Shown here: positions 1-64,000 of the stretch, piece after piece
Position numbering within the stretch: the first letter of the stretch is position 1
Layout of the letters: each line of letters begins with the position of its first letter
Sequence record: OP595145.1
Strand: one strand, 5' to 3'
Length of the DNA: 64,000 bases
DNA from: Escherichia phage vB_EcoM_DE16
The notes under the pieces: model-generated
What the model saw: the letters and a program-made list of their open reading frames with translations, nothing else
Told to the model about the DNA's origin: nothing
Databases searched by the model: none
Made by a program: the position numbers and the translations under genes

Positions 1-8
1 GATTATAC

Positions 9-31
9 AAGGGGCGCACTAAGCGCCCTTT
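9..31 (+). terminator. Rho-independent terminator-like hairpin (GGGGCGC-ACTAA-GCGCCC + T run)
   Basis: GC-rich inverted repeat followed by TTT; near-identical copy at 574-602. Confidence 0.55.
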
Positions 32-140
32 AACGTAAAGAAATGTAAATAATGCGCTATCCCCTATTGACAGGGGATCGGCGTTATATTATATTTAACT
101 CACTGGCAGCAAACAACGAAACGAAACAAAGGATAACACT

Positions 141-560
141 ATGAACATTAAATCAAATAATCCAGCTTACTCCTTCGATAACGCTTTTTGTCACGGTAGC
201 GCCGCCAAAGGCTTCGAAATCGATGGTAAATTGGTTATTGTGAACGTTGACGGGGAAGAGGTTGCAGTATATCCGGTAAACGATGTTAAAAGCCGTCTAC
301 AGTGCCGCATGGATGTTACCGCATATCAGCTTGATCCGATCCGTGTAGTTGCCCTAGTATTAGAGGAAGAGATCAAAGCAATGCATCACAGTAATAAGTT
401 TATTGGTGACGCGCAGGATAATATGAACGTTTGCCGCCATAAAGTTAATGAAGCATTGAAAGAATACGGTTTTAAGGATCTGATGATCAAACGTGATGAA
501 AAATTCCGCTTTCGTAATGACCTGGCGAACCGGATCTACTCAATCTATGAAGCTTTATAA
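141..560 (+). CDS. hypothetical protein (139 aa)
   Basis: ATG ORF bracketed by two copies of the same terminator hairpin; no recognisable motif. Confidence 0.55.
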   Translation: MNIKSNNPAYSFDNAFCHGSAAKGFEIDGKLVIVNVDGEEVAVYPVNDVKSRLQCRMDVTAYQLDPIRVVALVLEEEIKAMHHSNKFIGDAQDNMNVCRHKVNEALKEYGFKDLMIKRDEKFRFRNDLANRIYSIYEAL

Positions 561-573
561 TCAACAACAAAAT

Positions 574-602
574 AAGGGGCGCACCAAGCGCCCTTTCTTT
601 TT
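574..602 (+). terminator. Rho-independent terminator (GGGGCGC-ACCAA-GCGCCC-TTTCTTTTT)
   Basis: stem-loop plus T tract immediately after stop of 141-560 ORF. Confidence 0.65.
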
Positions 603-1221
603 GCCCGAACAATGTTGATAGCTTTCGCCTATGAAAAACCGACACAGAACAAAACTGAATAAATCGCGGTATCGAGCTAATCAACCAGCAAACGAATAAC
701 CATACATCCCAGGGCAACAGGCTGTTAGAGGGCTATTTAGAGCGGTTAAAATCGATCAACAACCAACAACAAACCATCAAAAACACCCTTTTACCTCCTT
801 TCTAGTGCAATGATAACCATTATCATCTACCCATGATTATCTATGCAATATAAGCGCATAACTATAATGTTGATAATAGTTCGCAACAACTAACCAACAA
901 ACAACATAAAACAATAAGCAAACTAATCATAATCAAAGAAATAATAGCAAGATGATTGATAACGACAAACAATCAAACCATGATGAATACTAAGCAAAAT
1001 AACAATAACACGACAAAACAACCAACTAACGAACAATAACAAACGAAACCATTAAAATAATAACTATTAGCAAAATAGTACCTGAATGAAATCATTACAA
1101 AACGAATCATTCACAGAGTCATCATTAGCACGCTATGCCGGACACATAGCGAGCTAATAATAAGCCAACTACACCCCAACAATCATAACCATCGGTGACG
1201 GTTATTTCTTGTTATTGCGTA

Positions 1222-1240
1222 GCTTGCAATAATTGCAAGC
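1222..1240. repeat. perfect palindrome GCTTGCAAT-A-ATTGCAAGC
   Basis: 9-bp arms read directly in non-coding region. Confidence 0.8.
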
Positions 1241-1285
1241 GTAATGACGCTTACACTTATTGCGCTGGCTTATTATTAGCATTAT

Positions 1286-1344
1286 ATGTAATTACCAAGA
1301 TCATAACATTAGCGCAATAACAATAATCATTGTGGTAATTACAT
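1286..1344. repeat. 12-bp inverted repeat ATGTAATTACCA / TGGTAATTACAT separated by ~35 bp
   Basis: exact reverse complements at 1286-1297 and 1333-1344. Confidence 0.8.
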
Positions 1345-2103
1345 AAGGAAACAATTAGCATGGCAATAATTATTGGGGGCGAAATGTTACCGCCACGGGC
1401 GGGAATGTTGAGCACTAAGAAAAGAGATAAACCTTAATCATGGGGGCGTAAATATCCGAGGATTGCCAACGGCGATCCGGCAGGATGTTGAGCAAGTTCT
1501 CTTAAACGTAAATAAAATCAGAAAATTCTTGATTTATTTTGGCTTTTATGTTAATAAACGTTTAAATAATAATCATTCTCATATAAATAATAGTCTGCTT
1601 GTCATGAGCGGGATTAGTTGACAGTGTTCCGTCATATGATGAGGTTGCCAAACCATTGATAAATAAGCGTTTGTGTGATTTATAATCAAGTGGCCCACCT
1701 TGTCGCTATGTTGGCATGAGCCTTGCATAAGTCATTGAATACGAATGATAATTATTCTCATTCGCATGATATTTGGGAATTGTCGCTGCGTGGACCCGAC
1801 GGCCCGAAAATTCGCGTTAAGCACTTCTTACGTATGCGCCATGATTTTTGCCATATCATATTGATTCTATTGGATATTCTTGCCATGATTGCCATGAAAC
1901 AGGGTGTCCCGAAATAATCTCTCCCCGTAGATATTTTGGGTTACTTTTTATACAAGAGTGGGGTGTCAAAAATAATCGGTATATATAGGATAATTGATAG
2001 GAATCCCCTATGATAATTCGATTGTAATTCCCTGAGATTGATCGTATGATGTTGGTGATTGATGATTGCCATGAAAGATGGCTAACGATGAGAGGAGATT
2101 ATC

Positions 2104-2478
2104 ATGCAAGAGAGTAAAAATATTCCGTTGAGTAGTGCAACATTGCTTCGCTTCTATAAAGCATGGATTGCCAACTATCCTGCAATGAATCGCACAACGA
2201 GTGGCTTATGTGGTTGTCTGGTAGATTATGTAGATGATTTTGTTGGTGAGACAACTAGAGAAGAAGATAGAAGATGGCGGGATAGTTTGTTAGACCGTTT
2301 GAAATATGAAATGAGGAAACAATTTACATGTGCAGGGCTGGACTACAATCTTCCGTTCAATGCAGATTGCATGGATTACCTTTCAGAGTGTATAAACTTG
2401 GCGTGTCATACCAACACGTTACGTCTTCAATGGGTGAAAGATCGCATCGAAGATGTAAATAATGCTTGCATTGAATAA
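2104..2478 (+). CDS. hypothetical protein, member 1 of six-copy paralogous family (FY..W..GAP..PF..GLC...PF...R..WVKDR)
   Basis: ORF 124 aa, SD GAGAGGAG upstream; shares motif set with 6746, 9976, 10741, 13579, 14883 genes. Confidence 0.7.
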   Translation: MQESKNIPLSSATLLRFYKAWIANYPAMNRTTSGLCGCLVDYVDDFVGETTREEDRRWRDSLLDRLKYEMRKQFTCAGLDYNLPFNADCMDYLSECINLACHTNTLRLQWVKDRIEDVNNACIE

Positions 2479-2537
2479 AAATGTCTGTATAGTGGTTTGC
2501 ATACCGCGCATAACAGATAGCCAATGAGGAGATTGAA

Positions 2538-2747
2538 ATGTCAAATATGAAAACTGTATCCTTGTATTTAGCTAACACTGATCGTGTGCACACCCTTGCT
2601 AATGCAAGTCGTGTACTCGTGCAGTTCCGAAACTTCGCACCGTCCGTTGTGACAGGCAGTGAAACGTGTGTGATCGATTTCATCAATGAATATTTCCACG
2701 GGAATCCTGTTGCTCGTCACTTCGTGGAGAATATGAAAGATGCATAA
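2538..2747 (+). CDS. hypothetical protein (69 aa)
   Basis: ORF with SD TGAGGAG upstream. Confidence 0.5.
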   Translation: MSNMKTVSLYLANTDRVHTLANASRVLVQFRNFAPSVVTGSETCVIDFINEYFHGNPVARHFVENMKDA

Positions 2748-2970
2748 CATGAAACGTATGAAAATTCGTATTGAGAATGATGGTGGTTATAAAGGATTGG
2801 CACATGCAAAATTTCCACTTGTGTTGGAAGCTACAGTGGAATACAGTGGGCTTGCTCATGTGCGATTCTCGAAGATGATGGAAGTGCAGGAGTGGTTTTG
2901 GGACGAGATAGATGCACGAGAAGGGGAAGATTATGTTTTCTTTCCTCACGAATATGAAATCGTTTATTAA
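2740..2970 (+). CDS. hypothetical protein (76 aa)
   Basis: ORF co-directional, start overlaps previous stop. Confidence 0.45.
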   Translation: MHNMKRMKIRIENDGGYKGLAHAKFPLVLEATVEYSGLAHVRFSKMMEVQEWFWDEIDAREGEDYVFFPHEYEIVY

Positions 2971-2973
2971 AGG

Positions 2974-3222
2974 TTGTGTGCAATGATCACACCACAACAG
3001 AATGAAGCAGCAATGGATCTTCTTGATAGTTTGTATTTCGATAACTGGTACTCTGAATGTGAATGGATGAATATGCAAACTCTGAAAGAGAAGACAGAAG
3101 CGTTGATTACAGTAGATCAATTTCTTGCAGAGACGGAAAGAATGAATTATGATATGGCATCTCGCGCACGACGCGTTTCCATTTTCAATAAAATGTTAGC
3201 ATTATGGGGAGGTAGAAAATGA
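2974..3222 (+). CDS. hypothetical protein (82 aa)
   Basis: ORF, co-directional early block. Confidence 0.5.
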   Translation: MCAMITPQQNEAAMDLLDSLYFDNWYSECEWMNMQTLKEKTEALITVDQFLAETERMNYDMASRARRVSIFNKMLALWGGRK

Positions 3223-3680
3223 GACAATTCACTATACTGGCAGCTTATGTGCAATGTGTTCACGATTATGTTAGTGCTCATACAGGTGTGCTGGAAGTTA
3301 CCAGTAAAATTGAAGGTAATATGGGTACTGTCTGTGTGCAACATACTTTATCCAATGTGCCGTTTAAAGTGTTCACTGTTGTAGCTGCCGATTACAATCG
3401 TGTAGATGTGCGTTTCTTGGATCATAATTTTCGTAACGCACTAGATAATATCGAAGATTATCTTCCCGTGAAACCTTTGTCATTTCCACCGAGTCGTGCA
3501 AATAATGTAGTGACAAACCTTAATGAAAGGAATGTGGCTATGCACAAAAAAGTCCGTCAACTGAAAACGCTGATGGAAATGCAAGAAGAGATTGAAAAAG
3601 AATTGAAAGAAGATTTTGGTATGCTTCCAAAAGACGCTTTGAAATGGTATGATGAACTAGGAGGAGAAAGTTATGAATAA
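3219..3680 (+). CDS. hypothetical protein (153 aa)
   Basis: ORF with SD GGGAGG upstream, ATGA overlap with previous gene. Confidence 0.6.
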   Translation: MRQFTILAAYVQCVHDYVSAHTGVLEVTSKIEGNMGTVCVQHTLSNVPFKVFTVVAADYNRVDVRFLDHNFRNALDNIEDYLPVKPLSFPPSRANNVVTNLNERNVAMHKKVRQLKTLMEMQEEIEKELKEDFGMLPKDALKWYDELGGESYE

Positions 3681-3867
3681 AGGAACTACTGTATATTTAG
3701 TGACTAAGAACACCCCAGGTTGGAGCCAATGCAGCACTGTCCCTTACAAGATCTGTGCAACATTAGAACTAGCACAACGTGCAGAAGCAGAAGTGGATGC
3801 CATGCAATACAGCTATGGTGAGATCATTCCTTTTACTCTTGAACAAGAAGGAGCACATCATGTTTAA
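3673..3867 (+). CDS. hypothetical protein (64 aa)
   Basis: ORF with SD AGGAGG upstream. Confidence 0.5.
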   Translation: MNKGTTVYLVTKNTPGWSQCSTVPYKICATLELAQRAEAEVDAMQYSYGEIIPFTLEQEGAHHV

Positions 3868-4315
3868 AGTAGGGTTTACTTATAAATTCAAAAGCGTTGC
3901 TGACCAAGGAGATATGGCAACACATGACAAAGCAAATATTGCTGTTTGCCAAGCGATTGGAAACGAAGTTTTCAAAGTTATGAATACAGATGATAAGTAT
4001 GGTCATGTTCTTGAGTTTTATATCAATGGCACCCTCTATACAGCAGGTGTTACCCCAGGGTTTAATTCGTATACTTATTTGATTGATAACGAAGAATTTA
4101 AATATTTTGAAGAAGTAAAGGAGGAAACAATGGGTAAAGCAGAACCACAATGGCATGTTGTGATCGTAGGATCAGAGTGTGTAGATGTTTGTTCTAGTTT
4201 TGAAAAAGCTTCTGAAGTCGCTACAAAAGCTAAGAAGGATTATCCGTCAAAGACGGTTGAGATTTACGCTCGTGTTGCAGTAGCAAACGCCACAATCACT
4301 ATTGATAAGGAGTAA
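3860..4315 (+). CDS. hypothetical protein (151 aa)
   Basis: internal ATG at 3860 preceded by GAAGGAG; track ORF 3779 start lacks SD. Confidence 0.6.
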   Translation: MFKVGFTYKFKSVADQGDMATHDKANIAVCQAIGNEVFKVMNTDDKYGHVLEFYINGTLYTAGVTPGFNSYTYLIDNEEFKYFEEVKEETMGKAEPQWHVVIVGSECVDVCSSFEKASEVATKAKKDYPSKTVEIYARVAVANATITIDKE

Positions 4316-4320
4316 AGCCA

Positions 4321-4776
4321 ATGTTCAAAGAAGGTCATGTCTACCGTTTCCAGGATGAAGATTATATGCGACTATATTCTACCTTTGATAACAGTATTGC
4401 TGCTATCATTGGAGAGAATTTTTTCGAGGTGTTGAGCACTGATGCAAATGGTAATATCTTGTCAATTGTTGTGATAGGGAGAGACGGTATTATCACTGCT
4501 AGTGATGGGGATCGTTACATAATCAATTCTGCTCATATAGATTATTTTGTTGACGGTGGTATTCGTGGTGGTCGTGGAAAACCCCAAGAAGAACCTGTTG
4601 ATACAACAAAAGAAGAGTGGTATGTTGTAATGACTGATGATACCTGTATTTCTGGATTTGAAAGTTACGAAGAAGCTTTGAAAGAAGCAGCAGAGCATAA
4701 AATGGCTAATCCTACAGAAGAGGTTGAAGTTTATAAACGTTTGGTTGTTGCTACCATCGGCGTATCTTTTGTTTAA
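4321..4776 (+). CDS. hypothetical protein (151 aa)
   Basis: ORF with SD TAAGGAG upstream. Confidence 0.6.
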   Translation: MFKEGHVYRFQDEDYMRLYSTFDNSIAAIIGENFFEVLSTDANGNILSIVVIGRDGIITASDGDRYIINSAHIDYFVDGGIRGGRGKPQEEPVDTTKEEWYVVMTDDTCISGFESYEEALKEAAEHKMANPTEEVEVYKRLVVATIGVSFV

Positions 4777-4788
4777 AAGGGGAATGTT

Positions 4789-5226
4789 ATGTTTAAAGTT
4801 AATGCTGTTTACTGTTTCAAAAGTAAAGCTGCCTGTGAAGCTTTCTCTGTGATCTCTGATGAAAATTTCAAAATGGCAGCTTTGATTGAAGGGTCTTGTT
4901 TCCGCGTCGAAGATGTTAGTGAATCAGGGTCTGTTTGCTCATTGACTTTATTGGACAGCGGGGATATTATTGAAGCTGGACAGTATCCGTTCAGGAGTTG
5001 GGAGATATTGTTAGCTCGCGGAGAGCGTAACTTTTTTATGTGCGTGTCTGCGGGGGAAGTTGTGAAAGAAACTAAGGATGTTTCTGTTTACAATTCTGAA
5101 TTTATAAGTTATAGTGAGTATCAACATTTGGAAGGCATTGTTGGTCACTTGTTATCTCTGATTGACATTGAATGTGACTTGCCTGAATCATTGAAAGAAG
5201 AGTTGAAAGCATTAGATCTGCTGTAA
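4789..5226 (+). CDS. hypothetical protein (145 aa)
   Basis: ORF with SD AAAGGGG upstream. Confidence 0.6.
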   Translation: MFKVNAVYCFKSKAACEAFSVISDENFKMAALIEGSCFRVEDVSESGSVCSLTLLDSGDIIEAGQYPFRSWEILLARGERNFFMCVSAGEVVKETKDVSVYNSEFISYSEYQHLEGIVGHLLSLIDIECDLPESLKEELKALDLL

Positions 5227-5253
5227 TGTTTCGCACAACGAAAGGAGAATAAG

Positions 5254-5553
5254 ATGAATCTGACCGAACAGTTACGCCGTATTGCAAAAGAAGCTTCCTT
5301 CAACTTCCCTGTTGAAGAAGTGATCGAGACATGTTTTGCTGAAGCACGAGCGGGAAACTCTTCAAGAAATTTCACGCCATCTGATTTTGGTTTGGATAAT
5401 TCTCCTACTCATCCAGGGGAAATCTACAATCAGGTGAAGTGGATGGATGAAGCAGTAGCAATTCTTCGTGAGCGTGGGCTTATTGTTTATAAAGAAATGG
5501 ATCTGAACGGGGCATACGAGTGGATCACTATTGATTGGTCCGAGGTGAAATGA
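5254..5553 (+). CDS. hypothetical protein (99 aa)
   Basis: ORF with SD AAAGGAG upstream. Confidence 0.6.
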   Translation: MNLTEQLRRIAKEASFNFPVEEVIETCFAEARAGNSSRNFTPSDFGLDNSPTHPGEIYNQVKWMDEAVAILRERGLIVYKEMDLNGAYEWITIDWSEVK

Positions 5554-5786
5554 TGAAAGGTAACAAGATGAAAGTTAATCAAGTGCCGAGCGCATACACT
5601 TTGTGGCTTGCGCGAGCGTTACACCAGACGATCAAAGACCCTAAGAAGCCAATGAAGAGTGGGAAGAAGTTTATGTCTAAGGGCAAAACAACCTTTGGCT
5701 TCACTCGTATGTCTGTCAAGATGAAAAGGCTGGGGTACAAGCCAAACTACGCTCGTTACCCTTCTGAATACAACTGGTTTGACTAA
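5550..5786 (+). CDS. hypothetical basic protein (78 aa)
   Basis: ATG at 5550 overlapping previous stop (ATGA), lysine-rich product. Confidence 0.5.
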   Translation: MMKGNKMKVNQVPSAYTLWLARALHQTIKDPKKPMKSGKKFMSKGKTTFGFTRMSVKMKRLGYKPNYARYPSEYNWFD

Positions 5787-5798
5787 AAGGAAAAAGCA

Positions 5799-6272
5799 AT
5801 GGCAGGTTTGAAACTGGAGATGTTGACAAAGCAAGAATTTGTTCCCGAACACGGTGAAACTTACATTGCTTTCTTGATTAGTGATTTTTATGGGGATTTA
5901 GAGTATGTTGAACTGGAGTGTGAGTTTCACTACCAAATGATCGACGCAGAAACTGGTTATTGTCTGGGTACGTCTGCGGTGTATAATGGTGATAATGGCA
6001 TTCCTTTTCATACCCCAATGAGGTACGAAGCGAAAAACCGATTCAAACTTCTCACAGAAGAAGAAAAAGAGACATATAAATATCACGAAGAGGAGGATCA
6101 ACGCTTCTGGTGGGAGAAAACTTGGTTCCTGTCTGATCGCCGTAATCTTCAGATTCACCCAGAAGAACTGGATGAAATGTCCATCGGGATTATGAAGAAG
6201 AAAGACTTCATGTACAAGGTGAGAGAAGCTAATAAGTTCCGTGTTGCAACTAAAGAGGAGAACAAAACATGA
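5799..6272 (+). CDS. hypothetical protein (157 aa)
   Basis: ORF with SD AAAGGAAAAAG upstream. Confidence 0.6.
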   Translation: MAGLKLEMLTKQEFVPEHGETYIAFLISDFYGDLEYVELECEFHYQMIDAETGYCLGTSAVYNGDNGIPFHTPMRYEAKNRFKLLTEEEKETYKYHEEEDQRFWWEKTWFLSDRRNLQIHPEELDEMSIGIMKKKDFMYKVREANKFRVATKEENKT

Positions 6273-6553
6273 AAACATTTATTCGCGTAAAACATGATCC
6301 AAACAGCAGTTACCCATACGCGTATGTTGAACGTCATGAAGGAGACTATTACACCATAAAACGTAAAGTCCCAACTGATACAGGGTTTAACTTTGATGTT
6401 ATTGCGCTGGATGATCAAGGTGTTGATAATCTGGTGAATGCATTACTCGCATTGAAGGAAGTACGACATGAAAATCAGACTAAAGGTAAAGTGGCTTTCG
6501 ATTCTTGTGATCGTTTAGCCGAAGAGATTGCCGAATGGCGTGATACTCACTAA
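6269..6553 (+). CDS. hypothetical protein (94 aa)
   Basis: ORF, ATGA overlap with previous gene, SD AGAGGAG. Confidence 0.6.
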   Translation: MKTFIRVKHDPNSSYPYAYVERHEGDYYTIKRKVPTDTGFNFDVIALDDQGVDNLVNALLALKEVRHENQTKGKVAFDSCDRLAEEIAEWRDTH

Positions 6554-6568
6554 AACAGGAGAAAGATT

Positions 6569-6745
6569 ATGGCTACTTTTCAACAATTGAAAGATGTTTC
6601 ACGTTTAGTAAGAAAAATCCGAGAAGCAGACGCTGCTGTGCGGAATGCATTAACGCCAGCAGAGCGTGAAGATCTTGAAGAGGAGGTGAAAACAGCCGAG
6701 AATGCTTTTGCTGTGTATCTTTCAACACTGTATACAGGAGGTTAA
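6569..6745 (+). CDS. hypothetical protein (58 aa, below ORF-track cutoff)
   Basis: ATG preceded by ACAGGAGAAAG; preferred over antisense track ORF 6573-6779. Confidence 0.45.
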   Translation: MATFQQLKDVSRLVRKIREADAAVRNALTPAEREDLEEEVKTAENAFAVYLSTLYTGG

Positions 6746-7060
6746 ATGTCAGAAGAACTAAAAGAATTTTATCAGGCATATCATAACTGGCTGTTAGCTG
6801 GTGCTCCAGATAATAATCCTTTCTGGCACGATAAAGGATTATGTAGTTGCCTCTACCTTTGGACTGGTGGTTACGATGATCTAAATTATGAAATGCAAAT
6901 GCAATTTCGAGAAGCAGGGTTGTCTGAAGAATACCCGTTTGATGACGGAGACTGGTTTAAATATGATTTTGCACAAAGAAACGGGCTATTGCATTTGAAT
7001 GCTGCCCGTATAAAATGGGTAAAAGACCATGCTACACAGGAGGATGTGCAATGCCAATAG
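6746..7060 (+). CDS. hypothetical protein, member 2 of paralogous family
   Basis: ORF 104 aa sharing FY..W..GAP..PF..GLC..YPF..R.KWVKD motifs. Confidence 0.7.
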   Translation: MSEELKEFYQAYHNWLLAGAPDNNPFWHDKGLCSCLYLWTGGYDDLNYEMQMQFREAGLSEEYPFDDGDWFKYDFAQRNGLLHLNAARIKWVKDHATQEDVQCQ

Positions 7061-7251
7061 TGTTTAGTTTCTTAGTAATTGTTATGGTTGTTCTTTTCGC
7101 GGCATGGCTTTGGGATTTTGACCCAGGAGCAGCGCAGCAAAGAGCTACAGACTGGAAAGAACAGTGTATTGTGCTCAAACATGAACGAAATGCGGAGAAA
7201 TTTCTTGACCTAGAGTGTGATCGCCTTGTAAGATACAAGCAAGATAAATAA
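7051..7251 (+). CDS. small membrane protein (66 aa)
   Basis: ATG at 7051 after CAGGAGG; hydrophobic N-terminal helix IVFSFLVIVMVVLFAAWLW. Confidence 0.55.
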   Translation: MPIVFSFLVIVMVVLFAAWLWDFDPGAAQQRATDWKEQCIVLKHERNAEKFLDLECDRLVRYKQDK

Positions 7252-7265
7252 CTTTGAGGTGCAAA

Positions 7266-7454
7266 ATGGTAATTGAGATTAAACTTGAATATGCTGGGGC
7301 TGTTGCTCTGATCGCACAAATGCTTGGAGCAAAGATTGAAGAAGTGTATATCAATGCCTGGAGCGTAGAGATTGATGTTCCTATGGACAACATTGCTAAT
7401 CGCTTGCTGGTGGCAGAGTGTGAACGCACCAACATAATCTACAAAGGAGCATAA
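7266..7454 (+). CDS. hypothetical protein (62 aa)
   Basis: ATG at 7266 with SD-like TGAGGTG; track start is TTG. Confidence 0.5.
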   Translation: MVIEIKLEYAGAVALIAQMLGAKIEEVYINAWSVEIDVPMDNIANRLLVAECERTNIIYKGA

Positions 7455-7455
7455 T

Positions 7456-7677
7456 ATGAAAATTAGAGTTTGTGATGTATTGGGTTATGTTGGTTTTGAG
7501 AATGTTCAGATTCCTTTTGTTGTTGAAGCACATCTTGTTAGCGATGATATGACAACATTCTTTGTTACGATAGAAGAAATGTCCAAAGTTGAGGGATGGG
7601 AGTGGTTTGAAGAAGATGTTTGGGAAGGTTGTGATTACGTATTTTTCTCTGATGAAGTGAATGTTCTTTCGGAGTAG
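7456..7677 (+). CDS. hypothetical protein (73 aa)
   Basis: ORF with SD AAAGGAG upstream. Confidence 0.55.
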   Translation: MKIRVCDVLGYVGFENVQIPFVVEAHLVSDDMTTFFVTIEEMSKVEGWEWFEEDVWEGCDYVFFSDEVNVLSE

Positions 7678-7679
7678 GT

Positions 7680-7886
7680 ATGTCTTGTTTTACAAAAGCA
7701 GTATCCATATGTAAGAAACAGTATGAAAGTGATTACGGAATATTTAATATTCCAGCGGATCATACGGAGTATTGTTCATGTGGTGGCAGAATGAAGAAAA
7801 CAGTGATTTATGCGGATAATGAAGATGAACTTGTTCCGGTTATGGTTTGCAAAGCTTGTCATTCTGTTAAAACATTAAAAGCGTAA
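7680..7886 (+). CDS. small zinc-ribbon-like protein (68 aa)
   Basis: two Cys pairs (CSCGG ... CKAC) in product. Confidence 0.5.
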   Translation: MSCFTKAVSICKKQYESDYGIFNIPADHTEYCSCGGRMKKTVIYADNEDELVPVMVCKACHSVKTLKA

Positions 7887-7981
7887 GGAGTCGGGACACC
7901 CGACGATTGGAGCTAAAAATTTTGCGTACAACCCTTTCCGCCCAACAGGGGCGCGTCGGGTAAATAAAGAGGAGAGTTTAT

Positions 7982-8380
7982 ATGAAAAAGATCATCGTAG
8001 GTTTATTGTTACTCATTGCATCACTTGGAACAGCAAATGCGTCTCAAGTTTATGAGTGTGTGTCAGATGTGGTTGTTAAAAATCTGAAAGGTGAAGTGAT
8101 TTCTGGTCCTAAGAAAATGGCTTCTGTTGTCATTAATAAAGATAACTCCTTTATCCTTAAAAATTCAGGTGGTGCTTTGATGAGTGGCATTCTGCAATAC
8201 ACAGGAGAAAAAAGTAAAGATGGTAGTGCTATGTATGGTTCACAACAGTTTATTGGCACTACTGAAGTAGTAATGATGCGCACAGAGTATCGAGACACTT
8301 TAGCTTGGTTTGCATTTCTAAAAAATGATAAAACAATAACGAATGTTCTTACTCTAGAAGCTGATTGTACGCAACGATAA
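7982..8380 (+). CDS. secreted or periplasmic protein with signal peptide (132 aa)
   Basis: N-terminus MKKIIVGLLLLIASLGTANA resembles Sec signal peptide; SD AGAGGAG. Confidence 0.6.
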   Translation: MKKIIVGLLLLIASLGTANASQVYECVSDVVVKNLKGEVISGPKKMASVVINKDNSFILKNSGGALMSGILQYTGEKSKDGSAMYGSQQFIGTTEVVMMRTEYRDTLAWFAFLKNDKTITNVLTLEADCTQR

Positions 8381-8390
8381 GGGGGTATTT

Positions 8391-8846
8391 ATGACTAAAG
8401 TGCGACATTATGCTGTAAACTGCAACGATGTTTGGCGTTTGTGTCCTGATGATCCGACAGAAGGCACATTTGTAAGATATGAGGATTATAAAGAGTTATC
8501 GGATGCTGTGATCGCATTGTTAACTGATATCCGTTCACGTTACCCAGGACAAGATTTCACTTGCCCTCACATCAAACTTCTTGCTTGTCTGGTAGAAGGT
8601 GAGAAAGAAGTGGAAGATGGCTTCAAGCGTGTAGAGTATCAAGGTGAAACTTTAGAGGTTCCTGAATTTGTTAATTATATTGCAACAGATTCGAGTGGCG
8701 AGCGTTATGGTTACAGTCATAAACCGGAGATTCCAGATTTCGTTTATGCGTGGCGTATTCCTTATCAAGTTTTTAATGCTGCGGATTACTGGTATTTAGG
8801 AGAAGGAGATAGCCGTAATTGGCGTGACTCCTTGGCTCAGGTTTAA
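8391..8846 (+). CDS. hypothetical protein (151 aa)
   Basis: ORF with SD TAAGGGGG upstream. Confidence 0.6.
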   Translation: MTKVRHYAVNCNDVWRLCPDDPTEGTFVRYEDYKELSDAVIALLTDIRSRYPGQDFTCPHIKLLACLVEGEKEVEDGFKRVEYQGETLEVPEFVNYIATDSSGERYGYSHKPEIPDFVYAWRIPYQVFNAADYWYLGEGDSRNWRDSLAQV

Positions 8847-8850
8847 TACT

Positions 8851-9114
8851 ATGAAAGAAACATTACCAGCAGCATACCGTTTGAATGATGAACGTATTTG
8901 GGAGTGGACCGACGTTTCTTGTTTTTACCCTGAAATAGTTCAATATTGGCGAGCGAAAGGGTGTGTTGTAGTTATCAACCCTTGTGGACCAGTAGATGAA
9001 GATTGTTTGTATCTCAATGGAAAGTGGCACAGTTATTGTCGCTGGCCTTTTGAGTGGATGTGTAAAGAAGATCTCCCAGAGGGTTGGGAGTATCCGAAAG
9101 CAAATAGGAGATAA
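8851..9114 (+). CDS. hypothetical protein (87 aa)
   Basis: ATG at 8851 in frame within track ORF 8824. Confidence 0.45.
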   Translation: MKETLPAAYRLNDERIWEWTDVSCFYPEIVQYWRAKGCVVVINPCGPVDEDCLYLNGKWHSYCRWPFEWMCKEDLPEGWEYPKANRR

Positions 9115-9115
9115 T

Positions 9116-9478
9116 ATGTCTAAAGATTTTGTTGAAGTGTTTGTCAAAGACGAAGAAACTGGTTTAGGCACAGGTTTCATTTGCGAAGAAACTTTTAAGC
9201 GTGAACAAGAAAAAGCTATTCTTATGCACCGCTATGATCATGCATTAGAACAATGGAAAAATGCAGAACAAAAATGCAAAAACCTTTACGCAGAAAATAG
9301 AAAACTACAAGATCAAATGGAGTTGTTAGCTATCAGTTTACGATCTCTCATTTTGGCTGTAGAAGATGGTTTTAAAAATCCAGATGGTTTTCCTGTGAGC
9401 GATATTGAACATGATTTGTATCTTGCTCGTGGTGCTTACTTTTATGTTAAACAGAAGCCTGTAGAAGGAGAGAAATGA
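9116..9478 (+). CDS. hypothetical coiled-coil protein (120 aa)
   Basis: ATG at 9116 after AATAGGAG; track ORF 8996 start lacks SD. Confidence 0.55.
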   Translation: MSKDFVEVFVKDEETGLGTGFICEETFKREQEKAILMHRYDHALEQWKNAEQKCKNLYAENRKLQDQMELLAISLRSLILAVEDGFKNPDGFPVSDIEHDLYLARGAYFYVKQKPVEGEK

Positions 9479-9675
9479 TGGAAGAAAAACTGGAACGTAT
9501 TATCGAGTTAGCCATGTCTATTGGCTACGACGATTGTTTTCTCCAAACTATTGGAGAAACACAGGACGATTACGACTCTTGGGTGAAAGAGTTGGAAGAA
9601 CTCAAAACTTCCTTGATTGCTGACTTTGCTGAAGCAGAGGATAAAGCAGATCGTTACAACTATCTGTGTCGATAA
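9475..9675 (+). CDS. hypothetical acidic protein (66 aa)
   Basis: ORF with SD GAAGGAG, overlap with previous stop. Confidence 0.55.
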   Translation: MMEEKLERIIELAMSIGYDDCFLQTIGETQDDYDSWVKELEELKTSLIADFAEAEDKADRYNYLCR

Positions 9676-9678
9676 GCC

Positions 9679-9707
9679 TTGACATTTATTTTATGTATGG
9701 TATACAT
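9679..9707 (+). promoter_or_regulatory. sigma70-like promoter (TTGACA, ~16-17 nt, TATACA)
   Basis: perfect -35 hexamer in intergenic gap before 9738 gene. Confidence 0.5.
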
Positions 9708-9737
9708 ACATTATCAACGTGAGCAAGGTGGTGTAAT

Positions 9738-10010
9738 ATGAATAAAGATCGGTTTCTTTCTTTAGTCGCGGAAGCGCCTTTTGATGTTCTTGGGGTGAGA
9801 TTATGGAAAGACAGAAACTATGGGTTAGATGTTCAAACATATTCTCTTTGGTTGGTTGGGGAGCACAGCTTAGATGAAAGCTTGTGCATGGGTAGGGATT
9901 CTCGTTCCCTTTGTTTAAAGTTTAGAAGCTTAGAACGCGCAAACAAAGAGCAAGAAAAACTAACGAGGTGGCTAAATGAAAACAAGCGCAGGGTTGATGG
10001 AGTTTTATAA
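9738..10010 (+). CDS. hypothetical protein (90 aa)
   Basis: ORF with SD AAGGTGG upstream. Confidence 0.55.
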   Translation: MNKDRFLSLVAEAPFDVLGVRLWKDRNYGLDVQTYSLWLVGEHSLDESLCMGRDSRSLCLKFRSLERANKEQEKLTRWLNENKRRVDGVL

Positions 10011-10302
10011 AATTTATCTAGCATGGATTGATGTTGGTGCTCCTGATGGTAAACCTTTTCGGCGAGATTGCGGTTTGTGTGCCAACTTGTTCGATTATGT
10101 GCACGCAGATGGCTACAATCTCCTTATAACAACCTTGTCAGACGAAATGCACTCACAGTTTTACTACAAAGGGTTGAGTCAAGAACTCCCTTTCAATGAG
10201 AACTACGATGCATATGTCTTAGAATCAGATGCAGAGGTATGTCACCTGAACGTGGACAGGATTAATTGGGTAAGAGATCGTATTGCAGAGGAGGATGAAT
10301 AA
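9976..10302 (+). CDS. hypothetical protein, member 3 of paralogous family
   Basis: 108 aa ORF with family motifs (EFYKIYLAWIDVGAP ... GLC ... LPF ... RINWVRDR). Confidence 0.7.
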   Translation: MKTSAGLMEFYKIYLAWIDVGAPDGKPFRRDCGLCANLFDYVHADGYNLLITTLSDEMHSQFYYKGLSQELPFNENYDAYVLESDAEVCHLNVDRINWVRDRIAEEDE

Positions 10303-10529
10303 TGTCGGATTATAACTGGTATGAACTTGAGGCCGTTTGTCAGTTTTACGACTCAATAGTTCTGCGTGATCCAATCTGTCAAGAATTAAGTCGCCGTGCA
10401 AGTGCATTGGCAATTAATGTTAAAGTGCACGATTGGAACGCAGATCTGGAAAAAGAATTGGAATTCCTTTTGGAAACAACCCGTGTCTTCCATAAAGTGT
10501 TCCCTGAATGGTTTGAGATGGAGGAATAA
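10302..10529 (+). CDS. hypothetical protein (75 aa)
   Basis: ORF with SD GAGGAGG upstream. Confidence 0.55.
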   Translation: MSDYNWYELEAVCQFYDSIVLRDPICQELSRRASALAINVKVHDWNADLEKELEFLLETTRVFHKVFPEWFEMEE

Positions 10530-10531
10530 GC

Positions 10532-10744
10532 ATGTGGATTGTCCGTCTTAAGTATGATGGCAAGTTTCCGTGGGAGAAAGATGTTTGTGCCTGTGATTCA
10601 GCAGCACATGCCAAAGCAGCGGGTCAGGCAGTAGTTGACATGTATAACAACACCCCCTTTGATCCAGAAATGGCAGGTGTTACAATGAGCATGTTCACTT
10701 ACTATTCTTTTGAGGTTTACTATCACGAAGGAGAGTGGAAATGA
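10532..10744 (+). CDS. hypothetical protein (70 aa)
   Basis: ORF with SD GATGGAGG upstream. Confidence 0.55.
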   Translation: MWIVRLKYDGKFPWEKDVCACDSAAHAKAAGQAVVDMYNNTPFDPEMAGVTMSMFTYYSFEVYYHEGEWK

Positions 10745-11061
10745 GCGAAGAACTATTAACATTTTACCGCACGTATTTGGCATGGTTGGAAGCTGGTGCT
10801 CCTGAAGGTGAACCGTTCACCCGTTGCACAGGTTTGTGCACGAACCTCTATGATTTTTACGACATAGGAGAAAGCGAACGATACGAACCTGTACTGGATG
10901 AAATGCATGAGCAGTTCTACCTCAAAGGTTTGGTTATGGTGTTGCCTTTCAACAGTAATTTTGGAAAGTACACCTTAGAAGCGGAAAAAAGCCGTTGTCA
11001 TTTGAATGTGGATCGTGTGAACTGGGTAAAAGAACGTGTAGCAGAAGAAATAATTGGTTGA
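10741..11061 (+). CDS. hypothetical protein, member 4 of paralogous family
   Basis: ATG at 10741; product closely resembles 9976 gene product. Confidence 0.7.
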   Translation: MSEELLTFYRTYLAWLEAGAPEGEPFTRCTGLCTNLYDFYDIGESERYEPVLDEMHEQFYLKGLVMVLPFNSNFGKYTLEAEKSRCHLNVDRVNWVKERVAEEIIG

Positions 11062-11115
11062 CAGAAGGATCTGTCTTTGTCATAATCATCTCATCGAAAC
11101 AGAGAGGAGAAAATC

Positions 11116-11529
11116 ATGAAAAAGTTTATTTGCACCCGTTCCACTAACAGTGATATCCTTGTAGGTAAAGTTATCAAAGGAGAACTCTTCCATGCAAACG
11201 GTAAGAAATATATTCTGCTGAAAGATTCTTTCAACGGGGAATATCCGCGCTGCACTTTCTTCAATTACAATACTCCATTTGCTTTAGAAGGAGATGCTTG
11301 GGAATGGGCTGAACTCAATCCTTGTTGTGAGGAAGAAGAATCTATGTTCTTAGGTTTAAACGTTTACCGTGTAGATTACACCATGTGCGGAGCGGAACAT
11401 TCTGTTCGCGTAGAAGCCGAATCCAAACTACAAGCACCTTTCAAGGCGGGATTGACTTTGGGTCATTGTTTGGCAAACATTGAAGATGTTGTGATCCAAA
11501 GAGTTGTTTTAGAGAAAGAGGCTATTTGA
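11116..11529 (+). CDS. hypothetical protein (137 aa)
   Basis: ORF with SD AGAGGAG upstream. Confidence 0.6.
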   Translation: MKKFICTRSTNSDILVGKVIKGELFHANGKKYILLKDSFNGEYPRCTFFNYNTPFALEGDAWEWAELNPCCEEEESMFLGLNVYRVDYTMCGAEHSVRVEAESKLQAPFKAGLTLGHCLANIEDVVIQRVVLEKEAI

Positions 11530-11581
11530 CAGAAGACGGCACAATATTTAAATATAAAGATTAACCACAAAGGAGATAGAT

Positions 11582-11881
11582 ATGCAAGTTGAAGACCTGA
11601 TCAAAATTTTGAATGAAGCCAAAGAGAAAGGTGCTATCAAGGACTGGAAACGTGAAACAAGTGAAGACCTATCTCACTGTTGCCGAGAATTTTACATCGA
11701 AGGTATTGCTAACGATCATTATACTATTGAATGGTATATTAACTTAATGACTCTTAAGCACGGTTCATTTGAGGTTTGGTTTGATGACATTGATGTAAAT
11801 GGTTTTCATCCTGGCTATAAAATCGCTATGCAGCTATCTTATCGTAGAGAAGTTGTAGCACATTTGGGTTTACATAACTAA
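11582..11881 (+). CDS. hypothetical protein (99 aa)
   Basis: ORF with SD AAAGGAG upstream. Confidence 0.6.
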   Translation: MQVEDLIKILNEAKEKGAIKDWKRETSEDLSHCCREFYIEGIANDHYTIEWYINLMTLKHGSFEVWFDDIDVNGFHPGYKIAMQLSYRREVVAHLGLHN

Positions 11882-11891
11882 GGAGAAAAGA

Positions 11892-12215
11892 ATGCAAGCA
11901 GTTGTTAACGAAGCTATTATGAACTTATCCTTCTTGTTAGCTGGTTTAGGAGGTGTTCTCATAGGTTTGGCTCTTATCTGGTGTATTCGTCGATTAATCG
12001 GGTACCGACAAAAAGGTGTTTCATGTTTTGTATCTTACAATTTTACAACTGCTTACAGCAATGAGGTTGGATCTGGCAATGCTCAAGCATTTTTACCAAC
12101 ATATCCTCCTACGGTGGAAGATATTCGAAACTTGGAAGTAGAACTTATGGGACTAAGTGATAACTATACATCTCTAGTTATTCAAAATATTTTTCGACTA
12201 AAACAGGAGGCGTGA
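11892..12215 (+). CDS. membrane protein (107 aa)
   Basis: hydrophobic segment LSFLLAGLGGVLIGLALIWCI; SD TAAGGAG. Confidence 0.55.
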   Translation: MQAVVNEAIMNLSFLLAGLGGVLIGLALIWCIRRLIGYRQKGVSCFVSYNFTTAYSNEVGSGNAQAFLPTYPPTVEDIRNLEVELMGLSDNYTSLVIQNIFRLKQEA

Positions 12216-12428
12216 ATGAAGGTACATTACCCTCATCCCTTTGATCCTAAAAACAAAGCCGTAATTCTTCGTCAGTGGGAACGGGTTTGTCGTACTAAAT
12301 GTCCAATCAATAGCCCACACAATGTAGACAAGGACTATCTTGGGACATTTGTTGAATACACTTACATAGACAAAAACAAGCGTAAACAACATGTCGAGGA
12401 ATACTGCTTAAGAGTAGAATGGCTGTAA
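12216..12428 (+). CDS. hypothetical protein (70 aa)
   Basis: ORF with SD CAGGAGG upstream. Confidence 0.55.
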   Translation: MKVHYPHPFDPKNKAVILRQWERVCRTKCPINSPHNVDKDYLGTFVEYTYIDKNKRKQHVEEYCLRVEWL

Positions 12429-12440
12429 ATAATAAATACC

Positions 12441-12469
12441 TTGACAAGTGTTTATTCGTTTTGTAAAGT
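12441..12469 (+). promoter_or_regulatory. sigma70-like promoter (TTGACA, 17 nt, TAAAGT)
   Basis: intergenic, upstream of recombinase gene. Confidence 0.5.
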
Positions 12470-12498
12470 GAGAATACAGCAATGGTTTAGGAGTGGTT

Positions 12499-13170
12499 AT
12501 GAAAAAGTTTGTTGTTTACAGTCGTCTTTCTAAACAGAAAAAAGGTGAGGCACAATATGGTATGGAGAGCCAAGAGAACGATATCCGTTACTTCTTAGAC
12601 TCTGTGCCTGATGCGGAAGTTATTGGTCAATTTTCTGAATACTATTCGGGTAAGGGCGATTGGAAGCAACGTAAAGAACTGGTTAAAGCGGTTGAAATGT
12701 GTAAAGCTACCGGAGCAACTTTATTGGTAGCTAAAGTTGACCGCTTAGGTCGTAACAACGCCTCCGTAGCAACTCTTCTGGAGATGATCGATGTTAAGAT
12801 AGCCATCATGCCAGACGCAGATAAAATGGTTATACAGCTTCTATCTGTTCTGGCTGAACAAGAAGTTAGAGGTATTGCTGATCGTATTAAAAAGGGTCTT
12901 GCTGTAGCAAAAAGTAAAGGTGTTTTATTAGGTAGTGCTAATCCTAAAACTGCCGCTGCACGTAGAAAAGGAAAAATGGAATACAACTCTGTTAAAGCAG
13001 ATGCTTTTGCAGAGACATTCCGTGAACGCTTGGAGATCCTTAGAGATTTAAATACACCTTACAAAACTATTGCTGAAAAATTCAATAGTAAGAAAATAGC
13101 AACAGCACGTGGTGGTAAATGGGATGCTAAAACTGTTTCTCGTTTGTGTGCCAGACTTAACATTAAATAG
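12499..13170 (+). CDS. serine recombinase (resolvase/invertase family)
   Basis: N-terminal YSRLS catalytic-serine context, VAKVDRLGRN motif, C-terminal HTH-like tail; 223 aa. Confidence 0.7.
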   Translation: MKKFVVYSRLSKQKKGEAQYGMESQENDIRYFLDSVPDAEVIGQFSEYYSGKGDWKQRKELVKAVEMCKATGATLLVAKVDRLGRNNASVATLLEMIDVKIAIMPDADKMVIQLLSVLAEQEVRGIADRIKKGLAVAKSKGVLLGSANPKTAAARRKGKMEYNSVKADAFAETFRERLEILRDLNTPYKTIAEKFNSKKIATARGGKWDAKTVSRLCARLNIK

Positions 13171-13178
13171 GAGAGGAT

Positions 13179-13601
13179 ATGAAACAAGAAAATGAATCTG
13201 TAGATCACTTAATCATGCTGTCAGCCCTTTTTGCCGGATGGGACGTATTTTTTGAAAATTTGTTCAATTCTGCTACAGATGGTTCCGATTTTATGCGGCA
13301 GTTTAAACGACGAACTGTTGAGGACTATGCTTTCTATTCAGGTCGGATTGAAAAAGGTTACGAAGATACAAATACAACACTCACCATTAAAGTTTTAGAT
13401 GTGATGTTTAGTGTTATAGATGCTATCGACGAAAGTCTTCCGATCCTAGACAATTGTAATACGAAAGCCTATGTTTACAAAATAGCTCGTGCTTATGTGT
13501 CTGCAAACAGTTGTCTTCTTTCCACCCAGATTGCCGTGAACAATCTTGCCAACTTGTTTGATGAAGGAGAAACTTTTTATGACAATCGATTTGAAGTGTA
13601 A
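13179..13601 (+). CDS. hypothetical protein (140 aa)
   Basis: ORF with SD TAGGAGAGG upstream. Confidence 0.6.
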   Translation: MKQENESVDHLIMLSALFAGWDVFFENLFNSATDGSDFMRQFKRRTVEDYAFYSGRIEKGYEDTNTTLTIKVLDVMFSVIDAIDESLPILDNCNTKAYVYKIARAYVSANSCLLSTQIAVNNLANLFDEGETFYDNRFEV

Positions 13602-13944
13602 GAGGATTCTTTTAGATTTCTATAATAATTGGTTAGAACACCTCCGTCTCTTTCCAAGAGAAAGTGGTTACGCTGATGTTGGCTTATGCCGAGGTCTACG
13701 TATGTATATAAGTGATGAATTTCGGGCCGAGCATTCTTTAGCATATGCTGTTTATGGTATGCAATTAGCCAGTTTTGAAAACGCTGGCTTAGATACAACT
13801 TTCCCATTTAACACAGCAAAATCTTTTGAGCAAGAGTGTAAGGAAAAACGTTGCATGTTTAATGAAAAACGTGTACAGTGGGTTAAGGATCGAGTTAAAC
13901 AACTGGAACAAGAGTTGGATTTCTTCTATGATGAGGCAGAATAA
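13579..13944 (+). CDS. hypothetical protein, member 5 of paralogous family
   Basis: ATG 13579 after GAAGGAG; motifs DFYNNWLEH ... GLC ... FPF ... RVQWVKDR. Confidence 0.65.
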   Translation: MTIDLKCKRILLDFYNNWLEHLRLFPRESGYADVGLCRGLRMYISDEFRAEHSLAYAVYGMQLASFENAGLDTTFPFNTAKSFEQECKEKRCMFNEKRVQWVKDRVKQLEQELDFFYDEAE

Positions 13945-14216
13945 TGGATAGACAAACCTTAAAAACAATGGCAGATGCCACTAATTCCCCGTACTTTGAA
14001 AAAGTAAGTAAATTGGTAGCTCAAGCCGCAGAGGAAGGATATTATAACATAAACATCCACAACCCAAGTCTTATACTAGAAATGCCAAGTGATAAGAAGA
14101 TACAAGAAAGTATCTGTGAAGGTATTGTTAGTTACTGGCGCGAGCGTGGGTGTGGTGCAAACATGGCTTTAGACAGTGCAAACATTGTAAGATATATAAA
14201 TATTTCTTGGGGGTGA
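13944..14216 (+). CDS. hypothetical protein (90 aa)
   Basis: ORF, start overlaps previous stop. Confidence 0.55.
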   Translation: MDRQTLKTMADATNSPYFEKVSKLVAQAAEEGYYNINIHNPSLILEMPSDKKIQESICEGIVSYWRERGCGANMALDSANIVRYINISWG

Positions 14217-14220
14217 TTTT

Positions 14221-14505
14221 ATGATTCAATGCACTCATATCCAAATTACTTGGAGAGATGAACTTTACCATTTGGGACAATTTACTGTAGGGGAAACATA
14301 CCCTATCATTAAACATAATCCTAACATCGCAAACTTTGACAGGATGGTTCTTGTTGAGGACGATCTAGGTCAAACTTATTCTTTAGATCTAAAATATCCG
14401 TTTTCTTACGGCTACGATTGGATCGTTACTTTTGAAGACGTGGAGGAAAATAAAACAATGAACGAAAAAATTCTTGGTATTATCGTTGTGAACTGCCGCC
14501 AGTAG
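14221..14505 (+). CDS. hypothetical protein (94 aa)
   Basis: ORF with SD GGGGGTG upstream. Confidence 0.55.
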   Translation: MIQCTHIQITWRDELYHLGQFTVGETYPIIKHNPNIANFDRMVLVEDDLGQTYSLDLKYPFSYGYDWIVTFEDVEENKTMNEKILGIIVVNCRQ

Positions 14506-14531
14506 GTGAAAAGGTTATCTTTGTTCCTGAT

Positions 14532-14831
14532 TTGGAAAGATATTCTTGGGACAGTTCTTATTCTGTTCCTAAAGAAGGCACCGAAGTTGAAGTTATTGCA
14601 CATCGCACAACTTCGCATGGTAACGACGTAGCAGTTGTTTTCTGGGATGATGAAGGTGCTGCTTGTGCAGGTGGCTTTGTTGCAGGTAATTTTGAACCCC
14701 TGCCAGATCCTTTGAAGGAGGCAATTTTAGGCGTAGCTTCTTTTGGACTCTCTTACACATCTGCACAAGAGATCGTAGAAGGTATTTTAAACGGTACCGT
14801 TCCAAACGAAATTTTTAAACAGATTAAATAA
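14532..14831 (+). CDS. hypothetical protein (99 aa), start uncertain (TTG only)
   Basis: frame open from 14454 with no ATG; possible frameshift with 14221-14505. Confidence 0.35.
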   Translation: MERYSWDSSYSVPKEGTEVEVIAHRTTSHGNDVAVVFWDDEGAACAGGFVAGNFEPLPDPLKEAILGVASFGLSYTSAQEIVEGILNGTVPNEIFKQIK

Positions 14832-14836
14832 TAGTT

Positions 14837-14864
14837 GCACCCCGTTCTGCGGGGTGTTATTGTA
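14837..14864 (+). terminator. Rho-independent terminator (CACCCCG-TTCTG-CGGGGTG + T-rich)
   Basis: perfect 7-bp GC stem then TTATTGT. Confidence 0.65.
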
Positions 14865-14882
14865 TATGTAAAGGAGGCGCTA

Positions 14883-15221
14883 ATGTATTACACTGAAGAC
14901 TACATATTGTATAACTTTTTTAAAGGCTGGTTGAAATGGGCGGAACAAGCTCCTGTCGGAGATTGTGTTTTTCCTTGGGATTCTCGTCAAGGCTTGTGTC
15001 GTTGTTTGGAAGATTGGCTTATAACCACAAACTACAATTCAGAAACTAAGAAATCTACATCAAACAGATTAAAAATGTTATTTGAAGAAGATGGTTTAGA
15101 TCCAATTTATCCTTTCGGTGAGGAAAGTTTCCACAATGGTCTTTTCCTTGGCACTCAACATTATGATAAAGATCGTGTAGATTGGGTAAAAGAAAAGGTA
15201 GCACAGTATGAATGGGGTTAA
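14883..15221 (+). CDS. hypothetical protein, member 6 of paralogous family
   Basis: ATG 14883 after AAAGGAGG; motifs NFFKGWLKW ... GLC ... YPF ... RVDWVKEK. Confidence 0.65.
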   Translation: MYYTEDYILYNFFKGWLKWAEQAPVGDCVFPWDSRQGLCRCLEDWLITTNYNSETKKSTSNRLKMLFEEDGLDPIYPFGEESFHNGLFLGTQHYDKDRVDWVKEKVAQYEWG

Positions 15222-15411
15222 GAATTATCACCGCTGGTTAGAAAGCTATCTTAAGAAATGTGAACTTGGTGTTCCAGGTTATACTTACGACACGGACGAG
15301 ATTCTTGATGAAATGGAAGTTTGGTTTAAAGAGCCTCGTGAACTATTGGCAAATATTCTAATGGCTTGGGATGGTACGGCACAAAGCATCGGAGGAGGTA
15401 AAAATGAGTAA
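15208..15411 (+). CDS. hypothetical protein (67 aa)
   Basis: ORF overlapping previous gene end; no clear SD. Confidence 0.4.
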   Translation: MNGVKNYHRWLESYLKKCELGVPGYTYDTDEILDEMEVWFKEPRELLANILMAWDGTAQSIGGGKNE

Positions 15412-15555
15412 GAAATTGTTTAATATTCGTGAGAATCGTGATGGATCGTTCTCTGTAGTCAATGAGTTTAACGTTTCGGTTGGGACTTTTATTACTAAAC
15501 GTCAAGCAGAACAAGTAAGAGATACTTTAAACAAGTAAGTTTTTAAGGGGGACTT

Positions 15556-15975
15556 ATGTTAGGTAAGATCAAAGCTTTTTTCAAACGTATTGTTGAAGGA
15601 AGTCCAACAGAAGGTGCATTAGGAAGATCTCTAACAGGAGAACCACTTGCCATAATTTCTATCAGTCGGCATGGTGGATATTCCATTCGACAAACACCTT
15701 TAGGTATAGAAGGTAGTATGCTTTCTTGGACAATATCTCAAGTTGGTGATAACAGACTTGCAGCTATAGCGTTACTTCGTGGGGAGTATGACTATTGTTT
15801 ATCAGCATCTTGTAAAAAGCACCTCATAGAGCACATTAGAGACAGAGTAGAAAGAGAAGGCGGATACTTCTTCGAAACTAAGAGAAACGAACAAGGAACT
15901 CTTGACTTCACTAAGGTTTACTGGGACAATCATACTCGTCAAACTGTTGAACAACTTCTGGAGGAAAGATGTTAA
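15556..15975 (+). CDS. hypothetical protein (139 aa)
   Basis: ORF with SD TAAGGGGG upstream. Confidence 0.6.
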   Translation: MLGKIKAFFKRIVEGSPTEGALGRSLTGEPLAIISISRHGGYSIRQTPLGIEGSMLSWTISQVGDNRLAAIALLRGEYDYCLSASCKKHLIEHIRDRVEREGGYFFETKRNEQGTLDFTKVYWDNHTRQTVEQLLEERC

Positions 15976-16178
15976 AAGCTTTTGCTGTATACTCTACTGT
16001 AGGATTCTTTTATTGGATTATAGTTATTGTCGGATGTTGGTTAGGTTCTTGTGTTGTGATGGGAGAATGGTTAACATACAATGTATTTGAATGGGATGTA
16101 GTTTGTAGATCATTACTTGTTATATGGACTGCTATTGTTTGTTGGATAACTGTTAGTCTAACATTAGATCTATATTGA
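15969..16178 (+). CDS. small membrane protein (69 aa)
   Basis: two hydrophobic segments; SD CTGGAGG. Confidence 0.5.
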   Translation: MLKAFAVYSTVGFFYWIIVIVGCWLGSCVVMGEWLTYNVFEWDVVCRSLLVIWTAIVCWITVSLTLDLY

Positions 16179-16471
16179 TTAATAGATGGTAGATAGATGA
16201 TCATAGTTTATCTACCTTCACTTACGTTTCATACCTCACTATCGTGAGTAACATGAAACATTATTATATAGAAATCTACTACTCGCTATCGCTCGTAAAC
16301 ATATGTTTAGGGTACCATATTTTTTTGAAAAAGTCAATGCTGACTCACCTATCAATTATCTGTTTAAGATAAGTCTTACCTATCAATCTAACTCTTAACT
16401 AGTATTGCACCTATAGTAAGACTATTCCTATAGTTATTAACCCTCTTCTTCTGTAGAATGTAATTAGATCC

Positions 16472-16500
16472 TTGACAAACTCACAAAACTTGTGTTACAT
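16472..16500 (+). promoter_or_regulatory. sigma70-like promoter (TTGACA, 17 nt, TTACAT)
   Basis: in 360-bp intergenic gap before 16539 gene. Confidence 0.45.
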
Positions 16501-16538
16501 TGTGTCTCACAGGTGAATAATACCGAACAGGAGGAAAA

Positions 16539-16754
16539 ATGAGTTCCAATTTTCTATACAAAGCAAAAGATTCACGAGATGGAGAGAACCATTGGTGGTT
16601 GATCACAGAAGATGGTGTTATCATCCTACCGTGGGACGGAGAGACGAAAGTTCAAATATTAGAGAAAGTAAAAGGTGTTAGTTTTAATGTTAGTCATGAC
16701 ATAACAACTTTCAAAGCTTTTGCTATGAATCCTAGTCTTGTTGCTGAATGGTAA
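16539..16754 (+). CDS. hypothetical protein (71 aa)
   Basis: ORF with SD ACAGGAGG upstream. Confidence 0.55.
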   Translation: MSSNFLYKAKDSRDGENHWWLITEDGVIILPWDGETKVQILEKVKGVSFNVSHDITTFKAFAMNPSLVAEW

Positions 16755-16767
16755 TCCAGGAGAAAAT

Positions 16768-16986
16768 ATGACTAAAATGTATGCAGCCGTTGATAAGCTG
16801 GATGGGTCTGATTCTGTTTTTATTTTGAATAAAATGGGTGTCTTAGTTTATGCCCGAACTTCTCAAAACATAGAACACCAAGTGGAAGCAGCACAAATTT
16901 TAGAACAAATAACCCCTCCATACCTATACTCAAATGTTGAGCGTTTTAACGATGCACTTGGTTTGACGTTAATAGCGGAATGGTGA
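16768..16986 (+). CDS. hypothetical protein (72 aa)
   Basis: ATG 16768 after CCAGGAG. Confidence 0.55.
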   Translation: MTKMYAAVDKLDGSDSVFILNKMGVLVYARTSQNIEHQVEAAQILEQITPPYLYSNVERFNDALGLTLIAEW

Positions 16987-17177
16987 AAATGTTGGAAATT
17001 GATAATGTCGTAGCAATCACTACGTCCATACCTTGTCCTCCTATGCCTTGCCCCTATTGTGGTGGTGCAGGATATGTTATGGCGGATGTAGGTCAAATTT
17101 ACGAGTGTAACCCGTGCAAAACCACAGGCTATATCCAAATAGAATCAGAGGAGAAACACTATGAGCCAAAACGCTAA
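16980..17177 (+). CDS. small Cys-rich protein (65 aa)
   Basis: CPYCGG ... CNPCK motifs (zinc-ribbon-like). Confidence 0.5.
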   Translation: MVKMLEIDNVVAITTSIPCPPMPCPYCGGAGYVMADVGQIYECNPCKTTGYIQIESEEKHYEPKR

Positions 17178-17610
17178 AGAAAAAGAAGTAATCACGGTAA
17201 TCCGTCAGATGGAAGGTGCCGAAAACAATGCTTTTGTTACTAAGATTCTTCTTAATATCTTTGAAGATGTTATTTTAAACAATCCTGGTCATAAAGATTA
17301 TCAGTATGATGTTATGATGGGTGCTTTGCTTGAGATTAACAAAAACACTTTTGCTGAATATGAGCAACACATGCTTTTACCAGAGGAAGATCAGGATTAT
17401 TTGTTATCTGGTGCTTTAAGTGCACAAGAAAATTTCTACCACGTTCTTAATATGGCTTATGCAGATGAACTTGCTGTTTCCCTTGAAGAGCGTATTCAAA
17501 TGGTTCGTGATGTGATGAATGAACAAATCCAAGAAGTTGAAGACTTGGTAGCAGAACCTTTAGCAGAAATTCGTGCAGCTATTGAAAAACAAAAAGGAAC
17601 TCAATCATGA
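17161..17610 (+). CDS. hypothetical protein (149 aa)
   Basis: ORF with SD GAGGAG upstream. Confidence 0.6.
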   Translation: MSQNAKEKEVITVIRQMEGAENNAFVTKILLNIFEDVILNNPGHKDYQYDVMMGALLEINKNTFAEYEQHMLLPEEDQDYLLSGALSAQENFYHVLNMAYADELAVSLEERIQMVRDVMNEQIQEVEDLVAEPLAEIRAAIEKQKGTQS

Positions 17611-17774
17611 TGCAAGTAGGTGATGTGGTTTGCCTTAAAGGTGCAAACAAACAAATGACAGTAATAGAAAGTTATGGTGAATCTTGTAAAGTAACTTGGT
17701 TCGATGAAAACGGGGAATTGCAACACGCCATATTCGATCAAAAAGCTTTGAGGAAGGTTGAAGAAAAAGAATGA
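17607..17774 (+). CDS. small protein (55 aa, below ORF-track cutoff), DUF2158-like guess
   Basis: ATGATG start overlapping previous stop; product MMQVGDVVCLKGANKQMTV... Confidence 0.4.
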   Translation: MMQVGDVVCLKGANKQMTVIESYGESCKVTWFDENGELQHAIFDQKALRKVEEKE

Positions 17775-18034
17775 GCCATCCGTCAATATTTTTCTGTTTT
17801 GTAGATCTTGAAAACGAGTCTTTAATCGTTGATAGTGAGGGTTACTTCACTTATTGGGAATCCGAGCACGAAACTATAAGTGTAGTGAAAGAAATTATGC
17901 AAACCAATCCAAGCCTACCAGCACATAAGTACGGTATTGCAAAAGTGTTTGTTACTAAAACAGAGTACACAAAAGAGCGAAGCACTTTGTACCATAATAT
18001 TGAAGTGATTCACTATTTCAAAGATGTTATTTAG
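17771..18034 (+). CDS. hypothetical protein (87 aa)
   Basis: ORF, ATGA overlap with previous gene. Confidence 0.55.
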   Translation: MSHPSIFFCFVDLENESLIVDSEGYFTYWESEHETISVVKEIMQTNPSLPAHKYGIAKVFVTKTEYTKERSTLYHNIEVIHYFKDVI

Positions 18035-18042
18035 GAGGTTAT

Positions 18043-18651
18043 ATGGAAGAGAAGATTTGGGATGGTAAAGATCCTTTAGAAGTTGGACATGTAGCGCGTG
18101 TCAAAAAATCTACTACAGGTCCTGGTTTTTCTGGTTTGTATCATATACCAGAAGAAGGTCAGCACGTTACAATTTTGGCTCGTGACAAACAAAACGGAGC
18201 AACGCCTGTGTGGATTGTTCGTTGGTATGACAAAGATCTTAACATTTGCTTGTCACCTATTATGGCTCATTTGCTGGAAGCCCCTTGCTCTGAAGAAGCT
18301 CTTATTTTTGTTTCGGCTTTTCAGAAAGCCACAGGTTTAACATTAGATGTAAAAGATGTGCAAAAAGCACTTGACATTATTGAGGAAGACAACGATACTA
18401 CATCTAACGACGAACTGGTTGAAGTTACAATATTATCTTCAGCAGATATCCGAGAGATTGAGAATTGTGATTTTCCAATCACATTTAAAATGTCGCAGAA
18501 AGACGTGCAGTCATCTGGAAGTTGTTTTGGCATACCTCGTTGGTTTTTTGATTCTATCAAAAATTCTACTACAGAGGGATCAGACTATGATCAAGATGAC
18601 ATGCTTTGGTTCTTAAAAAACCGAGAGATTGTTCTCTCACCACTTAAGTAA
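18043..18651 (+). CDS. hypothetical protein (202 aa)
   Basis: ORF with SD TTAGGAGG upstream. Confidence 0.6.
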   Translation: MEEKIWDGKDPLEVGHVARVKKSTTGPGFSGLYHIPEEGQHVTILARDKQNGATPVWIVRWYDKDLNICLSPIMAHLLEAPCSEEALIFVSAFQKATGLTLDVKDVQKALDIIEEDNDTTSNDELVEVTILSSADIREIENCDFPITFKMSQKDVQSSGSCFGIPRWFFDSIKNSTTEGSDYDQDDMLWFLKNREIVLSPLK

Positions 18652-18660
18652 GGAGAAATA

Positions 18661-18762
18661 ATGGTTTCATTTATCGTAGGTGTAGTTGTAGGCTATCTTA
18701 TTAACAAATATCAAGACGTTATCACGGCAAAAGTAAAAGACATTTTAGACTCATCTAAATAA
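18661..18762 (+). CDS. small hydrophobic peptide (33 aa)
   Basis: strong SD TAAGGAG 6 nt before ATG; product MVSFIVGVVVGYLIN... Confidence 0.4.
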   Translation: MVSFIVGVVVGYLINKYQDVITAKVKDILDSSK

Positions 18763-18769
18763 TCTATCA

Positions 18770-18800
18770 AAGCTGCATCTTCAATAGGTGCAGCCTTTTA
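18770..18800 (+). terminator. terminator-like hairpin (GCTGCA ... TGCAGC + CTTTT)
   Basis: 6-bp stem with 11-nt loop followed by T run. Confidence 0.45.
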
Positions 18801-18814
18801 AAAGGAGATATGGC

Positions 18815-18988
18815 ATGACTAAACGCACTGATTTTAAATGTATGCATTGTGGGAAATCTTTTGGGGATCATCAAGCTCGCACATTCAACTGTCCACGTAA
18901 AGGTCGCGGAAATTTTAAAGGTTTTAATCCCGCACATGTTTATTCTCCAGATTACGATAAGCCAGAAGAAGAAAAATTTGTTATTTAA
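18815..18988 (+). CDS. small zinc-binding-like protein (57 aa)
   Basis: ATG after AAAGGAG; CMHCGK ... NCPRKG motifs. Confidence 0.5.
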   Translation: MTKRTDFKCMHCGKSFGDHQARTFNCPRKGRGNFKGFNPAHVYSPDYDKPEEEKFVI

Positions 18989-19000
18989 TAAGGAGGTCAT

Positions 19001-19282
19001 ATGGAACTCGTTCAAGAATTGTATAATGCTTTAGGAGCAAAAGGAAAAGATTGGCCCGAACATGCGCTTATTGCTATAAGAGACTCCGATGGTGAGATTA
19101 AGTTTTCAAGCGTAAGTAAAGAGCACATCGTAGAAACAAAACTGGGTATTTACATGCGTGGAACTTATTGCTTATTCAACACCAGAATGGTAGAAGCCCC
19201 TGTTATCGAGGATGGAACAAAAGGTTGCCCCACAATCGTAACAAAATCTGAATATGAGAAGTTTTTCTACGCTAAGGCTTGA
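19001..19282 (+). CDS. hypothetical protein (93 aa)
   Basis: ORF with SD TAAGGAGG upstream. Confidence 0.6.
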   Translation: MELVQELYNALGAKGKDWPEHALIAIRDSDGEIKFSSVSKEHIVETKLGIYMRGTYCLFNTRMVEAPVIEDGTKGCPTIVTKSEYEKFFYAKA

Positions 19283-19314
19283 CACAGAAACAATACTATA
19301 GGATAGTGATCCTA
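19279..19314 (+). promoter_or_regulatory. sigma70-like promoter (TTGACA, 17 nt, GATAGT) overlapping inverted repeat ATAGGAT-AGTG-ATCCTAT
   Basis: perfect -35; palindrome spans the -10 region (operator-like). Confidence 0.45.
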
Positions 19315-19326
19315 TCGTAGCAATAG

Positions 19327-19349
19327 AACCCGCTTCGGCGGGTTTTTTC
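19327..19349 (+). terminator. Rho-independent terminator (ACCCGC-TTCG-GCGGGT-TTTTT)
   Basis: UUCG tetraloop hairpin plus T run. Confidence 0.7.
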
Positions 19350-19373
19350 ATATCTGTAGCAATAGGAGGTCGT

Positions 19374-19604
19374 GTGTTAAATAAAATCGAAGAAGGTTGT
19401 ATGGCATTTTTGGTAGATAACCCGTTTCCCTTTATGGTTAAGGTCCATGTAGGAGAGTATTTAGGTTATGACGAATGGGATTGTAGTATCAATAGTGAAA
19501 TGCACCACTACCAACCAACAATACTTAAGACGGATCAAATGGCGCGTATTACAGTAGAGGATGAATTGATCATTGAGTTATACGAGAGAGCACTACACAA
19601 GTAA
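19374..19604 (+). CDS. hypothetical protein (76 aa, GTG start)
   Basis: GTG preceded by AATAGGAGG; last plus-strand gene before strand switch. Confidence 0.5.
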   Translation: MLNKIEEGCMAFLVDNPFPFMVKVHVGEYLGYDEWDCSINSEMHHYQPTILKTDQMARITVEDELIIELYERALHK

Positions 19605-19673
19605 GCTAGAACCCACCTAAATCGAACAGAGACGCTCTAAAATAGAAAAGGCATCCACTTGGGTGCCTTTGTT

Positions 19674-19946
19674 TTATTCTTCGTTAGATTGCGTCTCAGA
19701 CGCGTTAAATTCGGTTTCAGTACAACTTGCTAGGTAACTTATATTTTGCATCACTACAACTACAGGTGTTTGAAGTTTATCTTCTAGCCCCGCAGCCACT
19801 TGAGCCAAGGCATTATCAATATTTGATTTCCTAACGCCTGTTCCATGTCCTGTTGCCAAGTAAAGATTACCTTCCCCTTTTTGTGTAGCATTGGCAAAGT
19901 AGTAAACGTAATGTGCAAGGTAGTAATCACGGATTTCTTCAGTCAT
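19674..19946 (-). CDS. hypothetical protein (90 aa)
   Basis: ORF with SD TTAGGAGAA upstream on minus strand. Confidence 0.55.
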   Translation of the reverse strand: MTEEIRDYYLAHYVYYFANATQKGEGNLYLATGHGTGVRKSNIDNALAQVAAGLEDKLQTPVVVVMQNISYLASCTETEFNASETQSNEE

Positions 19947-19963
19947 TTTATTCTCCTAATAAG

Positions 19964-19984
19964 AAAGGGGCCGAAGCCCCTTGA
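19964..19984 (-). terminator. intercistronic hairpin GGGGCUUCGGCCCC (UUCG tetraloop)
   Basis: same hairpin recurs at 32064-32081 and 38233-38248, each just upstream of an SD. Confidence 0.55.
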
Positions 19985-19989
19985 GTGGT

Positions 19990-20805
19990 TTATTTGTTTA
20001 AGTGGTCTTCGACCATTTTAATGAAACCTTCATTGCTGAAGGCTGTTGCAGCTTTTTCTCGGTAAACAAAAACTCCACGATCTTCATAGAGAAGTGTTTC
20101 TTCGTAATTAACTCCAGGGTTAACTACAACCATTTTTGTACCCATACTAAGCGCAGGGAATAATTCCCAATTAAAATTGATAACTTGGTTTGAACATCCT
20201 ACTACTACAACCAAATCTTGCATGGTCAAAGTATCGAACAAGTGAGCCATATCTGCATACAAAGGTGCAGCCTCACCAAAAAATACAACATTAGGCTTCA
20301 CCCAGTTATAATCATCTATGTTTATACTATTGTAACCAATATCTACCAGTGTTTTGTAATCTCCAGGATGCATACGGTAAACTACTTCAGGAAGATATCC
20401 GTGTACGTGAATAACAGAATCTCTGTCTACACCTGCTCGCTCTAGTAGATCATCAACGTTTGTTGTCAAGTTTACTATTTGGTTAGGATATTCCTTAAAC
20501 CACTTTGCTATTTGAATATGTGCAGCATTAGGTTGTACATCTTTAAGCTCAACACGTCTTTTGTTATAAAATTCGTGTGTTTTGGCATACAAATCCATAC
20601 CGTTCTCGTCTACACCACCGACCACTGGAAGATCTGGAGATGTTCTAACACGATAACCTGCTTGGAAAGCTCCAATATCGCAGACCTCTTCTAAATCATA
20701 TTCTTCCCATAAAGCACGACCACTATCTGTGTCTGTTCTAAATGTTCGAATCCCACTGTCTGCACTTAAACCTGCACCGCTTACAAAAATCACTCGTCTT
20801 GGCAT
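19990..20805 (-). CDS. Sir2-family NAD-dependent deacetylase-like protein
   Basis: GAGLSADSGIRTFR (sirtuin NAD-binding motif) and downstream HVHG histidine; 271 aa. Confidence 0.65.
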   Translation of the reverse strand: MPRRVIFVSGAGLSADSGIRTFRTDTDSGRALWEEYDLEEVCDIGAFQAGYRVRTSPDLPVVGGVDENGMDLYAKTHEFYNKRRVELKDVQPNAAHIQIAKWFKEYPNQIVNLTTNVDDLLERAGVDRDSVIHVHGYLPEVVYRMHPGDYKTLVDIGYNSINIDDYNWVKPNVVFFGEAAPLYADMAHLFDTLTMQDLVVVVGCSNQVINFNWELFPALSMGTKMVVVNPGVNYEETLLYEDRGVFVYREKAATAFSNEGFIKMVEDHLNK

Positions 20806-21275
20806 TCTTCCTCCTCAAATGGATCATAAGAATTGTACTCGTAAGTATCATCTTCTGAAAATTCTACTTCGAAATAAATATCAAACTCTGCAAACAGACG
20901 TAGGATGTTAGACATGCTGTAATAATTATCGTAGGCAGATTCAGCTTCATAGTAAACATAAAGCAAATGGTTAGCCTTATCATCTTCCAAATATTTCCCG
21001 TCTGCATACGCATAGTCTGCATATGCTTTACCTGCATCTTCCACAAGAGAACGATCAAGCAGAGTAGGAAATGGTTTCTCTTTTTCTTTTAGTTTGCTCA
21101 CTAACCAATGTGCAATATCATTCCATTCTGCATCCATACCACTAAAGCAACTTGCTTCTTCTCCAAAAGAAGCTTCTCCTAAATCGCCACTAATACGAAT
21201 AACATTAGATGAATTATAGCCACACGTTTCACAATCAGAGTAACTATTATGCACATTGACATTTACTTGAAACAT
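20790..21275 (-). CDS. hypothetical acidic protein (161 aa)
   Basis: ORF in co-directional block. Confidence 0.5.
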   Translation of the reverse strand: MFQVNVNVHNSYSDCETCGYNSSNVIRISGDLGEASFGEEASCFSGMDAEWNDIAHWLVSKLKEKEKPFPTLLDRSLVEDAGKAYADYAYADGKYLEDDKANHLLYVYYEAESAYDNYYSMSNILRLFAEFDIYFEVEFSEDDTYEYNSYDPFEEEECQDE

Positions 21276-21333
21276 ATTCCCTCCTATAAAAGAAAAGCCC
21301 CCTGAAACAGGAGGCTTTGTTCAGAGGCTGGCA

Positions 21334-21987
21334 CTATACCAGACTTTGTAGGTATTTGTCAAGGGCTTCTTGATCGCCTTGACAAACATAGCAACGGAAG
21401 TCTTGAGCCGAAGGTTGTTTATTTTCATCCCAGTCCCAATAAACATTACCCTTATAACGTGAACCAGGAAACTCAAAAGAGGCTGTATGTGTAATGTATC
21501 CTGGGCCACCAGTGAAATCACAGAATGAGAATTGGGGGTATGCCGCCTTTACTGCCTCAATAAACCAAGCTTTACGATCTAAAGCTTCATTGATGCTATA
21601 CGCATGTCTCTCCATTTCTTCCCACGTTTTCCAGACACTTCTCTCATCAGGAGAAAAGACAAGCCATTCTGGAAGGTATAGAGTGTCATAGTAATCATCA
21701 TATTCGATCTCGGAGGCGCACGAAGCTGACTCCTCCAGTTTTGAGTAATCAAAAGCAGAATATACCCACCAACCATCTTCCAGTAACGCTTTGATAGGGA
21801 CGAAGCCTTTATCAGCATATTGATCGAATTGTTTGACACGGTGGCTTGTGCAGTCTTCAAACTCACATTCTAAACGATATGCACCTTTTCGACGAGCCTC
21901 AAGACCGTGTGTACTGAAAATAACAACACTTCCTTCACCATCATTACGATCTACTTGATAAGCAACCACTGGTTTTGAATTTGACAT
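21334..21987 (-). CDS. hypothetical protein (217 aa)
   Basis: ORF in co-directional block. Confidence 0.55.
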   Translation of the reverse strand: MSNSKPVVAYQVDRNDGEGSVVIFSTHGLEARRKGAYRLECEFEDCTSHRVKQFDQYADKGFVPIKALLEDGWWVYSAFDYSKLEESASCASEIEYDDYYDTLYLPEWLVFSPDERSVWKTWEEMERHAYSINEALDRKAWFIEAVKAAYPQFSFCDFTGGPGYITHTASFEFPGSRYKGNVYWDWDENKQPSAQDFRCYVCQGDQEALDKYLQSLV

Positions 21988-22670
21988 TATTTCTCCTTAT
22001 CTAGAAGATTGTTAGACAAAAACACTGCACGAGCAAAACCACGTGCGGTTAGTGATCTAAGTTGTTTTGTTTTTGCACTAGCTCCACCTAAGCTTTTCCA
22101 ACCCCAGAAGCAGCCTATATGATCTACTGGTTTCTTCACTGGTTGAACAAAACCATTGCCGTGCCAAATACAAGTTTTCTTTGTATACCCATCACGGGTA
22201 GGCATTTTAGGATGAAAGCTTCCTTCCTCTTCAAACAAATACCCACCATACTCATAAGGATCAAAGTAAAAATCGGGTTTACGCCATAAGGTTGAAAGTT
22301 TACCTACTGGGTTCTCAATCATCCAAGGAACATTATATTTGTTACCCAAAGCTTCCACTACACGAATATTAGCTAAAGCTTCATCCAATTCCTCTGTGCT
22401 GCGTTCGTGTTTGCTACCACTACCTGCTAACATAGTGCAAGGTGGAAATCCAAAAATAATATCGGGTTTAGGTATCCCATGATCTTCAGGGTTGAATGTA
22501 GAATCTATCCAGGCATTCACATAGGTTATGTTTGGGTGCTCCATCCTAACCTCGTATTTACCGTGATCCCCTTCATCAGCGTTTACACAAAAACACTTGT
22601 GACCTGCTTCGGCATAACGTAACACCATGATCCCAGATCCGTCAAACATAGACAAAACTGTTTTACTCAT
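21987..22670 (-). CDS. putative DNA cytosine-C5 methyltransferase-like protein
   Basis: motifs MFDGSG (motif I-like), GFPPCT (motif IV PC), ENPVG (motif VI ENV-like); start set at internal Met. Confidence 0.5.
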   Translation of the reverse strand: MSKTVLSMFDGSGIMVLRYAEAGHKCFCVNADEGDHGKYEVRMEHPNITYVNAWIDSTFNPEDHGIPKPDIIFGFPPCTMLAGSGSKHERSTEELDEALANIRVVEALGNKYNVPWMIENPVGKLSTLWRKPDFYFDPYEYGGYLFEEEGSFHPKMPTRDGYTKKTCIWHGNGFVQPVKKPVDHIGCFWGWKSLGGASAKTKQLRSLTARGFARAVFLSNNLLDKEK

Positions 22671-23076
22671 TACCCCTCCATTCAAGACAAGCCATAACTT
22701 TACGCCAATCACTTTCTGTAAGAAAAATCTCGTTTGCTTTCTTCCACAAATCTAAATCGTGAAGGGTTGGAATACGATATGTTAGTTCACAGAATCTATG
22801 CTCTTCTTCTGTAATATAACCAAAATGCAGAGCCACATCGTGAAACCAACACCAACCATGCATCTCTCGAACAACATGGTCATGTTGAGACATTATTTTA
22901 TGCCGTAAACCTAACCAACAAGGAACAGATACTTTAGTAGTCTTTAATCTGTGATCAACAGTATTAGAGTATTCAATAATAGCTGTCAGTTTCAATCGTG
23001 CTTTTTCTAAATCCTCATGGGTCACTTTGAAATAACTTTCTGAAAGATATCCACACATATTAATAACCTCCTTCAA
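22663..23076 (-). CDS. hypothetical protein (137 aa)
   Basis: ORF; weak R-x6-H pattern only. Confidence 0.5.
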   Translation of the reverse strand: MKEVINMCGYLSESYFKVTHEDLEKARLKLTAIIEYSNTVDHRLKTTKVSVPCWLGLRHKIMSQHDHVVREMHGWCWFHDVALHFGYITEEEHRFCELTYRIPTLHDLDLWKKANEIFLTESDWRKVMACLEWRGNE

Positions 23077-24001
23077 AAGGCTTAACTACATGTTGATTAG
23101 CTTTAAAACGTTCAACATAGTCGTTTTCGCCCATGTTTTCATATAGCTTAGTAACAACATAAAAGTTTTCCCAAGCATATTCCCTAAACCAACCACTAGT
23201 GATGGATGTGCAGACTTTAGATAAAGCCATTATAAAACTTTGCTTAGGGGTTGGACCTCCGATCTCTTCACCGAAAGGAATTTGTGAACGTTCCAAAGCC
23301 AAAACACACGCTTCTTCATAAACACCTAACAGGCGCACATGTTTTGGTTGAGCAAAAAACTTTTCTTTGCTGGTCATAACTTCACTTCCATCTTTCATAT
23401 AAGATTTATATGCTGGAGCATCCATTACCGCGATTGCTTCATGGATAGAATCATGATCATAAACATACGGAACCTCATCACCTTTAAAGAAGTCTTTACT
23501 TTTTACGTTTAAGTTCGGATGAGAGTAAGTGTATGTTTCTTTCTCACGCAACTCATAAATACTCTTAAGATTTTCTGGGATCTTTGCGCCCAGTGACCGC
23601 ATGAAATGAATATCTTTCATAGTTTTAAAGAAGTGAGGACTATCCTTTTTAAAACGATGACTCATTTTAAGAAGGTAGAGCACATCTAAAGGAGCAACAA
23701 CATGTCCAGCGTAAGTTCGACGAACATCATCAGAATCTTCACAATAACTAATCAAAGCTTCTGTGCTATCTCCTTGAGAAGCAATATCGTATTCCAAATG
23801 TGCACCAGCTATCATTTTGACGTGACCTTTGTTCCCTTTACGTTCTACAAGTTCAACAAACTCGTCTTGAGAGAACATTTTTGATAATTCTTCCCACTCT
23901 TGTTCTGTACACAGGTAATCTAAATCTACACAAGGGCGATACAAGTCTTTTCCCATGTCCATAGCATGAATTTGTAATGCACGGCTACCAATTAACACCA
24001 T
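23060..24001 (-). CDS. nucleotidyltransferase-fold protein (313 aa)
   Basis: N-terminal LIGSRA ... VDLDYL resembles minimal NTase GS ... DxD signature. Confidence 0.45.
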   Translation of the reverse strand: MVLIGSRALQIHAMDMGKDLYRPCVDLDYLCTEQEWEELSKMFSQDEFVELVERKGNKGHVKMIAGAHLEYDIASQGDSTEALISYCEDSDDVRRTYAGHVVAPLDVLYLLKMSHRFKKDSPHFFKTMKDIHFMRSLGAKIPENLKSIYELREKETYTYSHPNLNVKSKDFFKGDEVPYVYDHDSIHEAIAVMDAPAYKSYMKDGSEVMTSKEKFFAQPKHVRLLGVYEEACVLALERSQIPFGEEIGGPTPKQSFIMALSKVCTSITSGWFREYAWENFYVVTKLYENMGENDYVERFKANQHVVKPFEGGY

Positions 24002-24061
24002 AATATTTCTCCTCTATTGGTTGATAGGTTAAGTTTATCAAGCTTCCAGATTCCTGTCAAT

Positions 24062-24090
24062 AAAAAACCCGCCGAAGCGGGTTATTATTT
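24062..24090 (-). terminator. Rho-independent terminator (AACCCGC-UUCG-GCGGGUU + U run on minus strand)
   Basis: GC stem, tetraloop, flanking A/T runs. Confidence 0.65.
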
Positions 24091-24091
24091 A

Positions 24092-24364
24092 CTAACACAT
24101 TGAGGAAGAAGAGATCCAAACACCTCTTGTGGTTAAACCATTTTCATCCAACTCTACACCGTAATCTTCACAAATGAAATCAATATAGTGATCTGCGGCT
24201 GGCGTTCCTGTAGGGTAATAAGTTTCTCCGTTACCGTAGTCACCTATCCAAGCTTGTTCCTGAAACTGTTCACAAAGTTCTTCAATTTCCTTACGAAACT
24301 TTCTTTGTGCTTGTTCCATCTCTTTAACTTTCTTTTTTATCAGCAGTTCGCCTTCAGACTCCAC
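24092..24364 (-). CDS. small acidic protein ending VWISSSSMC (C-terminal motif family member)
   Basis: 90 aa ORF; C-terminal W-x-SSS-x-C shared with two neighbours. Confidence 0.55.
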   Translation of the reverse strand: MESEGELLIKKKVKEMEQAQRKFRKEIEELCEQFQEQAWIGDYGNGETYYPTGTPAADHYIDFICEDYGVELDENGLTTRGVWISSSSMC

Positions 24365-24373
24365 AATCTCTCC

Positions 24374-24592
24374 TTAACAGCTACTACTGTGCCAAACGCC
24401 TTGAGAATTAACGACGAAACCATCATCACCTTCACCATAACAAGAAGAGGATTGCCAATCTTCAAAACAGATTGCGTCATCTTCTAAACTAAGACCAAAA
24501 CCAGCATCTTCAGCTTCTTTTGTAAGTTCGTCCACTAAAGCCATAATAGCTTGGGCTTTTTCAGTTAATTCTTCAACATTACGATAACTCAT
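24374..24592 (-). CDS. small acidic protein ending VWHSSSC (family member)
   Basis: start set at internal Met overlapping upstream stop. Confidence 0.5.
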   Translation of the reverse strand: MSYRNVEELTEKAQAIMALVDELTKEAEDAGFGLSLEDDAICFEDWQSSSCYGEGDDGFVVNSQGVWHSSSC

Positions 24593-24867
24593 TAGTATTT
24601 CTCCTCTGGTTGGAAAACTGAACGACAAGCCCACATACTAGCTTCTTTTAAATGTTTAATAGCACAACGGATTTGGTCAATACGTTCGTATGCAATATCT
24701 AATTCTTTTTCTGTGCCGTCAAAAGACCCATGATATGCTTCACAATACTCTTCCTCTAAGGCTTTGAAGATTAAACCTAAACGCTCTTCTGCATCTTTAA
24801 TAGCGTTAACCTTGCCAATCTTATCGTCAGTATGCGCCTTATAACCTTTGATATCTTCGATTCCCAT
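24592..24867 (-). CDS. hypothetical protein (91 aa)
   Basis: ATG at 24867 preceded by AGGAGG on minus strand. Confidence 0.55.
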   Translation of the reverse strand: MGIEDIKGYKAHTDDKIGKVNAIKDAEERLGLIFKALEEEYCEAYHGSFDGTEKELDIAYERIDQIRCAIKHLKEASMWACRSVFQPEEKY

Positions 24868-24878
24868 TTTACCTCCTA

Positions 24879-25076
24879 TTAACAACTTAAAGAAGATGGA
24901 TGCCAATTTGTTCCAGTATTCTCATTTTCGTCTTCTGGATCATAATAACCACCCATCCCATATTCAGGGGAGAAACGGAAACCTTTACCAGTCTCATCTG
25001 CTAACTGCTCTGCTTCCGCTAAAGCCTCATAAGCTGCTTTTACGGCTTCTTCTACTGTTTTAAACTTGGTCGTCAT
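24879..25076 (-). CDS. small acidic protein ending NWHPSSLSC (family member)
   Basis: 65 aa ORF, third copy of C-terminal motif. Confidence 0.5.
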   Translation of the reverse strand: MTTKFKTVEEAVKAAYEALAEAEQLADETGKGFRFSPEYGMGGYYDPEDENENTGTNWHPSSLSC

Positions 25077-25350
25077 AAAATTTCTCCTCTCCTAAAGACA
25101 TGTTGACATGAAATGCACGATATGTAAATTCGTTGTCCGTTGTGTTTGAATAAAACTCAAATTGAACAACACCATCTTGAGAAGACAGATACATGCCAAT
25201 TTGAACTGTTCCTTCTGGTACCAGGTAAGCATACTCTGGACGTAGTGTTACATTGTAAAAATAAAGTTCCCCAACACCCATTTCATCCCAAGCTTCCCAA
25301 GCGGTAACGAAATTACTTTCAAAACTTGTTACTGATCCGAACTCTGCCAT
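25060..25350 (-). CDS. hypothetical protein (96 aa)
   Basis: ORF in co-directional block. Confidence 0.5.
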   Translation of the reverse strand: MAEFGSVTSFESNFVTAWEAWDEMGVGELYFYNVTLRPEYAYLVPEGTVQIGMYLSSQDGVVQFEFYSNTTDNEFTYRAFHVNMSLGEEKFYDDQV

Positions 25351-25841
25351 AAAACCTCCTCAATCTTGTAGTTTGACTCCATCTCCAACACATTTCCACG
25401 AACGTCTCTCCGAAGAAAGGCATAAGCTTTATTAGGTATTGTAGACTCATATTTAACCATATCTGGCACAGCAAAAGATACTACTACTCCTGCTGGGCTT
25501 CTGTCAAGAGCCTTATTAATATTTCTAAGGATATCGTTAGCCAAGATTTCTGCCAATTCTCCAAGAACAGTTTCGGTTATATCTTTATATCCCATTAAGT
25601 ATTTGTTGATATCTTTCATCTCTGTATTGTTCAGAGTATAGTCCAAAGGATAGAAATTCAAAGCGGAGTCACTTTTATGTGTCCACATGAAATGCACCCG
25701 ATCCGAGCAGAATCGTAACCCTCTGTGAAGAATATCTTCTACAACAGGGAGAATTTCTTTTGTCACATCATTAACCATGTTGTAATCTAAGATTTCTGCC
25801 AAGTTTGTTCTTTGTTCACCACGTTTACGTTTAGGAATCAC
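25329..25841 (-). CDS. hypothetical protein (170 aa)
   Basis: ORF in co-directional block. Confidence 0.55.
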   Translation of the reverse strand: MIPKRKRGEQRTNLAEILDYNMVNDVTKEILPVVEDILHRGLRFCSDRVHFMWTHKSDSALNFYPLDYTLNNTEMKDINKYLMGYKDITETVLGELAEILANDILRNINKALDRSPAGVVVSFAVPDMVKYESTIPNKAYAFLRRDVRGNVLEMESNYKIEEVLWQSSDQ

Positions 25842-26412
25842 TTGTTATTGCCCTCATTACCAAAGGTCGTAGAAAATCGTAAATCTCTTGTTTTGTTTTC
25901 CCACGAATGTTTAAACAAGGAACATTATTGGCTTTAGCTATCTTCCAAGCTGTAGCTGTTCCACCTTTTGCATCTCCATGTTTATCAGTATTAGCACAAG
26001 CCAACAAGAAACATGATGGAGCAGGATTCTCCAAATCTCTACCTAACACTTGATGCACATTACGTTGGTGCAATTTTCTAGCACCCTGCTTAAGCTTTTC
26101 ATAGGCTGGGTGAACATCTTTGATCCATTGCACAGAGATAGCATAGTTCATTGTGTCTGGTTTTGCAAGAACAATAACATCCCCTGGAATCTGATTACCT
26201 TTGAAATTTTCCCAAGGAACATAAATCTCCTTGTTAGTAGGATTTTCAGACTCTTGGACACCTGTTTCAAAAGCAGAATCACTACCTTCTGCCTTCCCAG
26301 ACCTTAATTTAAACCCAAGGTTTGAAAGCCATTTCCCTATGCCTACCATCAAAGCCCACTCTTCTTCGGATATGTCTCTACTTCCAACTCCCGTATAGAA
26401 CAGTTCTGCCAT
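25831..26412 (-). CDS. Rossmann-like DprA/SLOG-superfamily-like protein
   Basis: GVGSR ... SGKAEGSDSAF pattern reminiscent of DprA/Smf SGxAxGxD core; ATG 26412 after GAGGTGA. Confidence 0.4.
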   Translation of the reverse strand: MAELFYTGVGSRDISEEEWALMVGIGKWLSNLGFKLRSGKAEGSDSAFETGVQESENPTNKEIYVPWENFKGNQIPGDVIVLAKPDTMNYAISVQWIKDVHPAYEKLKQGARKLHQRNVHQVLGRDLENPAPSCFLLACANTDKHGDAKGGTATAWKIAKANNVPCLNIRGKTKQEIYDFLRPLVMRAITSDS

Positions 26413-26419
26413 AATCACC

Positions 26420-26728
26420 TCAACAAGTAATTTCAAAAGGTGTATAGGGTTCCGTATTTCTCATGATCCAAGGACTGCTAGGATTGCTCGGATCATAAGG
26501 ACCAAAAGGTTTTATGGTCGGTTGTGTTTCTTTCTTCTGAATCTCTTCAAAAATACGACGAAGTTCAGAATATTCTTGATCCACCATAAGATTCGGTGCA
26601 TCTGATTCTACAGCTTGCAGGTTATCTTCCTTAAGAACAATCTCACGAACAAGATTAACATCTTCTGTTTCTAAGATAACTTCTTTACGGATATTACCTA
26701 CACTTTGAATAATTGTAATCTTATACAT
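26420..26728 (-). CDS. hypothetical protein (102 aa)
   Basis: ORF in co-directional block. Confidence 0.5.
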   Translation of the reverse strand: MYKITIIQSVGNIRKEVILETEDVNLVREIVLKEDNLQAVESDAPNLMVDQEYSELRRIFEEIQKKETQPTIKPFGPYDPSNPSSPWIMRNTEPYTPFEITC

Positions 26729-27471
26729 TAATCCTCCTCAAGAGTTGAATAAAATTGAAGACCACCGTCCATATCGAAATAAGCAAATGTTAAGTTATTA
26801 TTGAACACAGATCCAGTATCCATATAAACACGATTCGCATTGATAATAGGTGTTTTTACATAAGAGTGTCCATGAAACACATAATCCACACCCATCACAA
26901 CAGGAAGTTTCATTCCCTCTTTAGCACAGTCTACCATATCTCTGTCCCACATAAGTGCTTCAGCAAAACGGTTTTCCTGTGTTTTTGTCATCTTCGAAAT
27001 GTATTCTGGAATATCTGTTACAGGGAGATATTCCAAAGAAGATGGATACCCACCATGAATAAACGCAAGTTTCATGCCTCTGTAGTTAACAATGAGAACA
27101 ACAGGTAAATCTTCTGTCATCATTGCTAAGGCTGTAGCTCCTTCTTCACCACATTCTTCAAAGACCGTATATCCTCCATTTTGATACCAACACTCGTAGT
27201 AGCTACGATCTCCTTCCAGCATACCTTTAATCATCATGTCTTCATGATTGCCACGAATAGCGTAGCGATTGTGTTTACGAGTAAATTCTAAAACACAACG
27301 AAAGTTTTGCTTTCCACGGTCAGTAAGATCTCCTAGAGATACAACCACATCTGTATCTCGGATACCTAACTTTGCCTTTCCTTTTTCATACAAATTATAA
27401 CAACCGTGTAGATCTCCAATTATAAAAAGATCTTGATCGCTTTTAACAGTAATTTCTCTGTGTATGATCAC
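26728..27471 (-). CDS. Ser/Thr protein phosphatase (calcineurin-like metallophosphoesterase)
   Basis: GDLHG, GDLTDRG and GNHE metal-binding motifs in order. Confidence 0.8.
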   Translation of the reverse strand: MIIHREITVKSDQDLFIIGDLHGCYNLYEKGKAKLGIRDTDVVVSLGDLTDRGKQNFRCVLEFTRKHNRYAIRGNHEDMMIKGMLEGDRSYYECWYQNGGYTVFEECGEEGATALAMMTEDLPVVLIVNYRGMKLAFIHGGYPSSLEYLPVTDIPEYISKMTKTQENRFAEALMWDRDMVDCAKEGMKLPVVMGVDYVFHGHSYVKTPIINANRVYMDTGSVFNNNLTFAYFDMDGGLQFYSTLEED

Positions 27472-27797
27472 TTATCCTCCTCAAAATCTAAGAAAATAAA
27501 AATATTCACCTTTCCTTCAATCTCTTGTTCTAAAACAAGATCGGCAAATTCTGCATAAGCTTTCTCTTCAACTTTTTCAATATGTTCTGCGGCATCTTTA
27601 AAAGGCGTATCCCCATCCACCTTTACTAATAAGAAAAGAGATCGCATTTCGACGTTTTTACTGTTACGAGGAAGGAAATCTACAGCTTCAACAATTCTCC
27701 AACCCAAATAGCCAGGGGTTTTATGAATCTCCCCTAAATACTTTTCTAAGATTTTACGACCCTCGTCGATAAGGGCTTGTTCTGTAGTAATTTCCAT
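27468..27797 (-). CDS. hypothetical protein (109 aa)
   Basis: ORF, ATGA overlap with downstream gene. Confidence 0.5.
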   Translation of the reverse strand: MEITTEQALIDEGRKILEKYLGEIHKTPGYLGWRIVEAVDFLPRNSKNVEMRSLFLLVKVDGDTPFKDAAEHIEKVEEKAYAEFADLVLEQEIEGKVNIFIFLDFEEDK

Positions 27798-27807
27798 TCC
27801 TTCCTCC

Positions 27808-28380
27808 TCAAATTATTAACGAAACCGCATGACTAAATCTTGGTTCAGATATAACCTCTGCTACAGTCACATATGTATCGTGCAGCCAAAAAGATTCTAC
27901 TCTACAAACACAAATACCGTTGATAATGAAATCTACACAGGATTTATTATTTTCGCACACCTGTTGACTATAAACAACCCCTAAAGAGTCATAAAGTGAT
28001 CTCACTGTTGCTACCATTTCATCTGTTTCGTCTTCGTGTGAAACAAAGAAGACGAATACAGACAAGTTATTAGCGAAAGTATTGCTATTCTCTACTTCAA
28101 CCGACTTACAAGGTAAAAAGGAGTAATATTTACCGCTAGGTATCAATTTCGCCTCAACCTGGTTAAGTATGCTTTGAGATGGTTTTGTTACATAAAAAAG
28201 ATTTTCTGTTGGGTTTTCAACATTACTCCTTACTATGCAACGAGTGGGGTTCGAAGGATCAAAAACATGATCGAAATCGACACACACAGGTAAGTTAACA
28301 ACTTTAAACTTTTTGCTAAGAATGCTTACTGCTGTAAAAATCAAACCAGCATTTATTTTGCCAGTGAAAGTTGAACGCAT
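27808..28380 (-). CDS. hypothetical protein (190 aa)
   Basis: ATG 28380 preceded by GAGGAG. Confidence 0.55.
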   Translation of the reverse strand: MRSTFTGKINAGLIFTAVSILSKKFKVVNLPVCVDFDHVFDPSNPTRCIVRSNVENPTENLFYVTKPSQSILNQVEAKLIPSGKYYSFLPCKSVEVENSNTFANNLSVFVFFVSHEDETDEMVATVRSLYDSLGVVYSQQVCENNKSCVDFIINGICVCRVESFWLHDTYVTVAEVISEPRFSHAVSLII

Positions 28381-28394
28381 AACTACTCCTCGGA

Positions 28395-28589
28395 TCATTC
28401 TACCAAAGAGAATTCCGCCTCTTCCAGGTAGATTACAGACCTTGTTGCATGATATTTAACGCTCCAGAAATTACCTTCGCGCCGTAAAAGTATCTCATTC
28501 ACATCAAGATTGCTTAGAAAAACCATATAACTTAAAGCTTGTTGACGCGTTGAGAATTGTTTCTCTAAAAGTTCTTCTCCGCTCTGCAT
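28395..28589 (-). CDS. hypothetical protein (64 aa)
   Basis: ORF in co-directional block. Confidence 0.45.
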   Translation of the reverse strand: MQSGEELLEKQFSTRQQALSYMVFLSNLDVNEILLRREGNFWSVKYHATRSVIYLEEAEFSLVE

Positions 28590-28634
28590 AATCCCTCCTT
28601 AAAATACTCCCTCCGAAAAGGGAGTATAAGTATA

Positions 28635-28838
28635 TCACGTAGTTGTTATGTTGTCTTCTTGGATATTAGAATCCACTTCTGCAAACATATCTTCTGCACT
28701 GTAATTATTTCCAGTCCAGCGTGATAAAAGGATAGCACCAATCTCTTTTGCATGAGATTCGGACTCCGCATAAACGTTAGTCCCAGTGTCACCTTTTTTC
28801 TTTTCATGTGCATAAATGCAGTAATAATTGTAAGCCAT
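28635..28838 (-). CDS. hypothetical protein (67 aa)
   Basis: ORF in co-directional block. Confidence 0.45.
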   Translation of the reverse strand: MAYNYYCIYAHEKKKGDTGTNVYAESESHAKEIGAILLSRWTGNNYSAEDMFAEVDSNIQEDNITTT

Positions 28839-29074
28839 TAATCTTCCCAGTCATTGCCCTCGGTAGAGTGAACTAAAGCTCGCACGATACCACCGTAATC
28901 TACTGCCTGATTTGCAGCATGTTCGGCATAAACTTCAATGGCTTTTTTGAAGAAAAGAGCAGTAGCTGCTTCAATATTATCCATTTCGCCATCTACGTCA
29001 GTAGAAAGTGAAAGGTTGAGGCTTTCATCTACTTCATCAAAATCAATAGCCACTGTCATAATTAGTTTACCCAT
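28838..29074 (-). CDS. hypothetical protein (78 aa)
   Basis: ORF in co-directional block. Confidence 0.45.
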   Translation of the reverse strand: MGKLIMTVAIDFDEVDESLNLSLSTDVDGEMDNIEAATALFFKKAIEVYAEHAANQAVDYGGIVRALVHSTEGNDWED

Positions 29075-29086
29075 AGTTCACACTCC

Positions 29087-29596
29087 TTAAACAAAATAAA
29101 ATGGTTGAGAGAGGCCCAAACGATTCTTTGGGTCGTATACATACCAAGCGTATGCTGTCTTATCTGTTCCACCTGCAACAAACGAAGGCCGTTCTGAAAG
29201 GACTATAAGGTTTGTTGGTGGATTCTTTTGATGGAACTCTCGTCGTTTCTTTGACTCCAAGAAGCCCAACCGAAGAAGATAAATACAAACATCCGCCTCT
29301 TTTAAGCTCTTTTCCAAGAACTCCATTGCTAACTTGAATGGAGGATTTGTGATTATAATGTCGGGACGATTTTCCCATTCATGACTAAAATAATCTTTAC
29401 CTTCTTCAAGTTCACAATATTCTGAACCTTCAGGAAAATGGCGATAAATCGCTTCAGCTTCACCTCTACAAGGTTCTGCAAAAACCCAACCTTCTTCCTT
29501 TAGATTTTTGAAATCTATAACACTAAACAAACTATTGATTGCTTTTTGCGGTGTCGGATAATAATCGCTCGTTGGGCGATCATAATCTAATGCCAT
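29087..29596 (-). CDS. putative N6-adenine methyltransferase (NPPF motif)
   Basis: IIITNPPF matches motif IV (D/N-P-P-F/Y) of amino-methyltransferases; 169 aa. Confidence 0.5.
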   Translation of the reverse strand: MALDYDRPTSDYYPTPQKAINSLFSVIDFKNLKEEGWVFAEPCRGEAEAIYRHFPEGSEYCELEEGKDYFSHEWENRPDIIITNPPFKLAMEFLEKSLKEADVCIYLLRLGFLESKKRREFHQKNPPTNLIVLSERPSFVAGGTDKTAYAWYVYDPKNRLGLSQPFYFV

Positions 29597-30014
29597 CTAA
29601 AATCTCCTCTTTTGTAATATTATCCAACTCTTTAAAGGATGAAATCTCATTTAATAGTCCTATTTGATCAGCCTCTAGAGGATAAGTGTTTTTATCTGTT
29701 TTTCTAGACAGAATATCTTCAACAAACTTATCAATAGCCAAAGAAGAATCATAAAATTTTAAAAGTTGGTAATCCATAGGAGATATTTTGTCATCTCTTA
29801 GAAATATTTCTAACATGTTTTCAGGAGTATCGTGGTTTAGTTTATGTTCACCAAAAATATTAACTTCGTAAACATCTTTGCCAAACCAACGTTTTTTCTT
29901 TTCAACAGTATAGGTTTTTGCCACCAGACCATCTAAACAGTTTCTTGCCCTCTTACATGTTTGACGGTAAGAGTGGATAGCGCCTTCAACAAACTTAGCA
30001 GGAACTTGTAACAT
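29580..30014 (-). CDS. hypothetical protein (144 aa)
   Basis: ORF in co-directional block. Confidence 0.5.
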   Translation of the reverse strand: MLQVPAKFVEGAIHSYRQTCKRARNCLDGLVAKTYTVEKKKRWFGKDVYEVNIFGEHKLNHDTPENMLEIFLRDDKISPMDYQLLKFYDSSLAIDKFVEDILSRKTDKNTYPLEADQIGLLNEISSFKELDNITKEEILDGIRL

Positions 30015-30038
30015 TATTAATCTCCTATGTTTAAGAAA

Positions 30039-30054
30039 TGCCCCCGAAGGGGCA
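30039..30054 (-). terminator. GC-rich tetraloop hairpin (UGCCCC-UUCG-GGGGCA on minus strand)
   Basis: perfect 6-bp stem between two minus-strand genes. Confidence 0.5.
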
Positions 30055-30059
30055 GTTTG

Positions 30060-30752
30060 TTAAATAGCGGTTCCTTCGAAATCCGCCACATTTACGAGAT
30101 TAATATTTTCAGATTTAGAAGTCAAGTTGTTTTCTGCAACAGATTTTTCTTCAGTATCCGCCTCGTTACCTGCCACGTTACGAGGTTCTTCTTCACCGTA
30201 GGGATTACCGAATTTCAAAAGATTGATTAATTCTTCTTTGGAGAAGTTTTCTAAATCATCGTCTGTTAATTCAATAATCTCGTCTTGTTCTTCAATAAAT
30301 GTTTCACCACCAGAAAAAGCATCTCGCTTTTTAGCTACTTCCATAGCCTGTTCTGGTGTTGCCCCTGCATCAAGAGCAGCTAAAGCAAAGTCTGACCCGC
30401 TTCCTACCGCATAATATTCTTCATCAATCGGATATGCACGTGTTGGGTTGTTACCTTCGTGCAGGAAAATACGTCCGTCTGGATGAACAACAAGTGCAAT
30501 AAACTCTTCATCTTCTTTATCTGGATCAGAGTGAATCATCAAACCAGGGACAGCATCACGTGCTGCTTCGCACTGTAGATTTTGTTCAAACCATTGAAAG
30601 AAAGAAAGCACGGAGGTCAGACGACCAGCACCACCTACAAGGTAATCTCCAATTTTTCGGACCTTTTTGAAATTAATAGAATCTACACGTCCACCAAAAG
30701 TTACCTTACCGTCACTCAAAATCTTATTTTTGGTTGCAATAATTGTCGTCAC
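30060..30752 (-). CDS. HslV-like Ntn-hydrolase peptidase (proteasome beta-type) with acidic C-terminal extension
   Basis: N-terminus MTTIIATKN (Thr right after Met), KKVRK, VGGAGRLTSVLSFFQWFEQNL and AVGSGSDFALAA align with HslV landmarks. Confidence 0.6.
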   Translation of the reverse strand: MTTIIATKNKILSDGKVTFGGRVDSINFKKVRKIGDYLVGGAGRLTSVLSFFQWFEQNLQCEAARDAVPGLMIHSDPDKEDEEFIALVVHPDGRIFLHEGNNPTRAYPIDEEYYAVGSGSDFALAALDAGATPEQAMEVAKKRDAFSGGETFIEEQDEIIELTDDDLENFSKEELINLLKFGNPYGEEEPRNVAGNEADTEEKSVAENNLTSKSENINLVNVADFEGTAI

Positions 30753-31255
30753 TATTCTTCCTCCTCTGTTAATGTTTTAAGAACCGCTTTCCCGCCATTC
30801 ACATATTTGCAGATGTATTCTATCGCACGTAGTGTCTCTTTGTCAACAAAAATTTGATCGGACGTTGCGAGCGGGTTATTAAGAAGATCACTGCAATCAC
30901 GAACAAGCAGTGCTTTCTTATTAAACAAATTACTTAAGAACAGTAACTTCGCCTCTTCTTCTGTTATGTGCAGAAGGCTAGGATCGGAGCCAGCTATTCC
31001 TATTATACAATCAAACAAGCTTTCTTTACTATCAGAAAGTTCTTGAAAATGGTTTAAAAGCCAATCTTCTCCTAGACACCAACATTTAAACATTTCCAGT
31101 TTATCTCGGAGGGTCATATTCTCTAAAGTAAGAGCAATCTCTTTTTCAATATGGTTTACACAAATTTGACGAAATTCGTTAGGTTTTACGAGTCCCGTTT
31201 GATAGCACTCATCTATACCGCTTCTTCCGATAGCTATTGTTGCTACACCCATCAA
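30752..31255 (-). CDS. hypothetical protein (167 aa)
   Basis: ORF in co-directional block. Confidence 0.5.
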   Translation of the reverse strand: MMGVATIAIGRSGIDECYQTGLVKPNEFRQICVNHIEKEIALTLENMTLRDKLEMFKCWCLGEDWLLNHFQELSDSKESLFDCIIGIAGSDPSLLHITEEEAKLLFLSNLFNKKALLVRDCSDLLNNPLATSDQIFVDKETLRAIEYICKYVNGGKAVLKTLTEEEE

Positions 31256-31287
31256 TCCTCCTTATAAATGGCTTCCCTGCCATGTTA

Positions 31288-32046
31288 TTAAATAAACACT
31301 TCAGTAATCAGTTTAGACAAACGTCCACGTTTATTATCGTCCGTTGTCAGTTCAACGTATCCAATAAAATCTACAATTGGCTCACGAACACCTTCTTCAT
31401 TTTCTGGATACAAAAGTTCCAAAATTTGATGCAGACCATTGCTACGTTTTTTAATTGCATATGTCTGGCGAACATCGCCTAATACAATAACATGCGTATT
31501 AATACCTGCACGTTCAATAAGAAGTTTAAGTGTTTCTGTTGACATAAGTTGTGCTTCGTCAATAATGACGATTGTATTATCCAGGGTAGCCCCCAACAAA
31601 TAGTTAGGAATATTCAATTCGATCTTACCTGATCCAATATCGTTTTCCAATTTGTTGGCTGTCATGAATTGCTGGAAAATACGTTTTGTAGATTCATAGT
31701 GTGCTGCTAGTTTATCTGTTTTATCCCCAGACAAGAAACCAATCTGGTCATCTCCGACTTCAGTAGGGTTCTTAATAAAAAGTAGTTTACGGAAGTCTCC
31801 TGAACGAAGCATCTGCAAAGCTTTCCATAAAGCAACAGAGGTTTTACCAGTCCCTGCCGGAGCATTTACAACAGTCAGATCATTCCAAATCATGCTTTGA
31901 ACAATCTTATTTTGGTCCCCTTCAGGCATAAATTCATCTAAACGGTAATCGTCATTACCTACCGCTTTTGCTGCATAACGGCTTTCAATCTTTGCTGAAT
32001 TAGCCAGTTTCTGCCGTTGTGTTTTAGCTGCGGTTTTATTTCCCAT
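31288..32046 (-). CDS. phoH: PhoH-like ATPase
   Basis: Walker A NAPAGTGKTS and PhoH-like downstream conservation; ATG 32046 after AAAGGAG. Confidence 0.8.
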   Translation of the reverse strand: MGNKTAAKTQRQKLANSAKIESRYAAKAVGNDDYRLDEFMPEGDQNKIVQSMIWNDLTVVNAPAGTGKTSVALWKALQMLRSGDFRKLLFIKNPTEVGDDQIGFLSGDKTDKLAAHYESTKRIFQQFMTANKLENDIGSGKIELNIPNYLLGATLDNTIVIIDEAQLMSTETLKLLIERAGINTHVIVLGDVRQTYAIKKRSNGLHQILELLYPENEEGVREPIVDFIGYVELTTDDNKRGRLSKLITEVFI

Positions 32047-32063
32047 AGTAGCACTCCTTTTAG

Positions 32064-32081
32064 AAGGGGCCGAAGCCCCTT
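32064..32081 (-). terminator. intercistronic hairpin GGGGCUUCGGCCCC
   Basis: between lysozyme stop and phoH SD; identical core to 19964 and 38233 copies. Confidence 0.55.
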
Positions 32082-32083
32082 TA

Positions 32084-32584
32084 TTAGTTGTAAGCATCTA
32101 AAGTTCCAGAAGTCAGAACTTTAATTACTCGTTCAGCACGGTTTGGCGTCTGGCTATACCATCGGCTTTTACGCATGTTTTTACCTGCTTGAGTATAATA
32201 TGCATTGCTGATTAAAGTCAAGCTATTTTGAAACCCTTCAGCACCTTTTAACCCCAACTGGAAAACCATGTTGATTATTCCCAGTTTACGAGTATCACTA
32301 ACCTTATCATAGATTGGTGATAAGATAGTACTGTTTTTTATGTCTCTCTTCACTTTTGCAACATCGTCAGCAAAGATTTGACGGGCTTCTTTTTCTGTGA
32401 TAACTCCATTAGTCTTACGACCAAGAAGATTATCTAAGATTTGAATAGCCTTTGCTTTATCTTTTATTTTAGTCAGAAGGTGTCCTATGCCGACTGTCCA
32501 ATAACCAAGATGGTCTTGATAAACAGTAAGCTTCAGTCCTTCATCGACTCGTAGCATATCAAACTCATCTACTACTTTAGCCAT
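32084..32584 (-). CDS. T4-type lysozyme (glycoside hydrolase family 24 endolysin)
   Basis: MLRVDEGLKLTVYQDHLGYWTVGIGHL and RWYSQTPNRAERV mirror T4 lysozyme landmark segments. Confidence 0.85.
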   Translation of the reverse strand: MAKVVDEFDMLRVDEGLKLTVYQDHLGYWTVGIGHLLTKIKDKAKAIQILDNLLGRKTNGVITEKEARQIFADDVAKVKRDIKNSTILSPIYDKVSDTRKLGIINMVFQLGLKGAEGFQNSLTLISNAYYTQAGKNMRKSRWYSQTPNRAERVIKVLTSGTLDAYN

Positions 32585-32746
32585 TTACTTCCTATTCGTC
32601 GTCTCCTACTCCGTGATCCAACTCGTTAAACAACAGATGTTCTGGAGAAGTTTCACGTTTTGGTTTCGTTTTCTTTATGTTGGACTTCAGCTCATTTGCC
32701 AAAGCACGAGAAAAGATCTTACGTTTCTGTTTACTTTTCATAATTG

Positions 32747-33007
32747 TTACTCCGCAATTTGAGCCATGAGATCACGCAGTTCGGTAAAACCGCCTACGTA
32801 TGTTACCTCCCCGTTCACTTCAGACAGAATTTGTGGAAATGTGCGTGGAGGAACTCCGGTAAGATCAACAACTGTTTTAGTCATTGATTCTAAATCATAG
32901 TCTTGGTCAAGACTTAAATATTCAAACTGTTTATTGCGCATAGTCAATAGTTGTTTTGACATTTCACAAAATTGACAGTTAGGTTTACCAAAAATTACAA
33001 ATTCCAT
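32747..33007 (-). CDS. glutaredoxin-like protein (CxxC redoxin)
   Basis: 86 aa, FGKPNCQFC active-site motif. Confidence 0.7.
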   Translation of the reverse strand: MEFVIFGKPNCQFCEMSKQLLTMRNKQFEYLSLDQDYDLESMTKTVVDLTGVPPRTFPQILSEVNGEVTYVGGFTELRDLMAQIAE

Positions 33008-33849
33008 TACCTCTCCTTATTAAGTAATACTGCTAAAGACTGTTCAATACCTTTATTTAAATCTGATTTTGTAAGATAGTGACTGGTTACTAGTTGTGAC
33101 TTCACCGGACGTGCTGCTGGAGCATTATAGGTTGAAGCTGATACCGCCGATATCTTAACAGGTTCTGGCATCTGTGTCAAGATCTTTTCCGCAAACTCCG
33201 CCCAAGAAATAAGATGGCTTCCTGCAAAATGGTAAGTCTTAACAGACCTTGACCAACCTGTTTTTAATACTTCAAAAATAGCTTCTGCTAAATCTGGAGC
33301 ATATGTTGGACAAGATAACTGATCAGCAACAATAATAAAATCACGTTGTCCATCATTATAGCGAGACAACATGGTTTTTAGAAAGTTATTTCCAAATTCG
33401 CTATATACCGAGGCTGTTCGAATAATATATGCATTTGGGTTAACTCCTCGCACCATTTTTTCACCAAGTTCTTTCGTATACCCATAATTGTTTATTGGGT
33501 TAGGTGTAGTATCTTCAAAAATAGGATGAGAATAATTAAAAATATAGTCTGTGGAAATATGCACAAAATCAATTTTAAGTTTGCTGCACACTGCCGCAAT
33601 ATTTGCAGGGCCATAAGCATTAACAGCCAAAGCAGTAGCAAAATCTTGTTCGGCTTTATCTACAGCCGTATAAGCGGCGCAATTAATAACACCATCTACA
33701 TAATCTTCAACAATAGCGTTTCGCACAGCTTCAAAATTTGTAATATCTACACGTTCTTTAGGATAAATTAAAGATACATTTGCAGGAGCAACTTTACGTA
33801 AAGCTTGTCCCAGTTGTCCATTACCACCCAATACCAGATATGTTAGCAT
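33007..33849 (-). CDS. rmlD: dTDP-4-dehydrorhamnose reductase
   Basis: N-terminal LVLGGNGQLG Rossmann motif, length 280 aa, position in rmlBACD cluster. Confidence 0.75.
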   Translation of the reverse strand: MLTYLVLGGNGQLGQALRKVAPANVSLIYPKERVDITNFEAVRNAIVEDYVDGVINCAAYTAVDKAEQDFATALAVNAYGPANIAAVCSKLKIDFVHISTDYIFNYSHPIFEDTTPNPINNYGYTKELGEKMVRGVNPNAYIIRTASVYSEFGNNFLKTMLSRYNDGQRDFIIVADQLSCPTYAPDLAEAIFEVLKTGWSRSVKTYHFAGSHLISWAEFAEKILTQMPEPVKISAVSASTYNAPAARPVKSQLVTSHYLTKSDLNKGIEQSLAVLLNKER

Positions 33850-34409
33850 ACACCCTCGCTACGTAACTGTTGAAAAGATTTAGCCATTGCATCTTTTGTT
33901 GATAGGATAGGTTTAAAACCTTCATCAAAAATCATATCGAAGCCCCAATCGATCCCTATATCAGGATCATCCCAACGTAAACTTTGTTCACTAGAAGGGT
34001 CGTATGGAGTTGTGCATTTGTATTCAAAGATAGCATCCATACTCAAAACTATAAAACCATGTGCCAAACCAGGTGGAAGCCAAAACTGCGTATGGTGTCG
34101 TGCACGAAGAACAACACCGTCCCAAGCACCGTAAGTAGGACTATCTTTACGTAAGTCTACAGCGAAATCCAATACTTCACCACTTACACAACGAACAAGC
34201 TTACCTTGCGGATTATTTGTTTGAAAGTGCATTCCTCGCAAAACACCGAAGTTTGATTTAGACATGTTATCTTGAACGAAAGTTTGTCTACCAATAATAT
34301 CTTCGTATTTTTGTTCATTATATGTTTCTAAAAAGAAACCACGGTCATCTTTATAAACGTCTGGTTTGATAATTACCGCACCTTCAATTTTTGTTTTTTC
34401 TACTTTCAT
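33843..34409 (-). CDS. rmlC: dTDP-4-dehydrorhamnose 3,5-epimerase
   Basis: cupin-type RmlC region [12 protein letters not shown]; start at ATG 34409 overlapping rmlA stop (ATGA). Confidence 0.75.
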
Positions 34410-35284
34410 TTTCCCTCCGCTAATTTGAGTAGGTATTGCCCGTACTCTGTTTTCTTCAGTGAGTTTCCATGATAGACCAAAGTCTCTAAAGAAATCCACC
34501 CTTTTTTGAAAGCAATTTCTTCCAGGCACGCAATCTTCAATCCTTGACAGTTCTCAATAGTCTGCACGAATTGACCAGCTTCCATCAGACTGGCGTGTGT
34601 TCCTGTATCAAGCCAAGTAAATCCTCGTCCGAGAACTTCTACTTGTAACTTCCTGTCTTCGAGGTAGCTGCGATTGATATCGGTGATCTCCAGTTCTCCA
34701 CGCGCGGAAGGGGTTACTTCTAATGCACGTTGAATAACAGAGTTATCATAGAAATACAAACCTGTGACAGCATAATCTGATTTAGGATTTTCAGGTTTCT
34801 CTTCAATAGAAATAACTTGACGATTACTCCCAAATTCAACCACACCGAATCGTTCAGGATCTTTCACCAAACACCCGAAGATACAAGCTCCGCCCCAAAC
34901 ATCTACCATCTCACTAGCGTTAATCAGTAGTTTACCAAAGCTTTGTCCGAAGAATAGGTTGTCACCTAAAATAAGAGCAACAGAGTCTTCTCCGATAAAA
35001 TCTTTACCGATGATGAAAGCGTCCGCAAGACCTCGTGGCTCGGATTGGATTGCGTAAGTGAGTTTTATCCCAAACATAGACCCATCTCCAAGAAGATGCT
35101 CAAAGTCTTCCTGATCGCCTGGTGTGGTGATGATTAAGATATCCTTAATGTCAGCCAACATCAATACCGATAAAGGGTAGTAGATCATGGGTTTGTCATA
35201 CACAGGGAGCAATTGCTTGCTCACACTGCGTGTTACCGGATGAAGGCGGGTTCCACTTCCTCCCGCCAAAATAATACCTTTCAT
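34406..35284 (-). CDS. rmlA: glucose-1-phosphate thymidylyltransferase
   Basis: [11 protein letters not shown] ... [17 protein letters not shown] signature. Confidence 0.85.
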
Positions 35285-35292
35285 AACCCTCC

Positions 35293-36285
35293 TTAAATCT
35301 TCTCACTCCACCATTGAGGGTTGTTTAAGTACCATTCAATCGTTGAGTAGAGATCTTGTTCAAATGTAGAGTTTGCACTCCAACCCAGTTCAGACTCTAT
35401 TTTAGAAGGATTGATTTCATAACGCAAGTCATGTCCTTTACGATCTTCAACAAAAGTTATCAAGTTGGAAGAAGGGTAGGTTCCTGCTTCTGGATGTACA
35501 GCATCCATGTAGTCACAAACCATATAGATGATCTCCATATTGGTTTTGGGATTACGTGTTCCAACATTATACGTTTGACCTGGTTCTCCACCTGTTGCCA
35601 CTTGAAGAATAGCTCGCGCATGATCCTCAACAAAAAGCCAGTCTCGCACCTGATCGCCTTTACCATACACCGGAATCTCTTTATTCGTCAAGATACTTGT
35701 GATGATTTTTGGGATCAGCTTTTCTGGATGTTGATAAGGTCCAAAGTTATTGGAGCAGTTGGTTATCACAACAGGTAAACCGTAGGTACGGTACCAAGCT
35801 TTCACAAGATGGTCAGATGCTGCCTTAGACGCACTGTACGGGCTTGAAGGAGCATAAGCTGTCTCTTCGGTAAAGGGAACGCCAGAGTCTGCCATATCGC
35901 CGTACACTTCGTCTGTGGAGACGTGTACGAACATCTTCAGTTTATTTTTTGGGAGGAGCCTTGCAGCTTCCAATAAATTGTATGTGCCAATAATATTGGA
36001 GTCGATGAAAACTCGTGGATTCTTGATAGAATTATCCACATGACTCTCTGCCGCTAAGTGAATGATGAAATCGGGATTGCACTCTACTACTAAACTTTTG
36101 ACCTGGGTTTCGTTTGCCAAATCTGTTATGCTTAGTTTAACGTGAGTGATATCGCCTACATTCTCAATATCTGCTGCATAGCCCATCTTATCAACGACAA
36201 AAACTTCGTTATTGGGATCTTGACAAAGAGAGCGCACCACGGCACTCCCAATAAAACCAAGACCACCTGTTACCAGATAGCGCAT
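35293..36285 (-). CDS. rmlB: dTDP-glucose 4,6-dehydratase
   Basis: [10 protein letters not shown] Rossmann motif and YSASK catalytic Y-x3-K. Confidence 0.85.
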
Positions 36286-36294
36286 CAGTTCTCC

Positions 36295-36621
36295 TTACCA
36301 GACGTTTTGTGATACTAACGTTTCAGTTTCAATATGGTACTTCTCGTAGAGTTCGAAATAAATCTCATTAGCTTTTTTATCCAAACTTGTGAGGTCTATT
36401 GCCCGTGCGCTGCATCCTGACGCAAGTTCAATACCAAAGACACAATCTTCAGGATCTGCATCATACCACGGGGAGACACTCACTAACCCAATACCTTCGT
36501 AAAGAAACCAGTTGAAATCCCCATCGAATTGATCCTCAATCTGCGGATCGCCTTTAAACACTTCTTCCCATTTCTTATATGGTGCGCCTTGCACCATCTT
36601 CCATTCGATATCAATCCCCAT
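36295..36621 (-). CDS. hypothetical protein (108 aa)
   Basis: ORF in co-directional block. Confidence 0.5.
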   Translation of the reverse strand: MGIDIEWKMVQGAPYKKWEEVFKGDPQIEDQFDGDFNWFLYEGIGLVSVSPWYDADPEDCVFGIELASGCSARAIDLTSLDKKANEIYFELYEKYHIETETLVSQNVW

Positions 36622-36916
36622 TTTTCATCTCCTCCTCTTCTTGAGCAGCTTTAATAATTGCTTCATAAATATCGTAAGCAATGCCTCCACAACATCTAGC
36701 TTCGAAAGCTATTGCTTCTGCAATGTGATCTGTTAATTCTCGTGGAATGCGGACATACTCTTTTTCACTCTCCATCTTCTACCTCCAACCCTTCTTTTTC
36801 AAAGACTACTACTCGTCCCTCACCATGACAATTCAGGCAAGGAAATGTTACCATAATTTCCACTTCCATCTGTCCCGTCCCACCACACACAGGACAAAAA
36901 ATAAGTTTTTCAGCCA

Positions 36917-37126
36917 CTATTCCTCCTTAATTATTTCAAATTTGGCAACACCATTTACAATAATATGACCACAAGACATAACTCCTAGCCAAGGATCGCC
37001 GTTTTTCTTCAGGCGTTTACCGAATACATCACAAAAACCATTCTTCATTTCAGAGGCTTCATAAGAAGCCCCTTTATCAAAAACGTCTTTGAATGTGTCG
37101 ATTATACCAACACATTTCAAAATCAT
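36917..37126 (-). CDS. hypothetical protein (69 aa)
   Basis: ORF immediately downstream of nrdB. Confidence 0.45.
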   Translation of the reverse strand: MILKCVGIIDTFKDVFDKGASYEASEMKNGFCDVFGKRLKKNGDPWLGVMSCGHIIVNGVAKFEIIKEE

Positions 37127-38211
37127 TAGAAGTCAAGCTCCTCATCATCAGAGAGATCTTTGTTAGCTGAATTCAATTTGTAATTAGTTAACTGAATCTC
37201 TTGGGCTGCTGACTGAATCAAATCAGGATTCAACCATTTTTCCATCCAAGCTAAAGGGCTATGTTTAGGTGCTTTAAACTTGGCTTTCATTTTCAATCGA
37301 CGATAAATAGGAGCAGCATTGAAATAAACCCACTGTTTAGACAATTCGGCGTTAAGACCTACAATAAAACGACCTTCACTAAACAGGTAGTCACACCATT
37401 GTTCCTCTTGTTCAACAACAGTGTCGAGGATCAAAGTCAACTCTTCAATATTGTCTTCGTAAATTTTACGCCAAATTGGGTCATGCATCAATGCATCAAT
37501 TACAGCATAATCCATTTTAACATGCAGGATTTCATCTAGCATAATTTTCTGGATCAGTTTACAAGCCCCAACAAACAGTTGTTGTTCTGCCATAGCAAAA
37601 GTAGCAGAGAAGGAAGATATAAACTGAATACCTTCTAATCCAATCAGGGCTACCATCCCTTTAAGAATCAGCAGTCGAAGTTCATCGTTAGCTTCAATCA
37701 ATCCTAGAGCATACTTATGACCAGCTTCTTCCAATTGACCCATGATATCAGCAATGATACCCATACGATTGAAAATTTTATCATTAATCATAATCTGATT
37801 GATGACTTCGATTGGATCTGGAGTACATTGACGGATTATTTCAGAATACGTTAACGCATGGAGAACTTCCATTTCACTCTGCTTCATCATCATAGCACAG
37901 GCTTCATTGTTACTCAAGAATGGAGAGAACAAAGTGATGATTGATTTTGCAAGAGAATCATTTTCCCATTGGAACGATAAGTTTTTAATCATAACATCAT
38001 AGTTGTTTTTAGAACAAGCTACGAAATCTTTACGTGTCTGATCCAGATTGACTTCATTCTCATCCCAATCTTGTGCTTTTTGAAGTTTGTAGAGTTTGTG
38101 CATCTCTGGATAAGTTACGTTAACAGAATCAAAGATCCCTAACTGTTCCCCTAAAAATACTGGATATTTTCCTGTTTTGTAAACTTCATTGTGTAAATTA
38201 ATTGCTGCCAT
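37126..38211 (-). CDS. nrdB: ribonucleotide reductase class I beta subunit
   Basis: 361 aa, acidic C-terminal tail DDEELDF, adjacent to nrdA; SD GAGGAG. Confidence 0.8.
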   Translation of the reverse strand: MAAINLHNEVYKTGKYPVFLGEQLGIFDSVNVTYPEMHKLYKLQKAQDWDENEVNLDQTRKDFVACSKNNYDVMIKNLSFQWENDSLAKSIITLFSPFLSNNEACAMMMKQSEMEVLHALTYSEIIRQCTPDPIEVINQIMINDKIFNRMGIIADIMGQLEEAGHKYALGLIEANDELRLLILKGMVALIGLEGIQFISSFSATFAMAEQQLFVGACKLIQKIMLDEILHVKMDYAVIDALMHDPIWRKIYEDNIEELTLILDTVVEQEEQWCDYLFSEGRFIVGLNAELSKQWVYFNAAPIYRRLKMKAKFKAPKHSPLAWMEKWLNPDLIQSAAQEIQLTNYKLNSANKDLSDDEELDF

Positions 38212-38232
38212 TTAAAATTCTCCTCAATAAAA

Positions 38233-38248
38233 GGGGGCCGAAGCCCCT
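38233..38248 (-). terminator. intercistronic hairpin GGGGCUUCGGCCCCC
   Basis: between nrdA stop and nrdB SD. Confidence 0.55.
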
Positions 38249-38279
38249 TTACGTTTACCCTTCTTCACCTGTTCTCCTA

Positions 38280-40523
38280 CTACATTTTACAGGCACTGCA
38301 CCCTTCGTCTTCAGAATCTTCTTGTGCTAAAGAGTCTGCTGATTTTGTTCTACTATTAAGGTAATACAATGATTTGCCACCCAGTCTAGCAAAATTCAGA
38401 ATAAACTGCATCTCAGCTTTCACGGATAAACGTCCACCTACCAATTTAGAATAATCTAGCCAAGAATCACAAGAAATTCCTTGGTCAGTAAACTTGGTAA
38501 AGATACCGTACATTTCTGCAAGGTCTTTAGCCGGAGTATCCCAGGCAGACTGGTAGAACATTTTCAGTTTTTCGTAGTCTGGAACAATAAATAATACACT
38601 ACCTTTCTGACTCTGTTTATACATAATAGTATCACGAACAGGATACAGAGAGTTAGTAGTATTGCTTACCAAACTGCTGGACTCATTAGGTGCAATAGCA
38701 GCCAAGACACTGTTACGGATACCACCTTGTTCAATGATTTCAGCACGTAAGCCTTCCCAGTCCATTTTAAGATCAAAATTACCGATACTATCTACTGTTT
38801 TAGCATAAGTGTCAATTGGTAGCCAACCTTGAGGCCATTTGGTCTTATCGATCCATTCCGCATTACCTTTTTCCTTAGCCAGACGCAGAGAGGCTTTTGC
38901 CAACCAAAAGTAATGACGTTCTGCAAGTTCATGCATTAATTTTTTAGCATAAGCATCTGAATAATTTACAAAATTACTTGCCAAGTAATGCGCTAAGTTT
39001 GTAATACCTACACCAATAGATCTACGTGCTTTAGCAGTTATTTCGTTATGTTTAAATGGATAATCCATTGTTTCAATAACGTTGTCAATTGTCAATACAG
39101 TGTAGTATGCAACATCCTCATATTCTTCAGGTAATACACGACCAGCAACAATAGAAGATAAGAAGCATAAAGCCAATTCTTGATCTTCTGTATTCTCACC
39201 AGTAAAGAGATCCGGCATACTGTGGAAAGCTTTAGTTGGCAAGAAGATCTCTTGACACAGGTTTGATTGATACACCGTATCCAGGAAAGGTGTATGGTTG
39301 TTAACGTTGTCAGCAAAGAACATGTAAATACGTCCTGTTTCTGCACGTTGAACAATAATCTCTGTCAGAAGATCACGAGCCTTAACAAATTTTTTCTTAA
39401 TGCGTCGTCTACTTACTTTGTCATAAACTGCATCAAACTCTTCTTCACTTTTATATAAAGCTTCATAAAGTTCAGGAGCATCATCACAACTAACTAACAT
39501 CCAGTCTTCGTTTTTTGCTGCTCGACGCAAGAACGAACGGTTAACAACAATAGAATAATCTAGTTTATCCACTCGTTTATCTATAGGTGTTGTTGGATTC
39601 TTCAGTCGAATCAGATCGTCGAAGTCTGGTTCAAGTATGGTAAAGGTAACTGTAGCACTACCTCCACGGCTTGCTTGCTTTGAAGCTCCAACACTATCTT
39701 CCATCCATTTCAGATACGGAAGAAGACCACCGTGAATAATACGATTATTCTTAACACCTTGACCTGTGGCACGAGTTTGAAGATTAACACCAATACCTGC
39801 GTTATTCAACGTATACTCATGAGCTAAGTAATTAGCAATGGCTAAAGACTCTGCCGTATCGTCTGCACGGAATAAACAACAAGACGCACTTCCTTTGATT
39901 GGAGTTCGTAGAGTTGTCAGATATGGCGATGGCAGATTAATCTTAAGATCGCTGACATAAGTATAAAGTTTTTTAATATCTTCTATACGGCGTTCTTTTG
40001 GTTGGATCTCCATAACCTTCATTGCGATACCAATGAAAAGGAACTGTGGAGACTCATGCACCACATCGTTTACTGCATCTCGAATAAGATATTTATCCAC
40101 CATTTGACGTAAAACAGAATAACCATAAGTTAGATTTTTATTATGCTTTACAATCTTACCGATTTCTTTGATCTCTTCATCAGTATAATCCATTTTAGCC
40201 CAATGACCACGTTCTACCATATCATGATAAAAGGTATTCAGTGAAGGGATACTGTGGTATCCCCCATGAGCCTGTTTGTAAATCATACCCAGAAGAAGTC
40301 TTCCTGCCATATCACTGTAAGCTTGTGTTTTCTTGTCAATACACGCTGCAATCATTGCTTTATGCAGATCACGTGTAGACACACCGTCATAACACCGCTT
40401 CACAGCTTCTAATTCAATTTCAGACCAGTTTAGTTTACCTGCTGCAAATTCAGACCACTTGCGAAGTTTTTCTGGGTTAAACTCCTCTGTCTTACCATTA
40501 GATTTAGTTACAAAACGAATCAA
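38280..40523 (-). CDS. nrdA: ribonucleotide reductase class I alpha subunit
   Basis: 747 aa, N-terminal ATP-cone-like region, C-terminal CSAC redox pair. Confidence 0.85.
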   Translation of the reverse strand: MIRFVTKSNGKTEEFNPEKLRKWSEFAAGKLNWSEIELEAVKRCYDGVSTRDLHKAMIAACIDKKTQAYSDMAGRLLLGMIYKQAHGGYHSIPSLNTFYHDMVERGHWAKMDYTDEEIKEIGKIVKHNKNLTYGYSVLRQMVDKYLIRDAVNDVVHESPQFLFIGIAMKVMEIQPKERRIEDIKKLYTYVSDLKINLPSPYLTTLRTPIKGSASCCLFRADDTAESLAIANYLAHEYTLNNAGIGVNLQTRATGQGVKNNRIIHGGLLPYLKWMEDSVGASKQASRGGSATVTFTILEPDFDDLIRLKNPTTPIDKRVDKLDYSIVVNRSFLRRAAKNEDWMLVSCDDAPELYEALYKSEEEFDAVYDKVSRRRIKKKFVKARDLLTEIIVQRAETGRIYMFFADNVNNHTPFLDTVYQSNLCQEIFLPTKAFHSMPDLFTGENTEDQELALCFLSSIVAGRVLPEEYEDVAYYTVLTIDNVIETMDYPFKHNEITAKARRSIGVGITNLAHYLASNFVNYSDAYAKKLMHELAERHYFWLAKASLRLAKEKGNAEWIDKTKWPQGWLPIDTYAKTVDSIGNFDLKMDWEGLRAEIIEQGGIRNSVLAAIAPNESSSLVSNTTNSLYPVRDTIMYKQSQKGSVLFIVPDYEKLKMFYQSAWDTPAKDLAEMYGIFTKFTDQGISCDSWLDYSKLVGGRLSVKAEMQFILNFARLGGKSLYYLNSRTKSADSLAQEDSEDEGCSACKM

Positions 40524-40539
40524 CTTCTCCTCCCTATTA

Positions 40540-40794
40540 TTAATGCATATTCAAAACATCTACATCATAACCGAACTTCATTTCATTAAAAAGTCCATTA
40601 GCATATAGAAAACCTTCAAAATGAGTTATGTCATCAAACCCTTTTGCTTTTGCTCGACGATCTGCTTCTTGTCTTTTAGGAGATAAACGTTTTGAAGTGT
40701 CTAGAATTACAGTTACATTACAACCAATAGTTTCATCAAAATAGACTTCGATTTCACAGCCTTCATATTTATTATCAGTCATTGTCCCTCTCAT
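40540..40794 (-). CDS. hypothetical protein (84 aa)
   Basis: ORF in co-directional block. Confidence 0.5.
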   Translation of the reverse strand: MRGTMTDNKYEGCEIEVYFDETIGCNVTVILDTSKRLSPKRQEADRRAKAKGFDDITHFEGFLYANGLFNEMKFGYDVDVLNMH

Positions 40795-41234
40795 TGATTA
40801 GTATCATCTGCTTTCGCAGGATCATAAGAGTTACCGAAATCATCCATCTTAATATGTGACGCACCCCAACCTGTAAATTCTTCATCACCAAAATGAAAAA
40901 TATCATTTTCTTGATAGATTCGTTTAAAACCACAATTAGGTGAAACAGGGAAAGTGAAAAGCGTTGTATTTGCAAACACTACTCGCTTATCGTTATTGCT
41001 TCGGATATTCACATTACGCTCAACAGAATAGTGTGAATCTTCAGCCATACCCAGCATTACAAGCGACGCTCTAATAACAGCATTTTGTTTCTCGTGTGGG
41101 ATATTGCCATTGTGTTTATTTGATTCTAGTTTCCAGATAGGGGTAGACATTACAGTAGACATGCTTACGGTAGCCCAAGTTGTAGTATTTACTAATGACA
41201 TATTTTCTCCTTCGTTTTGAATGGGAGGACTCAC
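40791..41234 (-). CDS. hypothetical protein (147 aa)
   Basis: ORF in co-directional block. Confidence 0.5.
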   Translation of the reverse strand: MSPPIQNEGENMSLVNTTTWATVSMSTVMSTPIWKLESNKHNGNIPHEKQNAVIRASLVMLGMAEDSHYSVERNVNIRSNNDKRVVFANTTLFTFPVSPNCGFKRIYQENDIFHFGDEEFTGWGASHIKMDDFGNSYDPAKADDTNQ

Positions 41235-41299
41235 CTCCTCCCAGTATTGTGCTATATTATACTAAAACTAATACTAAAGTCAATAACTATTTAAACAGA

Positions 41300-42298
41300 T
41301 CACCATTTAGTATGATTTGTTAAAAGTTGACGATGTTGAATCCAACCTTTGAAATTGCCAGACCAAAACTTACCATTACGATCTACATGGGTAATACCTG
41401 GTTCCCAAGAGTTAAAATCCCAAGGAGCATTGATAAACAAATCTTCAAAACAGTTCTCTCCGTATTGTTCGCATGTTTCTTGCATTGGGGTGGCTTGATG
41501 TTCAAACGGAGAAGCATGAACCTTGCGCCCAGTTAGCAAACGACCATAAATATCTAAAGCTTTATCTTTAGTTGCATTCAAACGACGATAGCTAACCTGT
41601 GCACAACACGAAGCTGAAATAGCTTTAGCTTCTTCCAAAGTAAGCACAACAACTTCTCCAGATTCATCTTGAACATAGTATCCACCAAAAACAAAATGAT
41701 CGTCACCTTCTGTGCCAATATTATCATAGAAATGGTCTACATAAGGTGTGTGCCATTGCCCTGGTTTAAGCACTTCTGGTGTAGATTCTTCATACTCTTT
41801 GTGCATCTCTTTAGCCAAAGCTTCGATAGTAGGATCGGCTTCTTTGTCATCACGTAGCCACCAGAAATTTTCATATTCTGTTGCTGTCAGAACTGTTTTA
41901 ATTCGTTGGAAAGGTTCCAGAAGACGGTTTGCAACTTGTTTGTGGTACCCTGCCAAAGAGAATTCTTCTGCAAAACGTGCTGCACTAAGCGCGGCAAGAT
42001 CCCACCACTCTTGAGCAGTATAACCTGCATCAATAAGAGCGTCATGATCAACACCTTTATCCTGCATACCAGGTTGGTTAGCCCCAAAACGATAAGGACG
42101 AGCAGGCTGATTTCGCACCATTTCGATCAGTGTTTTAACAGGTATAGCACGGCTAGAAGCAGCGTTACGACTGAATAGGCGGTGAGTCATCAGTTCTGAA
42201 TGAATAATACGTGGATATTCAAGTTCGAAAGTTACAATCTCTTTTCCGTCTTCAGTGATGGAATGCGCAATAATACTAGCCGAAATCTGTTTTGTCAT
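41300..42298 (-). CDS. thyX: flavin-dependent thymidylate synthase ThyX-like
   Basis: THRLFSRNAASSRA fits the ThyX RHR-x7-S signature region; 332 aa (longer than typical). Confidence 0.65.
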   Translation of the reverse strand: MTKQISASIIAHSITEDGKEIVTFELEYPRIIHSELMTHRLFSRNAASSRAIPVKTLIEMVRNQPARPYRFGANQPGMQDKGVDHDALIDAGYTAQEWWDLAALSAARFAEEFSLAGYHKQVANRLLEPFQRIKTVLTATEYENFWWLRDDKEADPTIEALAKEMHKEYEESTPEVLKPGQWHTPYVDHFYDNIGTEGDDHFVFGGYYVQDESGEVVVLTLEEAKAISASCCAQVSYRRLNATKDKALDIYGRLLTGRKVHASPFEHQATPMQETCEQYGENCFEDLFINAPWDFNSWEPGITHVDRNGKFWSGNFKGWIQHRQLLTNHTKW

Positions 42299-42307
42299 TT
42301 TTTCTCC

Positions 42308-42916
42308 TTAGTTTTTAAAATTGTTCAAAGTGTTAAAAACATCCAAACATGTTAGCCACTGATCTTCTAAACCTGTGATCACAACATTTGGTTTTTTCTT
42401 TAGTTCTTCTAGATGGTTATCTTTATAAGGCGTATTAAAATATATTTTAACCACTTCATCTGGAAAATATAGTAGGTTATCAGCCCTGTCATCTATTGCT
42501 ATATCACAAGGCAATAAATATTTTTCTTTCGTAGCAAAAAAGCCGTTACCAGATCCTTTGCTAAAATCAATCGTATCTAATGTTCTTAAAACATGCTTAT
42601 GTTTAGAACTTAAGTGACCACCTTTTGTCACACTTGCGATCAAAAGATTGCTACCTTTCCTTGAAACATACTTTAAGAAATCTGGCATACCTGGAACAAA
42701 ACCCATTGTATCATAGAGATGAGGATTATCCAGAAATCCGTAAGGATCTATATTGAACTCCTCCCTGAAACCAGGAAAGTAGTTGGTAAGATCATAGTCT
42801 GCATTTTTTGTGAATGTGTCTATCTTAACACCAAGTCCACTAATCTTATTCAACCATTCTAACCAAGCAACATCTAATGGAGCCACAACTAAATCCCAAT
42901 CACATACTATCTGCAT
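42308..42916 (-). CDS. HAD-like hydrolase, possible 5-prime(3-prime)-deoxyribonucleotidase
   Basis: N-terminal VCDWDLVV resembles HAD DxD motif I. Confidence 0.35.
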   Translation of the reverse strand: MQIVCDWDLVVAPLDVAWLEWLNKISGLGVKIDTFTKNADYDLTNYFPGFREEFNIDPYGFLDNPHLYDTMGFVPGMPDFLKYVSRKGSNLLIASVTKGGHLSSKHKHVLRTLDTIDFSKGSGNGFFATKEKYLLPCDIAIDDRADNLLYFPDEVVKIYFNTPYKDNHLEELKKKPNVVITGLEDQWLTCLDVFNTLNNFKN

Positions 42917-42952
42917 AAAACCTCCTCTCTCTTTTAGTATAGTTATCTTATA

Positions 42953-43528
42953 CTAACTTTCAATTTCCTGCAATAGGATTTTGACTATTTGTTTGCGGCG
43001 TTTTGCTACTGTGCTTTCAGGTTCTATTTTACGCTTCTTCAACCAAGCTTTATCTTTCTTAGCTCTACACAAAGCTATCGCTTCTTTTTCAGCTTTTGCT
43101 TCTTCAAAAGATATGCCTTGCTTGTCTGCATAAGCAAGAATAGAGTTGCACAATTTACAAACCATGCGCAAATCTTCTTCTTTCACATAGATTAAACGGA
43201 AAACAAAAAGAGGAATATCATCAAAACATTGAAGTTGTTTTGCTGCGTGAATATGATCCACTTGGAAGTCTTTCATTCCTCCTCTATGTCCACATATTTC
43301 GCACTCACAATTCCAAACTTGTTTTGGTTTTCCAGTTTTCTTATCTATCATTACATTGCCGTCTTTATCTACACGATCAACTTTAAAACGCCTTGCATTG
43401 ATAACCTTAATTTTATTAGGGTGTCTCATCCATGCTTTTCTAAAGCATCCCCTAAGATAAGTATAAAATTCAGCTTGTGTTTTCCAGGGTGTTCCTTCAC
43501 CCCACATTATTTTTGGTTCACCTGCCAA
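42953..43528 (-). CDS. HNH endonuclease-like protein
   Basis: CECEIC ... DHIH ... CKLCN arrangement. Confidence 0.45.
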   Translation of the reverse strand: MAGEPKIMWGEGTPWKTQAEFYTYLRGCFRKAWMRHPNKIKVINARRFKVDRVDKDGNVMIDKKTGKPKQVWNCECEICGHRGGMKDFQVDHIHAAKQLQCFDDIPLFVFRLIYVKEEDLRMVCKLCNSILAYADKQGISFEEAKAEKEAIALCRAKKDKAWLKKRKIEPESTVAKRRKQIVKILLQEIES

Positions 43529-43695
43529 TATTGCTCACCTTTTTAGCTGTATATTCCCCTGGTGGGATATTATGTTTAAAAAACAAAAGGCGGTCTAACC
43601 CCGCCTTGCACATTGTTTCTGGAATAGTCAAAGTTAGTAAAAGTTTATCACCTTTTCGGTTGAATATTTTATAAACTTCTCCTGCTCCATATTGT

Positions 43696-44097
43696 TTAGT
43701 ATTGCTCGCCACTAATACGTTCCTTAAGTTGTTTAATAGCTTCGATTGCATCTACATAAGAAGAGTTATACATGTGTTTCAGTGCCACTCGTATTAAAGG
43801 ATCTTTTGTGAAGAAATCAATAAGAAGCATAGCTTGATCATGTTTAGCTGCATTTGTCATAGATGGATAATTTTCACGAACCATATACGTGTTATTTTGC
43901 ATAAGGGTTCTTTCTAGTTCAATACAATGGATAGCTTTATCTAGGTTAATCTGACGTTCACCTTTAATACGTGTTGCGTATTTTGCCAATTTGCAAAAAC
44001 AAGGTGTGCCACCAACCAAATAAGCTAGTTCAATAGGTTGCATTGCCATTTTTGTGTAGTGATCACCGTCAACCTGATTATCAAAAGCATTAGACAT
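43696..44097 (-). CDS. hypothetical protein (133 aa)
   Basis: ORF in co-directional block. Confidence 0.5.
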   Translation of the reverse strand: MSNAFDNQVDGDHYTKMAMQPIELAYLVGGTPCFCKLAKYATRIKGERQINLDKAIHCIELERTLMQNNTYMVRENYPSMTNAAKHDQAMLLIDFFTKDPLIRVALKHMYNSSYVDAIEAIKQLKERISGEQY

Positions 44098-44353
44098 AAT
44101 TTTCCTCCTGAATTCCTACTGCACCTTCTTCTGGGTAGTCTGCATAATAAGCTACCCTACCTTGATAGATAATATCACCATCGTCATTGTAGATCGCTGT
44201 ATCTTCTTGAATTGTTATTTCAACATCAAGCAAATCTGGGTCTTTCTCGATAGTATAGTTCAAACCTAACATTTCAAACAGTTCGAAAATTTCGTTACCT
44301 GTTAATGTAATGCTCATATTTCCTCCTTTTATTGTGGTTAGCAGAGTATACAC
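44090..44353 (-). CDS. hypothetical protein (87 aa)
   Basis: ORF in co-directional block. Confidence 0.5.
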   Translation of the reverse strand: MYTLLTTIKGGNMSITLTGNEIFELFEMLGLNYTIEKDPDLLDVEITIQEDTAIYNDDGDIIYQGRVAYYADYPEEGAVGIQEENYV

Positions 44354-44403
44354 TAATATAAAATTTTTGTCAATAAAAAAGGGAGCAATAAGCTCCCTGA
44401 TTA

Positions 44404-45363
44404 TTAGATTCCAATGATAGTTGCTGCTCGTTTATCCTTGGATCTGGTGTTTGCTCTACTACGTGACAAACCTCCGCAAGATTCACAACGAATAATATCG
44501 AAAGAACTTACCGCAGTGTGGTATTGTTTACCAGTAACAACGTGAACGTGATCACTGCCACAACGAGAACAACGGACCTTCTCATCTGGGTAATAAGCGG
44601 ATAAGTTAGGATGCTGTGGAATCCACGGAAGGATTTTCATATACAAATCACGGAGTGAAACAACATCGCCATCATTGTAAATCTGCATACGTTCAAAAGC
44701 ATCACGATCACCTTCACAACATGCTTTCCATAAAGGGAACCCCTCGTTATCCAGTTTTTCACTTTCTGTTTCGAAATATGCTCCCATTTCTTTAAGGGAG
44801 TTGGAAGGAAGTGCAAATTGTTTCTTAGCTGCCTTCAATGTATCAACAACTACATAATTAGAAGGAGGAGCCATATCGTGATATGCAAATCGTTGGTTAA
44901 TGTATGCACGGTCAAACTTATACCCGTTGTGTGCCACAACTACATCTGCCTCATTCAGAAGGTTCCAAAGATCTTGGCAAAGCTCCCAATCATCTGTATG
45001 ATCAATATCAAAAAGAGGATAAGAAGACAAATTCTTACCTTCCACTTCACCAGTATACAGATCAGCAGAAGAATAAGATAACAAATAACCTCTGCGAATT
45101 ACCTGGTCTGGAGAAATGAAGGCTTTGAATCGACGGAAAGTATATGCAATCTCTGGTGCAGTTTCAACATCAATAATTTTAATAACTGGTTGTTTCTTTT
45201 TAACTGATTCTTGTTTACTTCCACTGAAACGTGCAAGGAAATCATTCACTGTGCTTTTTCTTGTTGGGCTACCTAAAACAATTGCTGCAATATTGCGAGA
45301 AGACATACCCTCTGCACTCATACTAAGGATATCTGCTTTCTGCTCTTCTGTTAATCTGCTCAC
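44404..45363 (-). CDS. DnaQ-like DEDD 3-prime-5-prime exonuclease with N-terminal HTH-like region and C-terminal Cys cluster
   Basis: IDVETA (Exo I), VAHNGYKFD (Exo II), YNDGDV (Exo III); CSRCG ... CESCG. Confidence 0.65.
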   Translation of the reverse strand: MSRLTEEQKADILSMSAEGMSSRNIAAIVLGSPTRKSTVNDFLARFSGSKQESVKKKQPVIKIIDVETAPEIAYTFRRFKAFISPDQVIRRGYLLSYSSADLYTGEVEGKNLSSYPLFDIDHTDDWELCQDLWNLLNEADVVVAHNGYKFDRAYINQRFAYHDMAPPSNYVVVDTLKAAKKQFALPSNSLKEMGAYFETESEKLDNEGFPLWKACCEGDRDAFERMQIYNDGDVVSLRDLYMKILPWIPQHPNLSAYYPDEKVRCSRCGSDHVHVVTGKQYHTAVSSFDIIRCESCGGLSRSRANTRSKDKRAATIIGI

Positions 45364-46049
45364 TCTGCCTCCTGTTGTGAGATGTATGACTGAAGCATAC
45401 TCTCAAATGTTGTATCGTCATTATCCCAGCGTTTCATGTATACCAACTGGAAAATTGTTTCTATCCATTCATCTGTTGTCATATGGACTTCTTCTCCATC
45501 CCAAGAAGTAAAATTAACACCATCTGGGAACCACGAGTAGTAAGTATCTTTAACTGTTTGGAAAAGCTCTGCTTGAGTTTTACAAGCTGAAAGAAGATTA
45601 AAACAAGTAATATCTCCAAACTTAATATCAAAATCTTGATAGGGTCGGATACTATCTGTTTTATCTCCCATTAGCATCTGATATGCTAACCAGTAACTGC
45701 CCCAACCTTTAACTTCTTTCTTTTTACCTTTATCTACGATCCATATATCGCCAATAGATTCATCAATAAGAATTATATCTGGATTTTTAAAGACTCCATC
45801 TTCTTTGTAGAAATTAAAAAGAATACTAGGAGTATGTAAACTATCTTTATCTATAGATACCACGATATAAGAAAATTTACCCGTCCTTTTATAATCTTTA
45901 TAACCTTGGAAACCATATTTCTCTAACTCATCATCAGCTTCTATTACAGTAACAACATCACCATTGTGGAACTCCACAAGATAATCTTTGGTTTCTGAAA
46001 GCTGAAGTGGTTTGATATCTAATCGTTCAGATTTATATTCTACAGGCAT
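45360..46049 (-). CDS. P-loop NTPase; annotated portion begins at first ATG but coding-like frame continues ~440 nt upstream without a start codon
   Basis: Walker A GVIGVGKT lies upstream of the first ATG; Walker B-like DIILIDES inside ORF. Confidence 0.45.
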   Translation of the reverse strand: MPVEYKSERLDIKPLQLSETKDYLVEFHNGDVVTVIEADDELEKYGFQGYKDYKRTGKFSYIVVSIDKDSLHTPSILFNFYKEDGVFKNPDIILIDESIGDIWIVDKGKKKEVKGWGSYWLAYQMLMGDKTDSIRPYQDFDIKFGDITCFNLLSACKTQAELFQTVKDTYYSWFPDGVNFTSWDGEEVHMTTDEWIETIFQLVYMKRWDNDDTTFESMLQSYISQQEAE

Positions 46050-46490
46050 TTTGAAGGCGTGTCTGAAAGTTTTTCCTACGCCAATAACTCCGCAATATTT
46101 TTCTAAACGTAGATGTTTTAGAATACCTAAGACTTTTGTTTTAGCTGCTTGGAAGGTGTGTCCGATATCTTCTGGCGGGTATTGCTTATCAATGATTTCG
46201 AACTCTTCCTTTGTGAAGGGACGTTTGTTTTTGGAGGCTCTTTCTGCATTTGTATCTCCTAGCCAACCTCCAATTTTAGTCTTGCTTTTACCCCAAAACT
46301 CTGTCTTATTTTTAAATTCCTTTTGAGCACCTGAAGGGATGTGCTTCGCAATGATTGTTCTTTTCTCTAATGCAGACGCTGCTTGGAAAGCAATCTGATC
46401 ATAATCAATTGCAGCTATTGTTTCTTCGTTGACATATAAATGAAGATCTTCAGGTTTAATTAAAATATAACCGCTAATATTTCCCCCTAA

Positions 46491-46700
46491 TTATTCATCG
46501 TCATCCTCTGTTGAGAATGTTTTAGTATACGGACATTGACGACTTTTCGGGATTGCTATAACTTCATCTTGGTTAGCGTTAGAATAGTAGCAATATTTTG
46601 TGTTGCCATTAACTTCAGAATCAGACAAGATTAAAGTAATTTGACCTGCTGCTACTGTGAAACTAAAAGCTAAAAGAACGACTGTCAGAATCTTTTTCAT
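46491..46700 (-). CDS. small secreted protein with signal peptide (69 aa)
   Basis: MKKILTVVLLAFSFTVAAGQ N-terminus; its TAA is in frame with the downstream P-loop frame. Confidence 0.5.
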   Translation of the reverse strand: MKKILTVVLLAFSFTVAAGQITLILSDSEVNGNTKYCYYSNANQDEVIAIPKSRQCPYTKTFSTEDDDE

Positions 46701-46772
46701 AACGCCTCCTAAAAAGCCTACCTCATTAAGTAGGTAGGCATAATATCATAACTAATCCCGCAAGTCAAGAAC

Positions 46773-47651
46773 TTATTTAAGGATTGTTGCTTTGGTTAAA
46801 TCTTCCATCAGACCTCGAATCTCATTGAAGCACAGAAGGACTGAAGCTTCAATACTACCTTCTTCGTCTGCAAAATATTTCGGAAAACGTAGTTTAGAAA
46901 GTTTAAACTCTTTATCCACTACAAAATCTACAACACCGTCATATTCAAGACCGATTGCAACCACATCTTTACCATCTTCTTTTAGTTCGACAGCTTTAGA
47001 CTCGTATAGGGATTCTTTACTCCAAACAACAACGCCCTCGCTATCCTCCATTTTGATATAATTTCCGAGAGTAATACGATCTGCTTCGTGATTCTCCAGC
47101 AATTCACCAAAACCTTTTACAATAGCTTCTTCGTGCACACTAAAACCTACCGAAGGGAAAGTCCCCAGAACGGAACGGAGGAAAGAAGTAATCTCTTCTG
47201 CAACCTTTTTACTTCCATTAAGAACATAAAGAAGATTCGTAGTTTTATCCAAGACAACATAGTTAAAGAAATCTTCAGGTTCTGTTTCAGGCAATAGTGC
47301 AAATTCAATATCTTCCTTCATTGCTTTGACTACTTCTTTATCGACATAAAACTCTTTACCTTCGCTCTCCATATCCTGACGCATTTCTTCTAGACGTTCA
47401 TTCAGAATGCGTTTAACTTTCTTTTTATCTACCTTCTTCACAGATTGACCTACATTAAGCAGTTCAAGATCTGAAAACTCTTTTACAAATTTAGAATCAT
47501 CTTCGAAACGAACAAGACCGATAGTATGTGACTGGGAGCCTTCTGCTGTTACAAATTCCAGAGGAATATCTGTAATGCTGTTAAGGGATGCTACAGAAGC
47601 ATTGTCACCAACAACCATAGGCAGAGCGGATTTAAAAGATTTTACAAACAT
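46773..47651 (-). CDS. hypothetical acidic protein (292 aa)
   Basis: ORF in co-directional block. Confidence 0.55.
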   Translation of the reverse strand: MFVKSFKSALPMVVGDNASVASLNSITDIPLEFVTAEGSQSHTIGLVRFEDDSKFVKEFSDLELLNVGQSVKKVDKKKVKRILNERLEEMRQDMESEGKEFYVDKEVVKAMKEDIEFALLPETEPEDFFNYVVLDKTTNLLYVLNGSKKVAEEITSFLRSVLGTFPSVGFSVHEEAIVKGFGELLENHEADRITLGNYIKMEDSEGVVVWSKESLYESKAVELKEDGKDVVAIGLEYDGVVDFVVDKEFKLSKLRFPKYFADEEGSIEASVLLCFNEIRGLMEDLTKATILK

Positions 47652-47707
47652 GTTTCCTCCTATTTAATACATCTCACATTACCGCCCGTAAAGGGCGGCT
47701 TACTACA

Positions 47708-48433
47708 TTACTTATTAATAATACCTGCAATATTAGGTTTGACAAAGGTCGATGGTTTCATGATCTTACCTTTATCATCAAAGAACACATACACTTTCTG
47801 TTTTTCATTATAAACAGCATGAACACCAGTGTATGCCCCTTCTGGACGATTGGCATTTCGTTCTTCAATTGCAGCGCATTCTTGTGCAATGGCTGAATCG
47901 ATATCTGAAGTTTTCCAAGTTTTCAGCAACTGTTGTTTAGTTGGATACTTGGAATCATTACTTTTCAATACCTCTTTAATAACTTTCTTTTCTGGATATT
48001 TTGAACGGATTAGAGTGTCACGAGACATACGCATAATACCCGCAGCCATTAGCGCCATTTGAACTGGCTCTGTAAATGTTTGTTCCAAAGCATCGAAATC
48101 GGTATACACAGTTGGAGTAAAAACATCGCCTACAGCATAGTCCAAGAAATTCATCGTATGTTCTTCACCAAAGAACATGTAAGTCAGATAACTGGATACT
48201 ACAAAAATATCCGCTGCTGCATCCAAGAGTTCTACATGATCGTTTACTTTCGCGGCTGTTTCATACTCTTTAAGCTCTTCACGAACGAACCCGATTTGAG
48301 ACATAAATAGCTCTTGAGTGAATTCAGGTTGTTCACCACCTCGTGCTTTGGCATTCCAATCAATCACGTGCTTCGCGGCATTTTTGAAAAATTCAGTATC
48401 GAACTTAATATCTTTAAAAAAATTCTCGATCAT
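47708..48433 (-). CDS. MazG-like nucleotide pyrophosphohydrolase domain protein
   Basis: EELKEYE ... ELLDAAADIF resembles MazG/HisE E-x2-E ... E-x3-D metal-binding helix pair. Confidence 0.4.
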   Translation of the reverse strand: MIENFFKDIKFDTEFFKNAAKHVIDWNAKARGGEQPEFTQELFMSQIGFVREELKEYETAAKVNDHVELLDAAADIFVVSSYLTYMFFGEEHTMNFLDYAVGDVFTPTVYTDFDALEQTFTEPVQMALMAAGIMRMSRDTLIRSKYPEKKVIKEVLKSNDSKYPTKQQLLKTWKTSDIDSAIAQECAAIEERNANRPEGAYTGVHAVYNEKQKVYVFFDDKGKIMKPSTFVKPNIAGIINK

Positions 48434-48442
48434 TATAACTCC

Positions 48443-48625
48443 TTATTTAAAATAGCTTTCTAGAAAGTTGCTAATATTTACTACAGTCTCACCCATGTAA
48501 ATTCCTGCGAAACCGAAAACAAGCATACGTGGAATATTGAAATACCATTTATCCGCCGGAAAAGATGCCAGAATTACAATAGCAATTGCTATCAACATCA
48601 TAAGAATTGTTGCTAAAATTATCAT
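48443..48625 (-). CDS. small membrane protein (60 aa)
   Basis: ATG 48625 after TGGAGG; MIILATILMMLIAIAIVILA hydrophobic helix. Confidence 0.45.
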   Translation of the reverse strand: MIILATILMMLIAIAIVILASFPADKWYFNIPRMLVFGFAGIYMGETVVNISNFLESYFK

Positions 48626-48816
48626 AAAAATGCCTCCAGGTATTTTGCACAATGATATGCTAAGAAACAAGAAACTACCGCATACCCAACTCCAGACATA
48701 CATGAATCAATCGCAACACATACGGTTCTTTTCTTTGAATTCTTAGGAAAGCTTTCCGAAGCATTCATACAATAAAAAGAAAGCACACTGAAAACGATTA
48801 AAATGGCTAAGAACAT
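48622..48816 (-). CDS. small membrane protein (64 aa)
   Basis: ATG 48816 preceded by AAGGAGGA; hydrophobic N-terminus. Confidence 0.5.
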   Translation of the reverse strand: MFLAILIVFSVLSFYCMNASESFPKNSKKRTVCVAIDSCMSGVGYAVVSCFLAYHCAKYLEAFL

Positions 48817-48825
48817 TTTTCCTCC

Positions 48826-49953
48826 TTATTCTGCTGGTTCCCAAGTGCCTGGGATCATTTCTCGAATACGAACACCAACAGGTTTTGTTGGAATACCTTC
48901 ATCTGAAAATTCTTCATACTCTATTTCAACGAACTGATTAATCAAGGTAGAAGCATTCTCTGCTTTACGATAATTGATAGTCTCATGAGCATCTTTACGC
49001 ATTAAGAATTCAACTACTTTACCATTTTCCATCTCACCTGTCAACACTCCATCGCCATTTTTATCACTTTTTGAATTTATTACTTTAACTTCAAGCGTAT
49101 GACGAGGCTTACGTTTAATAACATCATAAGAACGTTTATCAAATTCGTAAACTCCGTGAGCATTACGATATACTACACCTTCAGCTTTCTCAAGTAAAGC
49201 TTTTTCATAGAAAGCATCAAACTGTTCTTGGTTTTCGATATACTCTGTATGAACTACACAAATAAGCTCATCAAGACCATAATCCTCCACTACTGCCTTA
49301 AGAGCAGTAAGAACATCAACACGTTTTTCAAACGGTAGATCTGGAACTGGAATATCGTATACGTAATAATTCAGCAAAGGTGTATTTGCATTATGCTTCT
49401 TCCAGGCACTGTTAATTTGTTGCAGACTAAGGACACCTAACCCAGCAAACACTTCACCATCAAGAGGATGACCAACAACTTCACTAATAAAGTTTGGAAT
49501 ACCTTTCCAATGAGGTGGCAGGTTATACACTTCCCCAGCTTTTGATAAGCACTCCCCTTTCATGTTAATCATAGAACGTAACCCGTTCAGTTTGTATTGT
49601 GCATAACCAGGGAACACAACCCTTTCAGGATAATCTTTATAATCCTGGCATTTCATTGGTGTGGAAGGAACATGGTTTTCAGCTTCTTCTTTTGTTTTAT
49701 AATAGCCATTCTTTAACTGTTTTGTCCATTTGGCAAAAGCTTCAAGTTCAGCTTGTTCTTCCGGTGTTGTTTCATTGGAACGACCAATGTTTTTTGCTTC
49801 TGCTGTATAAGATTTTTCTGTGATTTTTCCACCTACCCTTCCATGAGCTACAGTAACAACTGCACCATCTGTATACACTGTCCACTGTTTAAGTTTTCCT
49901 TTTGAATCTTTACCATACAGCGTTTGATTTGTTTGTTGCATTAGTCCTCCCAT
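48826..49953 (-). CDS. ATP-dependent DNA ligase (nucleotidyltransferase superfamily)
   Basis: motif I KLNGLR, motif III LDGEVF, motif IV EGVVYR, motif V VIKRK in canonical order; 375 aa. Confidence 0.65.
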   Translation of the reverse strand: MGGLMQQTNQTLYGKDSKGKLKQWTVYTDGAVVTVAHGRVGGKITEKSYTAEAKNIGRSNETTPEEQAELEAFAKWTKQLKNGYYKTKEEAENHVPSTPMKCQDYKDYPERVVFPGYAQYKLNGLRSMINMKGECLSKAGEVYNLPPHWKGIPNFISEVVGHPLDGEVFAGLGVLSLQQINSAWKKHNANTPLLNYYVYDIPVPDLPFEKRVDVLTALKAVVEDYGLDELICVVHTEYIENQEQFDAFYEKALLEKAEGVVYRNAHGVYEFDKRSYDVIKRKPRHTLEVKVINSKSDKNGDGVLTGEMENGKVVEFLMRKDAHETINYRKAENASTLINQFVEIEYEEFSDEGIPTKPVGVRIREMIPGTWEPAE

Positions 49954-50162
49954 TTAAAAACTGAAATTTTCAATCTGTTACACACTTCATCCAAATCTGC
50001 GTCGAGTAACGTTGTAGATGTTGCCAACATATAATCAATGCTTGTGAAACCTTGCCCTTTGGCATAGTCAAGCATATCTTCATACATATCTTCAAGATCA
50101 CCGTCATCAAAAGTAGCTAGAAAATCCTCGTCCCCACTACGAACATAAAATGCAGTACTCAT
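49941..50162 (-). CDS. hypothetical acidic protein (73 aa)
   Basis: ORF in co-directional block. Confidence 0.45.
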   Translation of the reverse strand: MSTAFYVRSGDEDFLATFDDGDLEDMYEDMLDYAKGQGFTSIDYMLATSTTLLDADLDEVCNRLKISVFKWED

Positions 50163-50350
50163 TCTTCTTCATCCCAAGATTCAAAAGCACAACAATCATC
50201 GGTTTCTATAATACCAACACGTCCGCAGGTATTGCAAGTGATTTTATCCCCGTAGAATAAATAATTTTTATCACCCTCTGTGTTTACAGTTATGTCATTA
50301 CTACCACAAGGGCAAGTCAGCCAACCAACAACAACGATATCTTTTTTCAT
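50159..50350 (-). CDS. small Cys-rich protein (63 aa)
   Basis: CPCG ... CNTCG pairs. Confidence 0.45.
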   Translation of the reverse strand: MKKDIVVVGWLTCPCGSNDITVNTEGDKNYLFYGDKITCNTCGRVGIIETDDCCAFESWDEEE

Positions 50351-50359
50351 AATCCCTCC

Positions 50360-50686
50360 TTAAGCGTTCAGTTCGTTGTTGAGTTCGTAAATCTCTTCTT
50401 GAAGAGCATCAATCTCTTCCTCCAAACGGGAGATCTCTTCTTTTAGATATACCATTTCGGATTCTTTCTCTTCTAATTCATTTTCAAATTTTACTTTATT
50501 AGCCTCATTTTCATAATGCAGTTCAGCGTAATCATCACGCATTTGTTCAATAAGATGAATCAGAGACAAGATATAATTATCTCCCGTTTCATCACGCCAC
50601 TCTTCACCGTGACGGAGAACGGTAATTCGTCCAGTATCTTCATCTAAAATTGTCTCATATTTACGATCATCTGTATAAATCTGCAT
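50360..50686 (-). CDS. hypothetical coiled-coil protein (108 aa)
   Basis: ORF in co-directional block. Confidence 0.5.
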   Translation of the reverse strand: MQIYTDDRKYETILDEDTGRITVLRHGEEWRDETGDNYILSLIHLIEQMRDDYAELHYENEANKVKFENELEEKESEMVYLKEEISRLEEEIDALQEEIYELNNELNA

Positions 50687-50695
50687 TATTTCTCC

Positions 50696-51100
50696 TTATT
50701 GAAGTTTAAGTGAACCACGAAGACGTTTCTCTTGCTGATCACGGATATATTGTGGAACCTCGTGAATTGAATCATTACCGTGCCTATTTTCAACAACTAA
50801 AGAGATAACTTGATAACCAAACTCTTCAGCAAGAGCTAGATAAGGTTTAAGTTCTTTCTCTGTGGTTGAAGTATTAGAAACAATAATCTTGTTAAGATTA
50901 GATGCCATAGCATCACGAACAATACCCTGACACCATGCGTGTGCTTTACCTACATTTTCTGGCTTCCAGTCGTAAACACCACTTTCTGTGTAATGATATT
51001 GATCTGCCTCACAGATAGGCCAATAACCTTCAGAAATAATTTCTGCTACCGTAGATTTACCAGCACCTGAAACGCCACGTAAAATGATAAGTTGTTTCAT
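50696..51100 (-). CDS. polynucleotide kinase-like P-loop kinase
   Basis: Walker A GVSGAGKST; KIIVSNTSTTEKELKPYLALAEEFGYQV resembles T4 Pnk kinase domain segment. Confidence 0.55.
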   Translation of the reverse strand: MKQLIILRGVSGAGKSTVAEIISEGYWPICEADQYHYTESGVYDWKPENVGKAHAWCQGIVRDAMASNLNKIIVSNTSTTEKELKPYLALAEEFGYQVISLVVENRHGNDSIHEVPQYIRDQQEKRLRGSLKLQ

Positions 51101-52033
51101 TTATCCTCCAAAGAAGTTTTCGATTTTTTCACGTCGCTCTTGCTGATTTAAAGCAGCCCATTGAGTCTTCGTAAAATTATTTCGAATCCATTCTAACAAA
51201 GCGTAATATTCTTCGTCAACAATTTGTTTGGCATTTTTCGGATTATCCCAAATCAGATCCCACTTTTTATCTCCACCGCGCATAAGAAACTTCTTAGTAA
51301 GATAGTGTGGTGATTTAATTTTTAAAAGTAAGTTGAACGGATAGTTTGTTTCACGAACTACAAACCCTTCGTGTTTACAATGTTTAGACATTTCAACAAC
51401 ATCTGAAAACTTAACCATTGGATGAACTTCAGGACGCTTAAATTTGGTGACAGAAGCAATTCCATCAAGAGCACCTTCAGGTAACATAAAACTTGTCCCA
51501 TCAGGTTTTTGAATTCTGGCACCAATTAAGTATGCACCTGGTTCTTCTTCGACAATATGCGGATCAGAAGGATCACAGATTTCAAAAAGGAAAGTTGCTT
51601 TTGCGCTCTCTGTCCATTTGATGAAATGTTCTATGTCATCACACTCTGAAACAATATGATTCTTTGCAATACTTGCAAAATCTGATTCAAGGCTTCCTGT
51701 TGTCGATACAATAAGTTGACCTTTATATACACCTACAGAGGCCATAAAACCATTTACTTTACGAACCACATCTACAAGTTCATCCGCTGGTAGATCTGTG
51801 CCATTCTCAAAACGATTAAAAATCTTAGTGAAAGGCCAAATAACAACATTGTCATCACCATCAACAACGATTCCGCGACATTCTAGAAGACGAGAATCAA
51901 TGTTCCATAGGTTATCCCAGAAAACTTTGTTCTTATACTTAAGAACAGATAGACCAGAATACTCTCCTTCTTTATATGTTTTCTTATGAACTAAACCTTT
52001 TTCAACCAAATCGTCGCAATTAAATTTAGTCAC
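51101..52033 (-). CDS. RNA ligase-like nucleotidyltransferase
   Basis: motif I KVNGF, motif III FLFEIC, motif IV EGFVVR, motif V LLKIKS; flanked by kinase and phosphoesterase. Confidence 0.5.
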   Translation of the reverse strand: MTKFNCDDLVEKGLVHKKTYKEGEYSGLSVLKYKNKVFWDNLWNIDSRLLECRGIVVDGDDNVVIWPFTKIFNRFENGTDLPADELVDVVRKVNGFMASVGVYKGQLIVSTTGSLESDFASIAKNHIVSECDDIEHFIKWTESAKATFLFEICDPSDPHIVEEEPGAYLIGARIQKPDGTSFMLPEGALDGIASVTKFKRPEVHPMVKFSDVVEMSKHCKHEGFVVRETNYPFNLLLKIKSPHYLTKKFLMRGGDKKWDLIWDNPKNAKQIVDEEYYALLEWIRNNFTKTQWAALNQQERREKIENFFGG

Positions 52034-52034
52034 A

Positions 52035-52586
52035 TTACTCTCCTTTGATTATTTTGTGATGGTCTACAGTTACGATATCTCGTTTACTCATCATAGAAAT
52101 TATCTCATCAAAATGCAAGATTTTTCCGTGTGCATCCCAACCCACATCTAACATTTTACCATAAGCTTCATCAGGGAAAGATCCGTGGGAATGCCCGTGT
52201 AGCATGATTGATCCACGACCTTGTTTATTCCAGGAGGCAATAGGGTAATGGCTTAAGACGAAGAACAGCTTCTGGTATTTCACTTCGTCATAATACACCA
52301 CTTCGCCATACTCTGCAAGCACTTCTCGGTGCTTGCTGTAATCATGGTTCCCAACAAGATAAGTGATATCCCCTTGCAGACGGGAAGCAATCTTACGGGT
52401 ATCTTCTTCAGTCCCGAAACAGAAGTCGCCCAAATGCCACATCTTAACACCAGGAGTAGTAGCGCATTTATTCCATGCTTCGATCAGTGCTTCTGTCATG
52501 TGGTCCATATCTTCCCACGGTCGATATTCAGGAGCAAACTCTCGTATACGTTTGTGCATAAAATGCAAATCACTTGTAATAAACAT
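52035..52586 (-). CDS. calcineurin-like metallophosphoesterase
   Basis: SDLHF, GDFCFG, GNHD, HGHSH motifs. Confidence 0.65.
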   Translation of the reverse strand: MFITSDLHFMHKRIREFAPEYRPWEDMDHMTEALIEAWNKCATTPGVKMWHLGDFCFGTEEDTRKIASRLQGDITYLVGNHDYSKHREVLAEYGEVVYYDEVKYQKLFFVLSHYPIASWNKQGRGSIMLHGHSHGSFPDEAYGKMLDVGWDAHGKILHFDEIISMMSKRDIVTVDHHKIIKGE

Positions 52587-52942
52587 TAGTATAATCCCTC
52601 GCTAAATAGGTCACGATCATGACCATTACGTTCGTAGTCAATCTGGTCTGCGTGTTTTGCAATAATGTATGCATCTTCACGACTCCACCAATTGTAGTAT
52701 TGATCAATAAAACCTTGATTGTTTGGAAGACAATGCACTTTATCAAGCACACCTGCTTCTTTCAATACATTCAATTGTGCTGATAATATAGGATTTGCAT
52801 GTCGAACACAAGGAATAATTAACTCTTCACCATTATTCAAAATATATTTATTCGCAGCACAGACGATAACACGTTGCACATAATGACCCTCACCAATCCA
52901 GGTAAGAGGTTGGTAACAAATGTTCTGATCAATACTACTCAT
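52586..52942 (-). CDS. hypothetical protein (118 aa)
   Basis: ORF in co-directional block. Confidence 0.5.
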   Translation of the reverse strand: MSSIDQNICYQPLTWIGEGHYVQRVIVCAANKYILNNGEELIIPCVRHANPILSAQLNVLKEAGVLDKVHCLPNNQGFIDQYYNWWSREDAYIIAKHADQIDYERNGHDRDLFSEGLY

Positions 52943-52953
52943 TAAGTTTCTCC

Positions 52954-53310
52954 TTAATAGTGAACACGAATCATTTTAATACCATAACGCAGCATGGATT
53001 CTTTTGCAAGCATGAATTTATCCCCAGCGGCGGGATTAGAAGTATGCACGAAAATGGTAGGTGAACCAAAGCAAGGTTTACCAAACGCCAGAAGTTCTTC
53101 CAAACGCAAGAAAACATCATACCCGTCTTGATCAGAATCTTCACCCAAATCGTTGTCAAAATGCCACTCGTCTACAAAACGATAACCCTTCTGCACCTCA
53201 TTCATGTAACGAGAGGCAAGAAGTTCCTGTGAGGTTTTAAACCAGATTGCATCTGGACAACCATAATCTTTTGGATCACGTAAATCATCAAGCCAAATAA
53301 TAGTACCCAT
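52954..53310 (-). CDS. hypothetical protein (118 aa)
   Basis: ORF in co-directional block. Confidence 0.5.
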   Translation of the reverse strand: MGTIIWLDDLRDPKDYGCPDAIWFKTSQELLASRYMNEVQKGYRFVDEWHFDNDLGEDSDQDGYDVFLRLEELLAFGKPCFGSPTIFVHTSNPAAGDKFMLAKESMLRYGIKMIRVHY

Positions 53311-53320
53311 ATAACCTCCT

Positions 53321-53791
53321 CTAAGCTGGCATTATTAAAAAAGAACTCTCCACTTCAAAATGCCAATCATCCACAAGCCCTGATTCCCAATCCTTCTCTT
53401 CATGGAAAGAGCAAATCCAACGGTACATACCTGGCGGTGTATTCTCAACATCTTCTGGCAACCCGTAATCCAAAGCTGTCAAACCGTTCTCTGTAAAACT
53501 AGGATGGAGATTAGGAGCTTTCAATACAGAAACCATGCCTCCAACATCTACAGCCACAATCCACTCTGTCATGTATGGGCTGTCATATTGAGGCTCATCA
53601 GAACCTACCTCAACAGCCTCTGTGCGTAAGATGATAATAGCCTGCTCTGTGATTGGGGCTTTGACAATATAACCTTGGTCCTCAAAAAGATCGATAACCT
53701 CGAACTCATCGCCGTTTTCGACACCATAACTCTTATTCAAAGAGATAAACTTCGGGTTATCATCGTAAGCTTTAGTTACTTTAATTTTCAT
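53321..53791 (-). CDS. hypothetical protein (156 aa)
   Basis: ORF in co-directional block. Confidence 0.5.
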   Translation of the reverse strand: MKIKVTKAYDDNPKFISLNKSYGVENGDEFEVIDLFEDQGYIVKAPITEQAIIILRTEAVEVGSDEPQYDSPYMTEWIVAVDVGGMVSVLKAPNLHPSFTENGLTALDYGLPEDVENTPPGMYRWICSFHEEKDWESGLVDDWHFEVESSFLIMPA

Positions 53792-54012
53792 TTTTCCTCC
53801 TTCACTTTAACCTCAAATTCTACAGGCTTACCCTCAATGTAAAAACACTGATACTCTGCCTTATCATCCTCGTCACGAGGCCAAGTTACCAAGGAGTTAT
53901 AGCAATCTTCTGGTGCTTTGAAGATGTTTTTAGTCTCCACAGTAACATTCCCATTAAGTGTTGCCAATACCACCCAACCAGCTACAGGGATCATAGTGTC
54001 TCCACTTTCCAC
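53788..54012 (-). CDS. hypothetical protein (74 aa)
   Basis: ORF, ATGA-type overlap. Confidence 0.45.
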   Translation of the reverse strand: MESGDTMIPVAGWVVLATLNGNVTVETKNIFKAPEDCYNSLVTWPRDEDDKAEYQCFYIEGKPVEFEVKVKEEK

Positions 54013-54173
54013 GTTTTACCATTATCAACCAAGGTCTTTGCTACAGCATACTCCTTCCCATTAACAAGGAAATAATAAACGATAAAAGATTTCCCGATTG
54101 TTACTGTCTTAGTAACCTCTACACGTTTAACGCCTTGCATGTATTTTGCCTTACCGGAATAGAGTAAAATCAT
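53991..54173 (-). CDS. hypothetical protein (60 aa)
   Basis: ORF in co-directional block. Confidence 0.4.
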   Translation of the reverse strand: MILLYSGKAKYMQGVKRVEVTKTVTIGKSFIVYYFLVNGKEYAVAKTLVDNGKTWKVETL

Positions 54174-54451
54174 TTTGCATTCCTCTTGTTGTTGATAACA
54201 TCCATAGCAGTATATGGTTTATTAGTGCCATGATACTCCAGAATCATTGGAGAGCCTTCTTGCACTACTTCAAAGATACCATAAACAGAACTTTCAGCAA
54301 ATACCATTTGCTTCGTGCCTTCATCGTTTACAACGAGAGAAAACTTCTTGCCTGTCCCGTTGAGGATCTCGTATTTCTTGCCAGCAGTGAATAATCCAGA
54401 GTACCACTCATTATCTGTTGCTTTTACACACTTCAGGAAAGTCTTGATCAT
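54170..54451 (-). CDS. hypothetical protein (93 aa)
   Basis: ORF in co-directional block. Confidence 0.5.
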   Translation of the reverse strand: MIKTFLKCVKATDNEWYSGLFTAGKKYEILNGTGKKFSLVVNDEGTKQMVFAESSVYGIFEVVQEGSPMILEYHGTNKPYTAMDVINNKRNAK

Positions 54452-54801
54452 TTCTTTTTGCTCCTCTTTTTAGATTTCTCATACAAACCTAACACAGCCG
54501 CTTCTTTTGCACAAGTAGGAACTGAAGTCATTCCTCTTCTTTTTGCTTCTGGAAGATTGAGTGTCCACCATCCGAACCAATAAATTTGGTCTGCCGTGAG
54601 TGGTTCAGCCATTGGATCTGCCTCCTGCTCCTCAAGACGTTGCAACGCTTCTTCAATCTTCTCGATTGGTGTGTCAAAGACGAATGCCTCCGTATCAAAT
54701 TTATCTTTCTTAGGAACTGATTTGGCTACTTTGAGAACCTCGTTTTTCGGTTTCTTAGTAACGTTCTTTGGCTTTGATAACTTCTTCTGTGTTTTCGCCA
54801 C
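54448..54801 (-). CDS. lysine-rich basic protein (117 aa), possible nucleic-acid binding
   Basis: K-rich N and C termini. Confidence 0.45.
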   Translation of the reverse strand: MAKTQKKLSKPKNVTKKPKNEVLKVAKSVPKKDKFDTEAFVFDTPIEKIEEALQRLEEQEADPMAEPLTADQIYWFGWWTLNLPEAKRRGMTSVPTCAKEAAVLGLYEKSKKRSKKK

Positions 54802-54994
54802 TTACTACCTCCATACGATCTAAAAAGTCATTCACAAATCTCCAGTAACGTTGACCTGTTCTAAGATCTTCATAGATAACCACAGGATCAAACACTTTAG
54901 ATATTCCGGCAGGTTTTGGAAATTCCACTACTGTATATAAACCACCTTTTGCTACACAAGAATAGGTTACGCCTGTAATTGGATAGTTGCTCAT
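54755..54994 (-). CDS. hypothetical protein (79 aa)
   Basis: ORF in co-directional block. Confidence 0.45.
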   Translation of the reverse strand: MSNYPITGVTYSCVAKGGLYTVVEFPKPAGISKVFDPVVIYEDLRTGQRYWRFVNDFLDRMEVVSGENTEEVIKAKERY

Positions 54995-55185
54995 TTCTTT
55001 ACGTACTCCATGATTGGGGTATGGTCGCCAGTAAGCGTAACACGGCTGTAGGACACATCTTGTGTCTTCAGTGTATCAATCCACTCTAAGAAGTGTTCTT
55101 TCGCTTCTGTGTAGTTCTGTGTGCCTTTAACAACGTGTATACCATCTAGAGTTACACGGAATACCATTTGAATAACGTCTTTCAT
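54991..55185 (-). CDS. hypothetical protein (64 aa)
   Basis: ORF in co-directional block. Confidence 0.45.
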   Translation of the reverse strand: MKDVIQMVFRVTLDGIHVVKGTQNYTEAKEHFLEWIDTLKTQDVSYSRVTLTGDHTPIMEYVKK

Positions 55186-55281
55186 TTCTTACCTCCTTTG
55201 TTGTCAAAATAACTTACCAGAACATCGTGAACCACACACATGGCAAAAATCAGAACAATTGTTGTCAGGACTGGATTCTCA

Positions 55282-55605
55282 CTAATTAGTGCTATCATCT
55301 TTAACCACCTCCAATTGCCTTTCGAGTTTGACTTTGTTTGAGAACTGATAATGACACAACTTACATTGCATGTCAACAATCTGATCGTGATTTAACCCTA
55401 CAATTTTAACTTCCTTTGCACCATCCCACTCCAAATACTCAAAGCCATCCAAATGATTACTCTTGTCCAACAGGAATGCTATCTGCTGCCATTCAATCTG
55501 AATGTCATTTAAATGATATGCTGCACAGAAGATATCCTCATAGTAAAAGACGATCATTGTCATTGCTTCGTCCAGCACAACTACCTCTTGTCTTGTAAAT
55601 CTCAT
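55282..55605 (-). CDS. hypothetical protein (107 aa), first gene of minus-strand block
   Basis: ORF adjacent to divergent intergenic region. Confidence 0.5.
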   Translation of the reverse strand: MRFTRQEVVVLDEAMTMIVFYYEDIFCAAYHLNDIQIEWQQIAFLLDKSNHLDGFEYLEWDGAKEVKIVGLNHDQIVDMQCKLCHYQFSNKVKLERQLEVVKDDSTN

Positions 55606-55866
55606 TCTAGCCTCCTAAACGCGTCTCTGACGCACTTTTTATATATAAGATGATAAATCACCTTACCTAGTAAGTGAACTTGCTCTACGAGCCTCTTATG
55701 AAGCTTATGTTATAGGCTATACTATTGCTACCTGTTTAAGCAAGGTTTTTGCACACAGAAAATAATTTTTAATAAAACTCTTGACTTTTGTGTTCGAAGT
55801 ATGCTACCCTAGAAATCTATTAACGAGCGCAGCGAGTTAAGGTTTTAGGTTGTTGATGTAGTATTC

Positions 55867-56058
55867 TGTACTAAAGTACTGTACTCCGTACTAGATTAAT
55901 AATTATTAAATATTAATAATAAATAATTATTAGATCTAACAAACAGGTACAGTGTATCAGAACTGGTACGTACAGATCAACTTCTATCAATTAAAAAATA
56001 AAATAATAAATTATTATAAATAATACTTGATCTATAGATCAGTATGAAGTACAGTACG
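55867..56058. repeat. GTAC-repeat clusters flanking AT-rich palindromic core; inverted copies GTACTGTACT (55877-55886) / AGTACAGTAC (56046-56055)
   Basis: read directly; four GTACT within 25 bp, AT-only tract 55893-55930. Confidence 0.7.
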
Positions 56059-56087
56059 GAACATCTTAACAAGAATGGAGGTGTGCA

Positions 56088-56273
56088 ATGATTAGTGAGA
56101 ATCCGTGCAAATGGCATCATGTGCCTATTAAAGATTGTATGTCTTGTAATCCACGTTCTATTTATAACATTGCATCTTATGACGATGACAATGTGTTAGA
56201 CGATGATGAAGGCTGGGAGGATTTAGATTGGACTGGTTATGAAACCAAAAAGGATAAAATTATTCCTAGTTGA
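56088..56273 (+). CDS. hypothetical acidic protein (61 aa)
   Basis: ATG after GGAGGTG; first plus-strand gene after divergent region. Confidence 0.5.
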   Translation: MISENPCKWHHVPIKDCMSCNPRSIYNIASYDDDNVLDDDEGWEDLDWTGYETKKDKIIPS

Positions 56274-56310
56274 CTTAAGATATCCTTCGTGCTAAACTAG
56301 AAGTGAGGAG

Positions 56311-56562
56311 ATGCCGATCACTCCCCATTTGGGGTTCGAAGGATATATGCAAAATAGTTTTTATTTTAGGTGCCGTGCTTGTAATAGGCATTTGACAAAC
56401 CACTCCAGACGTGATAAAAATGGAGTCATCAAGGAATCAGACCTCTGTTCTATTTGCACAGGTTTGGCTTTTGATGATAGTCCCGAAAGGGTTTATCAGC
56501 ATCAATGTATAACAGACGTTCTCGTGTCAAACTTGGTAGAGGACGAACAACTAACAGATTAG
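56311..56562 (+). CDS. small Cys-rich protein (83 aa)
   Basis: CRACN ... CSICTG motifs. Confidence 0.5.
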   Translation: MPITPHLGFEGYMQNSFYFRCRACNRHLTNHSRRDKNGVIKESDLCSICTGLAFDDSPERVYQHQCITDVLVSNLVEDEQLTD

Positions 56563-56570
56563 GAGGAACA

Positions 56571-56819
56571 ATGTCTCTATTAGAAAAACACGTGTTTGAA
56601 GATGGTAACGGCAATGCAGTTTTTCTTTTCCATCCAGAAAAATACACATCTGAAAACAATGGTACAACTTCTATTGTAATCACTAAAGATGTTAAAGTTA
56701 TTGATTTCTTGGCTCTAATGCGAGAGATGGATCTTGAAATTAATACTTTTAACGCAGAAGCTTTGGTTGTTGCTCTTCTGGAAAAGAAAGATAGTGAAGA
56801 AGTAGCAGAATATGCTTAA
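56571..56819 (+). CDS. hypothetical protein (82 aa)
   Basis: ATG 56571 preceded by TTAGGAGG. Confidence 0.55.
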   Translation: MSLLEKHVFEDGNGNAVFLFHPEKYTSENNGTTSIVITKDVKVIDFLALMREMDLEINTFNAEALVVALLEKKDSEEVAEYA

Positions 56820-56825
56820 ATAACT

Positions 56826-56855
56826 ATTGACAAACGTATCCTTCATATGTTAGGA
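56826..56855 (+). promoter_or_regulatory. promoter AACTATTGACA-N18-TAGGAT with overlapping inverted repeat GTATCCT ... AGGATAC
   Basis: perfect -35; upstream motif recurs at 57415 and 58570. Confidence 0.5.
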
Positions 56856-57065
56856 TACGTTCATCAAGTGTGGTAAGAGGGTCGTTGACTTTTGTTAAGA
56901 TGGGCTTGCACTGCGGTAGTGTTAGAGACTACTTCTTCAGAGGTTAGCTACCAAAGAGGAAAAGGAATAGTCTCGGCTCAAGAACTTTTACGCTGAAAGT
57001 TGGGCTTGGTCTTAGAGAATGTAGCGGTTCTCTACAATCGTCAGCGTCTCTGTTACCACATTTAT

Positions 57066-57140
57066 GGCCCTGTAGCTCAATGGGAGAGCTGTCGGCTCAT
57101 AACCGATAGGTAGCTGGATCGAAACCAGCCAGGGCCACCA
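57066..57140 (+). tRNA. tRNA-Met/Ile2 (anticodon CAT)
   Basis: full cloverleaf: acceptor GGCCCTG/CAGGGCC, loop CTCATAA, encoded CCA; resembles lysidine-type Ile tRNA. Confidence 0.8.
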
Positions 57141-57142
57141 AC

Positions 57143-57217
57143 GTCTTTATGGTGTAATGGATAGCACAGGAGTCTTCTAAACTCTTAGTCAAGGTTCGAT
57201 TCCTTGTAAAGACACCA
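57143..57217 (+). tRNA. tRNA-Arg (anticodon TCT)
   Basis: acceptor GTCTTTA/TAAAGAC, anticodon loop CTTCTAA, T-loop TTCGATT, CCA. Confidence 0.8.
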
Positions 57218-57414
57218 GAATATTTTAACATGAATTAGCTCAAGTGATTTGAACCCCACTACTGATCATGGTGGCAGAGAATGAGGCAAGTATGTCAGAC
57301 ATTATAAACAAAGGCCACGGTTATATTAGAAGACATAGACGCTCGAAGAGCACCGTTCGTGGAGAACGGGGGTTGGTGGAGTCACCATTCATGGTAAAAT
57401 GTTTTAAAAAACTA

Positions 57415-57444
57415 TTGACAACAAACATTATTTTATGTTAGATT
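57415..57444 (+). promoter_or_regulatory. promoter AACTATTGACA-N18-TAGATT
   Basis: same conserved -35 context as 56826 and 58570. Confidence 0.45.
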
Positions 57445-57452
57445 ATAAGTAT

Positions 57453-57543
57453 GGAAGGGCAAATCGACGTGGCGACGAAAACGGTCTTGAAAACCGCCGA
57501 GCTTGAAAGAGCCTTGGGAGTTCGACTCTCCCTCCTTCCGCCA
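57453..57543 (+). tRNA. tRNA-Ser (anticodon TGA), type II
   Basis: acceptor GGAAGGG/TCCTTCC, loop CTTGAAA, long variable arm, T-loop TTCGACT, CCA. Confidence 0.7.
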
Positions 57544-57548
57544 GATTA

Positions 57549-57634
57549 GGTAGATTGGTGAAATGGTAGCCACAACAGTTTGCTAAACTGTAGTCGGAAA
57601 CGGCGTGTAGGTTCGAGTCCTACATCTACCGCCA
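57549..57634 (+). tRNA. tRNA-Ser (anticodon GCT), type II
   Basis: acceptor GGTAGAT/ATCTACC, loop TTGCTAA, long variable arm, CCA. Confidence 0.75.
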
Positions 57635-57764
57635 AGTTCTTTTTAATATAGCTTACTTTAATAGAGTAAACTTTCGGCAGATGGCCTCCACCATCTTACC
57701 GATACTTCATAGTTAGTGGTGCGAACACTGGCTATTTTAAAAAGAATTTAAATACTAGCATTTA

Positions 57765-57852
57765 GGTGAGTTAATTCCGTAGGGGTAGCGGGGCAGACTG
57801 TAAATCTGTTATCATTGCGATTCGGGTGGTTCGACTCCATCACTCACCACCA
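57765..57852 (+). tRNA. tRNA-Tyr (anticodon GTA), type II
   Basis: acceptor GGTGAGT/ACTCACC, anticodon arm GCAGA-CTGTAAA-TCTGT, CCA. Confidence 0.75.
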
Positions 57853-57858
57853 AATTAA

Positions 57859-57944
57859 GATGAGTTGGCTGAATGGTTTAAGCGGCGGACTGTTAATCCG
57901 TGTTCGAAAGAACGATATAGGTTCAAATCCTATACTCATCGCCA
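57859..57944 (+). tRNA. tRNA-Asn-like (anticodon GTT) with atypical 15-nt variable arm
   Basis: anticodon arm GCGGA-CTGTTAA-TCCGT matches Asn tRNAs, but GTTC-GAAA-GAAC hairpin inserted in variable region. Confidence 0.5.
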
Positions 57945-57951
57945 GAATTAT

Positions 57952-58028
57952 GGACTTGTAGAGTTAAGGTAAACCCCCAGTCGCCAAGAGGCTTCTGGAA
58001 TTGCAGGTATCGAATCCTGCCGAGTCCC
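57952..58028 (+). other. degenerate tRNA-like element
   Basis: 7-bp acceptor pairing and T-arm GCAGG ... CCTGC with 8-nt loop, but no canonical anticodon arm. Confidence 0.3.
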
Positions 58029-58034
58029 AGCTTT

Positions 58035-58109
58035 GCTCCTATAGTATAATGGCTATTACAACGGTTTTGTAATCCGTGGATCTCTGTTCGATTCAGAGTG
58101 GGAGCACCA
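58035..58109 (+). tRNA. tRNA-Thr (anticodon TGT)
   Basis: acceptor GCTCCTA/TGGGAGC, loop TTTGTAA, T-arm CTCTG-TTCGATT-CAGAG, CCA. Confidence 0.75.
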
Positions 58110-58569
58110 ACATAACAGGTAAGAACATTTAGGCTACTGAGAAATCATCCGAGGCAATCAGACCTATCTTCTGTTAAGTGTTCTTATCGTTGTGAAGAAA
58201 GCAAACTTATTGAATGTAAGCGGACGAAAGACATTCACTAACCTGTAGTAAGGTCGAGCCAAAGCGCGGTAATGAGTTCCGAGGTTAGTATTCACAACAC
58301 AACATTAAGAGCACTGTGATTGATCGTCGTATCCTGTGCACAAGGTCTGCTCGAAAGACAGTGTTCTTAGTATTGTGTTGATCACAAAAAGAGTTACCTG
58401 AAACTTGACCGGAGTAGGGTTGGATGGGGCAAAAGAAGAAGCGGCTCTCCCATCGACAGCAACGAAGAATAATATTTGACTTTGGTTTTGTATTATTTTA
58501 AGTTAGCTTACCGAACGTAGGGCTAGTCACCCAATGGGATACTCGTCACTGTCCCACTCAATAAAACTA

Positions 58570-58599
58570 TTGACAACCAATAGTAAAATGTAGTATAGT
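58570..58599 (+). promoter_or_regulatory. promoter AACTATTGACA-N18-TATAGT
   Basis: perfect -35 and 5/6 -10, just upstream of tRNA-Gly. Confidence 0.55.
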
Positions 58600-58610
58600 A
58601 AAGATGTAGG

Positions 58611-58684
58611 GCGTTCTTGGTGTAGCGGTAGCATTCCGTCCTTCCAAGTCGGCGGCACGAGTTCGATCCTCGTAGAACGCTCCA
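58611..58684 (+). tRNA. tRNA-Gly (anticodon TCC)
   Basis: acceptor GCGTTCT/AGAACGC, loop CTTCCAA, T-arm ACGAG-TTCGATC-CTCGT, CCA. Confidence 0.7.
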
Positions 58685-58782
58685 AATTATTTAATAAAGG
58701 GTTGCCAGAAAACTTTCTCTTTTACTCATGGTTTTCTCCTTCTCTCACACCTCTTCTGGTTGCCCTTCATTAAATGATTTAT

Positions 58783-58858
58783 TGGTTTGTAGTGTAGTCA
58801 GGTAGCACACGACACTTTGACTGTCGTAGGTTTGGTTCAAATCCAGACAGACCAGCCA
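58783..58858 (+). tRNA. tRNA-Gln (anticodon TTG)
   Basis: U1-A72 acceptor TGGTTTG/CAGACCA, anticodon arm CGACA-CTTTGAC-TGTCG, discriminator G, CCA. Confidence 0.8.
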
Positions 58859-58863
58859 TATAA

Positions 58864-58940
58864 CGGAATTTAGCTCAGTTTGGTAGAGTGTACGCTTTGG
58901 GAGCGTATTGTCGCAGGTTCGAATCCTGCAATTCCGACCA
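58864..58940 (+). tRNA. tRNA-Pro (anticodon TGG)
   Basis: acceptor CGGAATT/AATTCCG, anticodon arm TACGC-TTTGGGA-GCGTA, CCA. Confidence 0.8.
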
Positions 58941-58946
58941 ATTAAA

Positions 58947-59020
58947 TGTTTCGTAGTTCAATGGTAGAACCCACGACTGATAATCGTGAGACACAAGTTC
59001 GATTCTTGTCGAAACAACCA
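58947..59020 (+). tRNA. tRNA-Ile (anticodon GAT)
   Basis: acceptor TGTTTCG/CGAAACA, D-stem GTTC/GAAC, anticodon arm CACGA-CTGATAA-TCGTG, CCA. Confidence 0.75.
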
Positions 59021-59022
59021 GT

Positions 59023-59092
59023 TTCCCGTTAGACTTACAGGATAAGAGTTCCACAGCTTATTGTGATGCTGGTTCGAATCCAGCACGGGATA
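59023..59092 (+). other. degenerate tRNA-like element
   Basis: canonical T-arm GCTGG-TTCGAAT-CCAGC and acceptor pairing but no canonical anticodon arm; too short for full cloverleaf. Confidence 0.3.
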
Positions 59093-59098
59093 CCTAAT

Positions 59099-59177
59099 AG
59101 CGGGATAGAGGAGTCTGGTCGTCCTCGCCAGTTTCATATGCTGGAGATCATTGGTTCAAATCCAATTCCCGCCTCCA
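59099..59177 (+). tRNA. tRNA-Met (anticodon CAT), 1-72 mismatch
   Basis: D-stem GAGG/CCTC, anticodon arm CCAGT-TTCATAT-GCTGG, T-arm ATTGG-TTCAAAT-CCAAT, CCA; A1 opposite C72. Confidence 0.65.
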
Positions 59178-59292
59178 AATATCGCTTGCCAGCGGTATCT
59201 TTGAAGACCTTGCCTGGTTCCTTCTAAGATGGAGGGGTGCGACTCCTTAACGCACAATTATAATAAAGCATTTCAAATTAACAGTATTTATT

Positions 59293-59316
59293 AGCCTCCT
59301 TATTGGAGGCTTTTTG
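59293..59316 (+). terminator. Rho-independent terminator (AGCCTCC-TTAT-GGAGGCT-TTTTT)
   Basis: perfect 7-bp stem plus T run after tRNA array. Confidence 0.75.
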
Positions 59317-59334
59317 CTATCTATTGAATAAAAC

Positions 59335-59363
59335 TTGACTTATTATTTTTTATATGTTAAGAT
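59335..59363 (+). promoter_or_regulatory. sigma70-like promoter (TTGACT, 17 nt, TAAGAT)
   Basis: upstream of 59385 gene. Confidence 0.45.
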
Positions 59364-59384
59364 AAAGTTTAGGAGGATTTTATT

Positions 59385-59681
59385 ATGCCTAAACTAAAAC
59401 GTGGTCGTGGAAGACCAACAGCCGAAATGCAACAGATTTACGCAATGGATGCGGCGCAAGCAAGTGTAAAAGAATTATTTGCAGAGCATTATTTAGAAGC
59501 TATGCGGTATATTGTTGAACTTGTTAATGATAAGGATGCAGCAAAACCTCTCCGCTTCCAAGCAGCTAAAGCTATTAAAGAGCAAGTAGAAGAATGGTTA
59601 GAAGAACATTATGAAGCTATGGAAGAAGAAACCCCTGCCGTGCAGAATACAGATGACGTTCCTAAAAAGATCGTAATCTAA
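59385..59681 (+). CDS. hypothetical protein with N-terminal RGRGRP basic motif (98 aa); possible DNA-binding
   Basis: strong SD AGGAGG; KRGRGRPT AT-hook-like segment. Confidence 0.55.
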   Translation: MPKLKRGRGRPTAEMQQIYAMDAAQASVKELFAEHYLEAMRYIVELVNDKDAAKPLRFQAAKAIKEQVEEWLEEHYEAMEEETPAVQNTDDVPKKIVI

Positions 59682-59728
59682 TCCCTCTCCTCTCTTGGGG
59701 CTTTGCCCCTCCTCCTTGTTATTTTTAA

Positions 59729-59760
59729 CACCCCTCTCCGAAAGGTTAGGGGCTTTTTTA
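59729..59760 (+). terminator. terminator-like hairpin (CCCCT ... AGGGG + TTTTTT)
   Basis: GC stem followed by T6. Confidence 0.5.
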
Positions 59761-59821
59761 TTTTTAATGCTTGCAATTGTATATCATTTTATGATAAGAT
59801 CAGATATGAGGAGGATAAAAT

Positions 59822-59992
59822 ATGCGCAATTTTGTAGTTAAAAATGATTTTAACCGTTCTTCTTATCATAAAGATAAAAAGAATGATTACACACGGGCTT
59901 GGAACTTGGAGGAAGAACTTTATGATGACAGAGAAGACGTGGGAAGAGATCCTAGCGGAGGCTCAACCGATGGAAGTGAAGAAGATAGTTAA
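59822..59992 (+). CDS. small acidic protein (56 aa, below ORF-track cutoff)
   Basis: ATG preceded by GAGGAGG at ideal spacing. Confidence 0.45.
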   Translation: MRNFVVKNDFNRSSYHKDKKNDYTRAWNLEEELYDDREDVGRDPSGGSTDGSEEDS

Positions 59993-60059
59993 CAACGCCC
60001 CTTCTCTTCCTAAAATAAAATTTTATGAGGAAGTAGAAGATAATGAATCTAAAGACTAA
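59922..60059 (+). CDS. small protein (45 aa), alternative-frame ORF
   Basis: ATGATG after GGAGGAAG; overlaps the 59822 ORF in another frame. Confidence 0.3.
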   Translation: MMTEKTWEEILAEAQPMEVKKIVNNAPSLPKIKFYEEVEDNESKD

Positions 60060-60435
60060 AACTGTATTAGGTTTTGTTTTAATTGTCGTTCTTATTCTTG
60101 CTGGAATGTTTGCTTATAACAAGATATATGAGTCTGGCTACAAAGATGGTGTTGCCTATCAAACGCAATTGTATCAAGCAGCCCAAGCAAAAGCAAAACA
60201 AGATTTTGATGTTCTTCAAAAAAGAGCAGATGAAGAAAGAGCATTATTAAATACTCAAATAAACAACTTGTCTAAAAACAATGCACAATTAAAAGCAGAT
60301 TTAGAGAAGAAGAAACAAACGATCAATGAGGATACAACGAATTATGCAAAAACTAATTCTGGTAGTATGTCTTGCTTTGCCCCTAATGATGACGGGTTGT
60401 TCATCATCAACAAAAGTTTCCCCAGTTCTTATTGA
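60043..60435 (+). CDS. i-spanin-like protein (N-terminal TM helix plus coiled-coil)
   Basis: VLGFVLIVVLILAGMFAY helix then Q/K/A-rich coiled-coil; overlapped by lipoprotein ORF. Confidence 0.55.
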   Translation: MNLKTKTVLGFVLIVVLILAGMFAYNKIYESGYKDGVAYQTQLYQAAQAKAKQDFDVLQKRADEERALLNTQINNLSKNNAQLKADLEKKKQTINEDTTNYAKTNSGSMSCFAPNDDGLFIINKSFPSSY

Positions 60436-60670
60436 TGAGTGTAAGGCTGTAGCCATAGAAAAGGTTAAAGGTCCAGATTCGGATTTGATGGATAAAGTAT
60501 CGACACCTGTGCCATACACTAAAAATCAAATTGCAAAAGGGGTTAGTAGATCTGAAGTTGTTAACAACCAAACTCAAAACAACGCTCTTTGGGAGCAAGA
60601 TAGACGAAAGGTTTTAGGTTTACAAACATATATTAAAACACTGCAAGAAAAAGGTATTATTGCTGAATAA
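60344..60670 (+). CDS. o-spanin-like outer-membrane lipoprotein
   Basis: MQKLILVVCLALPLMMTGC lipobox-type signal; begins inside i-spanin ORF in another frame. Confidence 0.55.
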   Translation: MQKLILVVCLALPLMMTGCSSSTKVSPVLIDECKAVAIEKVKGPDSDLMDKVSTPVPYTKNQIAKGVSRSEVVNNQTQNNALWEQDRRKVLGLQTYIKTLQEKGIIAE

Positions 60671-60679
60671 GGAGGGAAT

Positions 60680-62755
60680 GTGGCAAAGAAAAAGGCAGCA
60701 GGTAGTTTAGCTGGAGTAGATATTGAAGTAAAGGCTCAACCAGGTAAACAGACTCTTGCAATGGATTTAATGCCAGAAGTTATGATTTATGGTGGTGCCG
60801 CTGGATGTGTTTCTGCTGAAACGGAATATCTTACAAAAGATGGTTGGAGACAGATTAGTGAATATTCGGGAGAGGATATTTACCAATACAACCCTAAGAA
60901 TAAGCGTTTAGAATTGGTAACACCTTATTTTGTAGAATACGATTTAAATGGAGATAACCTATACAGAATAACAAATGGTGTAGGATTGTTCCAAGAACTT
61001 AGTATGGAACACCGTTTTGTATTCTATAAGAAAAAGAAATCAAAGAAACATTTCGAGATTCTTGTAGGAGATCTTATTGCATTACAGCAAATAGGAAAAC
61101 CACTGCAAGGTTATGTAGAAAATCCATTCGGTAAACGTGTTCCTTTTAACATACCTGGTAAAAAGAGCACTTACTTAAAAATACACGAGGTTATTTCAAC
61201 AGATGATAAGAAATATTGTTTTGAGACTCCAAGCAGTTATATTGTCTTTAGACGTGGCGATCACTGCTTCGTTACTGGGAATAGCGGCAAGTCTCGTCTG
61301 CTATTGCTGAAAGCTTTAAAATACGCCTACAAAGACCCTTTGTTTGGTGGAATACTTTTCCGTAAGAACACCACTGCTCACCGTAAACCAGGTGGTCTGT
61401 TTACAGAAGCAAAACGTTTGTATCTTCCTTTACAACCTCACGTAAAAGAAAGTACAATGGATATCATTTTTGAAGCCACTGGTGGCGGAACCCTCAAATT
61501 TGACCATTTGGAAAACGATAACGTAACCGCAGAAACAAACCATCAGGGTACACAGTATTCAATGGTAGGTTTTGACGAGTTAACCCACTTCACACAGTAT
61601 GAAATGCTCTATCTTCTGGGACGTATGCGTTCAGAGTCAGAAACAAGTTTCATGTTGTGCACATGTAACCCTGACGCAGATAGTTGGGTTTTGAATTGGG
61701 TGTTACCTTATCTTGATGAGGGTGGTTATCCTAGAGAAGATATGTGTGGTAAACAAAAATATTTCATCATTGTTAACGATGAACCTGTTTTTGCTGACAC
61801 ACCTGAAGAACTGAAAGAAAAATATCCAGAAAACTGTTTCATGGAAAACCCTAATACAGGGGAGACAGTTGTTATTGAACCACAAACTTTCGTATTTATT
61901 GGTGGGACAATATTTGATAACCCAGAACTCATTAGGCTTAACCCTAATTACTTAGCACAGCTTAAATCACAAACAGCGATCAAAAGAGCACAGCTTCTGG
62001 ACGGTTGTTGGTTTGCACGTATCCAGAAAGAATCTTTCTTTCAACGTGAATGGTTACATAAAATATCTTATAAAGATGTTCCTAACAATCTTAAACTAAT
62101 GCGAGCATGGGATAAAGCTGTTTCAGTTCCTACAGAAACTTATCGTTATCCAGACTATACAACATCTGTCAAAATGGGTAAAGACCAAGATGGTAATATC
62201 TACATCTTTGGCGACTATGATTATGATGCTGTGGATGAGAAAAGTAAAATTTTCGGAAGGTTTCGAAGACTACCTGGGGAAAGGGATAACCTGATTCTAA
62301 ATCAATGTAAGATTGATGGACCAGAAGTTACAGTAGTTCTTCCTAAAGACCCATCTGGTGCTGGGACAATAGAATATACAGAATCTGCAAAGAAACTTAT
62401 TCTAGAGGGTTTTGTTGTTAAACCAGATGCTATGCCAGGCAACAAGAAAAAGCTTCAGCGTTTTATGCCTTTTAGTAGTGCGTGTCAAAACGGTTTTGTT
62501 TATATTGTTGAAGATTCTTTCCCTAATGTGGAAACTCTAACCCACTTTTATAAAGAATTGGAATCTTTCAATGGTGAAAGATCTACAGCCACTATTAAAG
62601 ATGACATTCCCGATGCTGCTGCTTCTTGTTTTAATACTCTGTCAAAAGAGAATACTTTCAAGGCAGTAGCTATCCCTACAACAACAAATGCTCCTACAGG
62701 ATACAGTAGAATGAACAGTGGATTCCACCAACCGTATAGTGTCCGTAAAAGATAA
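60680..62755 (+). CDS. terminase large subunit, interrupted by in-frame mini-intein
   Basis: after intein removal Walker A GAAGSGKS; Walker B-like VGFDEL; 691 aa precursor next to portal-like gene. Confidence 0.7.
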   Translation: MAKKKAAGSLAGVDIEVKAQPGKQTLAMDLMPEVMIYGGAAGCVSAETEYLTKDGWRQISEYSGEDIYQYNPKNKRLELVTPYFVEYDLNGDNLYRITNGVGLFQELSMEHRFVFYKKKKSKKHFEILVGDLIALQQIGKPLQGYVENPFGKRVPFNIPGKKSTYLKIHEVISTDDKKYCFETPSSYIVFRRGDHCFVTGNSGKSRLLLLKALKYAYKDPLFGGILFRKNTTAHRKPGGLFTEAKRLYLPLQPHVKESTMDIIFEATGGGTLKFDHLENDNVTAETNHQGTQYSMVGFDELTHFTQYEMLYLLGRMRSESETSFMLCTCNPDADSWVLNWVLPYLDEGGYPREDMCGKQKYFIIVNDEPVFADTPEELKEKYPENCFMENPNTGETVVIEPQTFVFIGGTIFDNPELIRLNPNYLAQLKSQTAIKRAQLLDGCWFARIQKESFFQREWLHKISYKDVPNNLKLMRAWDKAVSVPTETYRYPDYTTSVKMGKDQDGNIYIFGDYDYDAVDEKSKIFGRFRRLPGERDNLILNQCKIDGPEVTVVLPKDPSGAGTIEYTESAKKLILEGFVVKPDAMPGNKKKLQRFMPFSSACQNGFVYIVEDSFPNVETLTHFYKELESFNGERSTATIKDDIPDAAASCFNTLSKENTFKAVAIPTTTNAPTGYSRMNSGFHQPYSVRKR
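60806..61282 (+). mobile_element. mini-intein (159 aa) inserted in terminase P-loop
   Basis: starts with Cys (CVSAETEYLTKDG), block-B-like SMEH ... VGDLIAL, ends with Asn followed by Ser (SGKS). Confidence 0.7.
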
Positions 62756-62758
62756 TTG

Positions 62759-62787
62759 TTGACAAAAGTCACTTTAAAGTGTATTAT
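62759..62787 (+). promoter_or_regulatory. sigma70-like promoter (TTGACA, 17 nt, TATTAT)
   Basis: perfect -35 and 5/6 -10 between terminase stop and next gene. Confidence 0.55.
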
Positions 62788-62855
62788 AACTAGATAGGTG
62801 AGGTTGTATATAATACAGCCTTGCCTTAACGATTTTATACCTGACTGGAGGAACA

Positions 62856-64000
62856 AGTGTCAACAGGAAAAAGAACGTACACTAAAAAGTCAGAATACTG
62901 GGACAAAGGTGCTGCAAATAAAGCTGCTCTCTCTCCAACAAAAGAAGCAGAGAAAGAGAAAACGTTACTCCTGTCACCTGAAATAGGAACGATCGGATTA
63001 AACTCAATCAAAGCATTTACGAATTTCATGCAACCCTATGAGACTCGTTTCCCAGAATGTATTCGAACTTTTAAAGAGATGGGTGAAGACCCTGATGTAG
63101 CTACTGCTCTTGATGCTACGTATATCTTTGTAGATAGAGCATTCTTTGATTTTAAGATAAAATACAATGTAAGCTCGGCAAAGTCAAGAAAAGCTGCTAA
63201 GTTTATTGATTATATGTTACGTAATATGCAAGCCCCTCTACGTCAATATGTTAGATCACTTTTGACATATAAGCAATACGGGTTTGCATTTGCAGAAAAA
63301 GTTTATGAGTTGGATGAAGATCCTAAGAGTCCTTACTTTGGGTATTGGCGATTAACTAAGCTGGCTTTTAGGCCACAAGATACTCTTCACATGGCTCAAC
63401 CTTTTACATATTCGGCAGACGGACGTTCTATCTTGTCTGTTAACCAGAATATCACCAATACAATGTTAGCACCAGGTAATACGACTTTAGAAACTGGTAT
63501 TAAAGAAATTCCTTTTAGTAAAGTTTTATTTGTCGGTAGCAACATTACAGAGAATAACCCACTAGGAGTTAGTCCGCTTTTAGCTGTATATCGTAGCTGG
63601 CGTGAAAAATCTCTTATTCAGGAATTTGAGGTTATTGGGGTATCTAAAGATTTAGGTGGTATGCCAGTTCTTAAGGTTCCAAGTGACATTCTAAACAGGG
63701 CATCTTTAGATCCTGCTGGGGATGAAGCACAATCTCTTCGAGTTCTCCAAGCCAACATCGCTAACCTTCACTCTGGTGAGCAAGCCTACATGGTATTGCC
63801 TTCAGACGTTTATGAAGGTACAGTGATGCGTCAATACGATCTTGTATTCCAAGGTGTTGATGGCACGGGTAAACAGTTTGACACTCAAGCACTAATCAAA
63901 CAACGTAAACTGGATATTTATAACCGCTTTGGTGCGGGTGTGTTGATTATGGGTGATGGTGATGCAGGAAGTTTTGCGCTTTCTGACAACAAACAAACAC
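62856..64000 (+). CDS. probable portal protein (5-prime partial, runs off window end)
   Basis: GTG after GGAGG; open frame to window end; position right after terminase. Confidence 0.45.

Follow-up and report, generated by a model that had tools for sequence, protein, structure and literature searches.

The stretch of DNA analysed here (64,000 nucleotides, hereafter the window) is that of a Phapecoctavirus, a phAPEC8-like E. coli myovirus, and it holds exactly three copies of the 14-mer GGGGCTTCGGCCCC, at 19967-19980, 32066-32079 and 38234-38247; each copy is on the minus strand, the mRNA-sense strand at these sites. No further match was found in the window even with 2 mismatches, and 100 dinucleotide shuffles give an expectation of 0.00 against the 3 copies observed. 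Extension by A/U pairs turns the first two copies into 7-bp hairpins, AAGGGGC-UUCG-GCCCCUU, at 19965-19982 (hairpin A) and 32064-32081 (hairpin B), and the third copy is a 5-bp stem, GGGGC-UUCG-GCCCC, at 38234-38247 (hairpin C). At all three sites a stop codon is followed by the hairpin and then by an AGGAG Shine-Dalgarno (SD) sequence. The sequence-only reading had reported one hairpin repeated three times on the minus strand in this setting, which the positions of the 14-mer confirm; its sites hold, and its end positions are 1-3 nt off.

Hairpin A (7 bp, -12.1 kcal/mol) lies before the 19674 ORF, 7 nt past the stop codon of a Sir2-like gene (19992-19990), and is followed by the tail UCUUAUU, the SD (19957-19953) and an ATG at 19946. 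Hairpin B (7 bp, -12.1 kcal/mol) begins 2 nt past the stop codon of a lysozyme gene (32086-32084) and leads through the tail CUAAA to the SD (32058-32054) and the phoH ATG at 32046. Hairpin C (5 bp, -9.6 kcal/mol) occupies the nrdA-nrdB gap, between the nrdA stop codon (38282-38280) and the nrdB SD (38224-38220) and ATG (38211), with the tail CUUUUAUUG. The SD starts 5-9 nt past each hairpin and 17-22 nt separate hairpin and start codon. Both the minimum free energy and the centroid folds contain the hairpin, and the SD is unpaired there. None of A, B and C has a promoter-like motif immediately before it. Similarity among the three copies stops at the A/U-extended hairpin, their flanks being unrelated, and a MITE-like or duplication origin of the copies was rejected on this ground.

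The nrdA-nrdB junction carries in addition the remnant of an HNH endonuclease gene (38224..38279, minus strand), recognised by comparison with nieznany L001 27206-27931. It retains the SD and the first 7 codons, with the ATG changed to GTG at 38268, and, fused to hairpin C, yields a mini-ORF of 15 codons (38268-38224) whose frame continues across the hairpin. TAAAG microhomology bounds the deletion, which ends exactly at the 5' A-tract of hairpin C. Three indel states of this junction occur, namely empty with the HNH remnant, with the HNH gene, and with a 110-aa ORF.

The related UUCG hairpins announced near 19327, 24062 and 30039 are also real, and they lie at 19325-19346 (plus strand, hairpin G), 24066-24083 (minus, hairpin D) and 30039-30054 (minus, hairpin F). 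Hairpin D, AACCCGC-UUCG-GCGGGUU then UUUUUAU (z = -2.9), is directly followed by a conserved promoter-like motif, TTGACA-17-TAAACT (24060-24032, minus), and because of this motif we read the pair as a predicted terminator-promoter operon boundary. Hairpin G shares with D the 18-mer core AACCCGCUUCGGCGGGUU and ends in a U6 tail; since plus is the sense strand up to about 19650, G too is in sense orientation. Just upstream of it lies a promoter-like TTGACA-17-GATAGT (19279-19307, plus), and promoter-like motifs stand about 10 nt upstream of the hairpins at 19325 and 21318-21294. Hairpin F, UGCCCC-UUCG-GGGGCA, has the two stem arms of A-C exchanged, and its tail UUUCUUAA is followed by an AGGAG SD. 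A seventh UUCG hairpin, absent from the earlier reading, was observed at 28604-28627 (minus, hairpin E). It has the form AUACUCCCUU-UUCG-GAGGGAGUAU, with 10 bp, a U.G closing pair and z = -3.0, and its tail UUUAAGGAGG leads directly into the SD.

All 7 UUCG hairpins of the window are intergenic and in sense orientation, and no CGAA loop occurs on the sense strand (binomial p=0.016). The loop is closed by C-G on a Watson-Crick stem in 6/7 of them, hairpin E being the exception, and these 14-24 nt structures have predicted energies of -9.6 to -13.2 kcal/mol (nearest-neighbour model including the tetraloop bonus). Taking an intrinsic terminator as a GC-rich stem-loop followed by about 5 or more U in 8 nt, this U content is reached by D (7/8), A, C and G (6/8 each, counted for A past the last G-C pair) and F (5/8), and not by B or E (3/8 each); in the relatives, hairpin B has 4-5/8. 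A simple terminator scan of the sense strand flagged A, C, D and F and made no sense-strand call at B. Placement before an SD is shared with hairpins of the window at 18772, 21294 and 46716 that are not of the UUCG type. Furthermore, the UUCG type makes up 7/9 intergenic hairpins in one module of about 19 kb as opposed to 0/12 elsewhere in the window (p=3e-4). Such clustering is not predicted by a purely generic model.

The hairpin of A and B recurs far outside this phage. At least 120 unrelated contigs of IMG/VR, with GC contents of 21-65%, carry the 18-mer AAGGGGCTTCGGCCCCTT in the same context of a stop codon, a U-rich tail and often an SD with an ATG. Among the matches listed, an ORF on the same strand ends within 60 nt upstream of the 18-mer in 100/108 (opposite strand, 32/108), the 10-nt tail window contains at least 6 T in 99/113 (usually 6-9), and an SD, a start codon and an ORF follow within 45 nt in 42/113. 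A GCCCC-UUCG stem likewise occurs in at least 120 contigs, this figure being a lower bound for the two commonest stems, and GGCGC-UUCG in 103; by comparison, a loop permuted to UCUG on the GGGGC stem was found in 2 contigs only and is thus about 60-fold rarer than UUCG. Moreover, AAGGGGCTTCGGCCCCTT is present unchanged in phage T4 (29952-29969, sense strand), where it lies 2 nt past the regA stop codon, and the strong UUCG hairpins in the first 50 kb of T4 are 8/8 in sense orientation. The same 8/8 was obtained in SF1-1, a complete genome of the genus, in which copy C has a pair-breaking G>A change. The genome-wide count that had been proposed as a check found only two exact copies in this complete genome.

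Relatives with 73-78% nucleotide identity have the GGGGC/GCCCC stem unaltered at each of the three orthologous junctions. A site bound in a sequence-specific manner would likewise be expected to keep its stem unchanged where the flanks have 73% identity. The loop, on the other hand, varies among UUCG, UACG, GAAA, GCAA and GUAA, all of the stable UNCG or GNRA classes, and CUUUGU also occurs. Orthologs of hairpin A have UACG or GAAA, and those of hairpin B have GCAA, GUAA or GAAA on the identical stem; junction B is based on a PhoH search that gave 9 loci, too few for statistics, and across orthologs whose PhoH proteins are 70-100% identical the loop varies and the stem does not. Inversion of UUCG into CGAA as the source of this variation was rejected, CGAA being present in no ortholog. 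No compensatory stem changes were found across the relatives; since the stems are invariant, covariation gives no support. As read from these comparisons, selection acts on a stable tetraloop-capped stem and not on the exact 14-mer.

From the exact reuse of the hairpin, the sequence-only reading had concluded that it is a dedicated element and not a set of generic terminators. This conclusion is not supported by the comparison, being countered by the 18-mer in T4 and in unrelated contigs, by the commonness of UUCG stems relative to the permuted loop, by the unrelated flanks, by the loops of the orthologs and by a pre-SD placement that is not unique to the hairpin. Indeed, a curated RNA family would be expected to show loop conservation, sequence past the hairpin and restriction to a lineage, and none of the three was found. 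What stands of the claimed RNA element is the RNA level, consistent with the sense orientation of UUCG hairpins here, in SF1-1 and among the strong ones of T4. The RNA-level reading draws only on the asymmetry of strands and on the class of loop. A dedicated element whose exact GGGGCUUCGGCCCC is recognised by a factor of the phage or the host, to process or regulate the RNA of all three downstream genes, would fit three identical copies where none is expected, a stem that is invariant in relatives and the clustering of UUCG hairpins in one module. We nevertheless consider such a phage-specific element very improbable given the loops of the orthologs, the 18-mer of T4 and unrelated contigs, the broken pair in copy C and two exact copies of SF1-1, the unrelated flanks, the lack of an Rfam family and the statement in PMC4371310 that the UUCG loop has no known binding proteins.

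The hairpins A-G are, very probably, ordinary intercistronic C(UUCG)G hairpins acting in mRNA, of the CUUCGG class of Tuerk 1988. This class is already known and is not special to this phage. The three identical copies can with good confidence be put down to convergence on the few sequences that are thermodynamically best (cUUCGg on a 5-bp stem of a G-run and a C-run) and not to copying of an element. Within operons, the hairpins would most likely be intrinsic terminators of a leaky kind that also protect 3' ends. The hairpin would fold instantly during transcription, and at the U-tract after A, C, D, F and G RNA polymerase would terminate in a fraction of rounds, the next gene being carried on read-through transcripts. 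Terminated or processed RNA would then end in the hairpin, which may block 3'-to-5' exonucleases and stabilise the upstream cistron; hairpin B, given its poor U-tract, would probably be mainly a stability barrier. The downstream genes need read-through because the 17-22 nt to the start codon leave no promoter room, and A-C, which appear to lie within operons and have the following SD at a distance of 5-9 nt, must be leaky if they terminate. The partial terminator or stabiliser that the earlier reading had offered among its options is accordingly the most reasonable function.

Other functions were weighed against leaky termination with 3'-end protection. The hairpins could be a pure barrier of mRNA stability or processing with essentially no termination, which stops 3' exonucleases after endonucleolytic cuts so that the half-lives of the cistrons differ in the manner of REP and malE-malF. 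The weak U-tract of hairpin B in the window and in relatives agrees with this, as does the lack of promoter room for the downstream genes, so that most polymerases must pass. It is unlikely all the same, in view of the canonical U-tracts of A, C, D and G (6-7/8), the conserved promoter after D in a classic terminator-promoter layout and the 6-9 T that usually follow the same hairpin in other phages (10-nt tail window, matches listed). A role in translation, be it shielding of the SD from long-range pairing, coupling or uncoupling of ribosomes between cistrons, or 5'-terminal stabilisation of transcripts that start just upstream, is suggested by the SD 5-9 nt past A, B and C that is unpaired in the centroid folds, by the promoter-like motifs about 10 nt upstream of two hairpins (19325 and 21318-21294) and by the 5' CUUCGG hairpin reported to stabilise T4 gene 32 mRNA (PMC8948821). 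However, A, B and C have no such motif directly upstream, many copies of the hairpin in other phages precede a promoter or no gene, and intergenic gaps of 40-70 nt explain the closeness of the SD, which makes this role highly doubtful.

A function in DNA, with the hairpins marking a site of recombination or of homing-endonuclease action or the edge of a cassette, is favoured by the three indel states beside hairpin C and by the endpoint of the HNH deletion at its 5' A-tract. Against it, the strict sense-strand UUCG and the selection on RNA-specific stable tetraloops are unexpected for a DNA palindrome, and the deletion is accounted for by the 5-nt TAAAG microhomology; we regard a DNA-level function as extremely improbable. 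Finally, the UUCG-capped hairpins may form an RNA-handling regime specific to the module of about 19 kb, a nucleotide-metabolism/early-middle module, in which the stems are frozen and the loops hop between UNCG and GNRA in the relatives, and to this we give a small chance. If true, a factor that reads the G-run/C-run stem or a defined set of attenuators could fix the stoichiometry of neighbouring cistrons, for example nrdA:nrdB, and the hairpins might bound the gain and loss of cassettes such as the HNH endonuclease and the 110-aa ORF. For annotation, ordinary C(UUCG)G hairpins of this kind would be entered in Phapecoctavirus operons as predicted intrinsic terminators of the leaky type or as hairpins that stabilise mRNA, and beyond annotation they matter little. 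They offer, furthermore, a natural illustration of selection on tetraloop class and stem stability over sequence, and a caution that a 14-18-mer hairpin reused exactly in one genome is not evidence for a dedicated element.

Several known classes were compared with the hairpins. Rfam returned no family for the hairpin at the gathering threshold or at E<=1 over 19-39 kb, where only tRNAs were found; Phe_leader, rsmX and istR were sub-threshold chance matches overlapping terminator-like hairpins and were rejected. A T7-type RNase III processing site was likewise rejected, the stems being 5-10 bp where such a site has an RNA duplex of about 20 bp or more and, in most cases, an internal loop. Our search of the Phapecoctavirus/phAPEC8 literature found no transcript-end mapping, only genome papers with software-predicted terminators, such as the 55 of ASO2A (PMC10612097), and a literature search linking intrinsic terminators with UUCG tetraloops in phage gave no match.

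Two later papers (PMC8948821, PMC4371310), citing Tuerk et al. 1988 (PNAS 85:1364), describe CUUCGG hairpins as a common feature between phage genes, with a particular abundance in T4. As far as that account goes, the T4 hairpins share with ours a C-G-closed UUCG, a short G+C stem, an intergenic position, the mRNA-sense orientation and several occurrences per genome. They differ in that T4 belongs to the Straboviridae and this phage to the Stephanstirmvirinae, that here UUCG is confined to the module of about 19 kb, and that three copies with one common stem are present, known in this phage from sequence alone. With the intrinsic (Rho-independent) terminators of E. coli and its phages our hairpins have in common the GC-rich stem, the 4-nt loop, the upstream A-tract, the downstream U-tract and the position past a stop codon, whereas B and E have weak U-tracts and A, B and C lie inside apparent operons. 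REP elements are imperfect palindromes of about 35 nt that follow a family consensus and number in the hundreds. In contrast to REP/BIME, the hairpins described here are minimal (14-18 nt), are present in 2-3 identical copies per genome and have no consensus past the hairpin; what they share with REP/BIME and malE-malF-type hairpins is a stable intercistronic stem-loop, a potential obstacle to 3' exonucleases and a potential means of expressing neighbouring cistrons differently.

The 14-mer GGGGCTTCGGCCCC matches the window exactly three times, at 19967-19980, 32066-32079 and 38234-38247, all on the - strand, with no further match in the window at up to 2 mismatches, versus an expected count of 0.00 in shuffled sequence. 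This confirms the sequence-only reading that one hairpin is repeated on this strand (hairpins A, 19965-19982; B, 32064-32081; C, 38234-38247), and the order of stop codon, hairpin and Shine-Dalgarno (SD) of the next gene holds at all three sites. Indeed, hairpin A follows the Sir2 stop after 7 nt as AAGGGGCUUCGGCCCCUU and is continued by UCUUAUU, AGGAG, 6 nt and an ATG (19946); hairpin B follows the lysozyme stop after 2 nt as the same AAGGGGCUUCGGCCCCUU, then CUAAA, AGGAG, 7 nt and the phoH ATG (32046); and hairpin C lies 32 nt past the nrdA stop, with GGGGCUUCGGCCCC, CUUUUAUUG, AGGAG, 8 nt and the nrdB ATG (38211). The related UUCG hairpins reported near 19327, 24062 and 30039 are real, being located at 19325-19346 (+; G), 24066-24083 (-; D) and 30039-30054 (-; F), and a seventh, absent from that reading, lies at 28604-28627 (-; E). 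Predicted stabilities of the UUCG hairpins range from -9.6 to -13.2 kcal/mol, and in predicted folds of 70-90-nt contexts the hairpins are found in MFE and centroid structures alike, with the SD unpaired.

Over 31000-39000 (8 kb) the window shares 97-98% identity with phAPEC8-like E. coli myoviruses, e.g. nieznany (NC_052659) and ESCO5, and it is best placed in Phapecoctavirus, Stephanstirmvirinae. Its GC content is ~38-39% and, from GC skew and transferred annotation, genes lie on the + strand to ~19.65 kb, on the - strand to ~56.3 kb and then on the + strand again. Hairpins A, B and C are all within the - strand block, which encodes Sir2, methyltransferases, PhoH, a T4-type lysozyme, glutaredoxin, dTDP-rhamnose enzymes, NrdB and NrdA. 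The hairpin at 19647-19670 (AAAGGCAUCC-ACUU-GGGUGCCUUU), where the + and - blocks converge, is flanked by A/T tracts on either side and resembles a bidirectional terminator. At 57066-59174 (+) there are 11 clustered tRNA genes (Rfam RF00005, 39-72 bits).

The hairpin DNA is nearly palindromic and the orientation of the loop is therefore informative. UUCG is on the mRNA-sense strand in 7/7 window hairpins (p=0.016), and no CGAA loop occurs among the sense-strand hairpins of the window. Likewise, 8 sense UUCG and 0 sense CGAA hairpins were counted in the complete genome of the close relative Shigella phage SF1-1, and 8 strong sense UUCG and 0 sense CGAA hairpins in the first 50 kb of T4. Sense-only UUCG in the window, SF1-1 and T4 is a signature of selection on the transcript.

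Of 9 strong intergenic sense hairpins at 19.3-38.3 kb, 7 are of the UUCG type, versus 0 of 12 elsewhere in the window (Fisher p=3e-4). UUCG-capped hairpins are thus within one ~19-kb module (19325-38247), outside of which window hairpins have diverse 3-8-nt loops; in SF1-1, 5 of the 8 UUCG hairpins are in the corresponding block. A possible reason for this confinement is the history of a module whose gene content is T4-like; another is a temporal class in common. The left end of the window also has two near-identical hairpins, AAGGGGCGCAC[T/C]AAGCGCCCTTT, at 9-31 and 574-596 (+), ~565 nt from each other, and the adjacent short-ORF region of SF1-1 (74.7-80.8 kb; 24693-30843 of its locus L126) holds four AUGG-loop hairpins spaced by ~1.3-2.4 kb, three of them reading G[G/C]GGCA-AUGG-UGCCGC. 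These are repeated intergenic hairpins of another, separate family.

The orthologous junctions were compared in nieznany (97%), Pseudomonas phage PsgM04F (78%), Klebsiella phage FKP3, Escherichia phage muut (Justusliebigvirus, 73%) and eight usable IMG/VR loci found with PhoH (70-100% protein identity), a ninth such locus at 51% protein identity having a different junction. In the window and relatives the stem GGGGC/GCCCC and its A/U extension are kept at junctions A, B and C while the loop varies, being UUCG, UACG or GAAA at A, UUCG, GCAA, GUAA or GAAA at B, and UUCG (twice), GAAA or one 6-nt loop at C. The tetraloop variants all come from the extra-stable UNCG and GNRA classes, which speaks for selection of a cap that folds fast and is very stable, and not of a recognition sequence. 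Compensatory changes are absent from the stems, and covariation is therefore uninformative. Hairpins D and G share a second identical 18-mer, AACCCGCUUCGGCGGGUU, which relatives conserve (muut has UUCA). In SF1-1, a single G>A breaks one pair in hairpin C (L125 38495-38520; GGGAC-UUCG-GCCCC) and another does so in hairpin G (L125 and L126, 55.85 kb; CCCGC-UUCG-GCGGA); some damage is thus tolerated in these hairpins. Together, the sequence comparisons demonstrate purifying selection on the hairpins for their stability class.

The 18-mer common to hairpins A and B, AAGGGGCTTCGGCCCCTT, occurs in at least 120 IMG/VR contigs, with a locus GC of 21-65% and unrelated flanks. Among the IMG/VR matches listed, 100 of 108 non-redundant occurrences have the end of a same-strand ORF (60 codons or more) no further than 60 nt upstream, and 32 of 108 that of an opposite-strand one; furthermore, at least 6 T in a 10-nt tail window beginning at the two terminal stem T's are found in 99 of 113, an SD, start codon and ORF (at least 50 codons) within 45 nt downstream in 42 of 113, and a downstream TTGAC[AT] in 19 of 113. 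As controls, the arm-swapped AAGCCCC-TTCG-GGGGCTT was present in at least 120 IMG/VR contigs and AAGGCGC-TTCG-GCGCCTT in 103, but the original stem with the permuted loop TCTG in only 2. The identical AAGGGGCTTCGGCCCCTT is found in T4 (NC_000866, locus L362) at 29952-29969 on the - strand, which is the sense strand, between the regA stop, 2 nt away, and gene 43; the T4 gene 60 bypass-region hairpin (2834-2857) is a cUUCGg hairpin as well. A genome-wide count of the 14-mer, proposed with the sequence-only reading, gave only 2 exact copies in the complete SF1-1 genome, one at junction A and one at B; copy C of SF1-1 carries the pair-breaking G>A. Given the IMG/VR spread, the T4 identity and these 2 copies, the hairpin is not a multi-copy dedicated repeat, and it appears to be one of few near-optimal sequences reached independently by many phages.

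Placement next to the ribosome-binding site is not special to UUCG hairpins, since an SD also directly follows the non-UUCG window hairpins at 18772 (...CUUUUAAAAGGAG), 21294 (...UCUUUUAUAGGAGG) and 46716 (...UUUUUAGGAGG). The intergenic gaps of 40-70 nt are filled by stop, hairpin, SD and start codon, and the hairpin-to-start distance of 17-22 nt at A, B and C is too short for a promoter; the 90-aa ORF, phoH and nrdB would therefore have to be translated from read-through RNA or from RNA begun upstream of the hairpin. Hairpin D, directly followed by a conserved TTGACA-17-TAAACT promoter, has the sequence layout of a classic terminator-promoter boundary. Promoter-like motifs were also seen within 19279-19346 (+; TTGACA-17-GATAGT) and 21362-21294 (-; TTGACA-18-TATAGT with a TG extension), ending ~10-18 nt upstream of strong hairpins, which would therefore be near the transcript 5' end; each may be a 5' stabiliser, or the upstream gene's terminator overlapping a promoter.

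The nrdA-nrdB junction exists in three indel states among the window and relatives. In the window (38224-38282, -) it is 'empty' apart from the SD and the 7 initial codons, with GTG in place of ATG, of an HNH endonuclease gene that nieznany carries (L001 27206-27931). This remnant is joined to hairpin C via a TAAAG microhomology deletion, and the 15-codon mini-ORF left reads through the hairpin. In SF1-1 (L125 38488-38868), PsgM04F, FKP3 and muut, the hairpin is instead followed by a ~110-aa ORF.

As to function, each hairpin is a GC stem with a tetraloop cap, intergenic and on the sense strand, between an A-tract and a U-tract. The 8 nt past the last G-C pair contain 6 U in A, C and G, 7 in D and 5 in F, and a consensus scan gave sense-strand terminator-like calls for A, C, D and F. 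As intrinsic terminators, the hairpins would work with graded and incomplete efficiency, and they would also shield RNA 3' ends. The count is low in B and E (3 each), and the same scan made no sense-strand call for B; for these reasons B seems a better candidate for a pure stability or processing barrier, as E probably is. The 'partial terminator or stabiliser' proposed earlier is the best functional reading available for these sequences.

The further proposal of a dedicated element rather than generic terminators is not supported, the loops varying in relatives and the 18-mer being present in at least 120 IMG/VR contigs and in T4. No Rfam family matched the hairpins, and a dedicated RNA family was excluded by three tests, which asked whether the loop is conserved, whether similarity extends beyond the hairpin and whether the sequence is restricted to a lineage. 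The hairpin is real and non-random, but it is an ordinary element of a kind known since 1988. Tuerk et al. 1988, as cited in PMC8948821, described UUCG hairpins of this class in T4, and reverse-transcriptase stops and mRNA stabilisation are among the roles reported for them; PMC4371310 gives the same background and adds that the UUCG loop has no known binding protein. Compared with intrinsic terminators, most copies have the expected structure, the U-tract falling short in B and E, while with the T4 C(UUCG)G class the window hairpins agree in every sequence-level feature, up to identity with the T4 example.

Follow-up and report, generated by a model that had tools for sequence, protein, structure and literature searches.

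Sirtuin-like proteins have been described in bacteriophages before. Skliros et al. (2016; PMC5107563) reported a 'Sir2/cobB' gene in phages KVP40 and phiSt2 together with the loss of its zinc site. For a KVP40-like homologue, the same authors reported transcription in infected cells and inferred that the acetyl-lysine tunnel is conserved. [quoted passage not shown] In the searchable full-text literature, we found no assay of any member of this clade. The sir2 gene that we describe here is of this already known kind: in phage Schickermooser, an identical protein carries a Sir2 annotation, a PHROG is devoted to the family, and the zinc loss (2016) as well as the clade and its RNA-repair hypothesis (2022) have been published. 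Our copy is not a new type of element, and the phage sirtuin family is of interest mainly as a tractable test case. The two leading readings of its function, a resetting of protein acylation and a new RNA-directed sirtuin activity, are sharply different; if the RNA reading is true, it would be the first demonstration of a sirtuin acting on RNA. Because T5-like, rV5-like and phAPEC8-like phages all carry sir2, both readings are directly testable in E. coli phages.

We analysed a stretch of 64,000 nucleotides (the window) from Escherichia phage vB_EcoM_DE16 (OP595145.1), a Phapecoctavirus, or phAPEC8-like coliphage. The sir2 coding sequence lies on the minus strand at 19990..20805; it starts with ATG and encodes a zinc-free, class-III-like sirtuin of 271 amino acids with a pI of 4.83. 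A first-pass annotation had placed the ORF correctly and had proposed a Sir2-family NAD-dependent enzyme encoded by the phage, but it missed the strand, the RNA-repair alternative of PMC9503650 and the replacement of a Gln by Thr that marks the clade. The family assignment by HMM agrees with that proposal. The product scored 80.5 bits against Pfam SIR2 (PF02146; gathering cut-off 24, E=1.9e-22) and matched PHROG 2162 over its full length (residues 2-271, E=2.8e-104), and its best PDB match by sequence was E. coli CobB (1s5p, E=7.6e-19). The AlphaFold (AF2) model (pLDDT 90.4) predicts a sirtuin fold, with a Rossmann domain and a small domain, and the top Foldseek matches were the CobB structures 6rxq and 1s5p (E about 1e-17, TM 0.69-0.84, probability 1.00). 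By both sequence and structure, the closest proteins are lysine deacylases: E. coli CobB, Sir2-Af1, SIRT5 and Sir2Tm. Judged from its sequence, the product is an NAD-dependent sirtuin of class III (CobB/SIRT5-like) descent that has lost the zinc ribbon.

The following sirtuin motifs were located. The NAD-binding Rossmann motif, GAGLSADSGIRTFR (residues 10-23; 20737..20778, minus strand), which had been picked out earlier as the sirtuin nucleotide-binding signature, aligns with GAGISAESGIRTFR of CobB. Its residues G10, A11, G12, S14, S17, G18, F22 and R23 are unchanged in an alignment of 38 close homologues (56% identity or more). The catalytic Asn/Asp motif, T114-T115-N116-V117-D118-D119 (20449..20466, minus strand), has Thr115 where CobB has Q129. 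The catalytic His motif, H133-V-H135-G136 (20398..20409, minus strand), is the HVHG that the first-pass annotation had noted as a downstream catalytic-type His. N116, D118 and H135 align with N130, D132 and H147 of CobB, and no loss of key catalytic residues was seen: these three are invariant in the 38 homologues, as are G136, F175-F176, E178 and N229. The class III Tyr-x-x-Arg motif, Y80-N-K-R83-R84 (20554..20568, minus strand), corresponds by alignment to Y92 and R95 of CobB; Y80, R83 and R84 are invariant among the same homologues, and Y-x-x-R is kept in most viral lineages. The acyl-pocket residues A76, Y92, I131 and V187 of CobB have similar or identical counterparts in C42, Y80, V117 and V173. 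Across 34 divergent viral lineages, nearly all residues that a deacylase requires are retained.

CobB (class III; PDB 1s5p, 6rxj-6rxs) is about 34% identical to the phage protein in alignment and shares with it GAGxSxxSGIxTFR, Y-x-x-R, N-x-D, HG, the FGE loop and the adenine-site Asn. In contrast, Cys155, Cys174, Cys176 and Cys177 of CobB have no counterpart in the phage protein, Q129 is replaced by Thr, GTS is changed to GCS, and the basic N-terminal extension is absent. SIRT5 (human and zebrafish), a desuccinylase and demalonylase, agrees with the phage protein in its class III fold (Foldseek E about 1e-14) and in the Tyr-x-x-Arg that recognises acidic acyl groups. It is only 18-20% identical, however, and contains a zinc module as well as Gln at the canonical position (Q140). 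The phage product was also compared with the NCBIfam models NF001753 (subfamily; 106 bits against a cut-off of 243) and NF040867 (equivalog; 86 against 320). As these scores are far under the cut-offs, we rejected its assignment as a CobB equivalog.

The absence of a zinc-binding Cys4 module, also noted in the first-pass annotation, was confirmed. The only cysteines are C42 and C204, neither of which aligns with C155, C174, C176 or C177 of CobB. According to the sequence and the AF2 model, a cysteine-free beta-hairpin segment (residues 137-171; 20293..20397, minus strand) takes the place of the zinc-ribbon module, with predicted strands at 136-144, 152-155 and 168-173. The CxxC...CxxC pattern is kept in CobB and in five viral lineages, whereas the remaining 29 have no Cys in the segment. 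CxxC was also absent from 63 of the best 80 bacterial CobB-like matches, among the matches listed. Thus, the loss of the zinc cysteines is no argument against a CobB-like function, and, given also the strong purifying selection described below, we rejected it as a sign of inactivity or of novelty.

The change of the Gln is specific to the clade. T, A or S stands in place of Gln in TQN(I/V)D in 29 of the 34 viral lineages, and the full clade signature (no zinc Cys, T/A/S-N-(V/I)-D and G-(C/S/A)-S) is likewise found in 29 of 34, the window included. The window protein thereby carries the no-zinc-Cys, T/A/S-N-V-D and GCS/GSS signature of the zinc-free phage clade (PHROG 2162). The same signature is present in the top 19 motif-bearing representatives from a library of 1.84 billion proteins. 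By comparison, TQN was kept in all 77 motif-readable sequences of the best 80 bacterial matches, among the matches listed. No close cellular homologue was seen among the bacterial genome matches listed; the best of these were at most 39% identical and came from Campylobacterales metagenome-assembled genomes, with Cys4 and TQN. A search of 50,697 phage records gave homologues in 983. Identity to the window protein is 46-60% in T5-like phages, Mydovirus-like phages and Vequintavirus and 35-37% in KVP40-like phages and Serratia phage BF; the Mydovirus-like versions are without a roughly 23-residue insertion (about residues 50-72) of the window protein.

The sir2 gene is intact and under strong purifying selection: compared with relatives of 96% amino-acid identity, dN/dS is 0.065-0.075 at a dS of about 0.3. 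Because N116, D118 and H135, the FGE loop and Tyr-x-x-Arg are invariant in close homologues, and because dN/dS is about 0.07, the enzyme is almost certainly active. It has to be asked whether sir2 could instead be a passenger, either decaying or dispensable, that does nothing for the window phage. In favour of this, the T5-like phage DT57C, a viable phage, has nothing left of sir2 and the neighbouring HAD_SAK_2 gene but a dead fusion remnant. This explanation is nevertheless very improbable for the window phage: its ORF is unbroken and preceded by a strong ribosome-binding site, dN/dS is as low as given above, and 81 phage records contain a homologue of at least 95% identity.

We favour the reading that the product is a protein-lysine deacylase; it is the best of the readings considered, and we hold it tentatively. 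It is favoured because all of the top matches, by sequence and by fold, are lysine deacylases and because the catalytic and tunnel residues are conserved. The retained catalytic His supports it as well, since SirTMs have Gln at this position (PMC4518038). So do the transcription of a KVP40-like homologue and the acetyl-lysine tunnel inferred for it (PMC5107563). As we infer the reaction, its acceptor and its targets, the gene would be expressed during infection from a leftward block of replication and nucleotide-metabolism genes, and NAD+ would be held by the Rossmann site (GAGxS...FR and N229). An acyl-lysine would enter through the conserved hydrophobic tunnel formed by V117, V173, F175-F176-G177-E178 and C42. 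N116 and D118 would aid the expulsion of nicotinamide, and the carbonyl oxygen of the acyl-lysine would attack C1' of ADP-ribose. H135 would then activate a ribose hydroxyl, which would resolve the intermediate into deacylated lysine, nicotinamide and O-acyl-ADP-ribose. By acting in this way on host or phage proteins, the phage would reset their acylation. By analogy with CobB and SIRT5, the conserved Y80-x-x-R83 points to negatively charged acyl groups, for instance succinyl and malonyl, as the preferred ones. The gene contexts of some relatives also speak for a deacylase. In jumbo phages and some rV5-like phages, sir2 adjoins NadV and NMNAT-Nudix genes, which supports this reading because their products would recycle the released nicotinamide and ADP-ribose. 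Counting against a deacylase are the replacement of Gln by Thr, Ala or Ser in the otherwise conserved TQN(I/V)D, the bit scores far below the NCBIfam CobB cut-offs, and the genes next to sir2 in other phages, to which we now turn.

RNA-end-processing genes lie within 6 kb of sir2 in 16 of the 29 zinc-free lineages sampled, and this pattern underlies the main rival prediction, which we regard as possible, if rather doubtful. According to PMC9503650, the phage sirtuin would be a functional analogue of Tpt1/KptA in RNA repair. It would move ADP-ribose from NAD+ onto the 2'-phosphate (or another terminal phosphate) of an RNA that was cut by a host anticodon nuclease and healed via a cyclic-phosphate intermediate. 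H135 would aid the attack of the ribose 2''-OH on the phosphate, yielding 2'-OH RNA and ADP-ribose 1'',2''-cyclic phosphate, and the latter would be cleared by neighbouring cREC, 2H, HAD or Nudix enzymes. As the two-step chemistry of Tpt1 parallels that of sirtuins, the retained His may fit this role too. The likeness to Tpt1/KptA is limited to the proposed chemistry (NAD+-dependent ADP-ribosyl transfer followed by 2''-OH attack) and to the gene contexts of relatives; the folds are unrelated, and there is no sequence similarity. For the clade as a whole, the claim that zinc-free, Gln-to-Thr phage sirtuins are not deacylases and instead ADP-ribosylate nucleic-acid phosphate, completing tRNA repair against host anticodon nucleases, seems unlikely to us.

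The prediction was made for exactly the clade of the window protein, with Serratia phage BF, E. coli phage V5, Proteus phage Mydo and the T5-like SP15 as members, and we independently reproduced its gene contexts in T5-like, Vequintavirus and BF-like phages. The neighbours are HAD_SAK_2, or a calcineurin-like phosphoesterase (mostly together with an Rnl1 ligase, a kinase and cREC), or a 2H protein with a Nudix-cREC. T5-like phages have sir2 followed by HAD_SAK_2 (E=4e-20), Vequintavirus has the order Rnl1-like ligase, cREC, sir2 and MazG-like, and BF-like jumbo phages have a 2H protein before sir2 and a Nudix-cREC fusion after it. In two unrelated phage groups, cREC adjoins sir2. The window phage itself has a full healing and sealing set, consisting of an AAA_33 kinase (50696-51100), an Rnl1-like ligase (51101-52033), a Metallophos_2 protein (52035-52586) and a cREC (52954-53310), as well as 10-11 tRNA genes. 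A MenT-like nucleotidyltransferase-fold protein encoded 2.3 kb upstream of sir2 would also be in keeping with a role in RNA repair.

Other results weigh against an RNA-directed activity. No RNA-end-processing gene (HAD_SAK_2, cREC, 2H, Rnl1 or kinase) was found within 6 kb of sir2 in the window. The repair module (50.7-53.3 kb) is about 30 kb away, and sir2 is likewise unlinked in six other lineages of the same synteny. In this, the window genus and the six related lineages differ from the other groups of the phage clade: their sir2 is not beside RNA-repair or NAD-salvage genes. Klebsiella and Pectobacterium T5-like lineages have kept sir2 with no clustered HAD_SAK_2 homologue nearby. In the paradigm of T4 Pnkp and Rnl1, repair needs no 2'-phosphotransferase, and the T4-type module of ligase, kinase and phosphoesterase is complete without one. 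What cREC and HAD_SAK_2 do is likewise known from prediction only. Furthermore, the narrow acyl-lysine tunnel residues are retained, and the product is strongly acidic (25 K+R against 40 D+E; pI 4.83, with a clade median of 5.0). We judge this acidity, which resembles that of the CobB-S core (5.42), to be a poor fit for an RNA-binding enzyme.

A further set of explanations gives the protein some other NAD+-consuming job. It might ADP-ribosylate a host or phage macromolecule without deacylation, or it might act on NAD+ or an NAD-derived metabolite in counter-defence or metabolic takeover. NadV, the most widespread neighbour of sir2 (within 6 kb in 10 of 34 lineages), would suit such a job, as would the BF-like arrangement, in which NARP2-type NadV and NMNAT-Nudix genes flank sir2 and the adjacent 2H protein has the anti-CBASS Acb1 as its best Pfam match (E=1.6e-16). 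The change from Gln to Thr could also alter the handling of the nicotinamide ribose. We consider these explanations quite improbable. The catalytic His and the acyl tunnel are conserved as in deacylases, and a free-running NADase would oppose the phage's own NAD-salvage genes. Sirtuin chemistry requires a nicotinamide-ribose bond; cyclic ADP-ribose signals are therefore not substrates.

The first-pass annotation had framed the gene in terms of defence by NAD depletion, with a deacylase acting on host proteins or an NAD-metabolism countermeasure as possible functions. Of these two, the deacylase is still the likelier. Nothing found in this analysis supports the countermeasure, and the defence framing did not hold. 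The defence Sir2 NADases (ThsA, DSR1/2, Sir2-HerA and SPARSA) and SirTM have the Sir2 Rossmann core and the NAD+ substrate in common with the phage protein. However, PADLOC models gave no match for the Sir2 product or for five neighbours, and no defence partner domain or gene (SLOG, HerA or pAgo) was annotated or detected near sir2. The closest proteins were the deacylases CobB, Sir2-Af1 and SIRT5, and no defence NADase was among the top 50 structural matches; a defence-type NADase was rejected on these grounds. We also rejected an ADP-ribosyltransferase of the SirTM type. In SirTMs, HG is replaced by QG and a macrodomain is linked (PMC4518038), whereas the phage protein keeps HVHG and there is no macrodomain gene nearby.

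At the locus itself, as in the six lineages of the same synteny, the gene order DUF7275, Dcm, PHROG 8514 and sir2 marks the end of a leftward gene block. Immediately 5' of sir2 is an ORF for an acidic protein of 161 amino acids (20790..21275, minus strand; PHROG 9509, function unknown), which overlaps the start of sir2 by 16 nt. The Shine-Dalgarno sequence of sir2, read from the sequence as GAGGAGG (20810-20816, minus strand), lies 4 nt before the ATG and within the 3' end of this ORF. The two genes are probably co-transcribed. An intrinsic-terminator-like hairpin with a T tract (19965..19982, minus strand) lies 8 nt past the sir2 stop, and phage Schickermooser has an annotated ARNOLD terminator in the corresponding position; a second terminator-like hairpin (21294..21318, minus strand), upstream of the 161-aa ORF, bounds the two-gene unit. 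The 161-aa ORF adjoins sir2 in only three of seven synteny-related lineages, and the gene directly upstream of sir2 is variable among related lineages. The 161-, 217-, 131- and 90-aa neighbours had no match in Pfam, PDB, PADLOC or NCBIfam. We rejected the idea that one of the adjacent genes encodes a dedicated partner. Most occurrences of the 217-aa protein are in Stephanstirmvirinae, and a small number of weak matches came from phages of Pseudomonas and Xanthomonas. Searches for RNA elements near sir2 (Rfam and ARAGORN) found none, and their sole matches were the tRNA cluster at 57-59 kb. In a promoter scan near sir2, the number of sites was no higher than chance. One site with an 11/12 match is situated just 5' of the second hairpin described above (21294..21318).

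The product of sir2 is a member of the Sir2 family, as the first-pass annotation had concluded. It matched Pfam SIR2 with 80.5 bits, where the cut-off is 24 (E=1.9e-22), and PHROG 2162, ‘Sir2 (NAD-dependent deacetylase)’, over its full length (E=2.8e-104). Among solved structures, E. coli CobB (1s5p) was the top sequence match (E=7.6e-19), followed in order by Sir2-Af2, Sir2Tm, Sir2-Af1 and SIRT5. An AlphaFold2 model built from 38 homologues was confident (pLDDT 90.4, pTM 0.87), and Foldseek placed CobB first in the PDB (E about 1e-17, TM 0.69-0.84), then Sir2-Af1, Sir2-Af2, SIRT5, SIRT2 and Sir2Tm, so that the class III enzymes CobB, Sir2-Af1 and SIRT5 head the ranking. Both the fold and the active site of the window sirtuin resemble those of CobB and SIRT5. 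However, NCBIfam CobB-type models gave significant scores far under their curated cut-offs (106 bits vs 243, 86 vs 320). Thus, the protein is a sirtuin, but not a CobB equivalog; the zinc cysteines and the Gln of the TQN motif, which it lacks, also set it apart. The earlier framing in terms of defence and NAD depletion was not supported: PADLOC gave no match for the window sirtuin, and no defence-type Sir2 NADase appeared in the Foldseek top 50 PDB matches. An NAD-related role in counter-defence, or ADP-ribosyl transfer of some other kind, seems improbable to us. The protein was also considered as a defence Sir2 NADase and as a SirTM, and was rejected as both.

The active site can be read against that of CobB. 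The nucleotide-binding signature quoted in the first-pass annotation, GAGLSADSGIRTFR, occupies residues 10-23, and HVHG, whose H135 corresponds to the catalytic H147 of CobB, residues 133-136. T115-N116-V117-D118 aligns with the catalytic Asn/Asp motif (CobB Q129-N130-I131-D132), G203-C204-S205 with the GTS motif (CobB G-T-S), and N229 with the adenine-site Asn that functions in NAD+ binding. In the acyl pocket, C42 takes the place of CobB A76; Y80 and R83 match Y92 and R95, the class III acidic-acyl recognition motif, and V173-V174-F175-F176-G177-E178 forms the acyl tunnel and FGE loop (CobB V187-V-W-F-G-E). No NAD-binding, catalytic or tunnel residue varies in the alignment of 38 close homologues, and the key catalytic residues are intact. 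The lack of a zinc-binding Cys4 module was also read correctly: cysteines 155, 174, 176 and 177 of CobB have no counterpart, and residues 137-171 contain no Cys and were modelled by AlphaFold2 as a beta-hairpin and a strand. Mydovirus-like versions lack a variable insertion, some 23 residues long (roughly 50-72), that the window protein has. Two members of the alignment, P0012 and P0019, are about 70% identical to the window protein overall, yet a C-terminal stretch of some 40 residues (PGVNYEETLLYEDRGVFVYREKAATAFSNEGFIKMVEDHLNK) is the same as in it. This pattern suggests recombination inside sir2 between Phapecoctavirus and related phages.

To place the protein among its relatives, we took the sirtuins of 80 IMG/VR loci and of five annotated phage regions and clustered them at 75% identity, which gave 34 lineages. 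Twenty-nine of these, including that of the window, have no zinc cysteines; the same 29 carry T, A or S for the Gln of TQN, and GCS, GSS, GAS or a more divergent variant for GTS. The other five are CobB-like, with CxxC...CxxC and TQN kept and GTSG in four. Among the matches listed from bacterial species genomes, the best reached at most 39% identity. Many of the 80 best bacterial CobB-like matches (loci L095-L168) come from Bacteroidota; TQN is kept in all 77 with a readable motif, and 63 of the 80 keep TQN but are devoid of CxxC. Thus, loss of zinc is nothing special, being frequent in bacterial CobB-like proteins. Zinc-free class III sirtuins seem to be common in bacteria, and replacement of the Gln is, in the sequences of the sample examined, the clade-specific change. 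When 1.84 billion representative proteins were searched with a profile, 97 matched at E 1e-30 or better. The top 19 motif-bearing matches all had T-(T/S/C/A)-N without CxxC, and a few lower-ranked ones had TTN together with CxxC pairs.

Compared with two relatives at 96% amino-acid identity, sir2 showed a dN/dS of 0.065-0.075 (dS about 0.3). The gene is therefore maintained by selection, and it is very improbable that it is a functionless passenger. This purifying selection, the sirtuin family and fold, the intact NAD-binding and catalytic residues, the conserved acyl-lysine tunnel and FGE loop, and the class III YxxR motif make it highly probable that the protein is an NAD+-binding enzyme whose cleavage of the nicotinamide-ribose bond depends on a substrate.

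We tentatively propose that the acceptor of the ADP-ribose is acyl-lysine and that the protein is a protein deacylase, possibly with a preference for acidic acyl groups, because all deacylase-specific residues are kept and the nearest characterised relatives are all deacylases. Additionally, the protein is acidic, as is the CobB core (pI 4.83, 25 K+R vs 40 D+E; every lineage is acidic, with a median pI of 5.0), and the neighbours NadV and NMNAT-Nudix would recycle deacylase products. Iyer et al. (PMC9503650) instead predicted from gene neighbourhoods a KptA-like removal of RNA 2'-phosphates. In favour of this reading, sirtuin chemistry closely parallels that of Tpt1, and association with cyclic-phosphate and RNA-end enzymes recurs independently in three phage groups. 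However, the acidic protein and its narrow, retained tunnel argue against this activity, as does the lack of linkage in the window lineage and six others; we consider it rather unlikely.

The linkage was assessed by clustering neighbours within 6 kb of sir2 and confirming their identities by Pfam, which gave four recurrent arrangements. In T5-like phages, PhoH, NrdD and small ORFs come before sir2, and HAD_SAK_2 (E=4e-20) and then replication genes come after it. In Vequintavirus- and Mydovirus-like phages, it follows a calcineurin-like phosphoesterase, an Rnl1-like RNA ligase, an AAA_33 kinase and cREC and precedes DNA ligase and a MazG-like gene, sometimes with NadV nearby. BF-like jumbo phages have NMNAT-Nudix, NadV, a 2H protein, sir2, a Nudt16-like Nudix-cREC fusion and PhoH. 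In the window type, a DUF7277/DUF7275 protein, a small ORF, a Dcm methylase, a PHROG 8514 protein and a variable small ORF lead to sir2, after which comes the convergent junction with the rightward early genes. This fourth arrangement is common to seven lineages, with sirtuins down to 47% identical. Of the 29 zinc-free lineages, 16 have sir2 near RNA-end-processing genes; the single neighbour found most widely is NadV (10 of 34 lineages).

The window has homologues of the gene module of the second arrangement on the same strand (minus), about 30 kb from sir2: cREC (52954-53310), Metallophos_2 (52035-52586), a T4 Rnl1-like RNA ligase (51101-52033), an AAA_33 kinase (50696-51100) and a MazG-like pyrophosphohydrolase (47708-48433). 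Thus, the context argument for RNA repair is real in relatives, but fails locally. In Vequintavirus, sir2 is inserted between cREC and the MazG-like gene of the homologous module. A 118-aa ORF with no assigned identity also belongs to the window's RNA healing and sealing module (50696-53310, minus strand). ARAGORN found ten tRNAs at 57066-59177 on the plus strand (two Met, Arg, Ser, Asn, Thr, Gly, Gln, Pro, Ile), and Rfam an eleventh, weak match at 57765-57849.

For the 148-aa 2H protein encoded two genes upstream of sir2 in BF-like jumbo phages (L006, 6281-6727, and related loci, cluster c34), the top Pfam match is anti-CBASS Acb1 (E=1.6e-16), with the 2'-5' RNA ligase family lower; RefSeq labels it ‘RNA ligase’. 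PHROG 18062 bears the name ‘Sir2’, but what it really matches is the C-terminal half of phosphatase-like HAD_SAK_2 proteins, an annotation artefact through which the HAD gene adjoining sir2 is called ‘Sir2 (NAD-dependent deacetylase)’ in T5-like RefSeq records (L003, 6794-7306; L004, 7211-7717). The T5-like lineages from Klebsiella and Pectobacterium have kept sir2 but have no clustered homologue of HAD_SAK_2 close to it. In T5-like DT57C, two deletions left a 90-aa fusion of a sir2 fragment and the HAD_SAK_2 C-terminus; a viable T5-like phage can therefore lose both genes together. The DT57C gene annotated ‘sir2’ (L169, 3468-3740; compare L003, 5998-7306) is dead, joining Sir2 from about residue 171 to HAD_SAK_2 130-170.

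Of the 50,697 phage records searched by tblastn, 983 have a sirtuin homologue. Its identity with the window protein is at least 95% in Phapecoctavirus, 68-76% in Justusliebigvirus- and KP13-26-like phages, 50-62% in T5-like Demerecviridae, 55-58% in Mydovirus-like Klebsiella phages, about 46% in Vequintavirus, and 35-37% in KVP40-like vibriophages and Serratia jumbo phage BF. Over the 5 kb around sir2, the window shares 99.6% identity with phAPEC8-like coliphages (Phapecoctavirus, Stephanstirmvirinae), among them ESCO25, Schickermooser, anhysbys and ESCO13; the Schickermooser protein annotated ‘Sir2 (NAD-dependent deacetylase)’ is 100% identical. Skliros et al. (2016; PMC5107563) described the ‘Sir2/cobB’ of KVP40 and phiSt2 as lacking zinc ligands, keeping the acetyl-lysine tunnel and being transcribed 20 min post infection, and named T5, SPC35 and others as carriers. 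The window gene is a member of an already described zinc-free phage sirtuin clade, and its relocated genomic position is the only new thing about it. Full-text literature searches yielded no study in which a phage sirtuin had been tested biochemically or genetically. What makes the family of interest is its biochemistry alone, and E. coli phages offer ready access to it.

The sir2 gene (19990-20805, minus strand) is a single ORF of 271 aa. Its ATG is preceded, at a spacing of 4 nt, by GAGGAGG, and the first 16 nt of the gene are shared with the end of a 161-aa ORF lying upstream (20790-21275). One terminator-like hairpin lies 8 nt past the sir2 stop (19982-19965) and another, of 11 bp, ahead of the 161-aa ORF (21294-21318, minus strand); phage Schickermooser carries terminator annotations at both positions. 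A near-consensus sigma-70-type promoter (11/12; TTGACA, 18 nt, TG-TATAGT) is found at 21333-21362 (minus strand), within the 3' end of a 217-aa gene. The 21294-21318 hairpin directly after it may be an attenuator, a 5' stabiliser, or only a terminator of upstream transcripts.

Lying 2.3 kb upstream of sir2, the 313-aa DUF7277+DUF7275 protein (23060-24001, minus strand) has invariant G5-S6, D26-x-D28 and E70, plus H115, H123, D130, H183-D184 and H187. These residues suggest a Pol-beta-type nucleotidyltransferase head and a His/Asp-rich helical domain. Among PDB folds, its AlphaFold2 model (pLDDT 89.6) best matched the tRNA-modifying toxin MenT1 (8an4, E=5.7e-4), and next ANT(2'')-Ia and LnuA. 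In seven lineages, including KVP40-like phage nt-1, a homologue is encoded no more than 6 kb from sir2. Last, four adjoining ORFs at 33007-36285 (minus strand) possibly encode a dTDP-sugar (rml-like) pathway. Of these, the RmlA-like nucleotidyltransferase (34406-35284) and RmlB-like dehydratase (35293-36285), both confirmed by Pfam, seem to be additions compared with phage anhysbys, which has only epimerase and reductase genes annotated at this place; the difference explains why coordinates are shifted between the two genomes.

Follow-up and report, generated by a model that had tools for sequence, protein, structure and literature searches.

The 64,000-nucleotide stretch of phage DNA analysed here (the window), which comes from a Phapecoctavirus, encodes two proteins that, judged from their sequences, are probably solitary ('orphan') S-adenosylmethionine-dependent methyltransferases. 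We think it likely that gene 1 encodes a C5-cytosine enzyme and gene 2 a probable N6-adenine enzyme, and that the two have a narrow role in the methylation of the phage's own DNA. Both genes lie, mutually unlinked, in the long leftward early/metabolic gene block of the genome. The pair is already annotated and ordinary, being present in dozens of deposited genomes; the window is ~99% identical to more than 60 deposited genomes, and 64 phage records keep both genes at ≥99% identity.

The first-pass annotation had placed two methyltransferase-like open reading frames in this region and had read in them the motifs FDGSG, GFPPCT, ENPVG and IIITNPPF; both frames are present, on the minus strand, and direct translation yields all four motifs. 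Its two calls had been based on short motifs only, to which can now be added that the motifs stand above chance and are invariant, with the exceptions given below, across 33 homologues of gene 1 and 38 of gene 2. The ATG starts of both genes are correct, and just upstream of each start a Shine-Dalgarno sequence makes a good ribosome-binding site. A longer, GTG-initiated frame reaching to position 22712 was rejected as the extent of gene 1 because the homologues start at the same ATG-encoded methionine. Among window frames of at least 100 aa, gene 2 is the sole carrier of a [DNS]PP[YFWH] motif; no additional methyltransferase paralogues were found within the window, and neither gene has a partner gene conserved across phage families. 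The features of gene 1 are as follows.

21987-22670, minus strand: gene 1, predicted orphan short 'Dcm-like' DNA C5-cytosine methyltransferase of the PHROG 757 family, 227 aa
22673-22679, minus strand: Shine-Dalgarno sequence of gene 1, GGAGGGG, read from the sequence
22632-22646, minus strand: motif I, F9-D-G-S-G13, the predicted AdoMet-binding loop (translation and family conservation)
22434-22448, minus strand: motif IV, F75-P-P-C78-T79 (in GFPPCT), with the predicted catalytic cysteine (translation)
22302-22316, minus strand: motif VI, E119-N-P-V-G123 (translation; invariant in 33 homologues)
22176-22181, minus strand: K164-K165, at the position of canonical motif VIII, QxRxR (family conservation)
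22023-22061, minus strand: motif IX-like helix, L204-RSLTARGFARAV-216 (hhalign and family conservation)

The catalytic domain of the gene 1 product has a fold like that of the DNA C5-cytosine methyltransferases. Searched alone, the protein has no significant match in Pfam or NCBIfam (11.6 bits against PF00145, below the cut-off of 22) and none among PDB sequence profiles; across its family, PF00145 is reached by 7 of 33 members (best E 3e-6) and is the sole Pfam family matched by more than one of them. A profile built from the family matches canonical C5-methyltransferases over motifs I to IV (profile-profile E 4e-4), and gene 1 itself matches PHROG 757 over residues 1-225 (E 1.8e-84). The C5-cytosine assignment is further supported by phi92, where the position of gene 1 is taken by a canonical PF00145 enzyme. 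Its 870 homologues include 120 listed ones that span 210-267 aa. Full-length homology, a length within ~215-245 aa and the Cys/Glu/Lys-Lys set of residues place gene 1 in a short Dcm-like family whose members in unrelated phage families, 1,487 records in all, are 45-65% identical.

Within motif I of gene 1, D10, G11, S12 and G13 are invariant among the 33 homologues, and the motif aligns with motif I of M.HaeIII, of phi92 gp043 and of the canonical profile. F75, P76, C78 and T79 of motif IV are likewise invariant, while the residue preceding the cysteine, P77 here, varies in the family (P, D, S or Q). Motif VI aligns with the ENV of phi92 gp043 and with E128 of the Dcm-like protein of phage K42. 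Compared with the canonical PF00145 enzymes (M.HhaI, M.HaeIII, E. coli Dcm and phi92 gp043) and the DNMT3 catalytic domain, the gene 1 product is ~100 residues shorter. It lacks a full target-recognition domain, with ~38 residues from K165 to R205 where these enzymes usually have ~130 (~128, from R152 to R281, in the canonical profile), and it carries Thr rather than Gln after the catalytic Cys. Motif VIII, in which Q148, R150 and R152 are invariant in the canonical profile, is replaced by the strand Y-T-K-K-T-C-I-W, with K164 and T166 invariant and K165 kept in at least 90% of homologues. The motif IX-like sequence L-R-S-L-T-x-R-G-F-A-R-A-V corresponds, at low hhalign probability, to residues 398-417 of E. 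coli Dcm (RPRRLTPRECARLMGF). The protein ends 11 residues after this helix, and no equivalent was found in it of motif X (G-N-x-V), in which the canonical profile has an invariant G312-N313.

The closest guide to the activity of gene 1 is the Dcm-like protein of phages K42 and KarlJaspers (Bas06), the genomes of which are 95.4% identical. Gene 1 shares 50% identity over its full length with the KarlJaspers protein bas06_0055 (E 1e-71), which has 236 aa to the 227 of gene 1 and the same motif layout. Both genes are solitary and lie in early/replication regions; K42 and KarlJaspers are siphoviruses of the Drexlerviridae and the phage carrying gene 1 is a myovirus of the Stephanstirmvirinae. The K42 protein is an active DNA C5-methyltransferase that triggers retron Ec86/Eco1 (bioRxiv 10.1101/2023.08.16.553469; Cell Rep 2024;43:114857). 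Escape mutants, a quadruple catalytic mutant and mutations of the CCTGG site established this, together with 5mC that LC-MS revealed on msDNA (bioRxiv 10.1101/2023.08.16.553469). It is solely for this 50%-identical orthologue that 5mC formation has been shown, by LC-MS. The residues mutated for its inactivation include C82 and E128 as well as K175 and K176, which were named substrate-binding residues (bioRxiv 10.1101/2023.08.16.553469), and these four align with C78, E119, K164 and K165 of gene 1. Because K175 and K176 were mutated in that study, the gene 1 lysines may, by analogy, substitute for QxRxR. The proposal that the first frame is C5-cytosine methyltransferase-like is thus borne out by the fold and by the identity to a K42-type Dcm, while the PF00145 threshold is missed.

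The truncations just described could also mean that the gene 1 product has lost its catalytic activity or has a substrate other than DNA, such as tRNA, in the manner of Dnmt2, given the absent recognition domain, QxRxR and motif X. This seems to us highly improbable: a 236-aa orthologue of equal architecture methylates DNA in vivo, the named catalytic residues of that orthologue are all kept in gene 1, and the family shows no variation at Cys78, at Glu119 or in the glycine loop. In addition, tRNA genes are unannotated in the regions seen of many phages that carry this family, e.g. Drexlerviridae. We therefore favor the view that gene 1 would be a C5-cytosine DNA methyltransferase reduced to its catalytic domain. 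By analogy with the canonical family, a flipped-out cytosine would be attacked at C6 by Cys78 and protonated at N3 by Glu119, with AdoMet, bound by the F-D-G-S-G loop, as the methyl donor. A CCWGG-like recognition site, the kind proposed for the K42 orthologue, is probable; in the retron study CCWGG was assumed from E. coli Dcm, with mutation of the msDNA motif as its sole support. The presumptive recognition stub (residues ~172-200, between the lysine pair and motif IX) is the part of gene 1 that diverges most from the K42/KarlJaspers protein and largely differs from it, so that the target site of gene 1 may differ as well.

The second gene is of a different class, and its features are these.

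29087-29596, minus strand: gene 2, predicted orphan minimal amino-methyltransferase with gamma-type motif order, of the PHROG 799 family, 169 aa
29604-29609, minus strand: Shine-Dalgarno sequence of gene 2, GAGGAG, read from the sequence
29462-29476, minus strand: motif I, E41-P-C-R-G45 (translation and family conservation)
29336-29350, minus strand: motif IV, T83-N-P-P-F87 (in IIITNPPF), predicted catalytic (translation)

Across the 38 homologues of gene 2, E41, P42 and C43 of motif I are invariant and G45 is kept in at least 90%, the second glycine of the motif being Ala in the clade of gene 2. E62 and D68-Y69, in the acidic region of motifs II/III, are invariant or kept in at least 90%; T83, N84, P85 and P86 of motif IV are invariant and followed by F or Y at position 87, and R136-P137 is invariant. 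The best Pfam match of gene 2, to EcoRI_methylase, scores 14.7 bits, below the cut-off of 26.4, and NCBIfam returned no match. The structure model is confident and shows a class I methyltransferase fold, nearest to N6-adenine enzymes; its top structural matches are (N/D)PP(Y/F) N6-adenine methyltransferase cores of rRNA and DNA enzymes alike. The protein is a 169-aa core without a DNA target-recognition domain or specificity subunit; all but two of its best 150 relatives have 114-260 aa, and the family has at least 13,593 cluster representatives. We found no experimental work on this family in the literature.

Motifs and fold thus uphold the assignment of gene 2 to the amino-methyltransferases, while its label as a DNA enzyme is one that the structural matches, split between rRNA and DNA enzymes, leave as a probable reading. 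Its product might instead methylate N6 of adenine in rRNA or tRNA, like METTL5/PH1948 and Erm/KsgA, or glutamine in protein, like PrmC and Mtq2, which could serve, say, to adjust host translation or the tRNAs of the phage. We consider this rather unlikely, in view of several lines of evidence. DNA enzymes (MmeI, 13.1; M.TaqI, 12.9; BseCI, HsdM and CamA) match the structure about equally well, and the sub-threshold Pfam matches of the family (EcoRI_methylase in 32 of 38 members, Dam in 17, Eco57I in 11 and N6_Mtase in 6) are nearly all to DNA adenine methylase models in the motif IV region. Gene 2 also has a weak profile match to true phage Dam (PF05869) and no significant sequence relationship, as far as was found, to METTL5/PH1948 or Erm/KsgA, which depend on partners or on additional RNA-binding elements, none of which was seen for gene 2. 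Gene 2 lies among DNA-metabolism genes in this genome, and likewise in an unrelated phage contig, where it has replication genes as neighbors. The restriction sensitivity of phages that carry a gene 2 orthologue, described below, is equally expected with a DNA methylase specific for a different site. A broader proposition, that the whole family consists of stand-alone cores which, lacking a recognition domain, serve during infection to methylate RNA or protein, or borrow their DNA specificity from an as yet unrecognized partner, and are thus not ordinary site-specific DNA adenine methyltransferases, appears to us a degree less probable still; if true, it would mean that phages rewire host or phage translation with a METTL5-like minimal enzyme. 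From sequence and model, the target of gene 2 is probably N6 of adenine in DNA, which its core, with motifs I to IV in gamma order, would methylate with the catalytic core alone, in contrast to M.TaqI, MmeI, M.BseCI, HsdM, M.EcoRI and the T1-type Dam (PF05869).

What purpose the two enzymes serve is constrained by the relatives of this phage and by the composition of the window. The ThyX-like gene (PF02511, 41300-42298) and the RmlA-D genes (33007-36285) that the first-pass annotation had cited as context are real and lie, with both methyltransferase genes, within the window. ThyX serves ordinary dTMP synthesis. The annotation had combined these genes with the methyltransferases into modification of the DNA to evade restriction, and a study of wastewater phages raised, as a speculation, the glycosylation of hydroxymethylated bases with rhamnose. 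A single DNA (hyper)modification program with broad restriction evasion is nevertheless very unlikely. Vequintavirinae and phi92-like relatives were reported in the BASEL study to be 'exceptionally susceptible' to restriction-modification systems 'despite a putative dTDP glycosylation machinery' (PMC8594841), and Stephanstirmvirinae were again grouped with restriction-sensitive phages in later studies. Among the sensitive phages, Bas62 and Bas49 possess an orthologue of gene 2 (85% identity in Bas62), and Bas62 has all four Rml genes besides. The methyltransferase, ThyX and Rml genes are unclustered, with 3.4-12 kb of unrelated genes between them, and their immediate neighborhoods showed neither a hydroxymethylase nor a DNA glycosyltransferase. 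Furthermore, restriction-site avoidance in the window is extreme by palindrome statistics, with 25 of the 64 six-base palindromes absent, the mark of DNA to which restriction enzymes have access. Neither CCWGG nor GATC is avoided in the window; since this is also true of Bas62, which has no C5-methyltransferase in the region fetched, the statistic lends no specific support to phage-encoded protection. The case for general restriction escape by either methyltransferase is weak, and that part of the earlier interpretation is not supported; overall, the interpretation is partly supported, the family assignments pointing to methyltransferases in both cases, albeit with every match of the two proteins below its Pfam threshold and none in NCBIfam.

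Methylation might, alternatively, be mainly regulatory or otherwise counter-defensive, acting on the timing of replication, packaging or transcription, in self-marking or by interference with host Dcm/Dam processes. In keeping with this idea, CCWGG and GATC are already methylated by an E. coli K-12 host, and the short Dcm-like family is strikingly conserved even though phages can dispense with the C5-methyltransferase slot, which Bas62 leaves empty and which in phi92 is occupied, between orthologues of the flanking genes on both sides, by a different, canonical 329-aa PF00145 enzyme (E 3e-44). Nonetheless, variability of an accessory slot is what one usually finds with defense and counter-defense genes, the window yielded neither a regulatory motif nor a methylation-sensitive element, and the published discussion usually reads orphan phage methyltransferases as anti-restriction. 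We regard a mainly regulatory role as unlikely. The most likely role is narrow, site-specific self-methylation of phage DNA, whose protective effect would be limited to particular restriction systems and in which the methyltransferases would share no pathway with ThyX or the dTDP-rhamnose genes. Such protection would come at a cost, as a Dcm of the gene 1 kind can be expected to trigger retron Ec86/Eco1.

Labels for both genes are public, so the question is how well founded they are. The 9.1-kb stretch spanning the two genes shares 99.4% identity with Escherichia phage vB_EcoM-Ro121c4YLVW and is matched by dozens of further Phapecoctavirus genomes (phAPEC8-like myoviruses of the subfamily Stephanstirmvirinae), with at least 80% of it covered by 62 records. 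Identical or nearly identical copies of both genes occur in over 60 deposited genomes of Phapecoctavirus, where the labels for the two include 'hypothetical protein', 'Dcm', 'DNA methylase', 'putative site-specific DNA methylase', 'DNA N-6-adenine methyltransferase' and 'DNA methyltransferase'. Both are mostly annotated, and the gene 1 family is already characterised; with the genes deposited and that activity published, the discovery value is small. Translation bore out both reading frames and the motifs quoted in the first-pass annotation:

21987-22670, minus strand: gene 1, short Dcm-like C5-cytosine methyltransferase family, 227 aa
29087-29596, minus strand: gene 2, NPPF amino-methyltransferase core, 169 aa

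The ATG starts chosen there agree with the N-termini of homologues and are preceded by the ribosome-binding sites GGAGGGG (gene 1) and GAGGAG (gene 2). Both genes lie in a long, tightly packed leftward gene run, in which gene 1 overlaps its upstream neighbor by 8 nt and the next start by its stop codon, and gene 2 overlaps its upstream neighbor by 17 nt. No third methyltransferase-like ORF was found within the window.

The motifs are not chance strings, because the residues of DGSG, FP-x-CT and ENPVG do not vary among 33 homologues of gene 1, nor do those of EPC, TNPP and RP among 38 homologues of gene 2. Single-sequence and family-profile searches of Pfam, NCBIfam and PDB yielded nothing significant for either gene, so that assignment rests on structure prediction, PHROGs, synteny and the literature. 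For gene 1, Pfam and NCBIfam searches returned nothing significant (PF00145 scored 11.6 bits, below its cut-off of 22), the top match among PDB sequences was M.HaeIII (E 0.08, over motifs I-IV), and the family profile matched nothing in PDB. Individually, 7 of the 33 family members reached PF00145 (best E 3e-6), which is the one Pfam family to turn up repeatedly among them. Profile-profile comparison with 30 canonical enzymes matched only motifs I-IV (hhalign, E 4e-4, probability 35%), and comparison with E. coli Dcm alone matched only motif IX, the LRSLTxRGFARAV helix of gene 1 aligning with Dcm 398-417 at low probability. PHROGs placed gene 1 in phrog_757, 'DNA methyltransferase' (E 1.8e-84). 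Because neither Pfam nor NCBIfam recognises the gene 1 family, annotation pipelines disagree, splitting between 'hypothetical' and 'Dcm'.

Gene order provides a further line of evidence. The gene 1 slot of phi92, the type Justusliebigvirus, is occupied by a canonical methylase of 329 aa (gp043; PF00145, E 3e-44), which is flanked by orthologues of the 217-aa and 137-aa neighbors of gene 1 and shares 25% identity with gene 1 across motifs I, IV and VI. The slot has three states in Stephanstirmvirinae: short Dcm-like in Phapecoctavirus, canonical in phi92, and empty in the BASEL phage Bas62 (JohannJBalmer), where it was deleted together with half of the 217-aa neighbor and the 137-aa ORF and where the 50 kb examined contain no C5-methyltransferase. 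Such a distribution is typical of an accessory gene. The regions compared and the neighboring genes were as follows:

Window 21334-24001, L007 13728-15865 and L015 10302-11148: C5-methyltransferase slot
22663-23076, minus strand: 137-aa ORF, His/Cys/Trp-rich, overlapping the gene 1 start by 8 nt; PHROG 16551, no Pfam match
23060-24001: DUF7275/DUF7277 gene, not matched in the phi92 or Bas62 stretches compared

The 137-aa ORF has an orthologue in phi92 gp044 (25% identity), immediately upstream of the canonical C5-methylase. No copy was detected in Bas62, and the absence of the ORF beside the Dcm-like genes of Drexlerviridae and of a Serratia prophage ruled it out as an obligate partner of gene 1; no partner gene is conserved beside the gene 1 family across the phage families compared. 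The 144-aa ORF that overlaps gene 2 was rejected as an obligate partner as well, being conserved in Stephanstirmvirinae alone, and the protein P0005 was discarded as a phi92-like orthologue, since it comes from Klebsiella and Citrobacter 150-kb phages.

The gene 1 family is consistently short relative to the textbook C5-METHYLTRANSFERASES, measuring 210-267 aa among the 120 matches listed of 870 homologues. In the canonical C5 profile, ~128 residues separate motif VIII (invariant Q148, R150 and R152) from motif IX (R281), and the profile ends at the invariant G312-N313 of motif X, whereas in the gene 1 family Y-T-K-K-T occupies the place of motif VIII, just ~38 residues lead from there to the motif IX-like LRSLTxRGFARAV helix, and the protein ends shortly after this helix, without motif X; this mapping of motif VIII and X residues is a reading of the alignment and of model secondary structure rather than a superposition. 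In addition, a variable residue (P/D/S/Q) precedes the catalytic Cys, and Thr follows it in place of the usual Gln. The best match to the predicted fold was DNMT3B, which fits the short architecture. Of the enzymes matched to gene 1, those of the DNMT3 group have the smallest recognition domains, and the authors of the retron Ec86 study likewise modelled the K42 Dcm on DNMT3A (bioRxiv 10.1101/2023.08.16.553469, published as Cell Rep 2024;43:114857). The family spans 1,487 phage records, among them Drexlerviridae, Klebsiella siphoviruses, Dhillonvirus and Vequintavirus, and also in lambdoid prophage replication/nin-type regions.

The firm basis for the gene 1 label is its link to the enzyme of phages K42 and KarlJaspers. 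The escape mutants of the retron Ec86 study came from K42, a Drexlerviridae phage with 95.4% genome identity to the BASEL phage KarlJaspers, and 4/4 were altered in a 711-bp 'Dcm-like' gene (Cell Rep 2024;43:114857). Expression of this gene was toxic in the presence of the retron and not in its absence, LC-MS detected C5-methylcytosine on the retron msDNA with the wild-type protein and none with C82A/E128A/K175A/K176A, and defence was lost upon mutation of the msDNA CCTGG motif (Cell Rep 2024;43:114857). The KarlJaspers gene bas06_0055 is exactly 711 bp long, and gene 1 is 50% identical to it over its full length (E 1e-71), with C82, E128 and K175/K176 of K42/KarlJaspers aligning with C78, E119 and K164/K165 of gene 1. 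By this homology, gene 1 belongs to a family with demonstrated DNA C5-methyltransferase activity, and the analogy makes it well supported that gene 1 itself encodes an active enzyme. Four independent lines of evidence, remote homology, synteny and the orthologue experiment among them, converge on this assignment. Its target is another matter: the recognition stub (residues ~172-200) is the segment of gene 1 least like the KarlJaspers enzyme, and the CCWGG site in the retron study was taken from the host Dcm, the msDNA mutation being its sole test (Cell Rep 2024;43:114857), so that CCWGG is treated here as a guess for gene 1.

The first-pass annotation had called two methyltransferases of different classes and proposed family assignment by HMM as a check. 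The call stands for gene 1 and is only probable for gene 2; the profile searches were divided, Pfam and NCBIfam giving nothing significant and PHROGs placing both proteins in 'DNA methyltransferase' groups. For gene 2 that group is phrog_799 (E 2.8e-59, matching only positions 206-373 of the 458-position profile); Pfam gave only a sub-threshold EcoRI_methylase match at the NPPF motif, and NCBIfam and PDB sequence searches gave nothing useful. The family keeps its motifs in gamma order, with E-P-C-x-G as motif I, E62 and D68-Y69 at the positions of motifs II and III, and T-N-P-P-F/Y as motif IV, and by these conserved motifs gene 2 looks catalytically competent. Asn in motif IV favors N6-adenine over N4-cytosine, and this residue would favor N6-adenine as the target of gene 2. 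The protein is a bare core with 13,593 relatives at E<=0.001 in an exhaustive profile search, 114-260 aa long in all but two among the 150 matches listed; no informative additional domain was seen in the two long relatives. At 227 and 169 aa, the products of genes 1 and 2 are unusually minimal methyltransferases. Some gene 2 relatives (P0158, P0171, P0190 and P0225; alignment A2 columns ~170-205) carry a ~30-residue, zinc ribbon-like insertion with two Cys pairs (C-x-G-...-C-G ... C-x-C-G-G; CxxC...CxxC) located after the RP(S/C)F strand and before the GTD motif, which might be a nucleic-acid-binding add-on.

Literature searches found no experimental work on the gene 2 family, and a BFVD structure search returned automated labels only. 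That gene 2 acts on RNA or protein is nevertheless unlikely: weak Pfam matches within the family are to EcoRI_methylase (32/38), Dam (17), Eco57I (11) and N6_Mtase (6), its profile weakly matches a true phage Dam (PF05869, from KarlJaspers) across NPP(F/Y) and the helix after it, and its neighbors are DNA-metabolism genes in the window and RuvB-like, DnaB-like and DNA polymerase A genes in an unrelated contig, all of which favor DNA as the substrate without being decisive. We propose that gene 1 encodes an orphan DNA C5-methyltransferase, whose catalytic chemistry would be that of the canonical family and whose site may be CCWGG-like, that gene 2 encodes a minimal orphan amino-methyltransferase, probably a DNA N6-adenine enzyme, and that their role would be narrow, site-specific self-methylation of phage DNA. 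A mainly regulatory role for this methylation is unlikely. In Drexlerviridae, which carry the gene 1 family, 'no simple pattern' was reported between methyltransferase genes and RM sensitivity (PMC8594841).

Broader restriction evasion, to which the first-pass annotation had tied the methyltransferases, ThyX and the dTDP-sugar pathway, was not supported. The window does contain a ThyX-like gene and a complete RmlA-D set, yet a combined hypermodification programme built on them and the methyltransferases is improbable, as the published phenotypes of relatives that bear Rml genes and gene 2 point in the opposite direction and site avoidance is extreme. Bas62 encodes an 85%-identical orthologue of gene 2 along with all four Rml genes in unchanged order, the Vequintavirus Bas49 (EmilHeitz) encodes an orthologue of gene 2 with 48% identity in the same PhoH-protease-methyltransferase order, and Stephanstirmvirinae were again classed with restriction-sensitive phages in work after BASEL. 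Because these orthologues reside in phages of published RM sensitivity, the gene 2 family gives no broad protection and is not a non-specific DNA adenine methylase. Literature searches found no direct methylome or restriction measurements for Phapecoctavirus, Vequintavirus or rV5.

Of the 64 six-base palindromes, 25 are missing from the window altogether, where a tetranucleotide-preserving null gives a mean of 4.3; the missing ones include GGATCC, CTGCAG, CAGCTG, CCATGG, GCATGC, GAGCTC and TGGCCA; GTAC, GGCC, CCGG and GGWCC occur at 0.35-0.38 of expectation and CCSGG not at all. CCWGG (0.84 of expectation) and GATC (0.96) are spared, and GCGC, GATATC and AAGCTT likewise show no avoidance. This pattern is shared by phi92 and Bas62, and the sparing of CCWGG and GATC was rejected as evidence for phage-encoded methylation, since phi92 and Bas62, the latter without a C5-methyltransferase in the region examined, spare them equally; a Dcm+ Dam+ host background is the more likely cause. 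In KarlJaspers 28000-51474 (L012), CCWGG is 2.2-fold over-represented (68 sites vs 30.5 expected, z 6.3), and GAATTC and GATATC are nearly missing.

Self-methylation by gene 1 might also carry a liability, as K42-type Dcm can trigger retron Ec86/Eco1 (Cell Rep 2024;43:114857). By the K42/KarlJaspers link, strains with this retron, e.g. BL21-type hosts, would be candidates for sensing phAPEC8-like phages considered for therapy. What keeps the two genes of some interest is how enzymes this small locate their targets and what the large gene 2 family acts on.

Several other features of the window deserve mention:

27808-28398, minus strand: 196-aa ORF, labelled 'histidyl tRNA synthetase' by PHROG 4806 and several records; no significant Pfam match
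19990-20805, minus strand: Sir2-family gene (PF02146, E 1.9e-22)
12493-13170, plus strand: serine recombinase/resolvase gene (PF00239), in the rightward gene block of a lytic myovirus
51101-52586, minus strand: T4-type RNA ligase and adjacent metallophosphoesterase

The synthetase label looks unreliable, because the ORF lacks a significant Pfam match and its length falls far below that of a synthetase. The Sir2 protein is 96% identical to its phi92 and Bas62 versions, as compared to 25-66% for its neighbors. In Bas62, a polynucleotide kinase gene adjoins the orthologous ligase/metallophosphoesterase pair, an arrangement that suggests tRNA repair. GC skew changes sign at ~20 kb and ~56 kb of the window, coinciding with the coding-strand switches from a rightward small-ORF block to the leftward metabolic block and from there to the next rightward block.
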